This document shows positions 1 through 64,000 of a DNA stretch of 64,000 nucleotides, piece after piece. The notes under the pieces are model-generated. The model saw nothing but the letters and a program-made list of their open reading frames with translations. It ran no database searches and was not told the origin of the DNA. Source of the DNA: Lepidodermella squamata (taxonomy: Eukaryota > Animalia > Gastrotricha); assembly GCA_047495785.1 (NCBI GenBank), contig JBLDXI010000012.1, positions 1,302,001-1,366,000 of the forward strand, in the 5' to 3' direction. Both the position numbers and the translations under genes were made by a program. Numbering within the stretch: the first letter of the stretch is position 1; the number at the start of each line of letters is the position of its first letter.

Positions 1-459
1 GACAAATTCCGGCAGGCCTTTCGAAAGTTGTTATTTTGCGGTATTTTGAAGCGTTGGTGCGAGCGGCGCAAGCGGGTGCTCATAAAACGAGGCAGCCAGG
101 GTGGCTACGACATCCACAACGGCGCCTATCGAGAGATCGGCGACAACCAGGCGACGCTGTTCGGCCAGCAACAGACCGCTAATAATACCAGTGCTAATGT
201 TACGAACATGCCGCGAAATTTCTCGTCGCCCAATGTCATTCCTATCATCGTCGTGGGCAACAGTAATTCGAGCACGACGCCGTCCTACCCGCCGCCTGGG
301 CCGCCTAACATCGTGGCTACTACTGTACCTCGTTTGCAGGTTTTCAGCAACGGCTCGGCTAGTTACAGTAGTAATAACAACAACAACGGCCATGTTGCAA
401 GCAATGGCCGGCGAAGCAGTTTGAAAGGAATGCCGGACGTTGACGAACAGAAGCGGTAG
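1..459 (+). CDS. 3' end of a probable class A (rhodopsin-like) GPCR: helix 8 and cytoplasmic tail (gene starts upstream of the window)
   Basis: Frame is open from base 1 and reads DKFRQAFRKLLFCG, matching the FRxAFxxLLxC helix-8/palmitoylation pattern, followed by a low-complexity S/N/P-rich tail ending at TAG 457-459. Confidence 0.6.
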   Translation, partial: DKFRQAFRKLLFCGILKRWCERRKRVLIKRGSQGGYDIHNGAYREIGDNQATLFGQQQTANNTSANVTNMPRNFSSPNVIPIIVVGNSNSSTTPSYPPPGPPNIVATTVPRLQVFSNGSASYSSNNNNNGHVASNGRRSSLKGMPDVDEQKR

Positions 460-861
460 TGAAATCCTTCTACTCATTATAACCTCCAATCGGGTGAAGA
501 TGATTTCGGTAGAACAAATCATCGCCTCATAGAGATACTAAAATATACACCTTGATATAAAGCATTAAACTGGTACGCGTTATTTTTACTTTTTTATACG
601 AAAGTTTCGAAGGAATAAATGGGAAAATATTTGTGAAAACTGAATTTTTTCTTGTTCTTCGGAAGCGAACTTGCGATCATTTTTCAAGTTCCATTCATAT
701 GATGTTGGCATTAATTGGTTTGAAGCTTTTTAATGAAGATTGCTTCGTTTCAAAAATGATTGAATTCGAGTATTTATGCCGGTTCAAGCATAGCAGATTC
801 ATCATTCACTCGATTCTGCATTTTATTCGAAGATAAATTTTCACCAACTCTAATTTCAAAG

Positions 862-1453
862 ATGCGCGCTGTTTTTGCCTTAGCTGCTGTCGTCCTAATG
901 GCTTTTGGTAACTGAAATTTTCGAACTCCCAGAGAGTGATTAGTTTGTTGATGATATCTATACTATAGCTCTCTCCGAGGTTGAGGCTGGCCGTGGTAAC
1001 AAAGGCAAAAGCGTTTCGAAGAGCGTCTCGATCAGCGTGTCGTACAACCGGCAGCCGAAGAAGCACGCGATGAAGAAGCGCCCGGCCAAGAAGGCCTTCG
1101 TCGCTGGGCGCAAGCACCGCCGTGCCTCGTTCTCCAAGTCCGTGTCCGCGTCGGTGTCGGCCCGCACGAACAAGCACACCCGCAAGGTCTCCACCAAGAA
1201 GTTCATGCGCGTGCACAAGCGCGGATCCATGTCCGGCTCGTTCTCGCGGTCGGGCTCCTTCGGCGGCTACAACAAGAAGGGCGGCAACAAGCGCCACGGT
1301 GGCAAGAAGTTCGGTGGCAAGAAGTTTGGCGGAAAGAAGCACGGTGGCAAGCACGGCAAGGGCCGCAAGGGCAGCAAGAGCGGCAGCTACTCGGCCTCCA
1401 ACAACTTCTCCTACTCGGTTGCCGTCGAGACCGGTGCTGCTCCCAGCAAATAA
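862..1453 (+). CDS. Secreted polybasic (Ser-X)n protein, copy K1 (exons 862-907, 969-1453)
   Basis: Exon 1 encodes signal peptide MRAVFALAAVVLMAF; phase-1 GT-AG intron at 908-968; exon 2 is near-identical to six other copies and has strong C/G third-position bias. Confidence 0.9.
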
Positions 1454-2009
1454 ATGAGAATTTATATTGAAAACTGTATGGCTCAGGCTGAATAATTATG
1501 ATTGATTTTGAATAAATTATAGAAGTATGAAAAATCTTAGCTTCTCTTGCGATACCGCGTCAGGGAGGGTCGGAAAACGTGTGTTCTTCACAATAGCTGC
1601 TGATAAGTTGAACGTGCATCCCATTTCAAGGCCATTTTGGGGATCCATAATTGCACAATAGAGATGAAGATCACGAGCCCATGAGGACAACATGTTTGAG
1701 ACAAACATTTCCATTTCTAAAATGAAAAATTTTGTCGCTCGAAATTTTTTATCTCGTTAGATAGTGGCTCGGCTGGTATTATTATCGCCATATTACTACA
1801 GAAACCCACTTTTATTGAATACTTATTCAAATGGTTATCAGAGGGTTATGAGATCGACACAATCATGGATATGAACTAAAATCGCTTACAATTTCAACCT
1901 CCTGGCTGAATCTACTGCCAAAGCCACGCCAAGTTTTTCTTTGTGTCACAATAGCTTCAATCGCGTGCAGCGCGAAAGCACGAGCCGGTGGACTATACTT
2001 CGCGAATCT

Positions 2010-2043
2010 AATCGCGTGGCGTTGTTGACGCAGGCCCTATAAA
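2010..2043 (+). promoter_or_regulatory. sHSP core promoter: AATCGCGTG motif plus TATAAA (2038-2043)
   Basis: The same AATCGCGTG...TATAAA arrangement precedes all three sHSP copies, including copy B (26599-26631), whose promoter is otherwise diverged. Confidence 0.6.
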
Positions 2044-2153
2044 TTGCGATTTATTTTTTCGTTTAAATCATCACCTGCTTTTGCAATTTAAAGCTCACAG
2101 CAATCTTCTCGCTTTCATTTTCGTTCGTGTTTTGATCCTTCTCAAACTCTAAA

Positions 2154-3460
2154 ATGGCCTGCTCATACACCTCGATCCCCTCGACCTTCGCCGCTGCCTC
2201 TGGCTACACCAGCCCGATGAACGTCGAGAGCCTGCTCCGCAACAAGGTCGACATCTACTCGCCGTCGTCTGTTGAGCGCAGCCTCATCAACGCCGCCGTC
2301 CCGACCCCGTTCGCCGCCGCCGGCATCCACAACGTCAACGCCTTCGCCTCGTCCCCGATCGCCTACAACACCTTCGCCTCGCCGATCGAGTGCGGAGCCG
2401 AGACCGGCCGCGTCTTCGGTGCCGAGTGCGGTGCCCAGCTGGCCGCCATCGTCGCCGCCCGCCTCAACACCTTCGTCGGCCAGGAGGTGGCCGTCCGCAT
2501 CGGCGCCCAGTGGGGAGCCGAGATGTGCGCCAAGCTGGGTGCCGAGCTCGCCGTCAAGCTCGTCAACGGCTGGCCGGTCGAGCAGTGCGCCCGCTGGTGC
2601 TACACCTTCGGAGCCGAGCACGGCGCCGAACTGGGTGCCATCATCGCCCAGCGCCTGGGTGCCATCTACACCGCCGAGTTCGCCGCCCGCATCGGCGCCG
2701 AGCTCTTCGCCGACGTCTGCGCCAAGCAGTGCTACGTCATCGCCGCCCGCGTCGCCGAGTCGCGCTTCGGTGGTGCCCGCCTCGCCAACAACTGGACCGG
2801 CTCGTTCGAGCGCTTCGGTGGCCTCAACTACCCGACCACCTTCGGCCCCTTCGGCGCCAACACCTGGTCGAACAGCCTGTCGGCTGACAACAAGCTGTAC
2901 AACATCGCCTTCCGCCCGTCCTCCGAGGTCGAGCTCTACACCCTGACCCACCCGATCCGCATGATCGACGTCGAGGGCAACCGCCAGCTGTACCTGTGCT
3001 TCGAGCTCAAGGGCTTCAAGCCTGAGGAAGTCACCGTCACCCTGAACAAGGCCGAGCGCGCCGTCGTCGTCGAGGCTGCCCACGAGGCCAAGGACGGCAA
3101 GGAGCACACCGTCACCCGCAAGTACTCGCGCAAGTTCGTCCTGCCCGAGGTTAGTAAATCATTTCAATTTCAATCAACACTGACTTTAAGCTTTCTTTAT
3201 CTTTCTAGACCCTTGCCAAGATCGACCTGACCAAGGTTGAGCTCAAGTCGTGCCTGACCCAGGAGGGCCACCTCGTCGTCGAGTGCCAGCTGCCGAAGAT
3301 GACCACCGAGGAGATCGCCAAGTGCCCGACCATGTCCGAGCTGTACAACAAGCTGCCCGCCTTCGGAGGCTTCAACGCCGCCGTCCAGGCCTTCGGTGGC
3401 ATCAACGCCATCAACCGCCGTACCTGCGATGTCAAGCCCGTCACCGTCAAGACCGCCTAA
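2154..3460 (+). CDS. Small heat-shock (alpha-crystallin domain) protein with long N-terminal extension, copy A (exons 2154-3149, 3209-3460; ~415 aa)
   Basis: ACD motifs FELKGFKPEEVTV, RKYSRKFVLPE and KSCLTQEGHLVVEC; C-terminal V-T-V (IXI/V-type) motif; phase-0 GT-AG intron. Confidence 0.9.
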
Positions 3461-3787
3461 ATGAAATCTAACGAGAAGATGAGCTATAATGCGCAATGCT
3501 AAAGAACTTTGCTTGAGAGAAATTGTGATACCATTCGCCATTTGATGTGATACTCTTGTGTTATTTGCAGTTTTCTCAATACAGTAAAACAAGATATGTT
3601 GCGTAAAAATGGTCCGATTCCTACTTTATTGCAAAAACTGAGCAAAATCGACAAAGACGAAGTTCGCCTCCACGCCGTGAGGCAATTTTTTGCACAAATC
3701 AATACATTTTTATATGCAAATGATCTATCTGGTTACTGGATGCGAGACCGCAGAAGGCCTTCCAAAAAAATTTGCTACTTTAATTTT

Positions 3788-4020
3788 AAGATCATACTTC
3801 TTGGGATCATTTCTTTATGTAGATTTGCCCCAACGTCAGCCTCATCTGACGACAAACCCAAACCGCGATGACGAGACGTGGTGACTGGCCCTGAGCGCGA
3901 ACTTGGCCGCACTTGACTGGCTATCATTAGCCGGTCTAGTCGGCCGTTGATGAACGTTCCGGCCTGGTGGCTCTTTAATTAGGGCCACTTCCGGAGGGGT
4001 CAGTCGCTTTCAGAGCGGCT
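3788..4020 (+). ncRNA. U3: U3 snoRNA, copy 1
   Basis: 5' AAGATCATACTTC..GGATCATTTCT (boxes A'/A), box C' GATGACGA, box B GAGCGCGAA, box C TTGATGAA, box D-like CAGA closed by a CCGC/GCGG terminal stem, then a T-run; ~233 nt; second copy at 41225. Confidence 0.88.
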
Positions 4021-4778
4021 TTTTTTAAATAGAAGCAAAACTTTACTTTCGAACCTGTTTTATGTAGCTGATAGTCATAAAATCAGTATTTTCCCTCTAA
4101 TTAGTTGTCTCTAAATATCAGTATATCTCCATCGAGCAAAGAATGAGATCGAACGTCCACTTTCTTGTTGGTAAAAATTTGTTCTTGTTGGTACCTGAAA
4201 AACGCCACCTTGCAGTAGGGTTCTGCTGACATTGACTAATGGCCACTGTCACCTGGAGTAAACCGCGCTTAATCAAGGCTTGCTTCGATTCAGTTTGCGA
4301 ACCTTCCCAGATTATCGTAGGGATGATTTCCAGTTTTCGAGGTTCAATATCGAGTTCGAATTTAGGGATGTCTTCTCGAGCTTTACTGATTCAACAAGAC
4401 AGGGCTAGGCCAACGGGCAACGGGTGCTAACAAAGGGGACAACAATTTAATTGGATCCGTTGCTTCATGTATAAGGCGCAATAGTTACTTATGAAGCCTG
4501 GTTTTTGGTAAATCAGCTGCTCGAAAATATATGGTGAACTAATTTGACGACTATATTCGGGTTTTTCAATCCAATTACCAGTTGAAGACCGCATATAAAT
4601 TTCTACTGACCAATTAGCTGAAAATTTGTGGTTGATGATTATACTGAATTTCAATTATTTCCTGCGCTTCGATAAATGGCAGTTGCGGTATAAAAGGACG
4701 ATGGATGTTGAAGAAAAACATCAATCCAGCTCGATTTGAAATAATATATAATTTTCCCTCCGAGATTAAACCTTGAAG

Positions 4779-5360
4779 ATGCGTGCTGTTTTCGCTTTTG
4801 CTGCTGTCGTTCTTTTAGCCCTCGGTAAATCTCTGAACACATCGTCTGGTTCAATAATCCAACTCGTTTTTTTACTTTCAGCTTTCTCCGAAGCCGAGGC
4901 TGGCCGCGGAAATAAGGGCAAAAGTGTCTCGAAGAGCGTCTCGATCAGCGTGTCGTACAACCGGCAGCCGAAGAAGCACGCGATGAAGAAGCGGCCGGCC
5001 AAGAAGGCCTTCGTCGCTGGGCGCAAGCACCGCCGTGCCTCGTTCTCCAAGTCCGTGTCCGCGTCGGTGTCGGCCCGCACGAACAAGCACACCCGCAAGG
5101 TCTCCACCAAGAAGTTCATGCGCGTGCACAAGCGCGGATCCATGTCCGGCTCGTTCTCGCGATCGGGCTCCTTCGGCGGCTACAACAAGAAGCATGGCAA
5201 CAAGAAGGGCCACGGTGGCAAGAAGTTTGGTGGCAAGAAAGGCAAGAAGGGTGGCAAGCACGGCAAGGGTCGCAAGGGCAGCAAGAGCGGCAGCTACTCG
5301 GCCTCCAACAACTTCTCCTACTCGGTTGCCGTCGAAACCGGTGCTGCTCCCAGCAAATAA
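4779..5360 (+). CDS. Secreted polybasic (Ser-X)n protein, copy K2 (exons 4779-4824, 4882-5360)
   Basis: Same signal-peptide exon and phase-1 intron as the other copies; upstream TATAAAA; downstream AATAAA. Confidence 0.9.
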   Translation: MRAVFAFAAVVLLALGKSLNTSSGSIIQLVFLLSAFSEAEAGRGNKGKSVSKSVSISVSYNRQPKKHAMKKRPAKKAFVAGRKHRRASFSKSVSASVSARTNKHTRKVSTKKFMRVHKRGSMSGSFSRSGSFGGYNKKHGNKKGHGGKKFGGKKGKKGGKHGKGRKGSKSGSYSASNNFSYSVAVETGAAPSK

Positions 5361-5615
5361 ATAATTTCAATAAAAACTTTGCTTCAAAGATGATAATTTA
5401 TTCCATGATCTGAAATCTGAAGAATAAAATACAGAAATATCTCTATACTCCAGTATATCCTAATATTGCAATTGATTTGGAGGATGAAGGGAGCCCATTT
5501 TAGGAAAGAAATTAGCATTATTCAGCTAATTCCATTTTGAATATACAAATGAGACCGGTCGAAATCTCATCGCAATTTGTTTCGGTATTTATGGCCGGTC
5601 CGATTGTGTCAGAAT

Positions 5616-5632
5616 GTCAATCTTCGGATTGG

Positions 5633-5671
<39 letters not shown>

Positions 5672-5722
5672 GGCCCCTGCGCAAGGATGACACGCAAAAT
5701 CGTGAAGCGTTCCATATTTTTT
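5616..5722 (+). ncRNA. U6: U6 spliceosomal snRNA, copy 1
   Basis: 5' hairpin GTCAATC-TTCG-GATTGGC, ACAGAGA box, AGC triad, ISL GGCCCCTGCGCAAGGATGAC, 3' CGTTCCATATTTT Pol III terminator; ~107 nt. Confidence 0.97.
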
Positions 5723-5927
5723 TTCTTTATTTCACATTTCACAGTCGTAAAATAATTGCAAAATATGGACTGTATTGCATGATAGAAACGCCTGCATCTA
5801 AATATCTTCCGTGGCTTTGTACCCTGCGGCGTGTAAATTATCTGAAAATATTTGATCACCACTAAAATTCCAATTTTAATGTTATTTGATCAACAAGGTC
5901 CAGGCGAAACTCATTTTATCCATCGGT

Positions 5928-5991
5928 GTTACCTTAGCAACGATACATTACCTTAGCACGTTACGAACGTAACGAACGTTACCTTAGCACC
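5928..5991. repeat. Short tandem repeat cluster (TTACCTTAGCA x3 with ACGAACGT units)
   Basis: Directly visible repeats. Confidence 0.6.
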
Positions 5992-6493
5992 ATTTTACTT
6001 GGTAATTTGTGGTTCAATTTTTTTCAAAATTAAAATTAAATCTTTTCATCAGGATTCAGTCACTGGTTGCAAGCTGGCGACTCGTTCCGCGCTTTAATCT
6101 ATCCGACCTCTGTTCTTTTAGTCTCGGAATAATCAAAATTAGCGCCTCCGTTTACGCAATCGCCCCAACTTTTGATACCGATAGAGTTTCATTCATCTAC
6201 GGCTTGGTCAGATTATTGGACCTTTGGCTGCCGGATTTCCAGCTACAACACTTCCGTTCGGCCTTTGGTGGGTTTCTTCGTTGCCTTACACTTACAACTA
6301 CCGAACTCAGCTGCCTATAATAATTCTGCAATTGCAAGTCAACCGTGAGTTTAATACTCACAATTTCCGTTAAAAGAAAATGACATCACAAATGTTTTTC
6401 ATTTTTTCAAGCTTTTATTTTGAAAAAATGCACATCAACATGGAAAATTAAATCACTAGATAAAAGTCAGTCTATTATTAGTTCAAGTAATCT

Positions 6494-8434
6494 TTAATCA
6501 ACTTCTTCGACAGTCGGGCCACGGTTGGTTGACGTCGAGCCAGCCGAGCGTGACTGATTGCCGCCGTCGGCCTTGCCAGGGTTGCTCGAAGAGCTGTTGC
6601 CGCCATGCAGTTTCGCCATAATTGGCGAGCAGACCTTCTGCAATTCCTGCGACTTGTACTCGATCTCGTCCTTCTCGGCGGTCGTGTTGCGATCGAGCCA
6701 CGAAATCACCTCCTGGCACTTGTCCTTGACAGTCTGCTTGTCACTCGCCGGCACATTCTCGCCCGCATCATCAACGGCTTGCTTGTACGAGTAGGCAAGG
6801 TGTTCGAGGCCGTTTCGAGCCGCAACTCGTTCCCGCTGCTTGTCGTCGTCGGCCTTGAATTTCTCGGCCTGAGCCACCATTCGCTCGACTTCTTCCTTCG
6901 ACAGCCGCTTTTCGTTCGTGATTTTGATCTTGTTCGATTTTCCAGTCGCCTTTTCGACGGCTGAAACGTTGAGGATGCAATTCGCGTCGATGTCGAACGT
7001 GACCTCGATTTGCGGGACACCGCGAGGCGCCGGCGGGATTCCGGTCAGGTCGAAGCGGCCCAACAAGTTGTTGTCCTTCGTCATCGCTCGCTCGCCCTCG
7101 TAGACCTGGATCGTCACGGCCGATTGATTGTCCGAGTACGTCGTAAAGGTCTGTGTGGCTCGAGTCGGCACTTTCGAATTGCGCTCCAGCAACTTCGCCA
7201 TCACCCCTCCAGCGGTTTCGATGCCGAGACTGAGCGGGATAACATCGACCAGCAGGACATCCTTGACAGTGTTGTCGGTCACGCCTGAGAGAATTGCAGC
7301 TTGAACAGCGGCGCCATACGCGACGGCCTCGTCCGGGTTGATCGACTTGTTGAGAGGCTTGCCCATGAAGTCGGTCAATAGCTTCTGCACCTTCGGAATG
7401 CGAGTCGAACCACCGACAAGCACGACCTCGTCGATCTTTGACTTGTCCAGCTTGGCATCTCGCAGGGCCTGCTCGACTGGTTGCATCGTCTTCTGGAACA
7501 GATCATTGCACAGCTCTTCGAAGCGAGCTCGCGTGATTTTCGAGTAGAAATCGACGCCTTCGTGCAGCGAGTCGATCTCGATGTTCGCCTCGGTGCTGCT
7601 CGACAGGGCTCGTTTCGCGCGTTCGCAGGCGGTTCGAAGGCGGCGCAGGGCTCGCGAGTTCTTCGATATGTCCTTGCCGTATTTCCGCTTGAATTCGTCG
7701 ACGAAGAAGTTGACCATGCGATTGTCAAAGTCCTCACCGCCCAGGTGAGTGTCGCCTGACGTAGCCAGCACTTCGAAGACACCGCCATCAACTGACAGGA
7801 TAGAAACATCGAAGGTTCCACCGCCAAGGTCGAAAATTAGGACCTTTTTCTCCTGCGACTGATGTTGTTTGTCGAGCCCGTAGGCGAGAGCAGCCGCCGT
7901 CGGCTCGTTAATGATTCGCATGACGTTGAGACCAGCAATCGCACCAGCGTCTTTCGTCGCCAGTCGCTGCGAGTCGTTAAAGTAGGCCGGAACCGTGATG
8001 ACGACATCGCGCACCTTGTGGCCCAGGTACGCCTCGGCGGTCTCTTTCATCTTGAGTAAGACCATGGACGAAATTTCCTCGGGCGCGAATCGCTTCGGCT
8101 CGCCCTTGTACTCGACCTCGATTTTCGGCTTGCCCGCCTCGTTGACAACCTTGAACGGCCAGTGCTTCATGTCGCTTTGGACGATCGGGTCGTCGAACCG
8201 CCGGCCGATGAGCCGCTTCGCGTCGAATACCGTGTTCTGCGGGTTCATCGCGACCTGGTTCTTGGCGCCGTCGCCGATCAGTCGCTCGTTGTCGGTGAAC
8301 GCGACGTAGCTGGGCGTCGTTCGGTTGCCCTGGTCGTTGGCAATTATTTCGACCTTGCCATTCTGGTAGACACCGACGCAAGAATACGTCGTGCCCAGGT
8401 CAATGCCAATAGCTCGTGAAGTTGATGTAGACAT
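6494..8434 (-). CDS. hsp70: Cytosolic, probably stress-inducible Hsp70 (intronless)
   Basis: Signatures [22 protein letters not shown] and [14 protein letters not shown]; C-terminal GPTVEEVD; first ATG at 8434 (the ORF track begins at an upstream non-ATG codon). Confidence 0.97.
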
Positions 8435-8558
8435 TGCAGGGATAATCAAGCAATATCAGTGAAACAATGGTTTAAAAGCGCAGTTGAAAACTTGTAGAAA
8501 GATTGCAAGTTCGATTTTGCTTTGAGAGAGGATGCTGAGGGTCAGCGGCCTTCGGGAA

Positions 8559-8622
8559 TATATACTGATTAAAGAACATTCTAGATAAATCAAGAAAATT
8601 CCAGAATGTTCGAGAATGTTCT
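8559..8622 (-). promoter_or_regulatory. Hsp70 promoter: TATA box and heat-shock elements
   Basis: TATATA at 8559-8564; alternating nGAAn/nTTCn arrays GAAcaTTC (8574) and GAAaaTTCcaGAAtgTTCgaGAAtgTTC (8594-8621). Confidence 0.9.
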
Positions 8623-9175
8623 TTCGCACTAAGCACCCTTTATTACTTGATCAGTTAGCACGCACAACACAATGCTCACGCACATTGAGTCAAATGAAAA
8701 ATACCTATTAAATGAAAAATGAATGACCTCATTTCACGTGTTATTCTATCATTGCTTTATCACCCATCTCTTTGTGTTATAAAGGGAAAGGTGGCCCGTG
8801 GCTGATCTCCTTACCAGATGATTAGGCCTTCTTTCATGGGCAGTCCAAATTATTCTCGAGCCGAACTCCACCGTTGGCATGCCGACTACTCCCTTACTAC
8901 TCCCGCGGCTCCATCAAATTTTTCGTCAATAATAATTAATGAATTTTATGTATCGAGCGGTGTTCAAGACGACGCCTCACTTCTGAGCTTGGCCACTGTC
9001 GTTATCACTGGCATCATTCTTTCACGCATCGCTCTCGCTGTAATCATGGGTCCCATGTCGAAAACGATGTTTGATATTTTACAAAAATCTAAACGCGGTA
9101 CGAAATCGGGCGATTGGTCAGCGATGCAACTGCCTCAACTTTGGGTGCGTGCGAATGACACTCTATAAACGGTAA

Positions 9176-9745
9176 AACTGCTACTAAAACAGACACAAAA
9201 TCTGCTATTATTTCGCGCGAAGTGCTACTAAATCTGTCTGAGTGCGCATAAAACGTTAAGTGTGTTGATAAAGCAGGTAATATGACACTAAATGTGGAGA
9301 AGTGCCACTATTTTGACAAAACCGCTGGTACTTTGGGAATCTGATGGTAAATTGGAAAAATTGCTAAATAAACGAGATATCTTAATCGTGGTGATTGGCA
9401 TGGAAATGACTGCCGCATACACGAATGCCTTGACTTTTCTGTTCTCGAATCTAAGAAGGCTAGTTTTGACCAATCATTGCAAGTTTTAGCCGAAGTTTTA
9501 GCCCCCATCCATTTCGAAAAAAACTTTCGTTTTGAAAATCGACTATTGGAATCGATATTAGTTCTACAGTTCCAATAATTCGTAAAGCCAACTGGAATAA
9601 TTAAAACTTCCATTCACTAAGTTTTTCAGCATAATAGCGCATTTCTCAAACTAGTAGCAATTGCGCGAATTAGTAGCAATTTACACGATTTAAGCAGTTT
9701 ACCTAATTTAGTAGCACTTTTACCCATTTTAGTAGCGCATTTATT
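9176..9745. mobile_element. Possible non-autonomous DNA element with inverted subterminal motifs
   Basis: GCTACTA copies on the left (9180, 9224) and four TAGTAGC copies on the right (9652-9737); true termini not resolved. Confidence 0.3.
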
Positions 9746-10810
9746 TTCACTCCTCAACTTTCGAAGCCTTCGACAGGACTAGATCTTAATTCAAGCTCCA
9801 TTGTATCTGGTATATTTTGTGTTTTTTTTTAATTTTTATTACAATTTTTCAATATTTTTTAGCGATTTACAACAGTCTGGTCACTCTTGCAGGCTTCATC
9901 GGTGTTGCTTTTTCGTGTCCTTGCGTTGATAAATACTATTACCCCGTCACCAGTTCGAACTTGTCAGGTTCCATCGGAATTGCCGCCGTAGTAGTAGCGC
10001 TTGCTCTTCTCGGCAGTATTATCGTCAAATCAGCCGGCATTTGACTGATCAAGGTCTTGGCCTTACCGTAGGATTGGCCGCTCAGATCGCGCAACCGGGA
10101 ATCAAGGTAGGCGGCAAGCAGGAGCCCCGCGTCTTCAGCTGCTCGGGGAGCCGAGTTTCAAGGCGAGTCGCCACGTCGAGACGAAGACGACGCAAATCGT
10201 TGCTCTGAAATTCGGCGTCGTCACGCAGTAGGTAATTGATGGAATGGCGAATTGCGACGACGACGATTCCGCAGTGTGCATCAGCCACCTTACAATTAGA
10301 TAAAAATCAATTTTAGTACAAAGAAGTACATATTCATTACATTTTGACTCGCAAACTGATCGCTGATCGCAAACAGCGACTAATGCGCGGTGCGCGGAAT
10401 AGTGAGATATAAAATAATTGAGACCCTATCAGGAAGGCGTGTAACTGGAAAACCCATGTTGAGAACTTTTAGGGCTCAAACTCAAATTCGGAGCTGGAAC
10501 GACCATGAATTTAGAGTGTGCCATTCCATGAACGATGTTCAGATTGATTTGGCCGGAAAAGAAGTACAAGTGCTAAGGTTTTGAACTCTCGGGACGCATT
10601 ACATTTTTAATTTGACTGACAACAATTTTAACAGATATGACTTTCATTATGAGAATGTCAATGATCAGCACCCCATTAGGAGCGTCATTATAAGCTACGC
10701 TTCGAAAAATGGTTCTGACGCTATATAATCTCGACGAGATATAGAGAAGTAGCATCAATCCAATTCCATTCGAACTATTTATCCTCTCTTTCTCTTTCAA
10801 AACCAAAAAG

Positions 10811-11401
10811 ATGCGTGCTGTTTTCGCTCTTGCTGCTGTCGTTCTCTTGGCCCTCGGTAGAAATTTGAACACATAGCCTGGTTTAATAATCTCGCTAATT
10901 TTTCTAATACTTTCAGCTTTCTCCGAAGCTGAGGCTGGCCGCGGAAATAAGGGCAAAAGTGTTTCGAAGAGCGTCTCCATCAGCGTGTCGTACAACCGGC
11001 AGCCGAAGAAGCACGCGATGAAGAAGCGCCCGGCGAAGAAGGCCTTCGTCGCTGGGCGCAAGCACCGCCGTGCCTCGTTCTCCAAGTCCGTGTCCGCGTC
11101 GGTGTCGGCCCGCACGAACAAGCACACCCGCAAGGTCTCCACCAAGAAGTTCATGCGCGTGCACAAGCGCGGATCCATGTCCGGCTCGTACTCGCGGTCG
11201 GGCTCCTTCGGCGGCTACAACAAGAAGGGCGGCAAGAAATTCGGCGGAAAGAATAAGTTTGGCGGCAAGAAGTTTGGTGGCAAGAAGGGTGGCAAGCACG
11301 GCAAGAAGGGCCGCAAGGGCAGCAAGAGCGGCAGCTACTCGGCCTCGAACAACTTCTCCTACTCGGTTGCCGTCGAAACCGGTGCTGCCCCCGCTAAATA
11401 A
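10811..11401 (+). CDS. Secreted polybasic (Ser-X)n protein, copy K3 (exons 10811-10856, 10917-11401)
   Basis: Same structure as K1/K2; TATATAA upstream. Confidence 0.9.
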
Positions 11402-11650
11402 AAACATTTCAGAAAGGTGTTGAAATTACATTCTTCAATGATAATTTATTCCGAAGTCTAAAATTGAAATAAATTTGATACGATCTTTAATGGTCTTAAT
11501 TTTGAGACAGCCAGCTCGTTTCTAGCGACGAACTGGCTAATTTCTTTTATTTCCAATTGAAACGCGAATTATGAATAGTCAAAACAGATCACTTGAAAAT
11601 GTACTACAGCGCGGATTTCGTTTAAATAGCTGGTCTGAGTCTTCGTTATT

Positions 11651-11667
11651 GTCAATCTTCGGATTGG

Positions 11668-11706
<39 letters not shown>

Positions 11707-11756
11707 GGCCCCTGCGCAAGGATGACACGCAAAATCGTGAAGCGTTCCATATTTTT
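11651..11756 (+). ncRNA. U6: U6 snRNA, copy 2
   Basis: Identical to copy 1 through the T5 terminator. Confidence 0.97.
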
Positions 11757-12704
11757 ATCTTCAGTTCACAGTGGTGACAATTGCAAAATAATATGGACTG
11801 CATCGCATGCATAGCAGTCGCGTCGCAGTGTTTTATTAGATTCCAGGATTTCAAATTACACCAAGCTTTTTATCAACACCGATGGTAAATCCAATTGAGG
11901 TTTGAGAATTTTGGATAATCACCGTATCACCTATGAGGTACTTCCTATCACGGCTTATCTCCTGCTGGGATTAAAAATCACCTTATTTTCGTATTTGCTG
12001 TCAAATCGCATGCCCCACCAGCTTTTGCTCGATCCCTTGGCCTCTTTTTCACACTAGGCGAGTTGGACTATGGCTGAGAAATGCGGCAAGCTTAGAAAAA
12101 TGGGCTGAATGGATCCGAATAAAAATATCCGTTCTTTCTGAAAAAGCGATTCGAGAGCTTTCGAAAACCTTTGACGGCTTAGTCAATGCGTTTATCCCAA
12201 TATTGATGTTGTCGTTTACTTAATTATTCAAGGGTTCAAGGGTTCAAGGCATAGACATAGAGAGATATCTTATTATTTCCAGTGGATTAGATTTGACAGT
12301 TTTGAATGCTTTAATGACGTCAAAATGACGTCCCTTGCCCTATTTTGTTGCAGTTGTGAGCGAATTGAAAACAAATCAAACATGTAACGGTGACGGGTTC
12401 TCGCGATCACGGGATCATGACCGACGACCCGACTTGTTTGATGTTAGGATGATTGGGCAAAAACACACTTCGGAAGTTACGAAACTAAGGCATTTTATTA
12501 AGGCTAGAGCTAAGCTACTTTATGATCTCCGAAACGGTAGATGATCTAAACGTATCAAGGTAGGCCTTTTTATAGGCGGAATGGCATCACGCCAGACGCC
12601 AGACAGAAATAACAATTCGTGGCGTGACACGTGCTATTTATTAAAGGTGTCACCGCCACAAAACAAAAATGACTCAAACAGAACGCTCAAATCTAATCTA
12701 CTGA

Positions 12705-14488
12705 TTAAGGTATATTTGCCCGTAAGCGCTTGTCCTCGTTTTTCACTTTGTTCATCAACGTCGTCGCAAGAGCGTACAACATTTGTGGCATCCAGAACTT
12801 GACGGCGTAGGAAAAGCGCTGCCTGTCATAGGTTTTCGGGTTTTTCTCCTTCAACATCAACTCGGCGTAATCAAGCATTGCCAGCATGTCTTTCGCCCAC
12901 CGCCACTGATGAAGACCTGCTTCTCGATTTCCAGCCAGCTCTCCAAATGTCCGTTTCACTTGAAATCCGAAAGCGTACGTCGCAGTGCCGAGTGCTATGC
13001 CCAGTCCGAGTGCAACTTTTTGAGCACGGACGAATGATTTTGGCTCAAGTCGCAGCAAAGCGGCAAAAATGCCAACGGAAACAACAGCTGAAGTTTGACC
13101 GATTACAGCTAGCGTCCCTCCCAGACGAGAATATTGTGCGTACTTTTTCCGTTTTGGTTTAGAAGATTTCCACGTCAACATCGTGCCCAAAAACGGCAGC
13201 CGTTTGATAAGATTCTCTATGAATGCAATCCTGTTCTCTGTGCTTTGATACCCGCATAGTATGCCGTTGGAGACGACTGCATTCAAAGCCTACTTGCTAT
13301 CGTTGAGTTTTGACAAGAAAGAGTAAAGTTATAAATACCTGTCTAATTTTAGCCCTTCGATCTTGAGGTAAGCATCCCCGAAAGAGAGTTTCTTCTGCGT
13401 CTCCGTGCCCCAACGCACAGCGGACGCCGTAAAAAAAGCAATGCCAGTCGAACCAGCAAAGGTTTTGAGGTGGAGTCAATTCCGCGCAGAGTAAGCTGAA
13501 ACGGCTGTCCTTATCTTTTCCGTTTTGCAAAGTCAGCTGCTGTTTGCATGGATTTTGATCGTTTGTGAAAATTTCACTGGAAAAAGATCGTAAACGTTCT
13601 TAATTGGGACAAAAAACAGGTTTTTTTACTCTAAAAAACAAGGTCGAGTTAAATTTTTCTGGCAAAACTGCAGAGCCTTCGCGCTGTCATTTTGGAATTA
13701 GCTGAATTTTTCGTATAATTTGGGATCTGATTTTAAAAATTGATTTCAGTTATGCATAAATTTGGACAATTAGGTTTGGTCATGGAGTAAAAGCCCAGCT
13801 CTGACGGATCCCGGGTTTACCTATGGCAAGGGGGCTCCCAAAACGCTTTTGATAGTGGCACAGCTTCGGTAAATTTTCATAAATTGAAAATGCGAGAAAG
13901 ATGTATCCAATTTGATACCGTCGGAAAGCTCAAGGCTCGAATGTCCAAATTCAGCCCGTCCAAATTTTGACGTCTTTTCGGTAGCAAAATAATTTTAGTA
14001 CCCCCTCGCTTTAGTGAAAATATGAAAGATATTTAGGGACCTGTTGATCTAGTGAAACTAATGTTACAGTTTATTTGTTTTGAGGGGTTGAGCATTCCGT
14101 AGGAAACAATTTTATCAAGGGCGTGAGTTATGAGCTTAACTTTACCTGAATGCCTTGGTTTTGAATATATTCCAGAGTGGTACTGCTTGCGGATTGATTT
14201 CAGACGATTTAACTCTGAAGATGAACGGGTTGCCAGTGTTTAACTTTACCCCGAAAATTTCCTTGCCAAAGTCTTGCAGGAAAGCTTCGTAATACTTGAA
14301 GGTAATTACAACGCGAGCTGCGTCTTCATTGTAAGATTCTGTACAAAATGGAAGCAATACGGCTTTTTCTTTCTTTCAAACTGCGCCCGACCTTCCATGT
14401 CCAGAAATCTGAAAGCGTCCCATCTCCAGGAGTTCAGGTCTCTCGAGAAAGTGTCGTAGGAGGTGTAAACCAAATTTTGGCTCATCAT
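12705..14488 (-). CDS. Four-exon gene of unknown function (~370 aa, two hydrophobic segments in the last exon); exons approx. 14488-14392, 14338-14146, 13577-13339, 13289-12705
   Basis: Four separate minus-strand ORFs join through phase-compatible GT-AG introns (phases 1, 2, 0) into one frame, MMSQNLVY...RLRANIP; no family recognised. Confidence 0.55.
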
Positions 14489-15229
14489 TTTTTCGTTGCA
14501 ATACTTTTAAACCGAATTAATATATCAGACTTGCAACGACGCAACGTTTTTGCGGCAAATAGCTGCGCTATTGATTCATTTCATAGCAGAGGTTATTCAT
14601 TCAATTCATGGTTATAATGAATAAGGAATGAATGAATGCGGTTAATATGAATAAGCATGAAATGAATCGTTAGCAGCTATTTGCCACGTGTGGTTTCTTT
14701 TATCCGGCCCTCATTGATGTCTCATGATAACTGGTGTCTTCTTTTGATTTCTCAATTGTTCCTCTTACTATTCTCATTAAAATTCTCGCACATTTTCCGG
14801 CCCGCCGGTGTTTCCTCCGCGCGCGCTCCTATTGTCTGGTTGAATTTACGCGCATTGCGCGTCCTTTTATTGCGTAATTGCAGCTTTCCTCGCGCGATGC
14901 AAAATCACAAAACTTCTCACTATTCTCACTATTCTCACTTGAACTTGTAAAAACTGGCTATAATTTTTCTCAGACTTTTCTCTCATTTGTCAACATTTAG
15001 CATTATACGTGCTAACCTGATATGTGCTCTGAAAGGTCAGTCTCCTGAGACCTAAGTACGAGCTTAGTAGGATCCTACTTTTACAGCTAAAACAGCTAAA
15101 ATTAGGGCGTTTTTCAAATCGAAAGGGATTTAGGAATTATGCAAAAAGCAAAAAGCAGACTCTTCAAAGACGTGATAGACAGCGGCTTCAGTGATCGCCA
15201 ACGGAGGAGGATAAATAAAACGTTTTCAT

Positions 15230-15882
15230 TGTTAACCGGGGAAATTCTAGGCACAATGATGTTTGATGATCCGAGTTTTTCGTACTCGAAACAAATCTGG
15301 TTCGCGCCGATCTTGGCCAAAAATCGGGCTCTTGTCCCAGAATTGACCTGCCCAACCTCGGGATGTCAGGTCAAATTACTCGGCATTGATATCACAAAAG
15401 GCAAGAAGATGGCTGTCTCTAATACCTACGCCATGATCAAAGAACCAAGTGATGCTTCCAGCATTGCTACGGATGGAAATTTAATCTTTAAACTGGATAG
15501 CCTGAACTCTAAAATGATTGTTACGGGCGTCGCCGATGGAAGGGGGGTGTCTGAATTCTCCTGTGATACCACGGGCCAGGGAAGTAGAAGTTCGCGGCCT
15601 TACACCGTCGTCACGGATGGTTTCATCTTCTCCGAGGCTTGCAAAGGACTGTCGCTGATGGATAGGAAAACTGGCAAGTTGATCGACAAAACGCACGACA
15701 CGGTATCTGGGCTGTCCTATTACAAGAATGCTGTCTATTTCCGGTATTATGATGCCGGTACTAAGAAGCAAGCAATCGGATCTCTCGGCTTGCAAGCAGC
15801 TAAATCTATTAGCCCGAAGTTTGTTGGAAGTTTTGGAATCACCTTTCTGTGTGCTATTTTTGCAGCTTTCATGGACTTCTAA
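15230..15882 (+). pseudogene. 5'-truncated paralog of the secreted beta-propeller gene at 34961-36337
   Basis: Aligns by eye from TGEIL onward (GIDITKGKKMAV, ATDG, VTDGFIFSEACKGL, GLSYY, YFRYYD, KSISPK); upstream sequence is unrelated and has no signal peptide. A distant missing exon cannot be excluded. Confidence 0.65.
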
Positions 15883-16681
15883 CTGAAAAATTATTTTTCA
15901 ATAGCTTGTATCCCCAACTTATAACCGGATAATTCTTCCCCAACGCATCAAGTTATACTTGAAGTTGGAGCTTTTGAGCTTTGCGTTCATCTTTCACTCT
16001 GAGACCTGTATAATACGTGAATCTTATTCGGTGTTATTGTGATTTTTTGCAAGTTTTTGTGTAGTAGTCTGCTGACTTGGTATTTCAAGAGATGATAAAA
16101 AATAAAAAATGTATCTTGATTATGCGACCATTGATTGGTCATTTCGGTTTATAATTTTGGGGTCGAAATTGGTCGAAATATTTGTTTCCGCTTAAATTTC
16201 AAAATTCCTCTATATTCCTTAGATTTTGACTCGTAAACTGATCGCTAAACCAGCGAATAATGCGCGGAATAGTGAGATCCGAAGATCAGGAAGGCGTGAA
16301 ACTTGAAAATCCATGATGAGAAATCCTAGTGTTTAAAACTGAAATTCGTAGCTGAAACCATAAATTTAGGGTGTGATTTCCATAAATCAATGTTCACAGA
16401 AACTTGGTCGGATAAAATAATTTCGAAAACGGTGTAATAGTGCTAAACGCTTCTAAGGTTTCGATGCCTTGCCTTTTTTAATCTGACTGACAAAAGACCT
16501 TTCAGATATAACTTTCATTATGAGAATGTCAATGATCAGCACCCCATTAGGAGCGTCATTATAAGCTACGCTTCGAAAAATGGTTCTGACGCTATATAAT
16601 CTCGACGAGATATAGAGAAGTAGCATCAATCCAATTCCATTCGAACTATTTATCCTCTCTTTCTCTTTCAAAACCAAAAAG

Positions 16682-17269
16682 ATGCGTGCTGTTTTCGCTC
16701 TTGCTGCTGTCGTTCTCTTGGCCCTCGGTAGAAATTTGAACACATAGCCTGGTTTAATAATCTCGCTAATTTTTCTAATACTTTCAGCTTTCTCCGAAGC
16801 TGAGGCTGGCCGCGGAAATAAGGGCAAAAGTGTTTCGAAGAGCGTCTCCATCAGCGTGTCGTACAACCGGCAGCCGAAGAAGCACGCGATGAAGAAGCGC
16901 CCGGCGAAGAAGGCCTTCGTCGCTGGGCGCAAGCACCGCCGTGCCTCGTTCTCCAAGTCCGTGTCCGCGTCGGTGTCGGCCCGCACGAACAAGCACACCC
17001 GCAAGGTCTCCACCAAGAAGTTCATGCGCGTGCACAAGCGCGGATCCATGTCCGGCTCGTACTCGCGGTCGGGCTCCTTCGGCGGCTACAACAAGAAGCA
17101 TGGCAACAAGCGCCACGGTGGCAAGAAGTTCGGCGGCAAGAAGTTTGGAGGCAAGAAGGGCGGCAAGCACGGCAAGGGTCGCAAGGGCAGCAAGAGCGGC
17201 AGCTACTCGGCCTCCAACAACTTCTCCTACTCGGTTGCCGTCGAAACCGGTGCTGCTCCCGCTAAATAA
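16682..17269 (+). CDS. Secreted polybasic (Ser-X)n protein, copy K4 (exons 16682-16727, 16788-17269)
   Basis: Exon 1 and intron identical to K3; differs in the GGKK repeat block. Confidence 0.9.
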
Positions 17270-17518
17270 AAACATTTCAGAAAGGTGTTGAAATTACATT
17301 CTTCAATGATAATTTATTCCGAAGTCTAAAATTGAAATAAAGTTGATACGATCTTTAATGGCCTTTATTTTGAGACAGCCAGCTCGTTTCTAGCGACGAA
17401 CTGGGTAATTTCTCTGATTTCCAATTGAAACGCGAATTATGAATATTCAAATCAGATCACTTGAAAATGTACTACAGCGCGGATTTCGTTTAAATAGCTG
17501 GTCTGAGTCTTCGTTATT

Positions 17519-17535
17519 GTCAATCTTCGGATTGG

Positions 17536-17574
<39 letters not shown>

Positions 17575-17624
17575 GGCCCCTGCGCAAGGATGACACGCAA
17601 AATCGTGAAGCGTTCCATATTTTT
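17519..17624 (+). ncRNA. U6: U6 snRNA, copy 3
   Basis: Identical to copy 1 through the T5 terminator. Confidence 0.97.
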
Positions 17625-20600
17625 GAACAACTGAAAATCAGTAATTCAGCTTTCACTCGGCTATGTTAATTTATTCGAAAAACGATCTTCATCGTATGAA
17701 TCAAAGGGACATTTACCGCGAAAAGTATAGTAAAAATATCGGTTTTTGATAGGTAATTAATTGATCATTTCATAGCTGAACCGTTTTGGTCACTTCAGTA
17801 GCACGGCGCCGAAAATGAAAGTAAGAATCGAAGCTGGCAAAAGGATGGTTTCAAGGCTCACTGAACTTGCGTGATTGCAATTATCTCTGAAAACAGAAAT
17901 AGCTCTTTAAAACTTAATTATTGATACCGAAACGTACGCTAAATTGCAGCAGTATGTAATGATACGAATGCCTGACGTTGATTGCAATTCACCCTCTGTT
18001 TTACAGCCATTCAAATGTTTGCAATATTAATTTAATAAATGTGACTCATACCTGTGCATTTAGCTGCACATCCTCTGCCCGAAGTCGAGCTGTTCCTTGT
18101 TATTTTCGTTGTTTTGTAACAAAAGGCGCCGATGCATTTGCTGGCAGTTGTCGGAACCTCGAACTCGGAATTTGAAATTTCTTCGTGTGCCAAGCAGTTA
18201 AGTGGCGTAAATACTGAAAATTATTGTAAGGTATAACAAATTTGTTGAAATATCCAAAATATTACCCGCCGCTTGAGCAACGCAGCAAAACAAGCCAACC
18301 AGAATGGCGACGGAAGACCAAGACATTTGCATGTCGATGTAATTGTATTTAAACCTTGGGAGAAAGGCGAAAAATAAATGGAACTTGGAAGTTGTCGAAA
18401 CTTTGGATTTTAATTAAATTTTAATTTAAAATATGGTTGATTTTTTTGCGCTGCTGTTCCTAGTCTAAATTTCTCGAGAGAAAACTCGAAGGTATTCGAA
18501 GCTAGAATTTAAACGTGGGCATGTTCTTAGGCGGCTTATTCGCATTTAAGGCGATCATTTGCTCGAAAAGCGCATTTAATTCACGTCACGCGGCTTTTAA
18601 AAGTGTTATTATTACTGCTGTTATAGCGCCCAGCTACAAAGAATCGGCACTGAACCGAAATTTGTCAGTTGTAAATTTACAAACACCGAGAACGATTTGG
18701 TTTACCGAACTGACGCGATTTACCAAATTTCAATTCGAAAAAAATGCGGGATGAAAAATGTTAGACAACGAATTGTTCATGGCGACGTTTGTTGTGCATT
18801 CAGCTGCGTATCCAAGCATGTAATCCAAAAACAGTAGTGGGCGAGAGCATCAATAGCTGCTGATGCGACATAAATAAGGTTACAAATAATTTCTCTCGTC
18901 ACAAATTAGCTGTAATCCGTACGAAAAAGTTGACACATTCGGACTGCGGGTGCGCATTAATCCGTGCTTGATTTTATTGTTGCCCTGTCTCCTTCTCCAC
19001 GCGCATCTATTAGATCGCTCAGGTCACTGCCATCTTGCTATCTCGCCACCATCTTTATGATTCTGTCACCTGCAACCCACGAAAAAGCTCTTAATCCCCG
19101 TTCTGTTGGCGTCTGTTGTATTTGTTGTTCATGAACAACTAACAGCAAGGCCTTGAGGCAAAAGGCCTGATGGGCAATTTTTCATTTTTCACTATAGTTG
19201 TTTGTATAACGACGGGGAATACTTTGTTACTGTTAATTCCAGCGCCTTGTTACACTTGCCGTAACGGCTAAAGATGAAGCTAATTTCGAGTTATCACTAT
19301 AATATATTTGTTTTTCTATCGGGTACCGTAAATATTGGACACGCTAAATTGAGACACTGAGCTTTGGCCCTGAATATCCATTTGTGCAAAACCGATAAAA
19401 ATTGGCAAAAAGTTCGCCCCTTGGGCTTTCTATCGGTACCAAATTTACCAATACTTTCTTATACCATCGATTGTTGAAAAATCACCGAAGCTTGATCAGG
19501 TGTTTTGGGACTCCACTTGCCAAATGCTCACCTGTGAACGGCTTGGGAGTAATAGATCCTATAGTCTCCTATAGTCCCATAGTCCCATAGTCCTATAGAC
19601 TATTAGTCCCAAGGTGAATAAACTGTTAGGCTGAAAATTGTTTCGCACAAATTCGCACAAAAGTTTTGAGACAGGTGACATTGAACTTAGCCTCTTTTCG
19701 TAGTTTCTGGTCATTTTTATTTCCCCATAATTAACCTGCCGATCCAGATTCCTCGGACGTAGTTTTGGCAATTTTCTATTCATTTTTTCGGACTAAAAAA
19801 TATAAAAAAACGTGCTTTGTCCCGAGTTAAGATCCATTGCGGTTCACTATTCGACGAGGTCTAACGTGTAGTTGATTAGCCTGGTCGCATGAACGATCTT
19901 TGAAGCAATTATAATTTCGAGTTTATAGTTGTCAAACTCAGATCAAGAAACGATAAATTCAAAAGGCAGATAAAAAATCAGGCAGATCTATAAAAAGCGA
20001 ACTTTCTCTTGAACTTCATGTACCCACAGCTCTTGATCTTCGATAGCTGAATTTTTGAATTTGAAAAAACTCGAAGGTGTCATTCAAAAGCCAAGCGTCG
20101 AGATGAGCCAACAGCTTGGTCTCACGGTACTATACAAGGTACTATACTACATAGGAACCGAACTCGATCAGCTAAAATTGCCAATATAGTAAATGTCAAA
20201 CGAAATGTAATTTTTATGTTCGATGAAAATCTGGCTCGAAAAGCAGGTAAAACAATGACAGTGAAATACCGAGGATAAATGACGTGTCAAAATCACGGAT
20301 CTGTTTATGAATTTATCTGAAGGTTTCGAATATCGATACTCAAACTTCGACCATTGCCTGTGTTCGATTGGAACGTTGAGGTGCGTTTTAATCCGCGACC
20401 CTCGCCAACTCACGTGAGAAAATTCTCAGCAAATTGAAATTGTGGCTAAAAAAGGCTATAAAAGTCCCAACAAACACTACGATAAATCAGTAATACCTAT
20501 ATCCAAATTGACGTATTATAGCCGAAAAGTGTAAACTGTTCTAATAATATGCATAAGAGTTTTACATCCCCGAAACCTAATGGCCCTAGACGAATACGAT

Positions 20601-20923
20601 TTGAGCATCTCCCTGCGTTCCAAACCTTCCTTCCCTTTCTCCACAACTTCCCAGAACATAATTTGAAAAATGTGACGGAACAATTGGCTTCGGAACATTT
20701 CAAGTCAGATGTCATCAAGTCACATTTTTTGTCACCCGATATTCACACCCGATTTTATTCGAGTATTCGGGTGAGCTAAATATTTTCCGAACTCTAGCCA
20801 CAAAATAATCCTTATTTCATCAATTATTTAGTGTCACAGTAAGTCTTTCAATTTTGAAATCCAACGGCTACCAGTTGCCTTGACAACACACTGCTGGTTG
20901 GGAATCGTAGGCCAGGCCGAGTT

Positions 20924-21481
20924 TTAGTTCATTCCTATTGCCACTAAAACCAACAGGACAAGGGCCAAAAGTCCAGGCATGACTTTCGGCAAGCTTCCAG
21001 TATTGCAAAGATCTCTACGGACAACAGGTAAAATAGCCAACCGAGAAAATATCAATGACCATTAGCAAACATACGGCCACATGCAGCAATAAGTTGATAT
21101 TCTGGTTTTTGACGTTGCCAAAAGTTCACCCTCTATGGATAGATTCTGTTGAATATAACAAGAAAAAAACCAAAATTCGGCGAACCGGTGCATTTAGCCG
21201 CACATCCTCGCGCAGTAAACGAGCCATTTTTGGTTGTTCGTGTACTTTTGAAGCAGAAAGATCCATAGCATCGATCATTCGGTGTTGGCAGTGTCAGTTC
21301 CGAGTCAGCAGTCTCGTCGTGGGATATGCATTTTAGCGGGTTAAATCCTAAATCTATGCCGCAATATCGCAATTGCCAATCAATGCATCGCGAAAAACAA
21401 TTAATTCTTACCCGCAGCTGAAGCAAAACAGAAGCAGTAAGCAGCAACAATTACCAGCGAGACAAAATACGGGTTAAACAT
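20924..21481 (-). CDS. Ly6/uPAR three-finger protein, probably GPI-anchored (4 exons), copy 1
   Basis: Spliced product: signal peptide, LKC...C-x4-C...ARGCAAKC...YCCMWPDLCN, then hydrophobic tail GLLALVLLVLVAIG; three short GT-AG introns. Confidence 0.8.
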
Positions 21482-21632
21482 TTTCGTACAAAAATATTTT
21501 ATTATATTGAAAAGTTGCGTTCATCAAAACTGTGCACTTGCGCTGATTTCTTTCGATTTTAAGCAAGAACAGCCCACGTAATTCGTGATTAATTTTAAAA
21601 ATTTAGTGAATTCCAAAACAATCACCTTCTTC

Positions 21633-21880
21633 AATAGAAACACTCCTCACGTCTGCGCGTCCAAAATGCGTACAAAAATAAATGCCTTATTATTTTTGCA
21701 GAAAAAGTTCTAGCGTAAAATGTTAATCTTTGTACGCGTTTTGGACGGCTGCAGGTGCGAGGAGCGTTACCTACTATTCCTGTCCAAAATGGGTACAAGG
21801 ATTAAAATCTTACGCAAGAACTTTTTCTGCAGTATTTATTTTTGTACGCTTTCTGGACACGGCGCATGCGTGTTTCTATT
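21633..21880. mobile_element. Foldback MITE-like element
   Basis: AATAGAAACAC...GTGTTTCTATT termini with long imperfect inverted arms (GTACAAAAATAAAT, TGCAGAAAAAGTTCT); absent at the equivalent position upstream of the second Ly6 copy. Confidence 0.65.
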
Positions 21881-22599
21881 CCAACGCCTAAACCTAACGT
21901 CTGCAGCCGTCCAAATAACAAGCATCTAGGTACATGTCTAATGAGAAATTTGTAAAAACTTCATTTAATTTTACAGCCAAAGGCGTGTATATGACTTGTC
22001 AAATGCATGATAGGTACAAAATATTAGCGATGAAATTGAAATAGGTAATAATAGCACTAGTATTAAATAAAATTAATTAATTAGGTATAATTACTTAATT
22101 AATTAATTTAAGACTGCACCACAGAAATCTTTCATACCTTAATTGGTACGCAATTGTAATCTTTCATGCATATTTTCTAATGAAGTTCGAGCTGGAAACA
22201 TTAAGGAAAAGCCATATGACTAGATTTGGGTTTATATAAAGGTAACAATGGGGTCCAGAAATCATCGTAGTCAATTTTTCCGCTTGAAAATAGTTATATT
22301 GTTGTAGTGCTAGGGCCTTGAAATCGAAATATGTGCCATCGCCTGGGTCGATCATTTGTCGTAATTTAAAAAATATGCCGAAACTTGGTTTCGGAACATT
22401 TCAGGTCAGATGCCATCAAAAGTCACATTTTAGGTCACCAATTTTATTCTCTTATTGCGAAAGCTAATAAAAGAACTGAAAAAATTTCAGAGCGTGAAAA
22501 AATAATCTAAAAATTTGAAATCCAATGGCTGCCAACTGCGTATGTAAGATCGACAACACGCTGGTCCTTGGGAATTAAGAGGCCAGGTTCACTTAGGTC

Positions 22600-23129
22600 T
22601 TAGTTTATTGCTACAAAAACCAACACGAAAAATGTCTCCAAAAGTCCAGGAATGACTTTCGGCCAGCTGCCAACATTGCATAGATCTCTGTAAGGTAATA
22701 GTCAACTGGGAAAATATTAATGATTTAAAAACATACGACCAAATGCAGCAATAAGTTGATATTCTGGTGTTCACCGTTGACAGCAGTTCGCCCTCTATGA
22801 ATAGAAAATTCTGTGAAATTTGACAAGAAAACCCCAAAAATTCGACGAACCGGTACATTTAGCTGCACATCCTCGCGAGGTGAACGAGCTATTTTTGGTC
22901 GTCCGGGTACTTTTAAAGCAGTAAGCGCCATAGCACCGATCATTCGGCGTTGGGAGTTTCAGTTCAGAGTCAGCCGTTTCGTCGTGGGTTATGCATTGTA
23001 GCGGGGTAAATACTATTGAAGTAAAATTGCCAATCGCTGCATCGAGAAATAACAATTCTTACCTGCAGCTGAGGTAAAACAGAAGCAGTAAGCCAGAACA
23101 ACAAAAACTACCAGCGATACAGAATACAT
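22600..23129 (-). CDS. Ly6/uPAR three-finger protein (4 exons), copy 2 (tandem duplicate)
   Basis: LQCITHDETADSEL...CYGAYCFKS...RGCAAKC...YCCIWSDLCN plus hydrophobic tail; same intron positions as copy 1. Confidence 0.8.
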
Positions 23130-23754
23130 TTTAGTAAAACAAATTGTGTTAAATTAAAATGTTAGGCGTTGCATATTGAGCGCATATTTGCACCCGTTGT
23201 TATGATGTTTGTTCATTAAAAATGGGCTCTCGAGCTCTCGTTTCTTTCTACTTCAATCAAGAACAGCAACCCACGTAGTTCGTGTGATTAATGTTGAAAT
23301 GTTAGCGGGTTCCACAAAATGACCGTGAAAATTGTGAAAATAAATACTTGAATCACCTTTTTCTACTGTGTCCTAGAAAATAAGTTCGATTCGAATCGAT
23401 TTCCAATTTTCTATTACCTGAAATGAATTTTAAAGTTCGAACTGAAATAAGGCACCTTTCAATGTCTTTGACCTAAAAAACGTAAAAACTATGGTTCAAT
23501 GATATAAGTCGATACGTCAACTGAAATCCCAATGGATCAATAGATTGCTTTTTCTGGGACTATTAGAAATCGCCTGCAATGAAGTAACGCTTAATGAAAA
23601 AATTGTCCTGCGAATTTTCTTGAAATTACGCAGAAAAACTTAATCGTGAATAATTTAGCCGCACAATTATAAAGAACCTAAACTAACCTCGTCACGCAAT
23701 TAAATGCCGACAGACTAGGTACTTATATTTACGATCGCATTACAAATCCGAGAA

Positions 23755-26477
23755 ATGATTTTGCTTATTATTTCTCTGATAGTAAAAACTAATGCTCAAC
23801 AGTTTGCGACAAACTCGAGTTCCTTGACTGACAACTGGTGGGATGACATCGTTCCTAAGCCATTGTCGCAAGCTATTTCGCCAAGTTCAGCCTCTTGCCG
23901 GAATGTCTCAGTTAACGAGTATATTATAGCAAGGGATGTGTTCGGTAAGCACGAAACCTGGGTCAGGCCGCTGCTGAAAAGCAACAAGCCGATCAATATC
24001 GAAATCAGACTGGTTCTATCCTCAATCAACGACGTGGTTTGTTGAGATTTTCCTTCTTCAAACATAATCACAGTTGAGACTGACTTCAGCACGTAGTATC
24101 AGAGTACTAGGCCTATTCAAAAGGTCCATCAAAAATGTTATAAGATTGCGCGACCAAACATTGAGTCATTCTGCGAATTTGTAAGAAACGACGTAAATTC
24201 CAATTATTCGCAAATTTATTTCTAAATAAATAAGGGCCCATTGATCATCGGCGGGTCATCATTATGTCACGTCAAGGGTTTTGATTTCATTCATGGGCAG
24301 CACCGGTCTCGACAGCGACGGAGTATGAGAAATTGTTGGAGGCCGAGTAGCTGCTGCTCTTGCTGCCCTTGCGACCCTTGCCGTGCTTGCCACCGTGCTT
24401 CTTGCCGCCAAACTTCTTGCCACCGAATTTCTTGCCGCCCTTCTTGTCGTAGCCGCCGAAGGAGCCCGAGCGCGAGTACGAGTCGGACATGGATCCGCGC
24501 TGGTGCACGCGCATGAACTTCTTGGTGGAGACCTTGCGGGTGTGCTTGTTCGTGCGGGCCGACACCGACGCGGACACGGACTTGGAGAACGAGGCACGGC
24601 GGTGCTTGCGCCCAGCGACGAAGGCCTTCTTGGCCGGGCGCTTCTTCATAGCGTGCTTCTTCGGCTGCCGGTTGTACGACACGCTGATCGAGACGCTCTT
24701 CGAAACACTTTTGCCCTTGTTACCACGGCCAGCCTCGGCTTCGGAGATGGCTAAAAATTGAATAGTTGTATGCATCAATTAAAAGAAATATCAAAATATA
24801 CCAATAGCCATGAGAACCACTGCAGCTATGATGAAAACAGCGCGCATGTTTTAGGGAAATTCTGGTATTAGAAATGAGTTGAAAAATCAAGAAAATAGAT
24901 CTGCTGTTCTAAGCCTAAAATCGAATCGACTTTATACCGTGGAAAAATCTAGTTTCAGCCTATTTTTCAATTTAATTCACACTCGTGATGGGGTTTACAA
25001 ATTAGCGTTTGATCGAGTCCGGCAATAATGGATCAGTAATAGGCTTCAATATTATATGGCATGGATGATGATTTTTCGGAAAGAAATTGAAAATTTTGAG
25101 ATTAAAGGCTGATTTTATTTGAGATTGAAAAAATTAAAAAAATGTAATGTAGGCGCTTCTTAATTTTCAGGTATAACCATTCTCTTTATTTCAAAAGCAA
25201 TTTTTTCTGTTTTTTTTTCCAAAGATCGAGCGGGAAAAGTCGTTGAAGCTCTCTGGCTATCTGCTTTTTGTGAGAAATTTTACATATAATTTTGATTTTG
25301 TATCTAAGCATCCCGATTTCATGTTTAGTACTGGTTCGACGAATTTCATTCATGGAACAAGACTTTCCCTCACGCTTGCGTCCCCAGCGTAACTCTTCCT
25401 CATGACAAGATTTGGATACCAGAAATAGCCATGATCAACTCGGAGCAGCACTACGAGCTGCTGTTGATGTATGGCGAAGAAAAGGTGCGAGTTTCCAGCA
25501 ACGGCTACGTCTCCTACCGGCCAGGCGGAACCTTCCGAGCCTTCTGCGATTTCGACCTCCGGCTTTTCCCATTCGACTCGCAAAACTGCACGTTGATTCT
25601 CGAAAGTTGGCGATACACGATCGAATTTCAAATTTTCCACTTTGGCGACACAATTCAACAAAGATGGTGGATAGAAAATGAGCAGTGGCAGTTGACTGGA
25701 ACTGCCCAGCGTTCAAAACGGGTTCAATACGTAATTCCAACTAATACCTTTTCAAGGGTCGAGTTCGATCTGACAATCAAGCGGAAAATCGGATACTACT
25801 TGATCAACGTCATAGTCCCATCTTTGATCATTTCCCTAGCTGAGGTTGCGACCTTCACCGCCGAAGTGAACGATAGCGAGAAGTTGGAGCTGTCTTTCAC
25901 CTGTCTACTGGCTTATGGCGTTTTCCAACTTATGATAATCGACGACATACCTCGGTCTTCAGATCGAATTCCTTTGCTTTGCTACTACATCGATTTGTCA
26001 ATGCTTTACATTTGTCTGGCGATGTTAGGCGAGGGTGTTGTCTTCGTTTGTTATCGAAAAAGCCGCGATCAACGCCGTCAACAGAAAGTGCCGGAGTGGC
26101 TGTACCGGGGTGCTGAGGTGATTGCGCCGGTTTTCAGGGTCAAAAAGCCGCGGAAACCTCTGATCAGCGACGAAACAGGGCCGGATTACAACGCAATGTT
26201 GACTGGAACTTATTTCTCTTTATACCACAAGGAGGGCGAATTATTCGGCCTAAATCAGGACAAAGATGATACGAATGGCGGGAGGAAGCTCTTTGCCAGT
26301 GAACAGGCAGAAAGAGATCAGAAAAGGGCCATGGAGATCTATCGAATTCATCGATGGGAATTTATAGCAGATGTAATGGATCGATTTGTTCTTGTGTCTT
26401 ACATTTTTTTTATCGCAGCGACTCCAGTTTTCTTGTTCTATATAGTGCCCAATTATAGTGATCTATTCTACTCCTGA
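23755..26477 (+). CDS. Divergent Cys-loop ligand-gated ion channel subunit (nAChR-like, non-alpha), gene 1 (exons 23755-24036, 25225-25269, 25329-26477)
   Basis: Signal peptide, VRP, WFDE..W, WIPE, Cys loop CDFDLRLFPFDSQNC, YYLINVIVPS (M1), four TM helices, ADVMDR before M4; the 45-nt exon 2 matches the paralogs at 55894 and 58558. Confidence 0.9.
24287..24847 (-). CDS. Secreted polybasic (Ser-X)n protein, copy K5, nested antisense in channel intron 1 (exons 24847-24802, 24750-24287)
   Basis: Signal exon MRAVFIIAAVVLMAI, phase-1 intron, intact ORF; the most divergent copy (C-terminus AAHE). Confidence 0.85.
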
Positions 26478-26742
26478 ATAAAATATAATAAAGGTGTTTT
26501 TCAAAATTGAGTGGCAAGTGAAACGCGGCGTAGTTTTGACACGCGCCGAGATGTTCTTTCCTGTGTTGAAAAATGAAGCAGTGTGACACGAAAATTAAAA
26601 TCGCGTGCCGTCAAAACAGTTCGACTATAAAATAGGGCCGATATTCTACGTTTAAATCATCACCTGCTTTTGCAATTTAAAGCTCACAGCAATCTTCTCG
26701 CTTTCATTTTCGTTCGTGTTTTGATTATCCTCAAACTCTAAA

Positions 26743-28043
26743 ATGGCCTGCTCTTACACCTCGATCCCCTCGACCTTCGCCGCTGGCTACACCAGCCCGA
26801 TGAACGTCGAGAGCCTGCTCCGCAACAAGGTCGACATCTACTCGCCGTCGTCTGTTGAGCGCAGCCTCATCAACGCCGCCGTCCCGACCCCGTTCGCCGC
26901 CGCCGCCGGCATCCACAACGTCAACGCCTTCGCCTCGTCCCCGATCGCCTACAACACCTTCGCCTCGCCGATCGAGTGCGGAGCCGAGACCGGCCGCGTC
27001 TTCGGTGCCGAGTGCGGTGCCCAGCTGGCCGCCATCGTCGCCGCCCGCCTCAACACCTTCGTCGGCCAGGAGGTGGCCGTCCGCATCGGCGCCCAGTGGG
27101 GAGCCGAGATGTGCGCCAAGCTGGGTGCCGAGCTCGCCGTCAAGCTCGTCAACGGCTGGCCGGTCGAGCAGTGCGCCCGCTGGTGCTACACCTTCGGAGC
27201 CGAGCACGGCGCCGAACTGGGTGCCATCATCGCCCAGCGCCTGGGTGCCATCTACACCGCCGAGTTCGCCGCCCGCATCGGCGCCGAGCTCTTCGCCGAC
27301 GTCTGCGCCAAGCAGTGCTACGTCATCGCCGCCCGCGTCGCCGAGTCGCGCTTCGGTGGTGCCCGCCTCGCCAACAACTGGACCGGCTCGTTCGAGCGCT
27401 TCGGTGGCATCAACTACCCGACCACCTTCGGCCCCTTCGGCGCCAACACCTGGTCGAACACCCTGTCGGCTGACAACAAGCTGTTCAACATCGCCTTCCG
27501 CCCGTCCTCCGAGGTCGAGCTCTACACCCTGACCCACCCGATCCGCATGATCGACGTCGAGGGCAACCGCCAGCTGTACCTGTGCTTCGAGCTCAAGGGC
27601 TTCAAGCCTGAGGAAGTCACCGTCACCCTGAACAAGGCCGAGCGCGCCGTCGTCGTCGAGGCTGCCCACGAGGCCAAGGACGGCAAGGAGCACACCGTCG
27701 CCCGCAAGTACTCGCGCAAGTTCGTCCTGCCCGAGGTGAGACAACATCCAGCATTGAATTAATGTATCCCTAATTTGCCTTTACTTAATAGACCCTTGCC
27801 AAGATCGACCTGACCAAGGTTGAGCTCAAGTCGTGCCTGACCCAGGAGGGCCACCTCGTCGTCGAGTGCCAGCTGCCGAAGATGACCACCGAGGAGATCG
27901 CCAAGTGCCCGACCATGTCCGAGCTGTACAACAAGCTGCCCGCCTTCGGAGGCTTCAACGCCGCCGTCCAGGCCTTCGGCGGCATCAACGGCGTCAACTG
28001 CCACGTCAACGCCGTCAAGCCCGTCACCGTCAAGACCGCTTAA
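26743..28043 (+). CDS. Small heat-shock protein with long N-terminal extension, copy B (exons 26743-27735, 27792-28043)
   Basis: As copy A; coding sequence essentially identical to copy C. Confidence 0.9.
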
Positions 28044-28427
28044 ATGAAAGCCACATCCAAAGAGAAGATGAGCAATAATGCGCAATGTTAAAGAACTTTG
28101 CTTGAGAAAAAGTGTGATACCATTCGATGTGATACTCTAGTGCTATTTGCAGTTTTCCTCGAGACAGTAAAACAAGAGATGTTGCGTAAAAATTGCCTGC
28201 TATGACTCAGTCCGATGGTTGAATTTTAGTTACGTTTTAGTTGGTCTAACAGACTAGTAGTGTCCAGGTTCGCCTCCACGTCGCGAGCCATTTTTTATAT
28301 CCAAATAATCGGTATTATGCAAATATTGTGTGCGAAAAGAGCAAGCAAAATAATCAGGAATTAGAGTTATAGGGTCATGGTAATCATATACAGGAATATT
28401 GTTTGTAGGAACTTGCGTATCAAGAGC

Positions 28428-28964
28428 TTAACCTGACTTGTCGAGGCAGGCTTTGACCTTTTTCCAGTAAACATCAGTCGAGCTTGATTTGCAACCTTTC
28501 GGGCCTCCGTTGTGAATTCGAGCGTGATCCTAATTAACGGCGCAATAATTTATATGGCGAAGTTGTACGGGTGACAAATGTTAGCTATACCTCACAAGTT
28601 GGTGCCTTTCCACCTGTGCAATAGGTTCCGTAACGGTCCATATAATTATTAATGCATTTCTCTGAACAAGCCATTGAATTTGAGCACTTTTTCCAGTCGG
28701 AATCGACGCCGCCTTTCTCCTTGCAATCGGTGTGGTAGACTTGCTTGATTTGGTACGGACCGCAAGAAAGCGAGCCGAGGTCCATTATACAGCCGAAATT
28801 TACATTACAGTTGCTCTCCACCTTAAAAAACGCTTCAGTAAATATGCCGCAATTAGGTATCGTCAAATTACCTGGCAGATGCATTTCAAACACTTGTCAT
28901 CGACACGTGCCGCTGCTAACGCAAAAATAGCAGCGAAAAAGAAACAAAACTTCGAAGAAATCAT
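28428..28964 (-). CDS. Invertebrate-type (i-type) lysozyme / destabilase family (exons 28964-28872, 28821-28591, 28529-28428)
   Basis: Signal peptide, CLKCICQVESNC, MDLGSLSCGPYQIK, CEDHARIHNGGPKGC, YWKKVKAC; the muramidase Glu and Asp positions are present. Confidence 0.93.
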
Positions 28965-31900
28965 AGTTTTATAATTGAAGGTCAACGAGACAAAATGCGC
29001 GCAATAAATGCGTGACCTGGTTTTAATATATATATAGTCCGGCCCTAATTACTCCTAGCACTTATTATTTTTTATTCACTTGATAGGAAGTTCGGCTTTC
29101 AGATAAACACGGTAATTTTCCGCTGATATTACACACCGAGTAAATTTCCGAAGTAATTCTAGAAACCGTGAGAAGTAATTTGGAACACCAGGCGGCGTCA
29201 TTTATATTTAAGGTCACACACCCTTTGGCCTGAAAAAAAGCGACCAGGTAAGCAGGGGAAATAACACACTTACGATGCTAGGAAAGCAACATTAATAATT
29301 CGTTAATTACGACGATGGCAGAATAGAACAAAAGTTGTTGCTTGGGGGAGGGTGTTTTAAATCGGCGTTTGCTCAACTAAAATGTTCACAAATAATATTT
29401 TGTCTAAACAGTGAACAGTATTACCGTAAATTGGGGCAAAATGGCCGCGGGAAAAAAATTACCCCCTGATTTTTTCGCACCCTGTCGGAAAATCCTAGAC
29501 CGCAGAAGACTTTTCAGAATTCGTGACACTAAATTGGTGTACTTCGGCCTTCGTGTTTTATTCCCAAAAATGAATATCTGCGATTGACACCAGTTTGGTT
29601 GGATGCGGGCAACGGTTATTTCTTCTGAAATTTCGAAAAAAATGCAAGTTAATGGCTGGCCCGCAGTGAGCCGGTTTGATCACGTTGAAATGGCGCAGCA
29701 CGAATTGCCCCGATTTGGCTGATTTTAAGGTGGCTTGATCGAAAAAAAATATTTCCAAAATCATGCCTCGAATTTTGTTCTTCGTGAATTCACGCGTTCA
29801 ACTTTGAATCTAGCTCATGTTTCGATCGCTCCAATCTCACCGAAAGCTATAAAACTGTCATTTTGTACCGCAACTCGTGAAATCTTGTCGTAGTAGCATA
29901 TAATATGCGATTGAAATACGGAGTTTTTATTTTAAGGTTATGGATAATTGCTTGATCTCTGTCGATGAAAATGTTTCGGGAGTTTACGGAGATCTGTGGG
30001 AAAACGGATCGATGAGGAAAATCGACAGGATCGGCTGATTGATGGGAAACGGTCGGCAATAAGCGGTCAGATTCAATTTTCTGCTATTTTTTTGGAAAAT
30101 GATGCGATAAATGTCACGTGCTGAACTGGTCACAAGTATGAAGAAATAACGAAACAATCGCGCATTGACTTCATTCTTCTTCCTGTTTATTCCTGTTCAA
30201 CCCATCTAAAGATCTTGATGAATTCGCCCAATAATCCCTTCCAGAGAATTTTCCGGAATTTTCCAATTAATTAAACAATTCGAAATAAATTGAACGTTGA
30301 AAGTTGGAATTATCCGTGATTTTCAGTATGAGGCCTGGTCATTTGATTTTCTGTGTGACTGACGGCGATTATTGTAATATTCTACCCAAATTTCAGGTAT
30401 ACTATCACGACCCAACAATTCAGCAATCAGAAGTCAATTTAATTTACCCGATTACAATAATTAATTAATCTAATAAAATCTAATTAAAATGATTTTTTGA
30501 GAATTCTTTGCCTGCTTTGTGTCCGAAATTAGAACAGTTCACTCTTTGCAAGGTCACAGGAATAACCTGCCACATTTAAAGCTGGAAAGAATAAATTTTA
30601 AGCTCAATCGCCATGATATTGGATGACCTATTTTAGACGGATAGATGATCAATTAGAACTGAATTGATGAAACCTGATGGGGCTAGTCGAGGCTTCTGGT
30701 ATTTGTTTCGCCAACTGACTTTTAAACTTGAAGATGGGTAGTCATCAGATAAAATGTACGACGTTCACTCAGTTTTATCGACGCAACGAATCAGACGATA
30801 TAATACAAAAATACTTAGTGTTAACGGTTCAGGTTCAGGTTCAGGTTCAGGTTATAATTATATAGGGGAAAAAACTGGAACACTTTGAACGGGATTCGTG
30901 TGGCCCCTGGGCATGAAATTCGCGAGAGCTTCGAAGGATCTATTGAAAAATGGTGGCAGCATTGTAATTTAATTTTAAATAAAAAATAATCGGAGAGAAA
31001 AACAAATGTCACTCGCTCAAAGCGGCACTGCATTGTTCCGTCATTAGCTTTCCTGTTGCGTAACAATGTGTCGTGACCTAATTTCATAAAACGCGCATTC
31101 ATTTGCTTTTTATTCTATTTGAAAGAACCGAATTTCGCTAAGTTAAGAACATCAACTCATCAACTTCCCAGCCGGCAGCTATTTTCTGCCCATCACCCAT
31201 CACCTTGATTTTATTGTCAGCTTAATTATTTGTTTAGTAAATAATCTTTCAATAGGTTATGTCGTCATGAACTTTATTCATGGTTAACGGCCGGCGTATA
31301 GTAACCTAGAAGAATTATAGTTAAAGAAAACAAGAAATTGTTCAATTTTAGCGGCAATTATCGAGTCTTTAAGCGAATCTATACGCTATGCGCTAAATCT
31401 CATTTGGCACCCGTGAAGACCGCCTGCCAGAATAATTTCACACGATTCAGGTTTGATTTTAAAACAAATCCGGGCGTAGCAATAATTTTGAAAAATTTTG
31501 ATGATTCGTTTCCCACTAATTGACCGACTTATATCAGCGAAACTTCAACCTTCGATCATGCATTTTTCTCAAGTGATTCTCAGGCATTATTAGAAATTGA
31601 AATTTTCGGAGACATATTATAGGAAACCATTGACATGTTATAAAAATTATAGTAGAATATTTGGATATTAGGTTCGCGGAATTTTCCTAAATTAGTTTGC
31701 GTTTAGTAAATTTGTTCCTAATCTCCTTGTTTTTCAGGAAATGGGAAATGGCATTGGGATTGGCAGCAATGGCTGCGGTTTGGTGACTTGATCGTTAAGC
31801 GTTAAGGTGGCAATAAGCTACACCCGTGTCACGTCTCGATCTGTCTGACAATGACTTAAAACACTGATCAAAATAGACCAATCTAGCCGCGATGACGCTC

Positions 31901-32285
31901 AATTTTGCGCGACGTCTTGAATACTGAAACTGATGGAGAGGTCGAATTTAATTTTTTTTCATCATTTTATACACTTTTTTATTTTTAACGTATGAAATTC
32001 AACGGGCGTTATAGTCGTTCAGTGAGCGGTTTACGCGTCTTGATCGCGTCTTTTGGCAAGCAAGATTGCAAACAGCACGACAGGTGAGAAAAATCTGCGA
32101 ACTTTTTACAAATTGTTCATTAAATTATTTGATAATTTTCGAAAATTATTCGCGAATCGCAATGTTTTAGGAAAAATTGAGATTTTTTACGAATTCGTTC
32201 CATGCTGAATTTGCTAATTTTTCCGCATTTAATCTAGCGATAATTTCCCCATAAATTGAGCGTTTATGTATATTGACGTTGTTTT

Positions 32286-33122
32286 TCAGGCAATGTTATT
32301 CGGATTGGCAGAATATGCTGGAATGGCCGTAGATTGATGACTGAAGCGCCAAGGCGGCGAGCTATGCCCGTGCGAGAATAACTGGAATGGCTTAATCTTA
32401 AAGATTTTCATGCCGTTGACCGTCGCGATGGTTTGCTGTTTGCTGGCGGCCGCAGACGCTTCGGTCTCTTCTTTCTTCTTATAGCCCAGCCAGATTTCAT
32501 GGTGGTTCTTCTCAACGTGACGGCGGGTGTTGCTAGATACCGAGCCGCTGCCGCATGTGATGACTTTCTCGAGCTTATTCTCCGCGCAAATGAGACAGCG
32601 AAAAACAGGCGAGTTATTTTCGTTACGACCCATAAACGCAAACTTTTCTCTAGTTATAATATCCGAAACGCGAGGTGGGTCTCCCAACTTCAGTTGGTTA
32701 GCCGAATAAGTAATCTTTTTCGACTTTTTCGACATAGCGATTTTATTTTTGAGCGAGATAAATTTCGCATTTTTACGAGGCGTATTTATTCGCCTTGAAG
32801 CGGATCAGATTATTACCACAGCCACCTCATCGTTAGCCCTTGAGTTGAGCCGTACTAATAATTACGCGATGATCACCACACATGCAAGAGGAGCCCTCGA
32901 TCGGAGCACGCGCACAGCTTGATTGCGTGTCGCGATAAACCGCGCACCGGCGCCTCGCTAACGATAATCCTCGACGGTAAACACTTGCCCGGTGATCAAA
33001 TCACAAATCAACTCAAATCACACCTGGCCATTTTCAACTCAAATCAAATCAACTCAAAAACCCTGAAAATTGAGCCAAATCAAATCCAAATCAAATCAAA
33101 TCAACTCAAATCGAGATCACTG
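32286..33122 (-). mobile_element. Truncated hAT-like element: BED zinc-finger ORF (32735-32286) plus one terminus
   Basis: FRCLIC...SSNTRRHVEKNH (C-x2-C...H-x4-H); minus-strand end CAGTGATCTC at 33122 followed by GATTT/GATTTG subterminal repeats; second terminus not found. Confidence 0.6.
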
Positions 33123-33209
33123 ATCTTTGATATTTCGCAATTCTTCGATTCTTATTTCTGTGATTTTTTCTGTGTAATTTTCATGAATTTACGTGAAAAT
33201 AGTGATTTG

Positions 33210-33337
33210 TGATGTCCAAGTCATCTATTTTGAGAAGAGTGGTCACCACCGGTGATTCGAGATCTGCCTTCGATTTGGGATGATATTCGAATCGCCGTTG
33301 GGTATAACACTTCTCAAAATAGATAACTTGGAGCCAC
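33210..33337. repeat. Imperfect ~50-bp-arm hairpin
   Basis: TCCAAGTCATCTATTTTGAGAAG...CTTCTCAAAATAGATAACTTGGA. Confidence 0.7.
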
Positions 33338-33784
33338 AATTTTCCCGAATCTAACTCGAGGCTTTTGAAAATAAAGTAAATGAAATAGTTAAACTATGTG
33401 CTTTTGCGTCTCAAATCGCATCAATTCGTTGAAATCAAGCACGCGCAGTGGATGAGAAGGAACCGCATTGCACACCAAATCCACCCTAATTTTTAGCCCA
33501 CATTGGGGCGAGTTCGGACCAAGTCGCGCCAGGCTCTGCTGTCAAGTGGAGCATGTTGGACCAAAGTCACTCTTTCTATTTTGGCCTTGATTAAGCCGAA
33601 ATAGGGGTGCCGTAATTAGGGCCAGTTGGGACGAGTGATTTTTTCAATGGTCTGGTCCAAAGTACACCACGTTTAGACCAAGATTTTTCAACAGGGCATT
33701 TTTACACGTTTCAGAGGGTCCTGATTCCGATTTTATAGGAAGCTCATTTTGCCCCAGGTTTGGGGCAAATTGGACAGGTGTTTT

Positions 33785-34286
33785 GGGGCTAATTGGCCAC
33801 CCTCATCCTTATAATGGGTTTTTAATATTTAGTGATTGTGATGGTTGAATGGTCGAGTGGTTGTGATGCGTCCATCAGAACTTGAGTGATCTGATGAGCG
33901 ACGGTTCGAATCCTCATAAAGCAGCATTTTTTTGCTCCGCATTTCATTTTTTTAATTTTTTTGTTTTAATTGTCCATTTTAATAATTTTTAATTAGTTTC
34001 TCCGTTTTTTCTGAGAGTTTTATTGCTGAGCAACTTTTAAACGTCTCCCGAACAAAAAAATGTCCGGCATACGTGGTGCTAGTGGAATAATTAAAATGGA
34101 AAATTAATAACAAAATTAAAAAAATTAAATGCGGAGCAAAAAAATGCTACTTTATGAGGATTCGAACCGTCGCTCATCAGATCACTCAAGTTCTGATGGA
34201 CGCATCACAACCACTCGACCATTCAACCCTCACAATGACTAAATATTAAAAACCCATCATAAGGATAAGGGTGGCCAATTAGCCCC
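33785..34286. repeat. ~200-bp inverted repeat, each arm carrying a tRNA-like Pol III A box, B box and T-run
   Basis: Arms 33785-33990 and 34086-34286; TGGTCGAGTGG (A box), GGTTCGAATCC (B box), T7. Confidence 0.85.
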
Positions 34287-34960
34287 CATCATTGAGTTTT
34301 CCATGGGGTAATTTGGCCACAATCACCTAGCCATACCTGTGCATCGCCTGGGGTCGCGGTTTTTTTTGCTGTCATCTACGACGAAAATGGTCGAAGGAAA
34401 AAAATTCATCTGAACATCAAACCTCGTGATTGGCTCCAGGTAATTCAATTTAGAGGGGTCATTTTTGCCTCCCTAAACTCACCTCTGTGCAACAACATGC
34501 TGTGACGTCATTTCGGGACATACGAGGCTGAAAATTTGCAGGCTTGTAGGAGGCTTGTTGATAATCGTCCCCGTAAATTTTTGTGAAGTTTTACCCTGTA
34601 GTTTTTGAGCTATCAATAAAATGGTGAAAACCTCAATTTTTGGCCAATTAGCCCCAAAGGTTCATTTTGCCCCAAATGACGGTACGGTATTATCAAAATG
34701 CGTGTATGTATCAAAATGTCGACAGATTTCAGGATTCTCGCCCGATCAGCCTAAATCTATATACGTGGCTCAAATTTGACATAAATATTAAAAAAAAATT
34801 TATTGGGCCCTTCATCTCTCTTGCAGCGATTATCAGAAATCGACAGCGAGTAGTATCAAAAGATTCACAAGGCTCATCGTAAAGAGGATAGGCGTCGAAG
34901 AAAAACGATGAATCAGAATGAGAGCTCAATAATATAGCTTTGGTATAATGTGTTGTTCAA

Positions 34961-36337
34961 TTAGAAGGCACTGAAAACGGCGAAAATAGCACAAAGAGAA
35001 GTGATTCCTAAGCTTCCAACAGACTTCGGGCTGATAGATTTACTTGCTAGTAAGCTAACAGCTCCGATTGCTTGCTTATCCAGTTCTTCATCATAGTACC
35101 GGAAATACAGCGCATTGTTATAATAAGACAGCCCAGCGACCTGCTCATGCGTTCCATCAATGATGATGCCAGTTTTTTTGTACATGACGGTTAACCCTTT
35201 ACATATTTCGGAGAAGATGAACTCATCCGTTACTATAGTGTTAGGCCGTGCACTTCTACCCTTGCCCCACTTGACACATGGAAAAACCGCGACCAAGTTT
35301 CCGGTGATAACGTCAATGACAACCAATTCCTTAGTAGAATATCTCGGCGCATAGATGTGCTTTCCATCCGTGGCCATATCGGCAGGTGAATCGGTCCAAG
35401 ATGAGCTGAATTTGTAAGTCCAATCGACAGCCATCTTCGCGCCTCTTGTTATGTCAATACCGTGGAATTTCACCTCACAATTCGTGAAGATGTCGACGAG
35501 GCAGGTCTTAGAAGCGACAATAGCTCGATTTCCAATTAACAACGGTATGAACCTGCTTGCTGCCGAGGTAAACAAGGTGGGGTCTTGAAATTGAAGTGTG
35601 TCAAGAATTTCCCCACTTTCGGCGTCTATCTGTGTCAACGAGAAGGCATGTGATACAAAGAGTCGAGAATCTTCGCTTAACGAAGCTGCGTAAAGTACGG
35701 AATTGTCAACAGTCGGAATGGTGACTGTCACTGTTGCATTCCACAGCATTTTTTCCTTCGCATTCCATTCGTAAAACCCAATAACATTTTTCGACTGCTC
35801 GGCAACCGTGTACCAGAATTCCGAGCTTATTGCATCGGAAAAGTCAAATCCCTCGCTGTACGTATTCGTATCAAATTGGAGCAGTGTCATACTTCCGAAG
35901 TGTTTGTTGCTCAAATCGACTGAAATCTGCCTGACAGTAGCCGATTGCTTCGAGTTTAAAGTCTCGCATCGAACAAAGAGCGAAACTTTACCGCCGAGTT
36001 CTGCTATTATCGGCTGGCCGCATACCAAATATTTCACACAACCAGCTAAGCAGATACGAGTAACGCGACGGCCATTGACCGCGCTGAAGACGTTAAGCTG
36101 GCCGTAACCCTCGATTTGAAAAATCAATCCGTCGTGGGCAACGATTTGTCCAATTCCCATTGTTTTGAAATCGAGCGTTGCGTTAAACTTCCGCTTAAGC
36201 ACAACGCATTTACTCGCCGCGATAGACTCGGCTTTGTAACCAGTGTGAGCTTGATCTCCGCCTAAGTTGGTCCATGAAGATCGAAAGTCAGCATAAGCTG
36301 AAGCCAGTAGTAAGGAAATTATGGTCAGCGATTTCAT
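34961..36337 (-). CDS. Intronless secreted, possibly GPI-anchored beta-propeller (PQQ-like repeat) protein, 458 aa
   Basis: Signal peptide MKSLTIISLLLASAYA, motif WTNLGGDQAHTGY, propeller-type blades (LNVFSAVNGR, IDAESGEIL, IDVITGNLV), hydrophobic C-terminus; paralog fragment at 15230. Confidence 0.75.
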   Translation of the reverse strand: MKSLTIISLLLASAYADFRSSWTNLGGDQAHTGYKAESIAASKCVVLKRKFNATLDFKTMGIGQIVAHDGLIFQIEGYGQLNVFSAVNGRRVTRICLAGCVKYLVCGQPIIAELGGKVSLFVRCETLNSKQSATVRQISVDLSNKHFGSMTLLQFDTNTYSEGFDFSDAISSEFWYTVAEQSKNVIGFYEWNAKEKMLWNATVTVTIPTVDNSVLYAASLSEDSRLFVSHAFSLTQIDAESGEILDTLQFQDPTLFTSAASRFIPLLIGNRAIVASKTCLVDIFTNCEVKFHGIDITRGAKMAVDWTYKFSSSWTDSPADMATDGKHIYAPRYSTKELVVIDVITGNLVAVFPCVKWGKGRSARPNTIVTDEFIFSEICKGLTVMYKKTGIIIDGTHEQVAGLSYYNNALYFRYYDEELDKQAIGAVSLLASKSISPKSVGSLGITSLCAIFAVFSAF

Positions 36338-38140
36338 TGCAGTTGCACTGCTGTGGCCAGTTAGCAGTTAGTAGGAAACTGATATGAATATATTGCCGAA
36401 ATTTTGAGCATATAATATAGACTGGAGTCTGGAATTGATTGATATAGCAATCGCAGTAAAAGACTGATAAAGCTTGAGGCTGTTGTCTGTGAATCGAACC
36501 TTGAAGTAGGCGGACTTATCTGCTCAGCGCGCTTCATACACATAGGGGTATACAAACTTTATCAGCAAAGAGCGCTCTATATAGTATATAGTTACGCCCT
36601 TCACCCAGAACGAGGCCAGCCAGCCATACTGTCCTTGTACGAGTTATGATAGAAATGATTCATCTGTACAATCATCTTGGTGTGTGACATTTTATACTTT
36701 TCGGGTGTGTCTGCACAAGAGATCAAGCCAACCGAAGGATTGGTGGTGGCCGAGTCGCATTTCTCGCAAACGCTGCTGCTTCGAAACGTCGAAAATGACC
36801 CGCGCGATGAGCCACCCGTAAAGCAAGCTAAACCCATGCCGATCTTCAATTTCTCGAATTGCTCCGTCGTTATTAACAATTAATCCGGCCCAAACACTTG
36901 TTTTAAAGTTTAAACATTCTAATAAAGGTTATTCACTTGTTCACTCGTTTGGTCAGAGTCTGAAGGTTGTAGTAAAGGGACTGGGAACGGAAATTGAAGT
37001 TGTGCAACATTATTTCAGGTGAGAGGTTTTCCCGAATTTTCGAGAGCATCAATTGATTTTCGAAAATAAAAAATCCACCCTAATCGTTTGAGCGGGCAGA
37101 AACATCGGGCAGAATCACTTTTTCCGTCTAGGCAAAAAATAACCAACTGGGCAGGAACGTATCAACCTGCCAGCAAGCTGTTGCATGTAATCCGACTATC
37201 GGCCTGAAGACGCTAAGAAGTGCATTTCTCCTATGATTGAGGCTAAAAAACGATACAGAAATAGTGTTTCTGTATTCCTGTACAATACAGAAACACTTTT
37301 ATTAAGACGGACTTTTTATTATCGCATTTTCCTATATAAATGGCGTACAAGATCACTTTTCCCCGCACTTTCTAGCTACGTTTCTCCGAGTTTTTAGCAG
37401 ATACAGAGGAGAAAAGCAATCTCGGATTTACTCCGAATACAGAAACACTTTTCTTGTACTCATGACTGTATTCATCTTCGGTTCCTGCGGAACCTCGATT
37501 CATACAGTCATTCGTACAAGAAAAGTGTTTCTGTATTCTGAGCCATCCAAGATTGCTTAATTGAATGATGCTATACCTGCCCAATTAGCTTTGATTAGCG
37601 GAAGTTATTTCGTCTAAATCACGGCAAATTTTTCACTGTAATCCGGATAACTTTCCCAGACCTTCGAGTGGGCCTTTCACTTACTAATTGGGAATCGCGA
37701 TTCGCTGTCACTTTTCAGGCGCATGGTCGTCAGGTGTATTGACTGGGTAATGACAGGCCTTTGAATTATGGCAACACGGAGCTGTTTGGATGTGATGGAA
37801 TAAAAAATAATTCAGCATTAAGCAATGCACACCTGCACAATGCATGCAATGAACAATGTTACCGACTGAAAATTGTATGACTTGAAGACTGATGAGCAAT
37901 AGAAAGCTGACTACAGAATGAGATAGATCAAATTTGAATCAAAATTTAATTGCGATCTCATTAAATCAGTTACGCTGTGTAGAGATTTCCAATTAGCAGA
38001 TCGTTAGCAGCTTATAATTCAGTTGCTACGCTTCAATATGCTCTCTTGGTATATAATCTCGACGCGATTTCGGAGATGTATCACCATTCAAGTTCCATTC
38101 GAGCTATCCATTCCTCGTTTTCTCAATTCAAACCATAAAG

Positions 38141-38715
38141 ATGCGCGCTGTTTTCGCTTTGGCCGCTGTCGTTCTCTTGGCCCTCGGTAAATATTTGAAC
38201 ACATCGTGTCAGGTCCAATAATCTTACTCGTTTTCTTACTTTCAGCTTTCTCCGAAGCTGAGGCTGGCCGTGGTAATAAGGGCAAAAGTGTCTCGAAGAG
38301 CGTCTCCTTCAGCGTGTCGTACAACCGGCAGCCGAAGAAGCACGCGATGAAGAAGGCCTTCGTCGCTGGGCGCAAGCACCGCCGTGCCTCGTTCTCCAAG
38401 TCCGTGTCCGCGTCGGTGTCGGCCCGCACGAACAAGCACACCCGCAAGGTCTCCACCAAGAAGTTCATGCGCGTGCACAAGCGCGGATCCATGTCCGGCT
38501 CGTACTCGCGATCGGGCTCCTTCGGCGGCTACAACAAGAAGGGCGGCAACAAGCGCCACGGTGGCAAGAAGTTTGGCGGCAAGAAGTTCGGAGGCAAGAA
38601 GCACGGTGGCAAGCACGGCAAGGGTCGCAAGGGCAGCAAGAGCGGTAGCTACTCGGCCTCCAACAACTTCTCCTACTCGGTCGCCGTCGAGACCGGTGCT
38701 GCTCCCGCTAAATAA
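38141..38715 (+). CDS. Secreted polybasic (Ser-X)n protein, copy K6 (exons 38141-38186, 38246-38715)
   Basis: Same structure; in-frame loss of RPAKK between two AAGAAG repeats. Confidence 0.9.
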
Positions 38716-39586
38716 AAACATTTCAGAAAGAAAAGCGTCGTATGTGCTTCTTCAATGATAATTTATTCCGAAGTCTAATATTGAAATTTGAAATAAAGTT
38801 GAAATGTTCAACGACCCAGAGATTCGACCTAGTAGTTAGCAAGACCTTTGAAAAATAAGTCATAATTCATAAGGTAACACTTGCCGCAGATGAAACAGTT
38901 GTAGTGTCGACAGCATCCAACCCCCCGTGTCCCGTGTCTGCGCCCCGTGTGAACTCTACCAGCGTGAATCTTGAGGCCGCGTTATAAAAGTTTTATTGCA
39001 AACCTTAAAAAGCATCTTGCTGCAATTAAAATCAATATTCTGTTTATTTCAAAACTGAAAATTGTTGGCCGAATAATTTATAGGTCGCGCGTAATTTTTC
39101 AAACTACGGGCTCTATTGAGCAATTTTCTTTTTACACAACGGTAAAAAGAGGCTCAGCGCTATGCTGGGGATGATCCCCTCAAAACACATCAGTTACTAA
39201 CTTTGAACAACAACCAAAAATCAAAAGTCTAGTCGCGGTTATCAAAGTGTTATATGGATATTATGGATGTGAACCTAAATCACTCCAAACTTAAACCTCT
39301 AGCTACATCATAGAGTGATTCATTCCGTTCTCTATGAGATACAGCCACTGCTGGAGCTATGCCAATTTTTCCTCCTTGTCACAATGGCTTCAATCGCGTG
39401 CAGCGCGAAAGCACGAGCCGGTGGAATATACTTCGCGAATCTAATCGCGTGGCGTTGTTGACGCAGGCCCTATAAATTGCGATTTATGTTTTCGTTTAAA
39501 TCATCACCTGCTTTTGCAATTTAAAGCTCATAGCAATCTTCTCGCTTTCATTTTCGTTCGTGTTTTGATCCTCTTCAAACTTTAAA

Positions 39587-40884
39587 ATGGCCTGCTCATA
39601 CACCTCGATCCCCTCGACCTTCGCCGCTGGCTACACCAGCCCGATGAACGTCGAGAGCCTGCTCCGCAACAAGGTCGACATCTACTCGCCGTCGTCTGTT
39701 GAGCGCAGCCTCATCAACGCCGCCGTCCCGACCCCGTTCGCCGCCGCCGCCGGCATCCACAACGTCAACGCCTTCGCCTCGTCCCCGATCGCCTACAACA
39801 CCTTCGCCTCGCCGATCGAGTGCGGAGCCGAGACCGGCCGCGTCTTCGGTGCCGAGTGCGGTGCCCAGCTGGCCGCCATCGTCGCCGCCCGCCTCAACAC
39901 CTTCGTCGGCCAGGAGGTGGCCGTCCGCATCGGCGCCCAGTGGGGAGCCGAGATGTGCGCCAAGCTGGGTGCCGAGCTCGCCGTCAAGCTCGTCAACGGC
40001 TGGCCGGTCGAGCAGTGCGCCCGCTGGTGCTACACCTTCGGAGCCGAGCACGGCGCCGAACTGGGTGCCATCATCGCCCAGCGCCTGGGTGCCATCTACA
40101 CCGCCGAGTTCGCCGCCCGCATCGGCGCCGAGCTCTTCGCCGACGTCTGCGCCAAGCAGTGCTACGTCATCGCCGCCCGCGTCGCCGAGTCGCGCTTCGG
40201 TGGTGCCCGCCTCGCCAACAACTGGACCGGCTCGTTCGAGCGCTTCGGTGGCATCAACTACCCGACCACCTTCGGCCCCTTCGGCGCCAACACCTGGTCG
40301 AACACCCTGTCGGCTGACAACAAGCTGTTCAACATCGCCTTCCGCCCGTCCTCCGAGGTCGAGCTCTACACCCTGACCCACCCGATCCGCATGATCGACG
40401 TCGAGGGCAACCGCCAGCTGTACCTGTGCTTCGAGCTCAAGGGCTTCAAGCCTGAGGAAGTCACCGTCACCCTGAACAAGGCCGAGCGCGCCGTCGTCGT
40501 CGAGGCTGCCCACGAGGCCAAGGACGGCAAGGAGCACACCGTCGCCCGCAAGTACTCGCGCAAGTTCGTCCTGCCCGAGGTTAGTAAATCACTGAACCTT
40601 CACCTACTTAAATGTTAATGCCATCTTTCTAGACCCTTGCCAAGATCGACCTGACCAAGGTTGAGCTCAAGTCGTGCCTGACCCAGGAGGGCCACCTCGT
40701 CGTCGAGTGCCAGCTGCCGAAGATGACCACCGAGGAGATCGCCAAGTGCCCGACCATGTCCGAGCTGTACAACAAGCTGCCCGCCTTCGGAGGCTTCAAC
40801 GCCGCCGTCCAGGCCTTCGGCGGCATCAACGGCGTCAACTGCCACGTCAACGCCGTCAAGCCCGTCACCGTCAAGACCGCCTAA
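39587..40884 (+). CDS. Small heat-shock protein with long N-terminal extension, copy C (exons 39587-40579, 40633-40884)
   Basis: As copies A and B. Confidence 0.9.
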
Positions 40885-41224
40885 ATGAAAGCCACATCCA
40901 AAGAGAAGATGAGCAATTATGCGCAATGTTAAAGAACTTTGCTTGAGAGAAATTGTGATACCATTTGATGTGATACTCTAGTGTTATTTGCAGTTTTCCT
41001 CGAGACAGTAAAACAAGATATGTTGCGTAAAAATGGTCTGAGAATTCAGTATCATTCTTATTTAATTGCAAAAGATCGTGGAATTCGACAAAGAAGAAGT
41101 TCGCCACCACGCCATGAGCCATTTTTTTTGCAAAAATCCATACATTTTTGTATGCAAATGACCTATCTGGTTGCTGGATGCGAGACCGCAGAGGGCCTTT
41201 CAAAAACTTTGCTACTTTAATTTT

Positions 41225-41466
41225 AAGATCATACTTCTTGGGATCATTTCTTTATTTAGATTTGCCCCAACGTCAGCCTCATCTGACGACAAACCCAAAC
41301 CGCGATGACGAGGCGTGGTGACTGGCCCTGAGCGCGAACTTGGCCTCACGAGGCCGGCGACCTTTCCAGGGTGGCTGGGCTCGAGGTGGCCGTTGATGAA
41401 CGTTCCGGCCTGGTGGCTCTTTAATTAGGGCCACTTCCAGAGGGGTCAGTCGCTTTCAGAGCGGCT
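41225..41466 (+). ncRNA. U3: U3 snoRNA, copy 2
   Basis: All boxes as in copy 1; different hairpin between boxes B and C. Confidence 0.88.
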
Positions 41467-42329
41467 TTTTTTAATGAAAAACAAAACCTGAATCGTTCCT
41501 CAAAACCACGTTTGAAAATATCTCAGAATAATAAATATTTTTTAGGTTTCCGTTAGAGATGATATAGCCATCAAGCAATCACTTCATCAATTTATCATGA
41601 AATCAGAAATCATTAAATCAGTCCGACGAATCTCAAAGTTATCAAAGCATGATGATATCCGCCTATTCGTCCAGTCGCCGGCGAATTATTCTTTTTAGCA
41701 TTAATAAGCTATAACTTCAGCAATCCATTTTATTATTGATAAAAAATCCCAAGTAAAAATTGGACAGAGGCTGCTGTAACTTGGATTAATCTGCACTCAA
41801 CCAAGGCTAAATCACAACCTCGTTTTGGCAAGTGATTTATTTTGTGCAGCTTCGTAGGTGTGCAGAGGAATTGTTTTGAGCTTTGGAGTCTCGAAATTCA
41901 ATAACAATTTCTTCGAATCGAGATACCTACTGTAAAAGGTAGGGAATTTTGCTCAACAATTTTCCGAAATTTAATTTTATTGTTTGATGTAGGTAGGTAC
42001 ATCAAACAACAGTCCGTTGCTAATATGTTATAGGCTCAATGATGACTTGTGAAGGCTATATCAGCTTGAATACATGGTAAAATGTGAAATAATTTGTTAG
42101 GATGGTTTTTCGAGTTATCAATCCAATTACCAATTGAAGACCCGATGCATTTCTACTGGTAACCAATTAGCCGACAATTATATTGATGATTACGCTCGAT
42201 TCAATTATTTGCCGCGCTTCGAGAATTAACGATTCCGGTATATAAAGACGATGGATATTAAAGAAAAATCATCAAGCTAAATTTGACTTAATCAATATAT
42301 AATTTTCGCTCAAATATCAAACCATAAAG

Positions 42330-42898
42330 ATGCGTGCTGTTTTCGCTTTGGCTGCTGTCCTTCTTATGGCTCTCGGTAATCTTTGAAAGCATTGTTTGGT
42401 CCAATAATCTTACTCGTTTTCTTACTTTCAGCTTTCTCCGAAGCTGAGGCTGGCCGTGGTAATAAGGGCAAAAGTGTCTCGAAGAGCGTCTCCTTCAGCG
42501 TGTCGTACAACCGGCAGCCGAAGAAGCACGCGATGAAGAAGCGCCCGGCCAAGAAGGCCTTCGTCGCTGGGCGCAAGCACCGCCGTGCCTCGTTCTCCAA
42601 GTCCGTGTCCGCGTCGGTGTCGGCCCGCACGAACAAGCACACCCGCAAGGTCTCCACCAAGAAGTTCATGCGCGTGCACAAGCGCGGATCCATGTCCGGC
42701 TCGTACTCGCGGTCGGGCTCCTTCGGCGGCTACAACAAGAAGCACGGCAGCAAGCGCCACGGTGGCAAGAAGTTTGGCGGCAAGAAGGGTGGCAAGCACG
42801 GCAAGGGTCGCAAGGGCAGCAAGAGCGGCAGCTACTCGGCCTCCAACAACTTCTCCTACTCGGTCGCCGTCGAGACCGGTGCTGCTCCCGCTAAATAA
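42330..42898 (+). CDS. Secreted polybasic (Ser-X)n protein, copy K7 (exons 42330-42375, 42432-42898)
   Basis: Same structure; promoter resembles K2, 3' UTR resembles K6. Confidence 0.9.
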
Positions 42899-43110
42899 AA
42901 ACATTTCAGAAAGAAAAGCGTCGTATGAGCTTCTTCAATGATAATTTATTCCGAAGTCTAATATTGAAATAAAGTTGAAAAGATCTTCGCTAGTCTTCAT
43001 TTCTCCTTAATTCCAATTTACCAATGAATTTTGAATATTCAAATCAGATAAACTGAAATTTTTCCGCATCGCGGATTCGGCTCAAATGGCTGCTTGAAGT
43101 TGTCGTTATT

Positions 43111-43127
43111 GTCAATCTTCGGATTGG

Positions 43128-43166
<39 letters not shown>

Positions 43167-43216
43167 GGCCCCTGCGCAAGGATGACACGCAAAATCGTGA
43201 AGCGTTCCATATTTTT
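43111..43216 (+). ncRNA. U6: U6 snRNA, copy 4
   Basis: Identical to copy 1 through the T5 terminator. Confidence 0.97.
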
Positions 43217-44582
43217 CTATTACATCAGTCGGATTGGAAGCAGCCATATTTTACCTGCGAGCGATCCGTCGACCTATTTTCATTTTTCGTCAATTAGCGT
43301 AACAAGCTACAATTAGTCACGGTGTCACTACTCTTGGCCGCTAACGCGTTATCGAATTCTCCTTTCTTCCAAATCGTAGCTATACATAAGGGGCTTGAAA
43401 CTTGAGGCTAGTGGAAATGCCAGCTGAACTGCACTTCATCGATAATAAGGAGGCTGAAGGCAGGTCAAGTTCTGGAACTAGGATTGAACTTGAAGAAAAT
43501 GTGTATAGATTAAGCCCTTCAGCGCACTTCATCTTCATGTTTTTGCTTGTTATGTTGATGACCCTCATTTGATCTTCATTGTTTACAAGGGATTTCAAGA
43601 AACAGGTTCTTGAATAACAAAAAACGGGCTTTGTAATGAAGGAGAAAAACAGCAACTGTCGCCTATTGACGTTCAGTGATTACGAATAAAAGTGGCCCAG
43701 ACGAGCGGATAAACAGCCAGCGTAGCAAATAGCCGTGACAAGTGGCCATACATCTTCTCAGCTACCATCTGCGGTGATGATAAGCAGGGTGTATAACAGC
43801 ATCCAGGACGCACATGGGGTCTCATCCAGAGTTATAAAGGCGGGTTTATTAAGGCGGCTGCTGGCGCACTCACTCACCTTCGAGGCCGGCCGGAAGAGCG
43901 CATCAGCAGCAGAAGCAGTATGGCTGTTTCATCATCATAGCTGAGCGCTATATACGATGAAAAATCGCGCCCGCCTCTTGTCAACTGAGTAAATAAACAC
44001 ACGGATGCGGAACCCGGCTCGGTCGCTAACCAACTATACACGGCGCCGTCGTCGTGTTTGCTCAGGCCTCTCGAGCGACGGCTCGATGATTCATCCGCCG
44101 ACTTTTTCTGTTGATATAATATAAGCGTAGCAGTGTATATTCGACTTTGTCAGCTATCTTATCGCAGCGGCGGGACCGGGTATACGCTCTTGTGCCTGCG
44201 ACGCTTAGATAAGGCACATAATTGTGATATTATTAATGAAAACACGGGGCCATAAATAACTTTATACTCCCCTCGTTATAATTACTATTACGCGCTACGG
44301 TGTTGTTTTAGTCAGCCCGGGTTCCGGATTGGTACCCACAATCAATATTATTATCACGAACTCCCCTTAGTATTATACCACTTGGCTCGGTGTTTAATTT
44401 ATCAATTTTTTCCTTCTCTCTTTTGATAGATAACACAATTATTCATCGGTGAAAAATTACCAAATCGCGCACTCGAAATAGTTAAATGTAGCGCGAGCTC
44501 TCGGAATCGGAAATTTTTAAATAATATAATAGCGGCTATTTTGTTTACGTTTCTTATTGCCGCGCCTCACGAACAAGAAAAA

Positions 44583-47500
44583 ATGTGCCAAAATTTGATA
44601 TTTTTGCTAAAATTACTCATCGTTACCGCTGTCATGGCGACGACCTGTTACGCCACGGTCGTAATTCCTGACGAGTCGGGATTTGTCAATAACTGGAAGC
44701 TCTTGCTATCTGAAAAAAGTAAGTTAAAAATTCAATATTTTTGGGTGAAGTCTAAATAATCCTCAGAAATTTGTATATTTAATTTGAAGATAACCTTCTT
44801 ATTACTTCCAATTTAAAAAATTACAAAAAATAAAAAAATGTCCAAAATGAGGTCAAATTGTTTATTTAACCATTTTTCCAGGCTGCGAAGCTGTTGAATA
44901 CCATCCTGGTTTATCGAGGGAAGTTCTCGGCTGTGAAGAGCAGAAAGTATCGTTGAACTGCAGCGATCAGGCCGATTCAGCGATAGTCGTTTGCGAGGCG
45001 TTGTTCGGTCGCGATAACCTTCACGAATGCGCCCCAGCCCGATCGCTCGACACAAGTTGCGCCTCACTCGATGCTATCAATATCGTCACGGAAGAGTGCC
45101 AATGGAAGCCGCACTGCAGTATCAAAGCTTCAAAACACGAATTCGCTGATCCTTGCCCGAATCAGTCAAAATTTTTACGCATTAAATATATTTGCCTAAA
45201 TCGTAAGAAATTTTCATTTTTTTCGTTGAATTATGTTAATTTATTCGATTTTTAATTTAGGGTTATACGGAGCCTCGCTATTGACAACCACAACTACAAC
45301 TACAACGGCAGCACCCAATATTGGCACTGAATCCACAACTCAGCCATTGTAAGTTGATTTTTCGGAAATTTCCGAAATATTTTTTAGAAAAATGTGAATA
45401 ATTCCCAAATTTTTCATTTCCTTTTCAGGTTTTGCCCGGCGACCATAAACCGTGGAATCAATTTTCCTCGGACTGAGGCCGGCAAAAATGCCTTTGTCGA
45501 TTGTCCAGGTCGCGACGATTTGATAAAAATTACGGCTACCAGTGCTAAAAAGCGACGAGATCTACCCTACGCCCGCTTCAAATGCGGAATTGACGGCGAG
45601 TGGAAAGGCAGGCCTGATCTCAGCCGTTGCGAATCCGAAGTCGGCGAACAGATGAAAAAGCTTGCCGAGGAAGTCAGCCAAGGGTCGAAACCGCCTGTCG
45701 ACGCGGCGAGGAGTCTCGAGTCGAAAACGGCCCAGACTAAAATGACATACGGCGGTGATTTAATTTCTACTGTCGACGCGATTCAAAAAACTGCGAATGC
45801 TAGTGCGAAAACGGAGAAAAGCTTGACGAGACCACCCGAAGCTGAGTCGGTGAATCAAGTCGCGAAATCACTGGCCCGAAGCGGGTCGTCCCTCCTATCG
45901 GACGAGCAATTCCCAATATGGGCTGATCTTCCTGAATTTAAGCAGGACGTAGCCGCGACTCGTTTGATGGAAGGCATCGAACAGTCGATGATGTCTGAGG
46001 CCGAGGCGAGGAGTAAAATTTCGGTCAAGGGCGATTTACCAGACTTTGGCGATACAGACACAACCCTGCATTTGGAGGACAACATCATCGCCGAAGTTTC
46101 GGTGGTAAATGTCGAAAAATTGCAGGGGAAACAGTCGAAGGAATTTCCGAAAAAGCTGAAAGAGCAGAAACAACAGGAGAAGAAAGAATCAACATCGCCT
46201 CTGGACTTAAAGATTTTCATCGACGACGATGAATCTGTCGTCATGCCGACTTCTCAGCTTCAAAAATATTCGGAAAACGGTTTGGCTAAGGTTGTCTACA
46301 TCCAGTACCGTAATTTGGAGCGGTTTATGGGCTTCACGGCCGATTTGCCGAGTTTCAATGATTCATTCTCGAATCGTGGCCCGGTCAATGGCGAAGGTAC
46401 GGATGAAGAGGGAAATTCCTACGTGAACTTCCCAATGGCTGGCCAGACGCGATCGCATGTCCTTAACAGTAAAATTGTGACTATTTCCATGGGCGAGCGG
46501 CATAGGGTTAAGATGCAGCTCGACGAACCAGTTATCTTCACTCTGAGGCACGAAAAGGTGAGAAATATTATTCCTTCTAAATTGTTTTATTGAGAATTTT
46601 AAATTTTTTTCAGATTGATGATCGCCAGAAACCAATTTGCTGCTTCTGGGACTACAATCCTTGGTTAGTTTTGGCTGGAATTATTTTTTCAGAATATTTT
46701 TTTAGTGGAGTGACCAAATTACAAAATTCGGCCCTTGTCTCCTTTTTTATTTTGATTAAAAATACCACGAATTTTGAGTGCGTGAATAATTTTGAATGTT
46801 GGTACCTTTTTTGGTTCCGCAACAGGCATCATTATTGTCTCGCTTAAAGTGAGACCTATAGTGGCTACTAATTAAATTTGAATCAAATTTAAATTTTATT
46901 TTTTATTTTTAGGACTTATCGCGGAAGTTGGTCTGCTGAAGGCTGCTATCGCGTTCGCACCAACTCGACTCACACGACTTGCGGTTGTAACCATCTGACG
47001 AGTTTCGCCATTCTAGTCGACGTCAGTGGTATGGACGCTGAGGTATGCGAGCGCGCATTCCGCTCATTGAGATAAAGCAGAATAAAATCTGCCTTTAAAC
47101 GGCTGGAATATAAAGCCTTAATACCGGCTGTAAATTAGACATTTTTCTCGCTGTAATGCTGCCAAATTCGCATTGTTCCGCCGAGTTTTACCACAGTCAC
47201 GAGTGCTAAAGCCGGGTTTAAAATTCATTAAAAATGACCACTTATCTTATCACATAAAATAGGGCACAAAATTATTTGAAAATGAACAAATTAGGGAAGA
47301 ATATTTAGAAAATGTTTGATATTTTATCGTTAATATTATTCCTTCAGACCGCTGAGCATGACCGAGAATGGCTGTCAATCATCACAATCGCAGGCTGTTC
47401 GATTTCGTCCGTTTGCCTCCTCTTATTCTGGTTCACCTTTCAATTTATCGACAGGTTGGCGCAAAATTAGTCAATTTCTTGAATTTTTTAAATTTTGACA

Positions 47501-50500
47501 ATTTTTTTTTCTAGAAAATTGGATAGCGATCAGCGGACAGTTCACAAGCACCTTGCAGCGTGTCTGTTTTTCGGCGAGGCTCTTTTTATTACCGGCATTC
47601 GCCACGCAGCGGTATTTCCCATCGCTTGCAAACTCGTCGCTGGATTCCTGCAATTTTTCTTCACCTCCGCCTTCGTATGGATGCTACTCGAGGGTGTACA
47701 AATCGCGATTAAGCTCAATGAACTTATGCCTTCTACAACCCGCAAATGGCCCATTTATTACCTCGCCGCCTACGGTAAAAGTCGCTACTATAGCGGAAAT
47801 TGATTTTTTTGTCTTAAATCGCTCAAGTGACCTTATTTAAATACTTTTTTGTCACAGGCACGAGTATTTTACTAGTCGGACTTACTGCGGGCGTTTCGGG
47901 CCTTGAGGCGTACGGCGATGGAAAAATGTAAGTGTTGACCCCCTCTTCAACCCTCGAATTGTACCCTTTGATAATATAATTGCTTTATCGCTTCATTTAC
48001 CCTAATTGCATAATCAATTAATTTTGCGTGAAAATATCGCTACTATTATTATTTCAGTTGCTGGCTGCACGGCCGTTGGCTACTCTACTTTGTGGTACCT
48101 GTTGGCTTAGTTATTTTTGTAAGTCATTTCTCGTGTTAATTATTTCGTTTTATAGTAATAATACTCGGAAGCTGGCGTCATTAATCATTTTTTGTTACCT
48201 TCTCTCGCCGGTGTGTATGCGCTCGTTTTCCGGTTCGCGGCCGAAAAACAGCTCATGCGTATAATAACGCGTCATTATCAAACATATATGTGCGCTCGCA
48301 TTTACAATATTCACATGTTTACTCGTATTTTTAGGTGAACGTGTTCATTCTCAGCTACCTGATCTGTAAAGCCTGCTCGCTGTTAACCCACGCTAACGAT
48401 CACATCGTTTGCGCAGCTGGCAAGGAATCTAAGCTTTATCAAACAAGGTAAAAAATAATTCCCTATTTTTTGCGATTAATTACTGTAATTTTAATAATTT
48501 TAGATCTACGATAAAAGGAATCGCTGCGGCGACGATTTTGCTGGGCCTGACCTGGTCTTTTGGGTTCCTTTACATCAATCAACATCTTGTAATTGCGGCG
48601 TATCTCTTCGCGATCTTCAACAGTCTACAGGTGAGTAGAGAAATTAAATTTCGCGGTGTGACCTCACGGCTGTCAGCTTTCAGCCTATGACCTCACCCGT
48701 AAATACAATTATGTTTGCGTCACGCGTCTGGGATAACACGAGTTTTTATAATAATAATTATAATAAAAGGTCGCATGCAGGTGAGGCTAAGGTGCGTCAG
48801 AAAACAGAGCGGCCGATTAAGTGCTATATAGGCGTAAACAAAGTACGGCATAATACAGGTCTGCTGACTCGGCGCATCTAAGAAGTGCCCTTTATAGTAA
48901 GTATGTATACGAAGAAGTCTCTTTGGCCTGGCGCGCCTTAAAATGTGTACTCGGGCGTGTGTGACAAGGTATGTACTGCACGTGATAATATGCAACATTT
49001 TATCGCACTGTTTGTTATTACTATGGGGGGTGATGCTGCCTCATAATTCAGTTATATTATTATTATTTACTGCAGTAGCCTGCTTTTCACCTGCGAGATG
49101 CTTTTACAGTAGTCTCGCCTACAAATAAAGCTATAACGCACTAGCTGAAGGGTCATTGACATTTTCAAATATAATTTCTAAATTTTGAGAGCCATTTAAT
49201 TTTAACTATATATAGCAATTCATTTAAAATCTAGATTAAATTTTTTATGAGGTCACTCGTGATCTCTTAGTTCAGTGACTCATTGCTATTAGTCACCCTC
49301 TAAAATTGTGTTTTGTATCTATAGGGATTCCTGATATTTTTATTTTTCTGCGTCTTCAACAAATGGGTCCGTCGGCAATATGCAGCTTGGTTTCGAGGCG
49401 TGTGTTGTTGCAGCAGTAACAACTCAGCGTATTACCAGGAGAATAACAAAAATCTAGCTGCAAATCGAACCCCGGCGTATTTGGCCCGAAACGACCAGCT
49501 ATTAGCCGGCCAACACTTGAGTCCTTACCTCGACAGCGAGTATTCGACTCAGTCATCGTCCTGCTGCTTCCCGAGCCGGTCGTCCTCAGCCGCCCGCAAC
49601 CAATCGCGACGCGGTCTCATCGCTGGTAATAAAGGCCTACTCTACTTTGGTAATAACCCAGTGACGCCGACGGCGCCATCGATCAACTCGAATACGACGA
49701 ATAGCAGCAGCCAGCCGGGCACTGATCACTCGTCAAGTCAGTTACTATCGCTGTCGTCCTCCTCAACCGCCGCTAACCAAACTAACCACAACAACAACCG
49801 AATTACCCAAAACGTAATAATACCTCTTTTCCCCCCAGTTTTTTCACTAATTTTTTCGCTGGCGTGTATTAATTTTAATTACAGACGCTGAAACTTATAG
49901 CTTCGTAATTAATCAATTTTACGCGAAATTCATCGTAATATAATTGATCTATAACCCGAGGGCAAGCTTAAACCATGTAATTTTATATGGATTCTATAAA
50001 CGGGCGTTTTGTCCGACGCAAATCGCGCCCCACGCGTCATTAATTTGCGATTAAATTCTAATTTCGCCAATGGCTACGTCTTTGACGCAAACCTCAATGA
50101 ATTATGCTACATAGTCTGGAATTCTAAAAAAAAACATGGTAATTTGTTGATTAAAAATTGCGCCTTGGGTGCATCACTGGGCCTAGTTTTATTTTCATAC
50201 CCAAAAAATCAATTACTGAATCGTTTGCATCACTATTTACGGATTTCCACACCCTTATTAGGTGAAAAAAACTGTCATTTTTTATTGTGTAAATTCAGTC
50301 AACGCAGCTACTTCTGCTACGTTACGCCGGTAATTTAATACCAGCTTTTTTTATTGTTGTAAATAATAATTTTTAAGTGTAATACACCTAAATATGGATT
50401 TTTCATTTGGGCCTTGATCTGAAGCTACTGCTAATAGCCGGCTTTTTTTATTATATTTTTGTCTCGTCGCTTATTATTCGGCAAAATATTTGCGCCATTT

Positions 50501-53092
50501 TCGCGCGCGCTCACGCAAACACACGAGCGGCGCCAGTTTAGGGCGGCGAATTCCTGAACAAATATTATTATCACTGCCGATTATATCATCGCTATCATTA
50601 TATTCCACTTCTCTGCGTGTCCAGTCCGCCGCTTGTCAACCAAGCGGCGCTTCGCCGTTTTGTTCCGCAGCGGGCCAGAAAATACGAAAAAAACTGCGGC
50701 TTTATTATTGCATTGCCAGTTCATTTATGTCGCTAGACAATTTATATTAATAGTATTTTTACAGTAGTTTGCTGTAATAATGGAATATTTCCACCGCAAT
50801 TGGGCGCGGCACTGGCACGCAAAACCAGAGATTTGGCTGTAGGATATCCGTGCGTTGTTGAACCGCATTTAGGCACATATTAACGACGGCTTATAACTTA
50901 TTCATGAGAGCCGGGCGAAAATTCCCGAACCCCCCACGCGCTTTTGTTTTTTCAATAAAATATCGCGCGGCACTTTCCAGGGTTGGAACAGAACAAATCA
51001 CCCGTCGTCCAACTGCCAAGGCATGCATAAATTATTGTTTTTTTTCTATAAAAAAAAACCTGCTTAATGTGAGCGGTTGAGCGCTTTGTTTCCTGTCGCT
51101 TCCCTTTATTACTCAATGTTGCCTTTGAACGGAGCCAAAGCCGCTTTAAAAAACGTGTGATCAATAATGTTTTCATGCATTCATTTTGCTTTATAGATTC
51201 TTGTGAGGATGTTCAAAAGCCGATTTACTCCCCAGGCGTCGGCGGCAGTCGCCACGTCAGTCGACACTCACCTTCCAGCGCCTCCATTGGCAGTAACAGT
51301 CGACGAAGCAAAGTCCTACTTGCCAGATCTGATTCTTGGAAAATGTACCAGCCCCCAGCAGTCATTACCCCAGCCCAATCTGGCACAACAGCAAATTCAG
51401 ACTCACTCTCAGCAAGGTATAAAATCTCGATTTTCTTACATTTTTTGCGATAGGCTTTTTTTACCTCATAGTGATCGATTTTTTTTATGAGTATTCCCTC
51501 AGTGAATGGATGTCAAAAGTGGTCTTATGACTAATTTTAGGCGAACTAAAAGTGCGAAGTCCTTAAATCTTATATACCTGATCCTTTGCCCTCGCTAATC
51601 AGGGTCTTGACGTTTTTTCTTGTTATGTGCACCCACTACATTGAAGTGTTCTCGCAAAGCCGGAAATATTATTGTTTTGCGTCGAAAACACTCCCATTCA
51701 TAAAAATTATTGCCATTTTTGAGCTTGCCTTTTTAGGTCAGAATAATAAAAATAGGTCTTAGTAGGTCACTAATCTCTGCATTATTACTTGATTTTGAAG
51801 AAAAATAGAGAAACACGTAATGTTTATCTGTGGAAAATTATTAAGGCGGACTTTTTATTTTTATTTTTAATTGTTATTTCATTAATTTTCGCTGGGAAAT
51901 ACAATTTCCCCCAAGATTGTTCCTTTATATTGAATACATCAAAATTATTAGTTGAAATTAAACTTTTCGTGTTTTTCTATTAGATCTGAATCAAAGGCTG
52001 GTATCAAGTACACCGTTCCAACATACGTCTTCGACCCGGCCGGATCAACCGCAGTCGCAGTTAACCGCGTGCAGTACCCAGTCAGCAGTCGAAACGGGGC
52101 CACCTTCAAAGACTCCCAATTCGACAACTTCAAACGACCGCACTCGACCTACGCAAATAGCCAGCAATAACAACGCAGATTACGTCAACATGAACAATAA
52201 TAAAATCGAGGCCCAAATTCTAGTCGCACACCCGCCGGCCTCTTACGCCAATAATAACGCCTATGACAGTCTGATATTCAGCGAATCTAATTGCGATACC
52301 GATAACGTGACCGATTACATGGCACAAGCTTTCGCGATGGCTAGTGATGACTCGAAAGTCGCTCGGGAATTGACGGAATTCGACGCGAAATTCGCGACGA
52401 AAGCTATCATGGAGGAAGATGATGATGACTTTGAAGAGCAGGAATCTAAAATTGCGACGGCCATCCACCGCGCCGAGCCTGTTCACGTGTTGTGCAGTAA
52501 ATCGAAGACATTCAGCGACTTCTTATCAGCCCTGGTAAAACAACACGAGCAGGGGCTGATCGATGAGGAAACAGCTCAGTTAGGGAATCGGATGTTCGTC
52601 TCTCGAATTTTCGAGAGGAGTAACAACGATTTGGACGGCATCAGTGAAACTCCTGCCTCGTCAAATTCTTCGCTTTCGATAAGTGGAATGCCTGATATCT
52701 ACGCGCCTTTAGACGATTTGCACGTCTCAACTGGCTCGTTGGAGAAAACTAGGCCGAACTCGAAAGTCGCGGCGAAACGAAATGATTCCGGGTTTTGTTC
52801 GAACAAAGCCCAGCCTAATACTTGCAGCTCTGAAGACCGATCGCCGGTCGTCGAATTCGCGAAGCAGTTCCCGCCGAAACGGTTGGATAAATCGTGCTCA
52901 GACAGCGCGTTATTCGTGAAGGCGAGCGTTAGCAGTCGCGAAATTAAGGCGGCTGAGCATGACGCGGATATGTTCGATGACACGGATGGCGATAATCTGC
53001 TGCTTGTCGACACAACAGCGCCGTCGCACGTCAGATCGCTAACGCTGTTGCCGAGTGCTAGCAATGAATCGTCGTCACGTGATTTTTACTGA
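44583..53092 (+). CDS. Latrophilin-type adhesion GPCR (ADGRL/Cirl-like), about 15 exons
   Basis: Signal peptide; rhamnose/galactose-binding lectin domain (FGRD...[16 protein letters not shown]); Thr-rich linker; HRM ([16 protein letters not shown]); GAIN; GPS WSAEGC...CGCNHL|TSFAILVD at ~46913-47042; family-B 7TM motifs ([33 protein letters not shown]); long tail in exons 49325-49813, 51197-51416, 51984-53092. The tail splicing is inferred. Confidence 0.88.
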
Positions 53093-54221
53093 ATGATTGT
53101 TGAAATTTTATTGTGCATTATGTTGGCGATGATCGCGCTGCTATTTGAAAATGGCAAAAATGGCTACTCAACATTATTATATCTGACTTGTTTGTTTGAA
53201 AAATTTATAATTTTTACGGATGAAATGGATAATAAAAATGGAAAATTACTTAATTCTTTTGTGAAAAAATCAACTCGCATCGAATGAGGCTCTGCAATAA
53301 CTGGTGCAAAAGTGGGTAAGGAAAAGCTGTCGAATTTTTTCAAACGCTTTCCATTCCATAACCATGAGGTTCAGAATGCTTAACCAGGGAGAGAAAAACC
53401 GCTTTACCGCACTTTTTGCCGCCTTGCAGTTGAGCAAAGGTTGGAAAGCGAAAAAATTGATGGTTTTCAAATATTGAACGAGTAACATTTTAGTGTTCAA
53501 AAGGACGCTTTGAAGCAAATTAGGAGCGCCTTTCAAAGATGGCTCTCGATTAGAAAAATTGCGCAAAGTCTCGTTAAAAAAATAATTTAGAAAAATCCCA
53601 CGATAAATCTAAAGCGGCTCAAGATCTAAAGCAGGAGTCTACATAATCGTCTCGGCCTGATTAATGATTTGGATTCAAAAGGTCGTTGTTAATTTCACCT
53701 TAGTTTCACCTACGTGTACACCGCTTCAAAGGCTCACGGTCGAAAAAGGACTTAACCATTTCTATGGAGGCTGATATTCAATAGGCTAATAGCAGAGGAG
53801 ACATTCATCAGTTCGCTAGCCCTCAAATTTGCTACCAAAAATACCGAATCATAAGGCAGTACCCAAATAATAGGCTGGGTTAGACATTAGACCCTCCTAA
53901 GAATTTAAGACCTGTTTTAAATCGATCTCAGGTGAGCAGTTCATTTTTCTGTAAATGTCCTTCAAAAAATAGAGGACAGTGCCTAATAATTCGGCTTTTG
54001 TGGTAATCAACTCTCAACTTATCTACTTCTTATCTACCGATTTTTTCAAAAATGGGACAGCATCGAAAGTTGGAATGGAAGCCTAGTTCTATTGTAGTAG
54101 ATAATGCCATTTTAGTGATCCGTTGGTGTCAAGCGAGGAGTTTCAAGAGAAATTAATTAGGTTTCTATTGTTCGCGTGAATCATCCATCAAAAGCACCAT
54201 GATTTTACTATTTCTGGGGGT

Positions 54222-54255
54222 AATTTGACCCCCAGTCCGGACTGGGGGTCAAATT
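54222..54255. repeat. 34-bp perfect palindrome
   Basis: AATTTGACCCCCAGTCCGGACTGGGGGTCAAATT; probably a transposon subterminal relic. Confidence 0.8.
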
Positions 54256-54918
54256 GTTTCACATTTGTTATGATATTCCATTTATTTGAGCAGAAACATC
54301 ACATATTTCAGTGAGTAAACAGATACTATAAGATACCTCGAATTACTTCTGAGAGTAAACGTGAAATTCGCGTAAAATTTTGAAAAAATCCCTTCGATCA
54401 CCTCACTTTTGGGCAAAATTTTAACTATTCCGTAATAATTCAGATGTATTCCCAGACAAAGTGAAACAAACTGAAACAAAGCTCGAACATTTCGAAAAAA
54501 TTTGATGCACGTTTCGATCACAACCCCCCATGTCAGTTATTCCAACCAGCCCGTGCGTCGTGTTGCATCGTGTTTTATCCAGCATAGATAAAAAATACTG
54601 AAGACATGGCACTTACATGTGCTTCTTGTTGTGCTTCTTTGCAGTCAAATGCGCAGTATTGCAAATTTTTCAAAAATTAATTAAAAATAAACATCAGTCT
54701 CCGAAAACTCCAAGAAAATTACAGCTTATTATTTGGTACCCGCGCTGATGTAAATCGAATCCTCATACAACTTGGGGTTAACATTTGCGTTTCAGAGATA
54801 CATTTTTTCGAAGTTTTTGCCTACATTTATATAGGGCCCAATTGTCGCGTATTATCATCGTAGCATAACTGTGCTAGTGTCATAATATCTTCAGTATTTT
54901 TTATCAATATACTATATA

Positions 54919-55672
54919 CCGTATATTCCGTAATAGCTTCATATCGTTAGCGGCGCGCCAAAACAACCACTTAGATGATTCATTCGATCGTACTTGAAGT
55001 CGCCGAACGTAATGATAAAGTACGATAGGCCATTTGAGCACTGATTTTTTTCTACTCTCGATCGTACTATCCATATAAAATCTATAAATAGTAAAGTGGT
55101 TGTTTTGGCGCGCCGCTAACGATATACCCGTTATTACCGCCCGTCCCGTTTACAACCCCCCTTTTCAGGGCCTTTGAAAAAATAAAGCCTCATACTCGCA
55201 ATAGCTACCCGGGAGCTAAATATTAATTCAAACTTTGAAAATCGCATTTAAAAATAATAGCGCCTGGATTTTTGAAATTCTATTTCTGAGGCGTATGATG
55301 GGCATGTTTGATAGAAAATGGTGAAACATAGCCGAGTGAGAGAAGTTCAGCAACAAAAATTGCCAAAGTAGCTGTCGATTTCCTAGCATTCATGATTTAA
55401 AGAAAACTAACATTTTAAAATTCAAATAATTTGCTCAAAAATGGCTGAAAACTCGCAATCGAACGATGAAGTTCTCGATTTTGATGAAAAGCTGTTGACT
55501 TTAGTTCAAAAATTATCAATTTATTCTTATTTTTACTCAATTTTAACACTTGAAAACTTGCTTTGAAACAATAAAGTCGCATGCTCGCAATTGTAACACG
55601 TCCCGTTTACAACCCCCCTTTTTCGAAGCTTTGAAATTACAATGCCCCCTGAAGCTATTACGGAAAATACGG
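54919..55672. mobile_element. TA-flanked MITE (pogo/Tc2-type) containing a nested 32-bp inverted repeat (54941-54972 / 55094-55125)
   Basis: TIRs TA|CCGTATATTCCGTAATAGCTTC and GAAGCTATTACGGAAAATACGG|TA; internal direct repeat CGTCCCGTTTACAACCCCCC. Confidence 0.8.
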
Positions 55673-55893
55673 TATCTAACGTACAAGTTTTCATGGCTGT
55701 TGAATGGCATGCTAGGTATAAGCTAAACATACTAAAACCGTCGGCAAAGCTATGACTTGTGTCCGGTTGGCAGTAAATTATCGAACAAACGAATGCAATG
55801 TGATAAATTATTAAGAAAACACCTAATTTTATTACCCCAGGTGCGTTTCACCTGTGATTTTTTATCACCAACTCTGTCGAATTTGCATTAGCA

Positions 55894-57245
55894 ATGTTAT
55901 ATCTCATACTTTGTGTCAGTTTTGTAATATTACGGATCGGTGAGGCTGAAAACTCCGAGCAGCAAAGGTGTACTGATTATTCCCGCGAGATTCAAGACCG
56001 CAACATCACCGAAGCCATTTTTGGTGACTCCAAATATTGGGAGAGGCCAGTTAAAGATGCTCGCAAGCCCATCTCTGTGCTGCTTAGGTTCGGAATATTA
56101 TCCATAGATGATATCGTGAGTTTCTCGCCTAATATCAGCGGCTTCTAACACTTTTTTTAATAGGATGAGAGGATGCGTTTGGTCAGCGTAAACGGATTTA
56201 TCACCATGGTAAGTCACTGACTTAAAGCTAAAATAAAATGAACGAGAGCTGATCTAAACATAAGAAATGGACAGATGAAATTCACCGATGGAACGAAACA
56301 TTTCCTCTATCATGCATCAGTAGTCTGGTGCTACCGTTTGGTGAGCACACTGGGGTATGGCTGCCAGAGGTCGCTTTGATGAATGCAGATGATGTCTACC
56401 TGGTAACTCGGGACAAGCAAAGTTACATCCGAATTGCATCGGATGGCAGCAGCAGATTCAGTAGTGCTGGATCCATATCATTCCACTGCAATTTCGACCT
56501 CTCCTTTTTCCCTTTTGATACACAAGCTTGTGTTGTTCACCTTGAAAGTTGGCGATATCCTAGAACTCATCAAAGGTTACACATCTTCGAACCAGCTATT
56601 TCTTTGCAAAACACTACAATTCACGAGCAGTGGGAAATAATTGGGACTAGAGTGTTGAACGAATCAGTTTTGTACACGGACCCTAGCGTAACATTCGATA
56701 CGATGAAGTTTCAGCTGACTTTCCGCAGAAAACCTGGTTTTTACCTCCTTAACGTCATCATTCCGAGCTCTCTAATATCAGTCATTGAGCTGGCTTCGTT
56801 TGCAGCCTCGCCAAAACGGGTTGAGAGATTGGAGATTTCCTTCACCTGTATGCTGGCATACGCTATGTTCCAGTCATTCACGGCCGTAGAACTGCCACGT
56901 TCAGCCGACCACCCGCCCATGCTGACCATCTACCTATGCCTCATGACAATTTACATTGCGCTAGCTATTTTCGCCCAAAGTGTTTGCTTATATCTACTTG
57001 ACAAGCGCAGCTCGAAATCAGTTTTGGTTCGAATTTTGTGCCGGCGCAAGCGAGATTCGGCTGCATCATCTGCAGAGCTAAACGAGCAGCAGACAGGTGA
57101 CGAAATTTTCATTCCGCCCTCGTCAATAGTGGAAGTTATAGACCGCGTCGCTTTTTACTGTTACTTGGTAATTGTTTTCATCTCGACCTTGACATTTTTT
57201 GTATTCATTCCTCAATATCACGCACTTGTGTCTAAAAGCGAATAG
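55894..57245 (+). CDS. Divergent Cys-loop ion channel subunit, gene 2 (exons 55894-56115, 56164-56208, 56265-57245)
   Basis: WERPV, WLPEV, Cys loop CNFDLSFFPFDTQAC, FYLLNVIIPS, four TMs with a short M3-M4 loop, VIDR. Confidence 0.9.
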
Positions 57246-57479
57246 CTTAGCTATTATCATATTCCGAATCTGGTTAATATCTCATTGCTATCCTACGAAG
57301 ATTTTTCCTCCTTCCCCTTCTTGCCGATTGTATGTGTTTATGTTGGACATGGAGAAGAATGTTAAATAATCGAACATATAATTGCCGAGGACGTTGTAAG
57401 TGAGGCTAATTGGATAATAAAATTAGTAAATTACTTCAACTCTTTTATATCTGATCGACGCTTGTCTTTCCCCTCCAGA

Positions 57480-58190
57480 CTGCACTCCTCGTAAAGCTGC
57501 CAGCCTTTTTCCTCGAAACGTGGAACGACTGGTCAGAAGTGCTGTGAAGCAGGCCCCAGATCTGCCGAAAGATACACCGTCATCGTTTCTTTAAGCAACG
57601 AAGAAATGGTGCGGACTTGATTTCATGCCAAGCGAATGGGAGACTTTCATTCAGCACTAATCTAAGTGCGGGAATCTAGCTAAACTGAACAACCCACATC
57701 TCAAATTGTGTCGCGATTTTGAAAGCGAAATGACATCATGTCTCGAGGCGCTCAGTATCAGTGCACCTAACCGCGGACAGCATCTACGTTCTATGCAACG
57801 CGAACGCTCGTCGTTCAGCGAGTCGCACAAAGGCCGAGACATGGAGCTCTGTAAAGAAGTGCGCACCTGCAATAAATGGATATCGACCTTTATCGACCTT
57901 TGATTTCACCACCGCCCGAGCCAACGTGAGTTCCAACGAGAACACTCACGGCGCAGCACCGACGGAAGACGGAACCTGTTGTCGCCCTTGTGACGACAAT
58001 AATGAAACTCTTCCTCACATCCTAGGAGACAGCGAATTCGGAAAGCTCATGAGGAACGCCCGCCACCATCGTATCCGCTCAACAATTGCGGCCGCCCTAC
58101 TTGCGCTACGAAGGGCTACGAAGTTCACGAGTAACTTGCTTGCATCACCGATGACGGCCAGCCTATCTAGACACCAGTGGTGGTAGTTTC
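57480..58190 (+). mobile_element. Decayed fragment of an RLE-type (R2/NeSL/R4-like) non-LTR retrotransposon
   Basis: CRPC...ETLPHILG...MRNARHHRIRSTIAAAL resembles the CCHC knuckle and RH motif that precede the restriction-like endonuclease; frameshifts and stops present. Confidence 0.65.
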
Positions 58191-58557
58191 CGTATACAGT
58201 GACATCAACATTTCTCGCGGTCTACGGTACAAGGTAAAGTTTATGTTCCCCCGGTCTCATTTCAGTCAAGTAATGACCATCCAACCATCCCGCTGTTTCG
58301 TAGTTTTTTATCCAGCAGCGTAGAAGTTGTCATGGCCCTTGCTGTTGAATGGCATAATAGGTGGAGAGAAAGAAGCTAACCCTGAAACTGCCGACAAAGC
58401 TATGAGTTGTGAGCAAGGTTAACAGTAGTTAATAATGAAAATTATCGAACAAACGAATGCGACGTGTTAAATTATTAATAAACCGAAGATTTTATGACAC
58501 CAGGTGCGTTTCTCCTGCGATTTTTACACACAATATTCTGTCGAATTTGCATTTGAG

Positions 58558-59929
58558 ATGTTCTTTTTACTCTGTGTCTCTTTGGTATTACGGATCGCTG
58601 AGGGTGAAAACTCCGAGCAGCAAAGGTGTGCTGATTTTCCCCGTGAGATTTACGACCGTAACATCACCGAAGCCATTTTTGGTGACTCCAAATATTGGGA
58701 GAGGCCAGTTAAAGATGCTCGCAAGCCCATCACTGTGCAACTTCGTTTTGGAATATTTTCCATAACAGATATTGTGAGTTCATCGCAATATATCAGCGGT
58801 TCCTATAATGATAACTTCTATATATTAGGATGAGAAGATGCGGTTAGTCAGCGTTGACGGTTTCATCACAGTGGTAAGTCATCTTTTAAAAACATTAAAA
58901 TCATTTTACTGTGAGCTGATCAAACAAAATAAGAAATGGATGGATGAAATTCACCGATGGAACGAAACATTTCCTTTGTCATGCATCAGTAGTCTAGTGC
59001 TGCCGTTCGGTGAGCACACTGGGGTATGGATGCCAGAAGTCGCTTTGATGAATGCAGATGATGTATACCTGGTAACTCGAAACAAGGAAAGTTACGTCCG
59101 AATAGCATCGGATGGCAGTAGCAGGTTCGGTGGGGCCGGATCCATATCATTCCACTGCGACTTTGATCTCTCCCTTTTCCCGTTTGATACCCAAGATTGC
59201 ATTGTTCACCTTGAAAGTTGGCGGTATCCTCGAACTCATCAAAGGTTCATGCCTTTTGAGCCAGCTATTTACTTACAAAACACTACAACCCATGAGCAGT
59301 GGGAAATAATAGGTTCGCGAGTTTTGAACGAATCAGTTGTATACTCAGACCCAAGTTTGTCATTCGACACGATGAAGTTTCAACTGACTTTCCGCAGAAA
59401 ACCCGGTTTTTACCTTCTCAACGTCATAATTCCGAGCTCTCTAATATCAGTTATTGAGCTGGCTTCGTTTGCAGCCTCGCCAAAACGGGTTGAAAGATTG
59501 GAGATTTCCTTCACCTGTATGCTGGCTTACGCAATGTTCCAAACACTCACAGCTGGAGAACTACCACGTTCCGCCGACCACCCACCCATGTTGACCATTT
59601 ACCTATGCCTAATGACGGTTTACATTGCAATAGCGATACTCGTGCAAAGTATTTGCTTATTTCTACTCGACAATAAACGCAGCTCGAAGTCAGTTTTGGT
59701 TCGAATTTTGTGCCGGCGAAAGCGTCAACATCGAGATTCGGCTGCGTCATCTGCAAATTTAAATGGGCAACTGACAGGTGAAGGAGCGGCGGAAATTCCA
59801 CCCTCCTCAGTAGCGGAGGTTATCGACAGCATCGCTTTTTATTGTTACTTGGTAATTGTTCTCATCTCGACCTTGACATTTTTCGTATTCATTCCTCAAT
59901 ATCACGCACTATTATCTAAAAGCGAATAG
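58558..59929 (+). CDS. Divergent Cys-loop ion channel subunit, gene 3, tandem duplicate of gene 2 (exons 58558-58773, 58829-58873, 58934-59929)
   Basis: Cys loop CDFDLSLFPFDTQDC; same exon structure and highly similar protein to gene 2. Confidence 0.9.
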
Positions 59930-61393
59930 CTTAGCTATTATCTGGTATATTATAATCCGAATATATAATTATATATGGTATTATAATCCGAATCTGGTTA
60001 GAATCTCATTGTTATCCTACGCAGTTTTTCTTCTTTCCCCTTGCATGTGAACTGGCTCCGACAGAGATCTCTTTTGAACAAATTGGACGACCTATCAAGT
60101 TTGGTTTCAACTTTCGTTGCTAAGCTCAGGAAGCCGGGGAAAGTCGCGTGATGTGATACCTATTTTGCTATAGTTCGTTAGTTAATTAGTGCAAAAAGTA
60201 TCAATGGCTCTGACTTAGGCTTTTTCCTTTTTCCCGCGCCGCTCTCAAAGCTGATCTTTCACTACAAGGTCCAACTGCTATGTTCTAAGTTTTTTTGCAC
60301 TGAATTTTTGCTCGAAACCGTAGTTTTTTCATTTTCGAATCATTTTTGTATTTTGTATCCAAGCTTCTTCGAAGTTCTTCTCGATTTTTTTTTTGAAATT
60401 CAAGGAATTCGTGTGGAATAAAAACCTGGAATTGATAGAGAAAGTAATCTTTCAGAAAGTGAAAAATTGATATTTTTTCTTCAAAATTTCTGCAGGCAGG
60501 TTGTACCAGTTTTGCCCAATTTCCGCAGCTGAAAATTCGAAGTATAAAACGACCGGTTAATTAGTCTTTTCCACAAATTTATTAGTTCACTTGTTCAATT
60601 AGCATTCAATAGACTCCATATTATATCCAAATAGGTCAAACGCATATCATGAAAATTAAATTATATTAGCTGCATACGTTTTCAATCGTGTTTTCATGCA
60701 TTGCACAAAAAGCAACAACAAAAAACGGGAAATCAGGTGGTGTGAGATAAAAATTGTGGGGTAAAAATTCGGGACAAGTCGGGACAAGTGTTAAACAAGC
60801 AAACAAACGAGCGGTAATTAAATTTCATGATTCAGAAAGAACGTGATCATGATTTTATGCGTACAAGTCTATGCGACAATCAAAAATTGTAGCATTAATA
60901 CTTCCAGAATCGGCAATTTTAATCTTTTGAAATAAAACTCATAGTTAAATTTGCATTAATATTGATAAAAATTATGCAAACATAGACAATGCGATTGAGA
61001 TCGTTGTGAGTTTAACAGTCAAAATCAGCAAAAGACATATAATTTTAGTAGTTGAATCAATTTCGATCAATATTTTTAGTAGTATTCATACAGCATAATG
61101 TCGTTATAATAATTTTCACCTGATACAATAATTGTTTGAGGGAAATAAATCACAGTAAAGTAGAATAATATATAACAAAAGTTTTAGTCAGTTTCTTATG
61201 CACAGAAAAATTATGAAGTAATATCAACAGTGTCGACGAAGAAAGGAAAAAATGCGTCCCAGAAAAAGATTCACTAACCACGTTTTATTTTTATATCATA
61301 ATAATTCAGCAAAAAAACTGGTAAGATAATTATTTTAATCATTTTTTTGTATCACGTTTTGCAATCGACTACTCGGGTGCAATATGGAATTTT

Positions 61394-62660
61394 TCAGAAG
61401 TAATCGCCGTCGTCCGAATAGCCGGACGCAGATGATTTTCGACCCGATTCACGCGTACCCTTGCCACTGTCGGCCGTCAAACTTTTCGGCGGCGTCAGCG
61501 TCTCAATATCAGAATTCGAGGTGGTATCCCCGCCATCGCCCAGCTCCTCCTCCTCATCATCCAAATCGTCATACATCGATTTCGTCCTAGCAACCGGCGC
61601 GGATTTTGAAGCCGAGTCGGAAATCGGGCTGGAAATCGCTCCCCAACATTCTTTCACCTTGTTGCAATGAGAAATCGCTAGGGCTAAGCACGCGACCTGG
61701 CCCTCGGTCGCACACGCCGAGAAAATTGGGGCCGATTTCTTCGACCCGGTTGACAACGGGTTGACCCCGATTTTCAACAGCGCCTCCGTCAATCGAACCA
61801 GGCCCTTTCGAATCGAGTGTTTTAAGGCGGCGTGACCCCACTCCCCAGCACCGTCTTTGCCGTTGACTCTGAGGTAGGTTTCTAGCAAGAATAACGCCGT
61901 AGATTCGTGGCCCCGAATCGCGGCTAATCTCAGCCAGTTCGGACTTTCGCCGAACGAATCGACCAGACCAGGTTCGCCTAGCAATTCGCCAACCTCACGC
62001 AGCAGGCTCATCCGGCCGTTTGATATCGCGTACTGAAGCGGCGTCCATTTTCGGTAATTATCTCTCACGGCTAATTGCTGAGACACCCCGGTTACTTTCA
62101 ATGAGTCCAATAGCAGCCGGAAAACGCTCGAAGAACCAGCGGCAAAAACTGCGTGGAATAACGATCTGCCTCTGGAATCTTTGAAATCGCCGAGAAACTC
62201 TTTTTCCCGGTCCTTATCTCCGCGGAAAAATGATTGACACAGCTTTTCAAAGGCTGAACTTCGATCTGCTAGAGCTGCGCAGTGGAACGGGGTTAATTTC
62301 GAATTTTGCCGATAATTTTTCAGTAATTTATCCACCCAATCCGGCTCGAGTTGGTCGAGTAGACACGTTAAAACCGGGTCTTCGTACGAGGCTGAGTTGA
62401 AACTAGTGGGCGAGATCACCCGGCGCCATGCTGCCAGGTGAAGGGGTGAAATGCCGTCTGAGTCGCAGGCTAAAACGAGTTTTGGGTTGGTTGAAGCGAT
62501 AACTTCGACAATGTCCGCGTTTCCGCATGTAACAGCAAGGTGTAACGCGTTGCGGCCCAGCACGCCGTCCTTTTGATTCAGGCTCTGAGGTTCGGCCTTC
62601 GATAACCATTGAACGAGCTCGGTGTCACCGATGAAAATTGCTCGATGTAACGCAGTACGC
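61394..62660 (-). CDS. Ankyrin-repeat protein, large terminal exon (5' exons probably within 62700-63000, unresolved)
   Basis: RTALHRAI, GRNALHLAV, GISPLHLAA, LTPFHCAA, WTPLQYAI; splice acceptor TTTTAG at 62661; acidic low-complexity C-terminus. Confidence 0.85.
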
Positions 62661-63220
62661 CTAAAATAGGAATAGACAGTAAAATCCGTTATCCGTTATC
62701 ATGAATACGTAATTTTCGTCAAAACCCTACTTTCTGCAGACCCTCTCAGTGCTGTTGTGCATTCTATATTCTATATTCATCTTTTCGAATAAAGAAGGTT
62801 TTTTAAACGACCGACGGCGTCGAAAACGACATCCGAACGCCCATTGTCGTCCGTTTTCCAAGGAAGCTGCCAGAAGGTGGTACGAAGCTGCCTGAAGCCG
62901 ATGGCCCGGCGTACAACACAATATTTTGTGACTACATCGTAGTTTCCGTTACGGGAAAATTTGAAAAACTTCTTCAATTTGGCTATGGCATCTTATTATC
63001 TCATTTCTTCCAATGTATTTAAAGCATAGCTGGATCTTTATCGCTCTGTTGATCGTTGTTTGTTCGACATCGCGATATCCAGTGGTTACTCAAAGCTTAA
63101 AAAACACTCAAATCTATGAACGATTCTCGACGTTTCAATAAGCTGACCCCGCGTAAACGTGTATTGTTAACTGACGAGCAACTGAATGACCTTAAAGCAT
63201 GGTAAGCTGAGGATTCCAAG

Positions 63221-63731
63221 TTGTCACCAGGGAGACTCAGTGAAATGTTCGAAGACAAGTACAAGTTTTACGTTCCTCATACAACCGTATGGCGTATTGC
63301 TACCATGGCTGGTTCACGGAAGATTGGTAGAAAACGAGTACTCGATGATGAAGAAAATAACGTTATCATCACCTATTGTCAAATCCTCGCATATTGGACG
63401 TTTCCGTACTTCAAGGGAAAGATGGTGTTCAGAGGTGATTCAGAGCTAGGTCGAGCCGGCCTCGACGAATTTACGACGTAGGCGGGCCTTTCTCCCCCGT
63501 CCAACTGTTCATAAAAATGCGCGGTCGATTGACTGAACAACAAAGGAAGAAAAATCTACCAGTGATGCTCATGCCGAATTCATCAACTCTTGGCTTTGCT
63601 GGTAAGAAGGATATCCTTTGGTTCAGATCATCGGGTGTCGGAGAAACCAGTTTGGGGTTTTACATGCATCGGATTCGTCGCCGTGCTGGCATACATTCAG
63701 TTAAGTATTCGAATTATTCATTGAAAAGATA
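63221..63731 (+). mobile_element. Decayed tyrosine-recombinase (Crypton/DUF3504-like) fragment
   Basis: WFRSSGVGETSLGFYMHRIRRRAGIHSVKYSNYSLK resembles the W(Y/F)...G...L..(Y/M)M..I...AG....Y(T/S)NHSLR motif; the His appears replaced by Tyr; stops upstream. Confidence 0.55.
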
Positions 63732-63759
63732 TTTAACCAAGATTGAGTTGGATTTTTTG

Positions 63760-63900
63760 AAGTCTCATCACAAGAGCCACTGTTACAACGGATGATATTA
63801 GTGAGTTTTTTCTCGAGTTGTCTGAGACGGATATCGGTCAAGCACCACCTGAAAATATCTTCAACTACGATGAGACTGGTCTAGTTGATGATGAGGGCTC
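63760..63900 (+). mobile_element. pogo-like DDE transposase fragment
   Basis: One frame reads RATVTTDDISEFFLEL...PPENIFNYDETGLVDD, including the first catalytic Asp motif NxDETG. Confidence 0.65.
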
Positions 63901-64000
63901 CTCGTTACGAAAGATTCCCTTCAAAGGACAAGTCGTCTGAAAAAACCGCACCGTCTGACCTTCGTTCTCAGTCTTCCAGTCAAAAAGTCCTTCCCCTTTT

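Follow-up and report, generated by a model that had tools for sequence, protein, structure and literature searches.

Gene family and locus

A tblastn search of the window (the whole 64,000-nucleotide stretch of DNA that was analysed) with the protein of K3, one member of a gene family that we call K, returns exactly seven loci between positions 862 and 42898, all of them intact two-exon genes, in agreement with the seven copies counted in an earlier note on this DNA. All seven share one layout, in which a 46-nt exon 1 (signal peptide) precedes an intron of 51-61 nt, and exon 2 measures 464-485 nt:

862 to 1453, forward strand: K1; exon 1 862-907, intron 908-968, exon 2 969-1453; 176 codons; promoter TATTTAT, no canonical TATA
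4779 to 5360, forward strand: K2; exon 1 4779-4824, intron 4825-4881, exon 2 4882-5360; 174 codons; TATA at -90
10811 to 11401, forward strand: K3; exon 1 10811-10856, intron 10857-10916, exon 2 10917-11401; 176 codons; TATA at -89
16682 to 17269, forward strand: K4; exon 1 16682-16727, intron 16728-16787, exon 2 16788-17269; 175 codons
24287 to 24847, reverse strand: K5, inverted copy; exon 1 24847-24802, intron 24801-24751, exon 2 24750-24287; 169 codons
38141 to 38715, forward strand: K6; exon 1 38141-38186, intron 38187-38245, exon 2 38246-38715; 171 codons; KKRPA lost in frame
42330 to 42898, forward strand: K7; exon 1 42330-42375, intron 42376-42431, exon 2 42432-42898; 170 codons

The introns are bounded by GT...AG and end in TTTCAG or TTTTAG in six of the seven genes, the splice sites are conserved, and every reading frame is intact, all indels being in frame. 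The genes are compact, with poly(A) signals present (in K3, AATAAA and the stop codon overlap) and a TATA box at -89 to -91 in six of the seven copies. K4 is a recent 5.87-kb tandem duplicate of K3, with flanks that are 95-96% and an intron that is 100% identical, and K5 is the most divergent copy, carrying 2 Asp and 2 Glu, QR in place of a KR site and a TGA stop.

Heat-shock co-regulation of K with its neighbours was considered and rejected: a perfect HSE array at 8569-8621 is confined to the region upstream of HSP70, and no HSE is found at the K or sHSP promoters. The motif CGCTTCGAnAAT occurs in four K promoters and has 5 matches window-wide, a number that 6 of 100 shuffles reach, and is thus not significant. 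For the neighbouring HSP70, the top full-length match stands at 82%, and named matches of similar length, many of them bivalve, at ~72-78%; a ligand-gated ion channel query matched clusters in which Mollusca or Arthropoda was the commonest phylum. These matches fit a spiralian animal without being diagnostic of one. A U6 gene lies at 43126-43219, and there are three identical U6 copies.

Encoded protein

Each K protein begins with a predicted signal peptide of 22 residues, judged by rule (hydropathy and small residues at -3 and -1), which comprises an n-region MR, a 15-residue h-region with a mean Kyte-Doolittle hydropathy of 2.8-3.2 and A/V-E-A at -3 to -1, followed by GRGNKGK (cleavage between AEA and G). 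The pattern recurs on all copies and coincides with the cut after xEA that had been proposed. In the mature chain there is no second hydrophobic segment (top 19-residue hydropathy 0.13 or less), and neither a retention signal nor a membrane anchor is found, the C-terminus being APAK, APSK or AAHE; by these rules K is predicted to be a classical secreted protein.

The mature chain, described earlier as Cys-free and about 150 residues long, has 147-154 residues, a mass of 15.8-16.4 kDa and 0 Cys by our count. It contains 27-32 Lys, 12-13 Arg (8%), 26-27 Ser, 20-24 Gly and 4 Thr, with interspersed His and aromatic residues (11-13 Phe/Tyr), and S/T/G/A/K/V together make up 67-70%. There are 39-44 Lys and Arg, 28% of the chain, versus 1-4 acidic residues, with a pI of 11.5-12.0 and a net charge of +35 to +43; the previous figure for K3, 44 basic residues against a single acidic one, is exact (32 Lys and 12 Arg versus 1 Glu).

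Four (Ser-X)n blocks per chain, with n = 5-6 and X = VKVIVY, FKVAVA, MGYRGF and KGYAN, are present as quoted in the earlier note, as is a GGKK(F/H) repeat, whose length varies between copies. This alternation is far from random: S-x-S triplets number 19-20 per chain versus 3.5-3.9 on average and at most 12 in shuffles (0 of 20,000), and the SS dipeptide is absent from six of the seven copies. In block strands of 10-12 residues, one face would be all Ser and the other largely aliphatic or aromatic. The AlphaFold model (pLDDT 52, pTM 0.10) shows no secondary structure, and K is predicted to be intrinsically disordered, such low-confidence output being typical for material-forming disordered proteins.

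Codon usage and concerted evolution

The remark that third positions are almost all C or G inside AT-rich DNA is borne out by a GC3 of 0.80-0.83 in the K genes, where AAG accounts for 92% of Lys codons, versus 32-37% GC in their introns and flanks. Elsewhere in the window GC3 is 0.73 in HSP70, 0.88-0.92 in the sHSP genes and 0.45-0.58 in nine other ORFs. In this the K genes resemble the neighbouring heat-shock genes and not the nine ORFs, and the K codon bias could partly mirror local or gene-class composition.

The K coding regions are pairwise 89-98% identical, and the introns and flanks, mostly unalignable, are 40-55% identical in most pairs. Within exon 2 one stretch does not vary at all:

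11036 to 11164 (K3 coordinates), forward strand: invariant 129-nt core of exon 2, alignment A3 columns 120-248, no difference among the seven copies

This core codes for the end of basic spacer 1, (Ser-X)n block 2 and basic spacer 2, and contains a 35-mer that is exact in all seven copies. RNA structure was rejected as the reason for its invariance, there being no unusual fold (z = 0.03). At alignment columns 26 and 62 all four allele combinations are seen. Among the variable codons, 33 are synonymous-only versus 17 with replacements, 7 of these 17 lying in the signal peptide, and pairwise dN/dS ranges from 0.08 to 0.35; because of gene conversion, dN/dS and the identity of the copies are weaker proof of purifying selection than they appear. 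The copies are homogenised, which points to selection for dose rather than for diversity.

Search for relatives

The family had been called unrecognised, and searches of proteins, Pfam, PDB and metagenomes all came back blank. Exhaustive phmmer over 1.84 billion representative proteins (E up to 0.001) finds no K homologue, and a word search of a 5.8-billion-cluster protein set finds no relative; nor is K found in public protein collections, transcriptome assemblies included. No Pfam domain is recognised (E up to 0.1), and there is no match among PDB sequences or ESM Atlas features, and none in JGI metagenome contigs, whether by protein patterns or by the exact 35-mer. Clear homology to a characterised family, which would have spoken against the idea of a new secreted family, was thus looked for and not found. 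By exact look-up, neither the unspliced K2 reading nor the neighbouring HSP70 is on record. A non-repetitive neighbour gene of K is likewise without relatives, which suggests that the lineage is under-sampled in the databases.

Comparison with known adhesive proteins

The parallels drawn earlier with known adhesive systems had been offered as analogies and not as homology, and this reading was correct; no sequence relatives are found. One formal resemblance is to caddisfly H-fibroin, whose (pSX)n runs have n = 4-5 and an aliphatic residue or Arg as X (PMC4929942). Like it, K is a presumptive freshwater secretion whose alternating-Ser runs, with n at least 4 (5-6 in K) and X mostly aliphatic or basic, including Arg, are separated by Gly-rich or basic spacers (PMC4929942, PMC13267644). 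However, the caddisfly unit is (SX)nE, whose terminal Glu gives S-x-E (PMC13267644), and K has no such Glu-closed unit: S-x-E and S-x-D sites number 0 in all seven mature chains. This defining part of the caddisfly motif is absent from K, so that phosphoserine cross-linking is without sequence support. H-fibroin also exceeds 300 kDa versus 16 kDa for K, which is far more positive, and K gives 0 matches to it (E up to 0.001, 1.84 billion representative proteins).

Barnacle cp19k, a ~17 kDa protein biased towards S/T/G/A/K/V, with a pI of up to 10.6 (10.5-10.6 in some species) and a surface-coupling role (PMC4552757), resembles K in predicted secretion, size and compositional bias. Unlike Balcp19k, which has two Cys, K has none; its few Thr, its Arg content, its much higher charge and its strict (Ser-X)n periodicity also set it apart, and neither protein search gives a match to cp19k. 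The flatworm cohesive protein Mlig-ap1, whose extremely basic KR regions glue by charge until a small anion releases them (PMC6410801), shares with K an extremely basic, low-complexity secreted sequence without database relatives. In contrast to K, with its ~150 residues, it is a giant multidomain protein whose KR regions are joined to C-type lectin, vWD and EGF domains, with a Cys-rich domain region.

Sandcastle-worm cement combines the polybasic Pc1/2/4/5, the phosphoserine protein Pc3 and the zwitterionic Pc3B (PMC11277488). K resembles Pc1/2/4/5 as a small Gly/Lys/His-rich secreted polycation, and Pc proteins pair by charge with polyanions (PMC11277488); were its 21-23 block serines phosphorylated, K would carry both charges in one chain, as Pc3B does (PMC11277488). 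The cement differs in being marine rather than freshwater, and the two are not homologous.

Discussion

Using gene structure, copy comparison and database searches, we infer that the K protein is probably produced in bulk for a secretion such as a glue or an egg coat. We tentatively favour, at slightly less than even confidence, the fuller explanation that K is a lineage-restricted, dosage-amplified and conversion-homogenised family encoding a secreted, disordered block polycation that would serve in bulk as a building block of an extracellular material, whether a cement or glue, a coat on eggs, or a tube or mucus coat. We likewise infer high expression, secretion and a material role, and the same would hold for any phosphorylation. 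The earlier argument from copy number and codon bias to bulk secretion is supported in part and indirectly: the genes are intact and predicted to encode a secreted protein, and their number, their codon bias, their TATA promoters and their concerted evolution are all as expected of a bulk product; its glue, cocoon or extrusome role is an analogy of composition, and the adhesive reading of K is to be taken as such.

We propose that, after cleavage of the signal peptide, the spacers rich in Lys, Arg and His would, with the GGKK(F/H) repeats, bind anionic surfaces or a polyanionic partner, for which a sulfated glycan, a biofilm or a phosphoprotein would be candidates, through electrostatics and the cation-pi contacts of the Phe/Tyr residues. 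Such charge-based binding would work particularly well at the low salt of fresh water. Cohesion would then come from the four (Ser-X)n strands, through intermolecular beta-sheet stacking after charge screening. No polyanionic partner was identified within the window.

The same charge, predicted secretion and interspersed His and aromatic residues could also serve defence, with a polycation in mucus, in the gut or on eggs that would bind or aggregate microbes or permeabilise them. Immune effectors are commonly tandem-amplified, and the want of a partner polyanion would fit as well. Cationic antimicrobial peptides are under ~10 kDa, have an amphipathic helix or a disulfide-stabilised fold, and usually carry an anionic pro-piece. 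K, at 16 kDa, with 0 Cys and no predicted amphipathic helix or other secondary structure, is unlike the known animal classes, and with its one Glu it lacks an anionic pro-piece by which a toxic cation could be neutralised. Moreover, its copies are homogenised rather than diversified, and alternating Ser/hydrophobic strands are not a feature of such peptides, so that we consider defence an unlikely role.

The basic sites that flank the blocks raise the question of whether K is a polyprotein that proprotein convertases cleave at RR or KR into (Ser-X)n-headed signalling, antimicrobial or self-assembling peptides. Indeed, RKHRR (followed by Ala) and HKR (followed by Gly) lie within one residue of blocks 2 and 3, and an additional NKR (followed by His) is found in four copies. 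Yet only RKHRR is kept in all seven, K5 has QR for KR, three copies lack NKR, and there is neither a Gly-Lys-Arg amidation signal nor an acidic spacer; strong codon bias and copy number also speak for a product made in bulk more than for a signalling peptide. We judge such processing improbable. Much the same weight attaches to a counter-ion that packs polyanionic cargo (mucin-like or a sulfated glycan) in vesicles and has no material role after release: a charge as extreme as that of K needs neutralising in storage, and sandcastle-worm glands charge-balance polybasic proteins with sulfated polyanions in granules (PMC11277488), but the conserved (Ser-X)n strands would be left unexplained. Finally, it is very improbable that K is a non-secreted, protamine- or H1-like nucleic-acid or chromatin-binding protein with a misread hydrophobic exon, or a set of non-functional repeats, since, for all its resemblance in composition to nucleic-acid binders and the likeness of RRxS and KRxS before the Ser blocks to cytosolic basophilic kinase sites, all seven copies retain, on a dedicated exon, a canonical signal peptide and its AxA cleavage site, frames are intact, synonymous changes exceed replacements, and the genes have promoters and poly(A) signals.

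Returning to the favoured explanation of a bulk extracellular material, a bolder and doubtful version would make K the chief constituent of a freshwater bioadhesive or egg cement not yet described, in which a single small chain combines a surface-binding polycation with phosphorylated block serines that counter its 39-44 Lys and Arg, self-coacervates and sets by beta-sheet. Phosphorylation of K serines is here pure conjecture.

Whatever its function, the K locus is a clean case of concerted evolution limited to the exon centre, beside saturated introns and flanks. For rotifer-like micro-invertebrates our literature searches turned up no adhesive, egg-coat or tube protein, and K, if it is such a component, would open that field. 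If the adhesive reading is true, K would be the first adhesion component to be known at the molecular level in its animal group and a minimal wet-glue design, 16 kDa, Cys-free and probably DOPA-independent, that unites polycation spacers and (Ser-X)n strands in one chain and would lend itself to easy recombinant production and to tests of coacervation and underwater bonding.

Results

The seven-copy family that the earlier note had described from sequence alone is upheld: motif scanning with splice-site parsing yielded one gene family with seven copies of a single layout in the window, K1-K7, and tblastn of the window with K3 as query recovered these loci alone, with neither fragments nor pseudogenes. 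Six copies lie on the plus strand and K5 is inverted.

862-1453 (+), K1, two-exon gene for a predicted secreted polycation
4779-5360 (+), K2, the same
10811-11401 (+), K3, the same
16682-17269 (+), K4, the same
24287-24847 (-), K5, the same
38141-38715 (+), K6, the same
42330-42898 (+), K7, the same

Exon 1, of 46 nt in all seven copies, codes for Met-Arg and a 15-residue hydrophobic core, and is followed by an intron of 51-61 nt and an exon 2 of 464-485 nt, giving spliced products of 169-176 residues. A TATA box stands 89-91 nt upstream of the ATG in six of the seven copies, with TATTTAT in its place in K1. Five copies have AAAG-ATG as start context, whereas K2 has GAAG there and K5 has AAAC. 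An AATAAA signal shares bases with the stop codon in 6/7 copies, and a further poly(A) signal lies 58-77 nt downstream in all.

By the (-3,-1) rule, the signal peptide is predicted to be cut after A/V-E-A, in agreement with the xEA site first proposed, leaving mature chains of 147-154 residues that start GRGNKGK. The composition count bears out a Cys-free chain, and the count of 44 K+R against one acidic residue in K3 proved exact on recount.

Composition of the mature K chains (range over seven copies)
Lys: 27-32
Arg: 12-13
His: 5-7
Ser: 26-27
Gly: 20-24
Phe + Tyr: 11-13
Cys: 0
Acidic residues: 1 in 6/7 copies, 4 in K5
pI: 11.5-12.0
Net charge: +35 to +43

The block listing likewise confirms four strictly alternating (Ser-X)5-6 blocks, which hold 21-23 serines, with VKVIVY, FKVAVA, MGYRGF and KGYAN as the X residues; their spacers consist of basic stretches and a GGKK(F/H) repeat whose unit number varies among copies through in-frame indels. 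This alternation is far from random, since 19-20 S-x-S triplets were observed versus 3.5-3.9 in composition-preserving shuffles (n=20,000), none of which scored as high. One N-x-S sequon is conserved, and neither S-x-E nor S-x-D occurs in any of the seven copies. AlphaFold2, given the seven-sequence alignment, returned a mean pLDDT of 52, a pTM of 0.10 and no secondary structure, and the monomer is thus predicted to be disordered.

Identity between copies is 89-98% in the coding regions, and the introns and 200-nt flanks are essentially saturated, with 40-55% identity in most pairs, the exception being K3/K4, a recent tandem duplicate. Within the exon 2 alignment, differences fall only at the ends and in the GGKK region: columns 64-300 are nearly invariant, and a 129-nt core (columns 120-248; 11036-11164 (+) in K3) is invariant in all seven copies. 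All four allele combinations are present at columns 26 and 62, which points to exchange between copies. The core showed no unusual RNA fold (z = 0.03), ruling out RNA structure as the cause of its invariance, and the best, and likely, explanation is therefore gene conversion combined with selection that keeps the product uniform. Variable codons comprise 33 with synonymous changes only versus 17 with replacements, seven of the latter in the signal peptide, and pairwise dN/dS is 0.08-0.35; given the conversion, such figures lend support without settling the matter.

The stretch comes from an animal: the window has short GT-AG introns, and its conserved proteins look spiralian in sequence searches. 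K genes alternate with other highly used genes, and the remaining features are as follows.

2154-3592, 26743-28085, 39587-40926 (+), three near-identical small heat-shock protein (sHSP) genes, Pfam HSP20, E about 1e-7
3788-4019, 41225-41465 (+), two U3 snoRNA genes, both immediately following an sHSP-like gene
5616-5721, 11651-11756, 17519-17624, 43111-43216 (+), four U6 snRNA genes, identical scores of 115 bits each
6494-8449 (-), intronless inducible-type HSP70, best full-length public match 82% identical
34961-36337 (-) and 15139-15882 (+), a pair of related ORFs whose hydrophobic C-terminal tails resemble each other; no Pfam domain
25431-26477, 56328-57245, 58838-59929 (+), three pieces of cys-loop ligand-gated ion-channel (receptor) genes
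44953-46593 (+), ORFs resembling the N-terminal region of an adhesion GPCR of latrophilin type, with a SUEL/galactose-lectin-like Cys pattern by eye

K2, K3, K4 and K7 are each followed, at a distance of about 215-255 nt, by a U6 gene, and of the three sHSP-like genes two have a U3 gene behind them. The arrangement K - sHSP - U3 - K - U6 is found both at 862-5721 and at 38141-43216, suggesting duplication of a composite unit made up of highly used genes. Thirteen sequencing runs match some part or other of 38000-43300; ten are small and guessed to be RNA, and one is a freshwater poly(A) metatranscriptome. The two related ORFs appear from their sequences to be another lineage-restricted family, predicted to be secreted or GPI-like. 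The channel pieces at 56328-57245 and 58838-59929 form a tandem pair (DNA 87-89% identical).

A classic array of nGAAn/nTTCn heat-shock elements, set end to end, occupies the HSP70 promoter at 8569-8621, 135-185 nt upstream. No such element was found at the K promoters or within 500 nt upstream of the sHSP genes, so that K cannot be classed with the ordinary heat-shock genes. The sHSP products have a long N-terminal region rich in Ala/Gly/Glu and no signal peptide.

With a K GC3 of 0.80-0.83 against intron and flanks of 32-37% GC, the C/G-biased third positions in AT-rich DNA are real; AAG makes up 92% of Lys codons. In the window, such bias is common to chaperone genes only (HSP70, 0.73; the three sHSP-like genes, the most strongly biased of all, 0.88-0.92), versus 0.45-0.58 in nine further ORFs, receptors and ankyrin among them. 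The pattern fits translational selection in genes of very high expression, for which it is indirect evidence.

Discussion

Every element of the K design has a proven counterpart: in the (pSX)n beta-domains of caddisfly (PMC4929942, PMC13267644), in the KR regions of Mlig-ap1, a cohesive protein of flatworm (PMC6410801), in the polybasic proteins of the sandcastle worm (PMC11277488) and in barnacle cp19k, which is of about 17 kDa and biased towards S/T/G/A/K/V (PMC4552757), as is K, at 67-70%. These likenesses are analogies, as the earlier note held. In every testable respect K stands outside these systems: sequence searches found no homology, and K has neither the caddisfly (SX)nE unit nor any Mlig-ap1 domain.

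The cleavable signal peptide, the lack of fold and Cys, the extreme positive charge, the amphipathic Ser/hydrophobic strands, the dosage amplification with homogenised copies and the chaperone-level codon bias find their simplest, if tentative, explanation in K as a building block of extracellular material, with glue, egg coat, tube and mucus as candidates. We propose that its charge would drive attachment to anionic surfaces or pairing with a polyanion, and that cohesion would come from (SX)n beta-strand stacking together with Lys/aromatic contacts. The first interpretation, of an adhesive, structural or defence secretion, is partly supported, by the signal peptide, amplification, codon bias and lack of relatives. 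By arithmetic, the block serines, if phosphorylated, would offset the 39-44 K+R; S-x-E is the canonical seed motif of the secretory kinase, and because K does not contain it, such a charge balance has no sequence support.

That so cationic a secretion serves defence instead seems unlikely. Still less probable is a polyprotein cut by convertase: an RKHRR↓A site is kept in all seven copies, but K5 has lost HKR↓G and just four of the seven have NKR↓H. We consider a granule-condensing counter-ion just as improbable as such a polyprotein, and an intracellular basic protein, or non-functional repeats, scarcely credible.

With exon 2 as query, we found no relatives of K in Pfam, among 5.8 billion clusters (word-seeded search), among 1.84 billion representatives (exhaustive phmmer, without length restriction), by ESM Atlas features, among PDB sequences or in JGI metagenome contigs (protein pattern; exact 35-mer), so the family is indeed unrecognised. 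The adjoining gene at 34961-36337 (-) encodes a non-repetitive, predicted secreted protein of 458 residues, with a signal peptide, that also has no Pfam domain and no relative in the 5.8 billion protein clusters, and no record matches the window's HSP70 exactly; the animal's lineage is thus poorly sampled, and 'orphan' means only 'so far unseen outside this genome'. As a sequence family K is both genuine and new, but its design is of a known kind, that of low-complexity polycationic secreted material proteins.

Follow-up and report, generated by a model that had tools for sequence, protein, structure and literature searches.

The 64,000-nucleotide stretch of DNA analysed here, hereafter the window, carries four multi-copy gene families: seven intact two-exon genes for a basic protein of 169–176 aa (K genes, from gene models), three intact two-exon sHSP genes (414–415 aa), four U6 snRNA genes and two U3 snoRNA genes. 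Their positions, together with the associated upstream features, are as follows.

862–1453, + strand: K1, secreted-type basic protein rich in Lys, Gly and Ser; 2 exons, 61-nt intron, 176 aa; no U6 behind
2154–3460, + strand: sHSP1, 415 aa; intron 3150–3208; U3a behind
3713–3723, + strand: core of the predicted U3a proximal promoter element, TATGCAAATGA; CAAAT at −71 to −67
3788–4019, + strand: U3a snoRNA gene (RF00012, 109.9 bits), full length, boxes aligned
4779–5360, + strand: K2, 174 aa; 57-nt intron; U6a behind
5616–5721, + strand: U6a snRNA gene (RF00026); promoter element core 5542–5552, TATA-like box at about 5586–5593
10811–11401, + strand: K3, 176 aa; U6b behind
11651–11756, + strand: U6b snRNA gene (RF00026, 115.4 bits)
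16682–17269, + strand: K4, 175 aa; U6c behind
17519–17624, + strand: U6c snRNA gene (RF00026); promoter element core 17444–17454, TATA box 17489–17496
24287–24847, − strand: K5, 169 aa, inverted; no U6 behind
26743–28043, + strand: sHSP2, 414 aa; intron 27736–27791; no U3 gene behind
28267–28327, + strand: relic of a U3 upstream region behind sHSP2, homologous to 3659–3723; element core match 28298–28308
38141–38715, + strand: K6, 171 aa; no U6 behind
39587–40884, + strand: sHSP3, 414 aa; intron 40580–40632; U3b behind
41225–41465, + strand: U3b snoRNA gene (RF00012, 100.2 bits); promoter element core 41151–41161
42330–42898, + strand: K7, 170 aa; U6d behind
43111–43216, + strand: U6d snRNA gene (RF00026); promoter element core 43036–43046

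Small-RNA genes were called over the whole window with Rfam at the gathering threshold. The four U6 genes are identical and full length (RF00026, 115.4 bits each vs. a gathering score of 44, model positions 1–105), and the U3 alignment contains the 5′ hinge/box A region, the GAUGA-type C′/C boxes and the terminal stem. The variable hairpin of U3b differs from that of U3a, but it still folds in both copies. Upstream of all four U6 genes lie a conserved element at about −82 to −60 and a TATA-like box at −30 to −23, and a T5 run is present at the 3′ end; the position and conservation of these motifs suggest that they are the functional elements. Both U3 genes carry the CAAAT core at exactly −71 to −67, the same position as in U6, have no TATA box at −30, and are followed directly by a T7 run. 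The element core motif matched the window six times against 1.0 expected, with five matches preceding U6 or U3 genes and the remaining one located in the relic behind sHSP2.

Animal type-3 (external) snRNA promoters, for example those of insects, combine a proximal element with a TATA box at Pol III U6 genes and consist of the proximal element alone at Pol II snRNA genes (PMC1761439). The window U6 genes resemble type-3 promoters in the proximal element, the placement of the TATA-like box and the T-run terminator, and the U3 genes carry the CAAAT core without a TATA box at −30, as a Pol II snRNA-type gene would, but the immediate T7 run is a Pol III-style stop that would not be expected for an animal U3 gene. 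Each U6 and U3 gene appears self-contained, with its own proximal promoter element. No tRNA gene was detected upstream of U6 or U3 by ARAGORN at normal and 80% thresholds, with inconsistent noise only at 70%, and no tRNA relic was detected there by Rfam in E-value mode. A B-box-like 11-mer and a T-run are visible about 100 nt before U3 (3661–3690), a resemblance that is suggestive by eye only.

Protein searches were run exon by exon. K1 matched no Pfam family and has only exon 2 in common with the other K genes; no K relatives were retrieved by a word search of protein collections or from the Atlas. K5 probably sits within an intron of a Cys-loop channel gene, the flanking exons of which lie at 23755–24045 and 25431–26477. 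sHSP1 matched the HSP20 family (PF00011, E = 2.8e-07, 31 bits vs. a cut-off of 20.8) and has a long, helical, Gly-Ala-Glu N-terminal part. The word search returned three distant sHSP relatives that match the alpha-crystallin domain alone, and a metagenome scan with sHSP exon 1 returned none; neither the protein nor the metagenome collections yielded a relative of the N-terminal part. An exact-product look-up for the HSP70 of the window gave no record. Heat-shock elements were rejected as a shared regulator, as a strong array is present only before HSP70 (8594–8621) and is missing in front of both the sHSP and the K genes. GC3 of the K and sHSP genes is 0.80–0.94 vs. about 0.5 in neighbouring genes, an extreme codon bias that suggests very high expression.

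The first-pass annotation had placed all U6 genes on the same strand about 210–260 bp past K stops and both U3 genes about 330–340 bp past sHSP stops. The measured gaps agree with this layout, being 255, 249, 249 and 212 nt behind K2, K3, K4 and K7, and 327 and 340 nt behind sHSP1 and sHSP3, respectively; the distance from the likely K poly(A) signal to the U6 promoter element is about 40–80 nt. The five-gene order K–sHSP–U3–K–U6 described there was likewise recovered twice (862–5721 and 38141–43216), and the K–U6 sub-unit alone twice more (K3–U6b and K4–U6c). Global alignment of the two modules gave 35–60% identity in spacers vs. 98–100% in coding parts, bearing out the earlier statement that the spacers have mostly diverged. 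Linkage is retained in four of the seven K copies (with U6) and two of the three sHSP copies (with U3). K1, K5 and K6 are intact without U6 and show a codon bias equal to that of the linked copies (GC3 0.81–0.83). Behind sHSP2, the upstream-region relic is followed by no U3 body, and a search for RNA families found none there. Because these three K genes are intact without U6 and sHSP2 is intact without U3, the K–U6 and sHSP–U3 linkage appears to be dispensable. The first-pass annotation had given these unpaired copies little emphasis.

The spacers of the linked pairs are homologous. Between the K stop and U6, all four spacers can be aligned over their length and have a 3′UTR block, the promoter element and the TATA box in common; the K2 and K7 spacers gave a local-alignment z of 8.4. 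The sHSP-to-U3 stretches form a continuous block that is 93% identical (1922–4041 vs. 39355–41487), and the 300 nt upstream of K2 are 70% identical to those of its positional partner K7. Furthermore, matching module spacers retain weak same-order homology (z = 6.4 and 5.2), whereas mismatched spacer pairs gave z < 1. The K3/K4 unit, the youngest duplicate, spans 1.43 kb (10330–11761 vs. 16212–17629), with a left flank 82% identical over 570 nt and a right-hand homology that ends abruptly at the U6 terminator; indeed, all four K–U6 homology blocks and both modules terminate at the U6 3′ end. Because the spacers are homologous, the pairings all derive from one or two ancestral neighbourhoods, and independent juxtapositions number one or two, not six. 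The gene arrangement is far from random placement, yet it is accounted for by common descent of the copies. Transport of the K–U6 unit by a mobile element was rejected, as the edges of the K3/K4 unit showed neither a target-site duplication nor a terminal signature. The introns are unique, and no repeated intron family was found. Further local duplicates also occur in the window, among Cys-loop channels (84%) and in a 458-aa protein family (76%).

Identity between the copies is mosaic: exons are 91–99.9% identical, whereas introns and spacers are near random. The sHSP copies show 1–3 synonymous differences in 402–414 codons vs. 18% predicted from codon bias (P ~1e-30), so that on statistical grounds codon bias by itself does not account for the similarity of the exons. 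Their introns are only 52–64% identical between near-identical exons (Fisher P 1e-18 to 1e-25), and the longest identical run is 511 nt vs. 73 expected. The contrast is sharpest between sHSP2 and sHSP3, where exon 1 is identical at 992 of 993 nt (99.9%) and the intron at only 52%. In addition, K6 groups with its neighbour K7 and not with its positional partner K1 in intron, exon 2 and the start of the 3′UTR; K6 and K7 are 91% identical in the intron and 99% in exon 2, and the first ~95 nt of their 3′UTRs match. Because exons are this similar, introns and spacers are near random and codon bias is insufficient, the exon/intron contrast points to old duplications together with gene conversion.

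Under concerted evolution by interlocus gene conversion, conversion may be confined to coding parts. The window copies resemble this model in their near-identical exons (synonymous sites included) with diverged non-coding flanks, in their mosaic identity, and in the presence of a copy closer to its neighbour than to its positional partner. They differ from it in how extreme the contrast is, with a 53–59-nt random-level intron between exons that are 99.5–99.9% identical, and in the homogenised part of sHSP2, which closely follows the mature mRNA. A random-level intron inside near-identical exons is not the simplest outcome of ordinary DNA gene conversion.

Taken together, the repeated K–sHSP–U3–K–U6 order very probably reflects old local duplications in a compact, duplication-prone region of a small invertebrate genome, combined with gene conversion. 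In the proposed course of events, an ancestral stretch would have contained a K gene followed by U6 at a distance of about 250 nt, together with an sHSP gene followed by U3 at about 330 nt. The five-gene block of about 5 kb would have been duplicated once and the K–U6 sub-unit at least two further times, and single K or sHSP genes would have been duplicated without their RNA partner or have lost it afterwards. Introns and spacers would then have drifted almost to randomness, while purifying selection and repeated interlocus gene conversion may have kept exons, promoters and RNA genes alike. The U6 and U3 genes would have travelled along as neighbours, presumably with no functional coupling to the protein genes. 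Because the pairings trace to an old neighbourhood that was copied repeatedly, the locus would be a product of ordinary duplication of neighbouring genes, as opposed to a module built for a purpose; the arrangement is real but ordinary.

The first-pass annotation had offered three readings, and passive co-duplication is the one supported: the pairs share ancestral spacers, the modules keep same-order homology, and unlinked intact K and sHSP genes occur in the window. The other two, in which selection keeps the genes next to open loci bound by SNAPc or the capacities for splicing and ribosome production are scaled to match, found no support and are weakened by the dispensable linkage, sHSP2 having lost its U3 while remaining 99.9% identical to sHSP3 in exon 1. 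Weighing against the duplication view, besides the random-level intron noted above, is the survival of adjacency beyond the saturation of neutral DNA, for four K genes out of seven and two sHSP genes out of three.

Selection could have kept the adjacency, either because SNAPc/Pol III-bound U6 (or U3) serves as a terminator, roadblock or insulator, or because a busy K or sHSP gene keeps chromatin open for the small-RNA promoter. The tight, co-oriented layout, in which the U6 element follows the likely poly(A) signal of K by some 40–80 nt, the survival of pairs despite saturated spacers, the lack of an upstream tRNA gene or recognizable relic, and a codon bias (GC3 0.80–0.94 vs. ~0.5) suggestive of very high expression are consistent with this explanation. 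However, the pairs stem from one or two juxtapositions and hence provide no replication, an RNA partner is missing behind three intact K genes and one intact sHSP gene, the U3 behind sHSP2 has been lost or cut off with no effect visible in the sHSP, and the spacer lengths of 212–255 nt vary by insertions and deletions. We therefore regard selected adjacency as very unlikely. We consider it likewise very unlikely that the position of a self-contained snRNA-type gene next to the 3′ end of a gene with very high expression is functional and selected, with the bound small-RNA promoter complex stopping or insulating read-through or the busy upstream gene standing in for an upstream tRNA gene; functional adjacency would nevertheless explain the persistence of K–U6 and sHSP–U3 pairs amid decayed neutral DNA.

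The small-RNA genes might also promote duplication, if heavy Pol III-type transcription stalls replication forks so that end-points fall there and units end at U6. The K3/K4 duplicate, in which homology extends through the left flank (82% over 570 nt) but stops on the right at the U6 terminator, fits such a process, as does the finding that every K–U6 block and both modules finish at the U6 3′ end. Nevertheless, K3/K4 is the only informative pair (n = 1), the edge in older copies may simply be the limit of selected sequence, and the junctions carry neither target-site duplication nor microhomology. This explanation is very unlikely, and it would supplement passive co-duplication, not supplant it.

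An assembly artefact, in the form of uncollapsed haplotypes or amplification chimeras, deserves mention, as one published assembly of the animal, if the organism is right, comes from chimera-prone multiple-displacement-amplified DNA (PMC11660948) and the window includes two palindromic stretches (33785–34286 and 37414–37558). The copies, however, lie on one contig in differing gene contexts and are all intact; they have diverged by 6–12%, their spacers are saturated and their introns differ, whereas artefacts would be near-identical, which makes this origin highly implausible. Matched dosage, whereby U6 splicing and U3 ribosome-making capacity was co-amplified to serve a single cell type in which two proteins are massively expressed, is scarcely credible: all four families are multi-copy in one region, but K and sHSP genes have one tiny intron each and hence little splicing demand, U6 and U3 carry their own housekeeping-type promoters, and copy numbers are unequal (7 K to 4 U6; 3 sHSP to 2 U3).

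Read as old duplications with gene conversion, the locus exemplifies how these two processes can mimic a designed multi-gene module, and how part of a U6 or U3 family can expand by hitching onto amplified protein genes. It helps to annotate a little-studied animal group and warns that paralogous copies should not each be taken as separate evidence that genes are linked. A functional linkage would constitute a new animal mode of coupling Pol II transcription units to those of snRNA type; the literature searched contained no report in which U6 or U3 is partnered with a secreted-protein or sHSP gene.

Mixed repeats that include snRNA genes are known from other animals. The histone repeat of Hydractinia includes 5S rRNA, U1, U2 and tRNA-Arg genes (PMC5011920), and U2–U5, U1–U2–U5 and 5S–snRNA linkages occur in fishes and oysters (PMC3464664). 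Such repeats are regular head-to-tail arrays of one fixed unit, whereas the window copies lie 5–37 kb apart, dispersed across 42 kb with unrelated genes in between, and do not form a fixed-unit tandem array. The unit here varies between five-gene, two-gene and single-gene forms, and some members have no RNA partner (three of seven K genes lack U6 and one of three sHSP genes lacks U3). The window and the mixed repeats are nevertheless alike in that snRNA genes have unrelated, highly expressed genes as neighbours, are duplicated jointly with these and stay similar between copies, and the likeness to the Hydractinia repeat extends to protein-coding genes that belong to the unit.

The gene models for the secreted-type basic proteins (K1–K7) and the small heat-shock proteins (sHSP1–sHSP3) were built from open frames and splice sites, and database searches with spliced genes were run exon by exon. 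All seven K genes are intact; each consists of two exons separated by a 51-61-nt intron and encodes 169-176 aa. The product opens with a hydrophobic, signal-like segment, after which comes a strongly basic chain rich in Ser, Lys and Gly; neither a Pfam family nor any relatives could be detected for these proteins. The three sHSP genes are likewise intact and encode 414-415 aa with an HSP20 domain, interrupted by one 53-59-nt intron. In addition, Rfam at gathering thresholds identified four U6 and two U3 genes on the + strand and no other RNA gene anywhere in the window.

Small-RNA genes (Rfam) and their distance from the stop codon of the preceding protein gene
3788-4019, +, U3, 327 nt after sHSP1
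5616-5721, +, U6, 255 nt after K2
11651-11756, +, U6, 249 nt after K3
17519-17624, +, U6, 249 nt after K4
41225-41465, +, U3, 340 nt after sHSP3
43111-43216, +, U6, 212 nt after K7

The first-pass annotation had placed a same-strand U6 ~210-260 bp past the stops of K2, K3, K4 and K7, and both U3 genes ~330-340 bp past an sHSP stop; the measured gaps were 212-255 nt for the former and 327 and 340 nt for the latter. Moreover, the five-gene order K–sHSP–U3–K–U6 was found twice, at 862-5721 and 38141-43216. Gene positions, gaps and the doubled order thus bear out the original observation in all coordinates of importance.

The U6 bodies are identical in all four copies, and the variable hairpin, which is unlike between the two U3 copies, folds in both; U6 identity and the folding U3 hairpins fit purifying selection on working genes. 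Self-comparison revealed no further U6-like DNA in the window, which also holds no tRNA genes. The promoter-core motif gave six matches in the window against 1.0 expected, only in the U6 and U3 promoters and in a relic behind sHSP2, indicating that no other gene in the window has the core. In the U3 promoters, the CAAAT core (within 3713-3723 and 41151-41161) lies at -71..-67, exactly the distance seen in the U6 genes, and the TATA box at -30 is absent from both; seven T directly 3' of both U3 genes (4020-4026 and 41466-41472) resemble a Pol III stop. About 100 nt upstream of each U3, a B-box-like GTTCGCCTCCA is followed by a T-run (3661-3690 and 41098-41128), and this element is retained in the sHSP2 relic (28269-28298). 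This element may be all that is left of a tRNA gene, a reading that received no support from ARAGORN or Rfam; a search for tRNA genes or relics before the U6 and U3 genes of the window found none.

The four K-to-U6 spacers can be aligned with each other from stop codon to U6 start; a block of 3'UTR sequence and a poly(A) signal are common to all, as are a conserved element (~-82..-60) and, at -30..-23, a TATA-like box. The K2 spacer is set apart mainly by a ~60-nt insertion, and the K2 and K7 spacers gave a local-alignment z of 8.4; the 300 nt upstream of these two positional partners are 70% identical. K3 and K4 with their U6 genes constitute one 1.43-kb duplicate (10330-11761 vs. 16212-17629), and the sHSP-to-U3 stretch is a single continuous block (1922-4041 vs. 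39355-41487) with 93% identity. The spacers within the two five-gene modules, earlier described as mostly diverged, are so for the most part, but weak, significant homology in the same order remains (z = 6.4 and 5.2), compared with z < 1 for mismatched control pairs. The DNA flanking the modules showed nothing clear (upstream z = 3.0, within the shuffle range; downstream z = -0.8). These homologous spacers, blocks and modules show that the pairings are not independent: all six adjacencies go back to one or two original juxtapositions that were later copied.

We therefore favour passive co-duplication, one of the readings offered at first pass, on the basis of the homologous spacers and of intact K and sHSP copies that have no RNA partner. 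Close neighbours were probably copied together in a compact, duplication-prone region, and each member would then have been retained by selection for dosage. Each small-RNA gene carries a promoter element of its own and would thus travel as a self-contained passenger.

A selected adjacency, in which the small-RNA gene would act as a terminator, insulator or chromatin helper, is improbable. K1, K5 and K6 have no U6, yet are intact and codon-biased like the other K genes (GC3 0.81-0.83). Only one nucleotide in exon 1 (of 993) and one in exon 2 (of 252) distinguish sHSP2 from sHSP3. sHSP2 is followed only by a U3-upstream relic, homologous through the core of the promoter element and then replaced by unrelated sequence, with no RNA-family match in Rfam downstream of it. 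The K–U6 and sHSP–U3 linkage is apparently dispensable. K5 is inverted (24287-24847, -), with the first exon of a Cys-loop ligand-gated channel gene (23755-26477) on one side and that gene's later exons on the other, so that it probably sits within one of the channel introns. The relic region (28298-28465) contains a TATA-like TTATAG at 28367-28372, which lies ~6 nt closer to the expected start than does the TATA box of the U6 genes, and a T5 run at 28459-28463, ~70 nt beyond that start; this orphan U3-type promoter is either dead or drives a short RNA.

Slightly less probable still is that Pol III-type genes themselves caused the duplication end-points. The K3/K4 duplicate has a sharp right edge exactly at the U6 terminator and may thus mark an end-point at a Pol III gene, although this is a single informative case (n = 1). 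The left flank of this youngest K–U6 duplicate is 82% identical over 570 nt.

Co-duplication would have taken place in a region that is generally duplication-prone. Other duplicated families in the window comprise two Cys-loop channel genes (84% identity), 247/458-aa proteins (76%), for which no Pfam match was found, and a non-coding repeat (79-84%).

Local duplications and other features
15584-15890 vs. 34953-35259, local duplication, inverted
20659-21470 vs. 22362-23127, local duplication
55775-57258 vs. 58439-59942, local duplication
28588-28893, -, destabilase / i-type lysozyme exon (PF05497, E 4.6e-16)
44953-46593, +, latrophilin-like adhesion receptor gene (SUEL lectin, HRM and GAIN domains)

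The G+C content of the window, 43.8%, agrees with the published L. squamata genome value of 43% (PMC11660948). An assembly artefact as the source of the repeats is very unlikely. Palindromic (self-inverted) stretches at 33785-34286 and 37414-37558, with arm identities of 86% and 82%, could be fold-back elements, or chimeric artefacts if the assembly derives from amplified DNA. That splicing and ribosome capacity were scaled in matched dosage is the least credible reading of all.

Identity among the copies tracks function rather than distance. The sHSP genes are 99.5-99.9% identical in exon 1, 95-99.6% in exon 2 and 92-96% over the initial 150 nt of 3'UTR, and only 52-64% in the intron; K exon 2 is 91-99% identical, and the figure is 40-55% for the regions upstream of the K genes and for most of their introns. 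From sHSP codon usage, independent sequences encoding the same protein are predicted to differ in 18% of codons, against an observed 1-3 of 402-414 (P about 1e-30). Furthermore, the comparison of intron with synonymous sites gave Fisher P values of 1e-18 to 1e-25, and the longest identical run was 511 nt vs. 73 expected. K6 is like its neighbour K7 (intron 91%, exon 2 99%, and the 3'UTR over its initial ~95 nt) and unlike K1, its positional partner. This pattern bears the signature of old duplications and of later, repeated sequence exchange between the copies, from which neutral DNA escaped.

The near-identical part of sHSP2 and sHSP3 (26649-28193 vs. 39493-41034; also 2154-3460) has the extent of a mature mRNA: it begins ~94 nt before the ATG, ~25-30 nt past each copy's own TATA box, omits the intron (52%, random level) and stops ~150 nt past the stop codon, close to AGTAAA, a likely poly(A) signal. 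This extent may reflect ordinary gene conversion held back by a heterology barrier; a less conventional alternative would be transcript-templated repair. In the otherwise identical sHSP1 exon, a 24-nt patch with 12 differences (3399-3432 vs. 40823-40856) alters 7 of 8 consecutive C-terminal-tail residues relative to sHSP2 and sHSP3. The patch is either old sequence that escaped conversion or a sign that the tail has diversified. Upstream of the intron-less HSP70 gene (6494-8434, -), at a distance of ~160-190 nt, overlapping heat-shock elements form a perfect array (8594-8621); no three-unit element was found before any sHSP gene, suggesting that these may not be heat-induced.

Small nuclear RNA genes embedded among the repeats of other genes are known from the Hydractinia histone repeat, which includes 5S, U1, U2 and tRNA-Arg genes (PMC5011920), and from fishes and oysters, with U2–U5, U1–U2–U5 and 5S–snRNA linkages (PMC3464664). 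The present locus resembles these cases in such embedding, but it forms no regular array and varies in composition, and its partners are different. The embedding itself is thus known, whereas, as far as the papers searched go, the combinations of U6 with an orphan secreted protein and of U3 with an sHSP are new.
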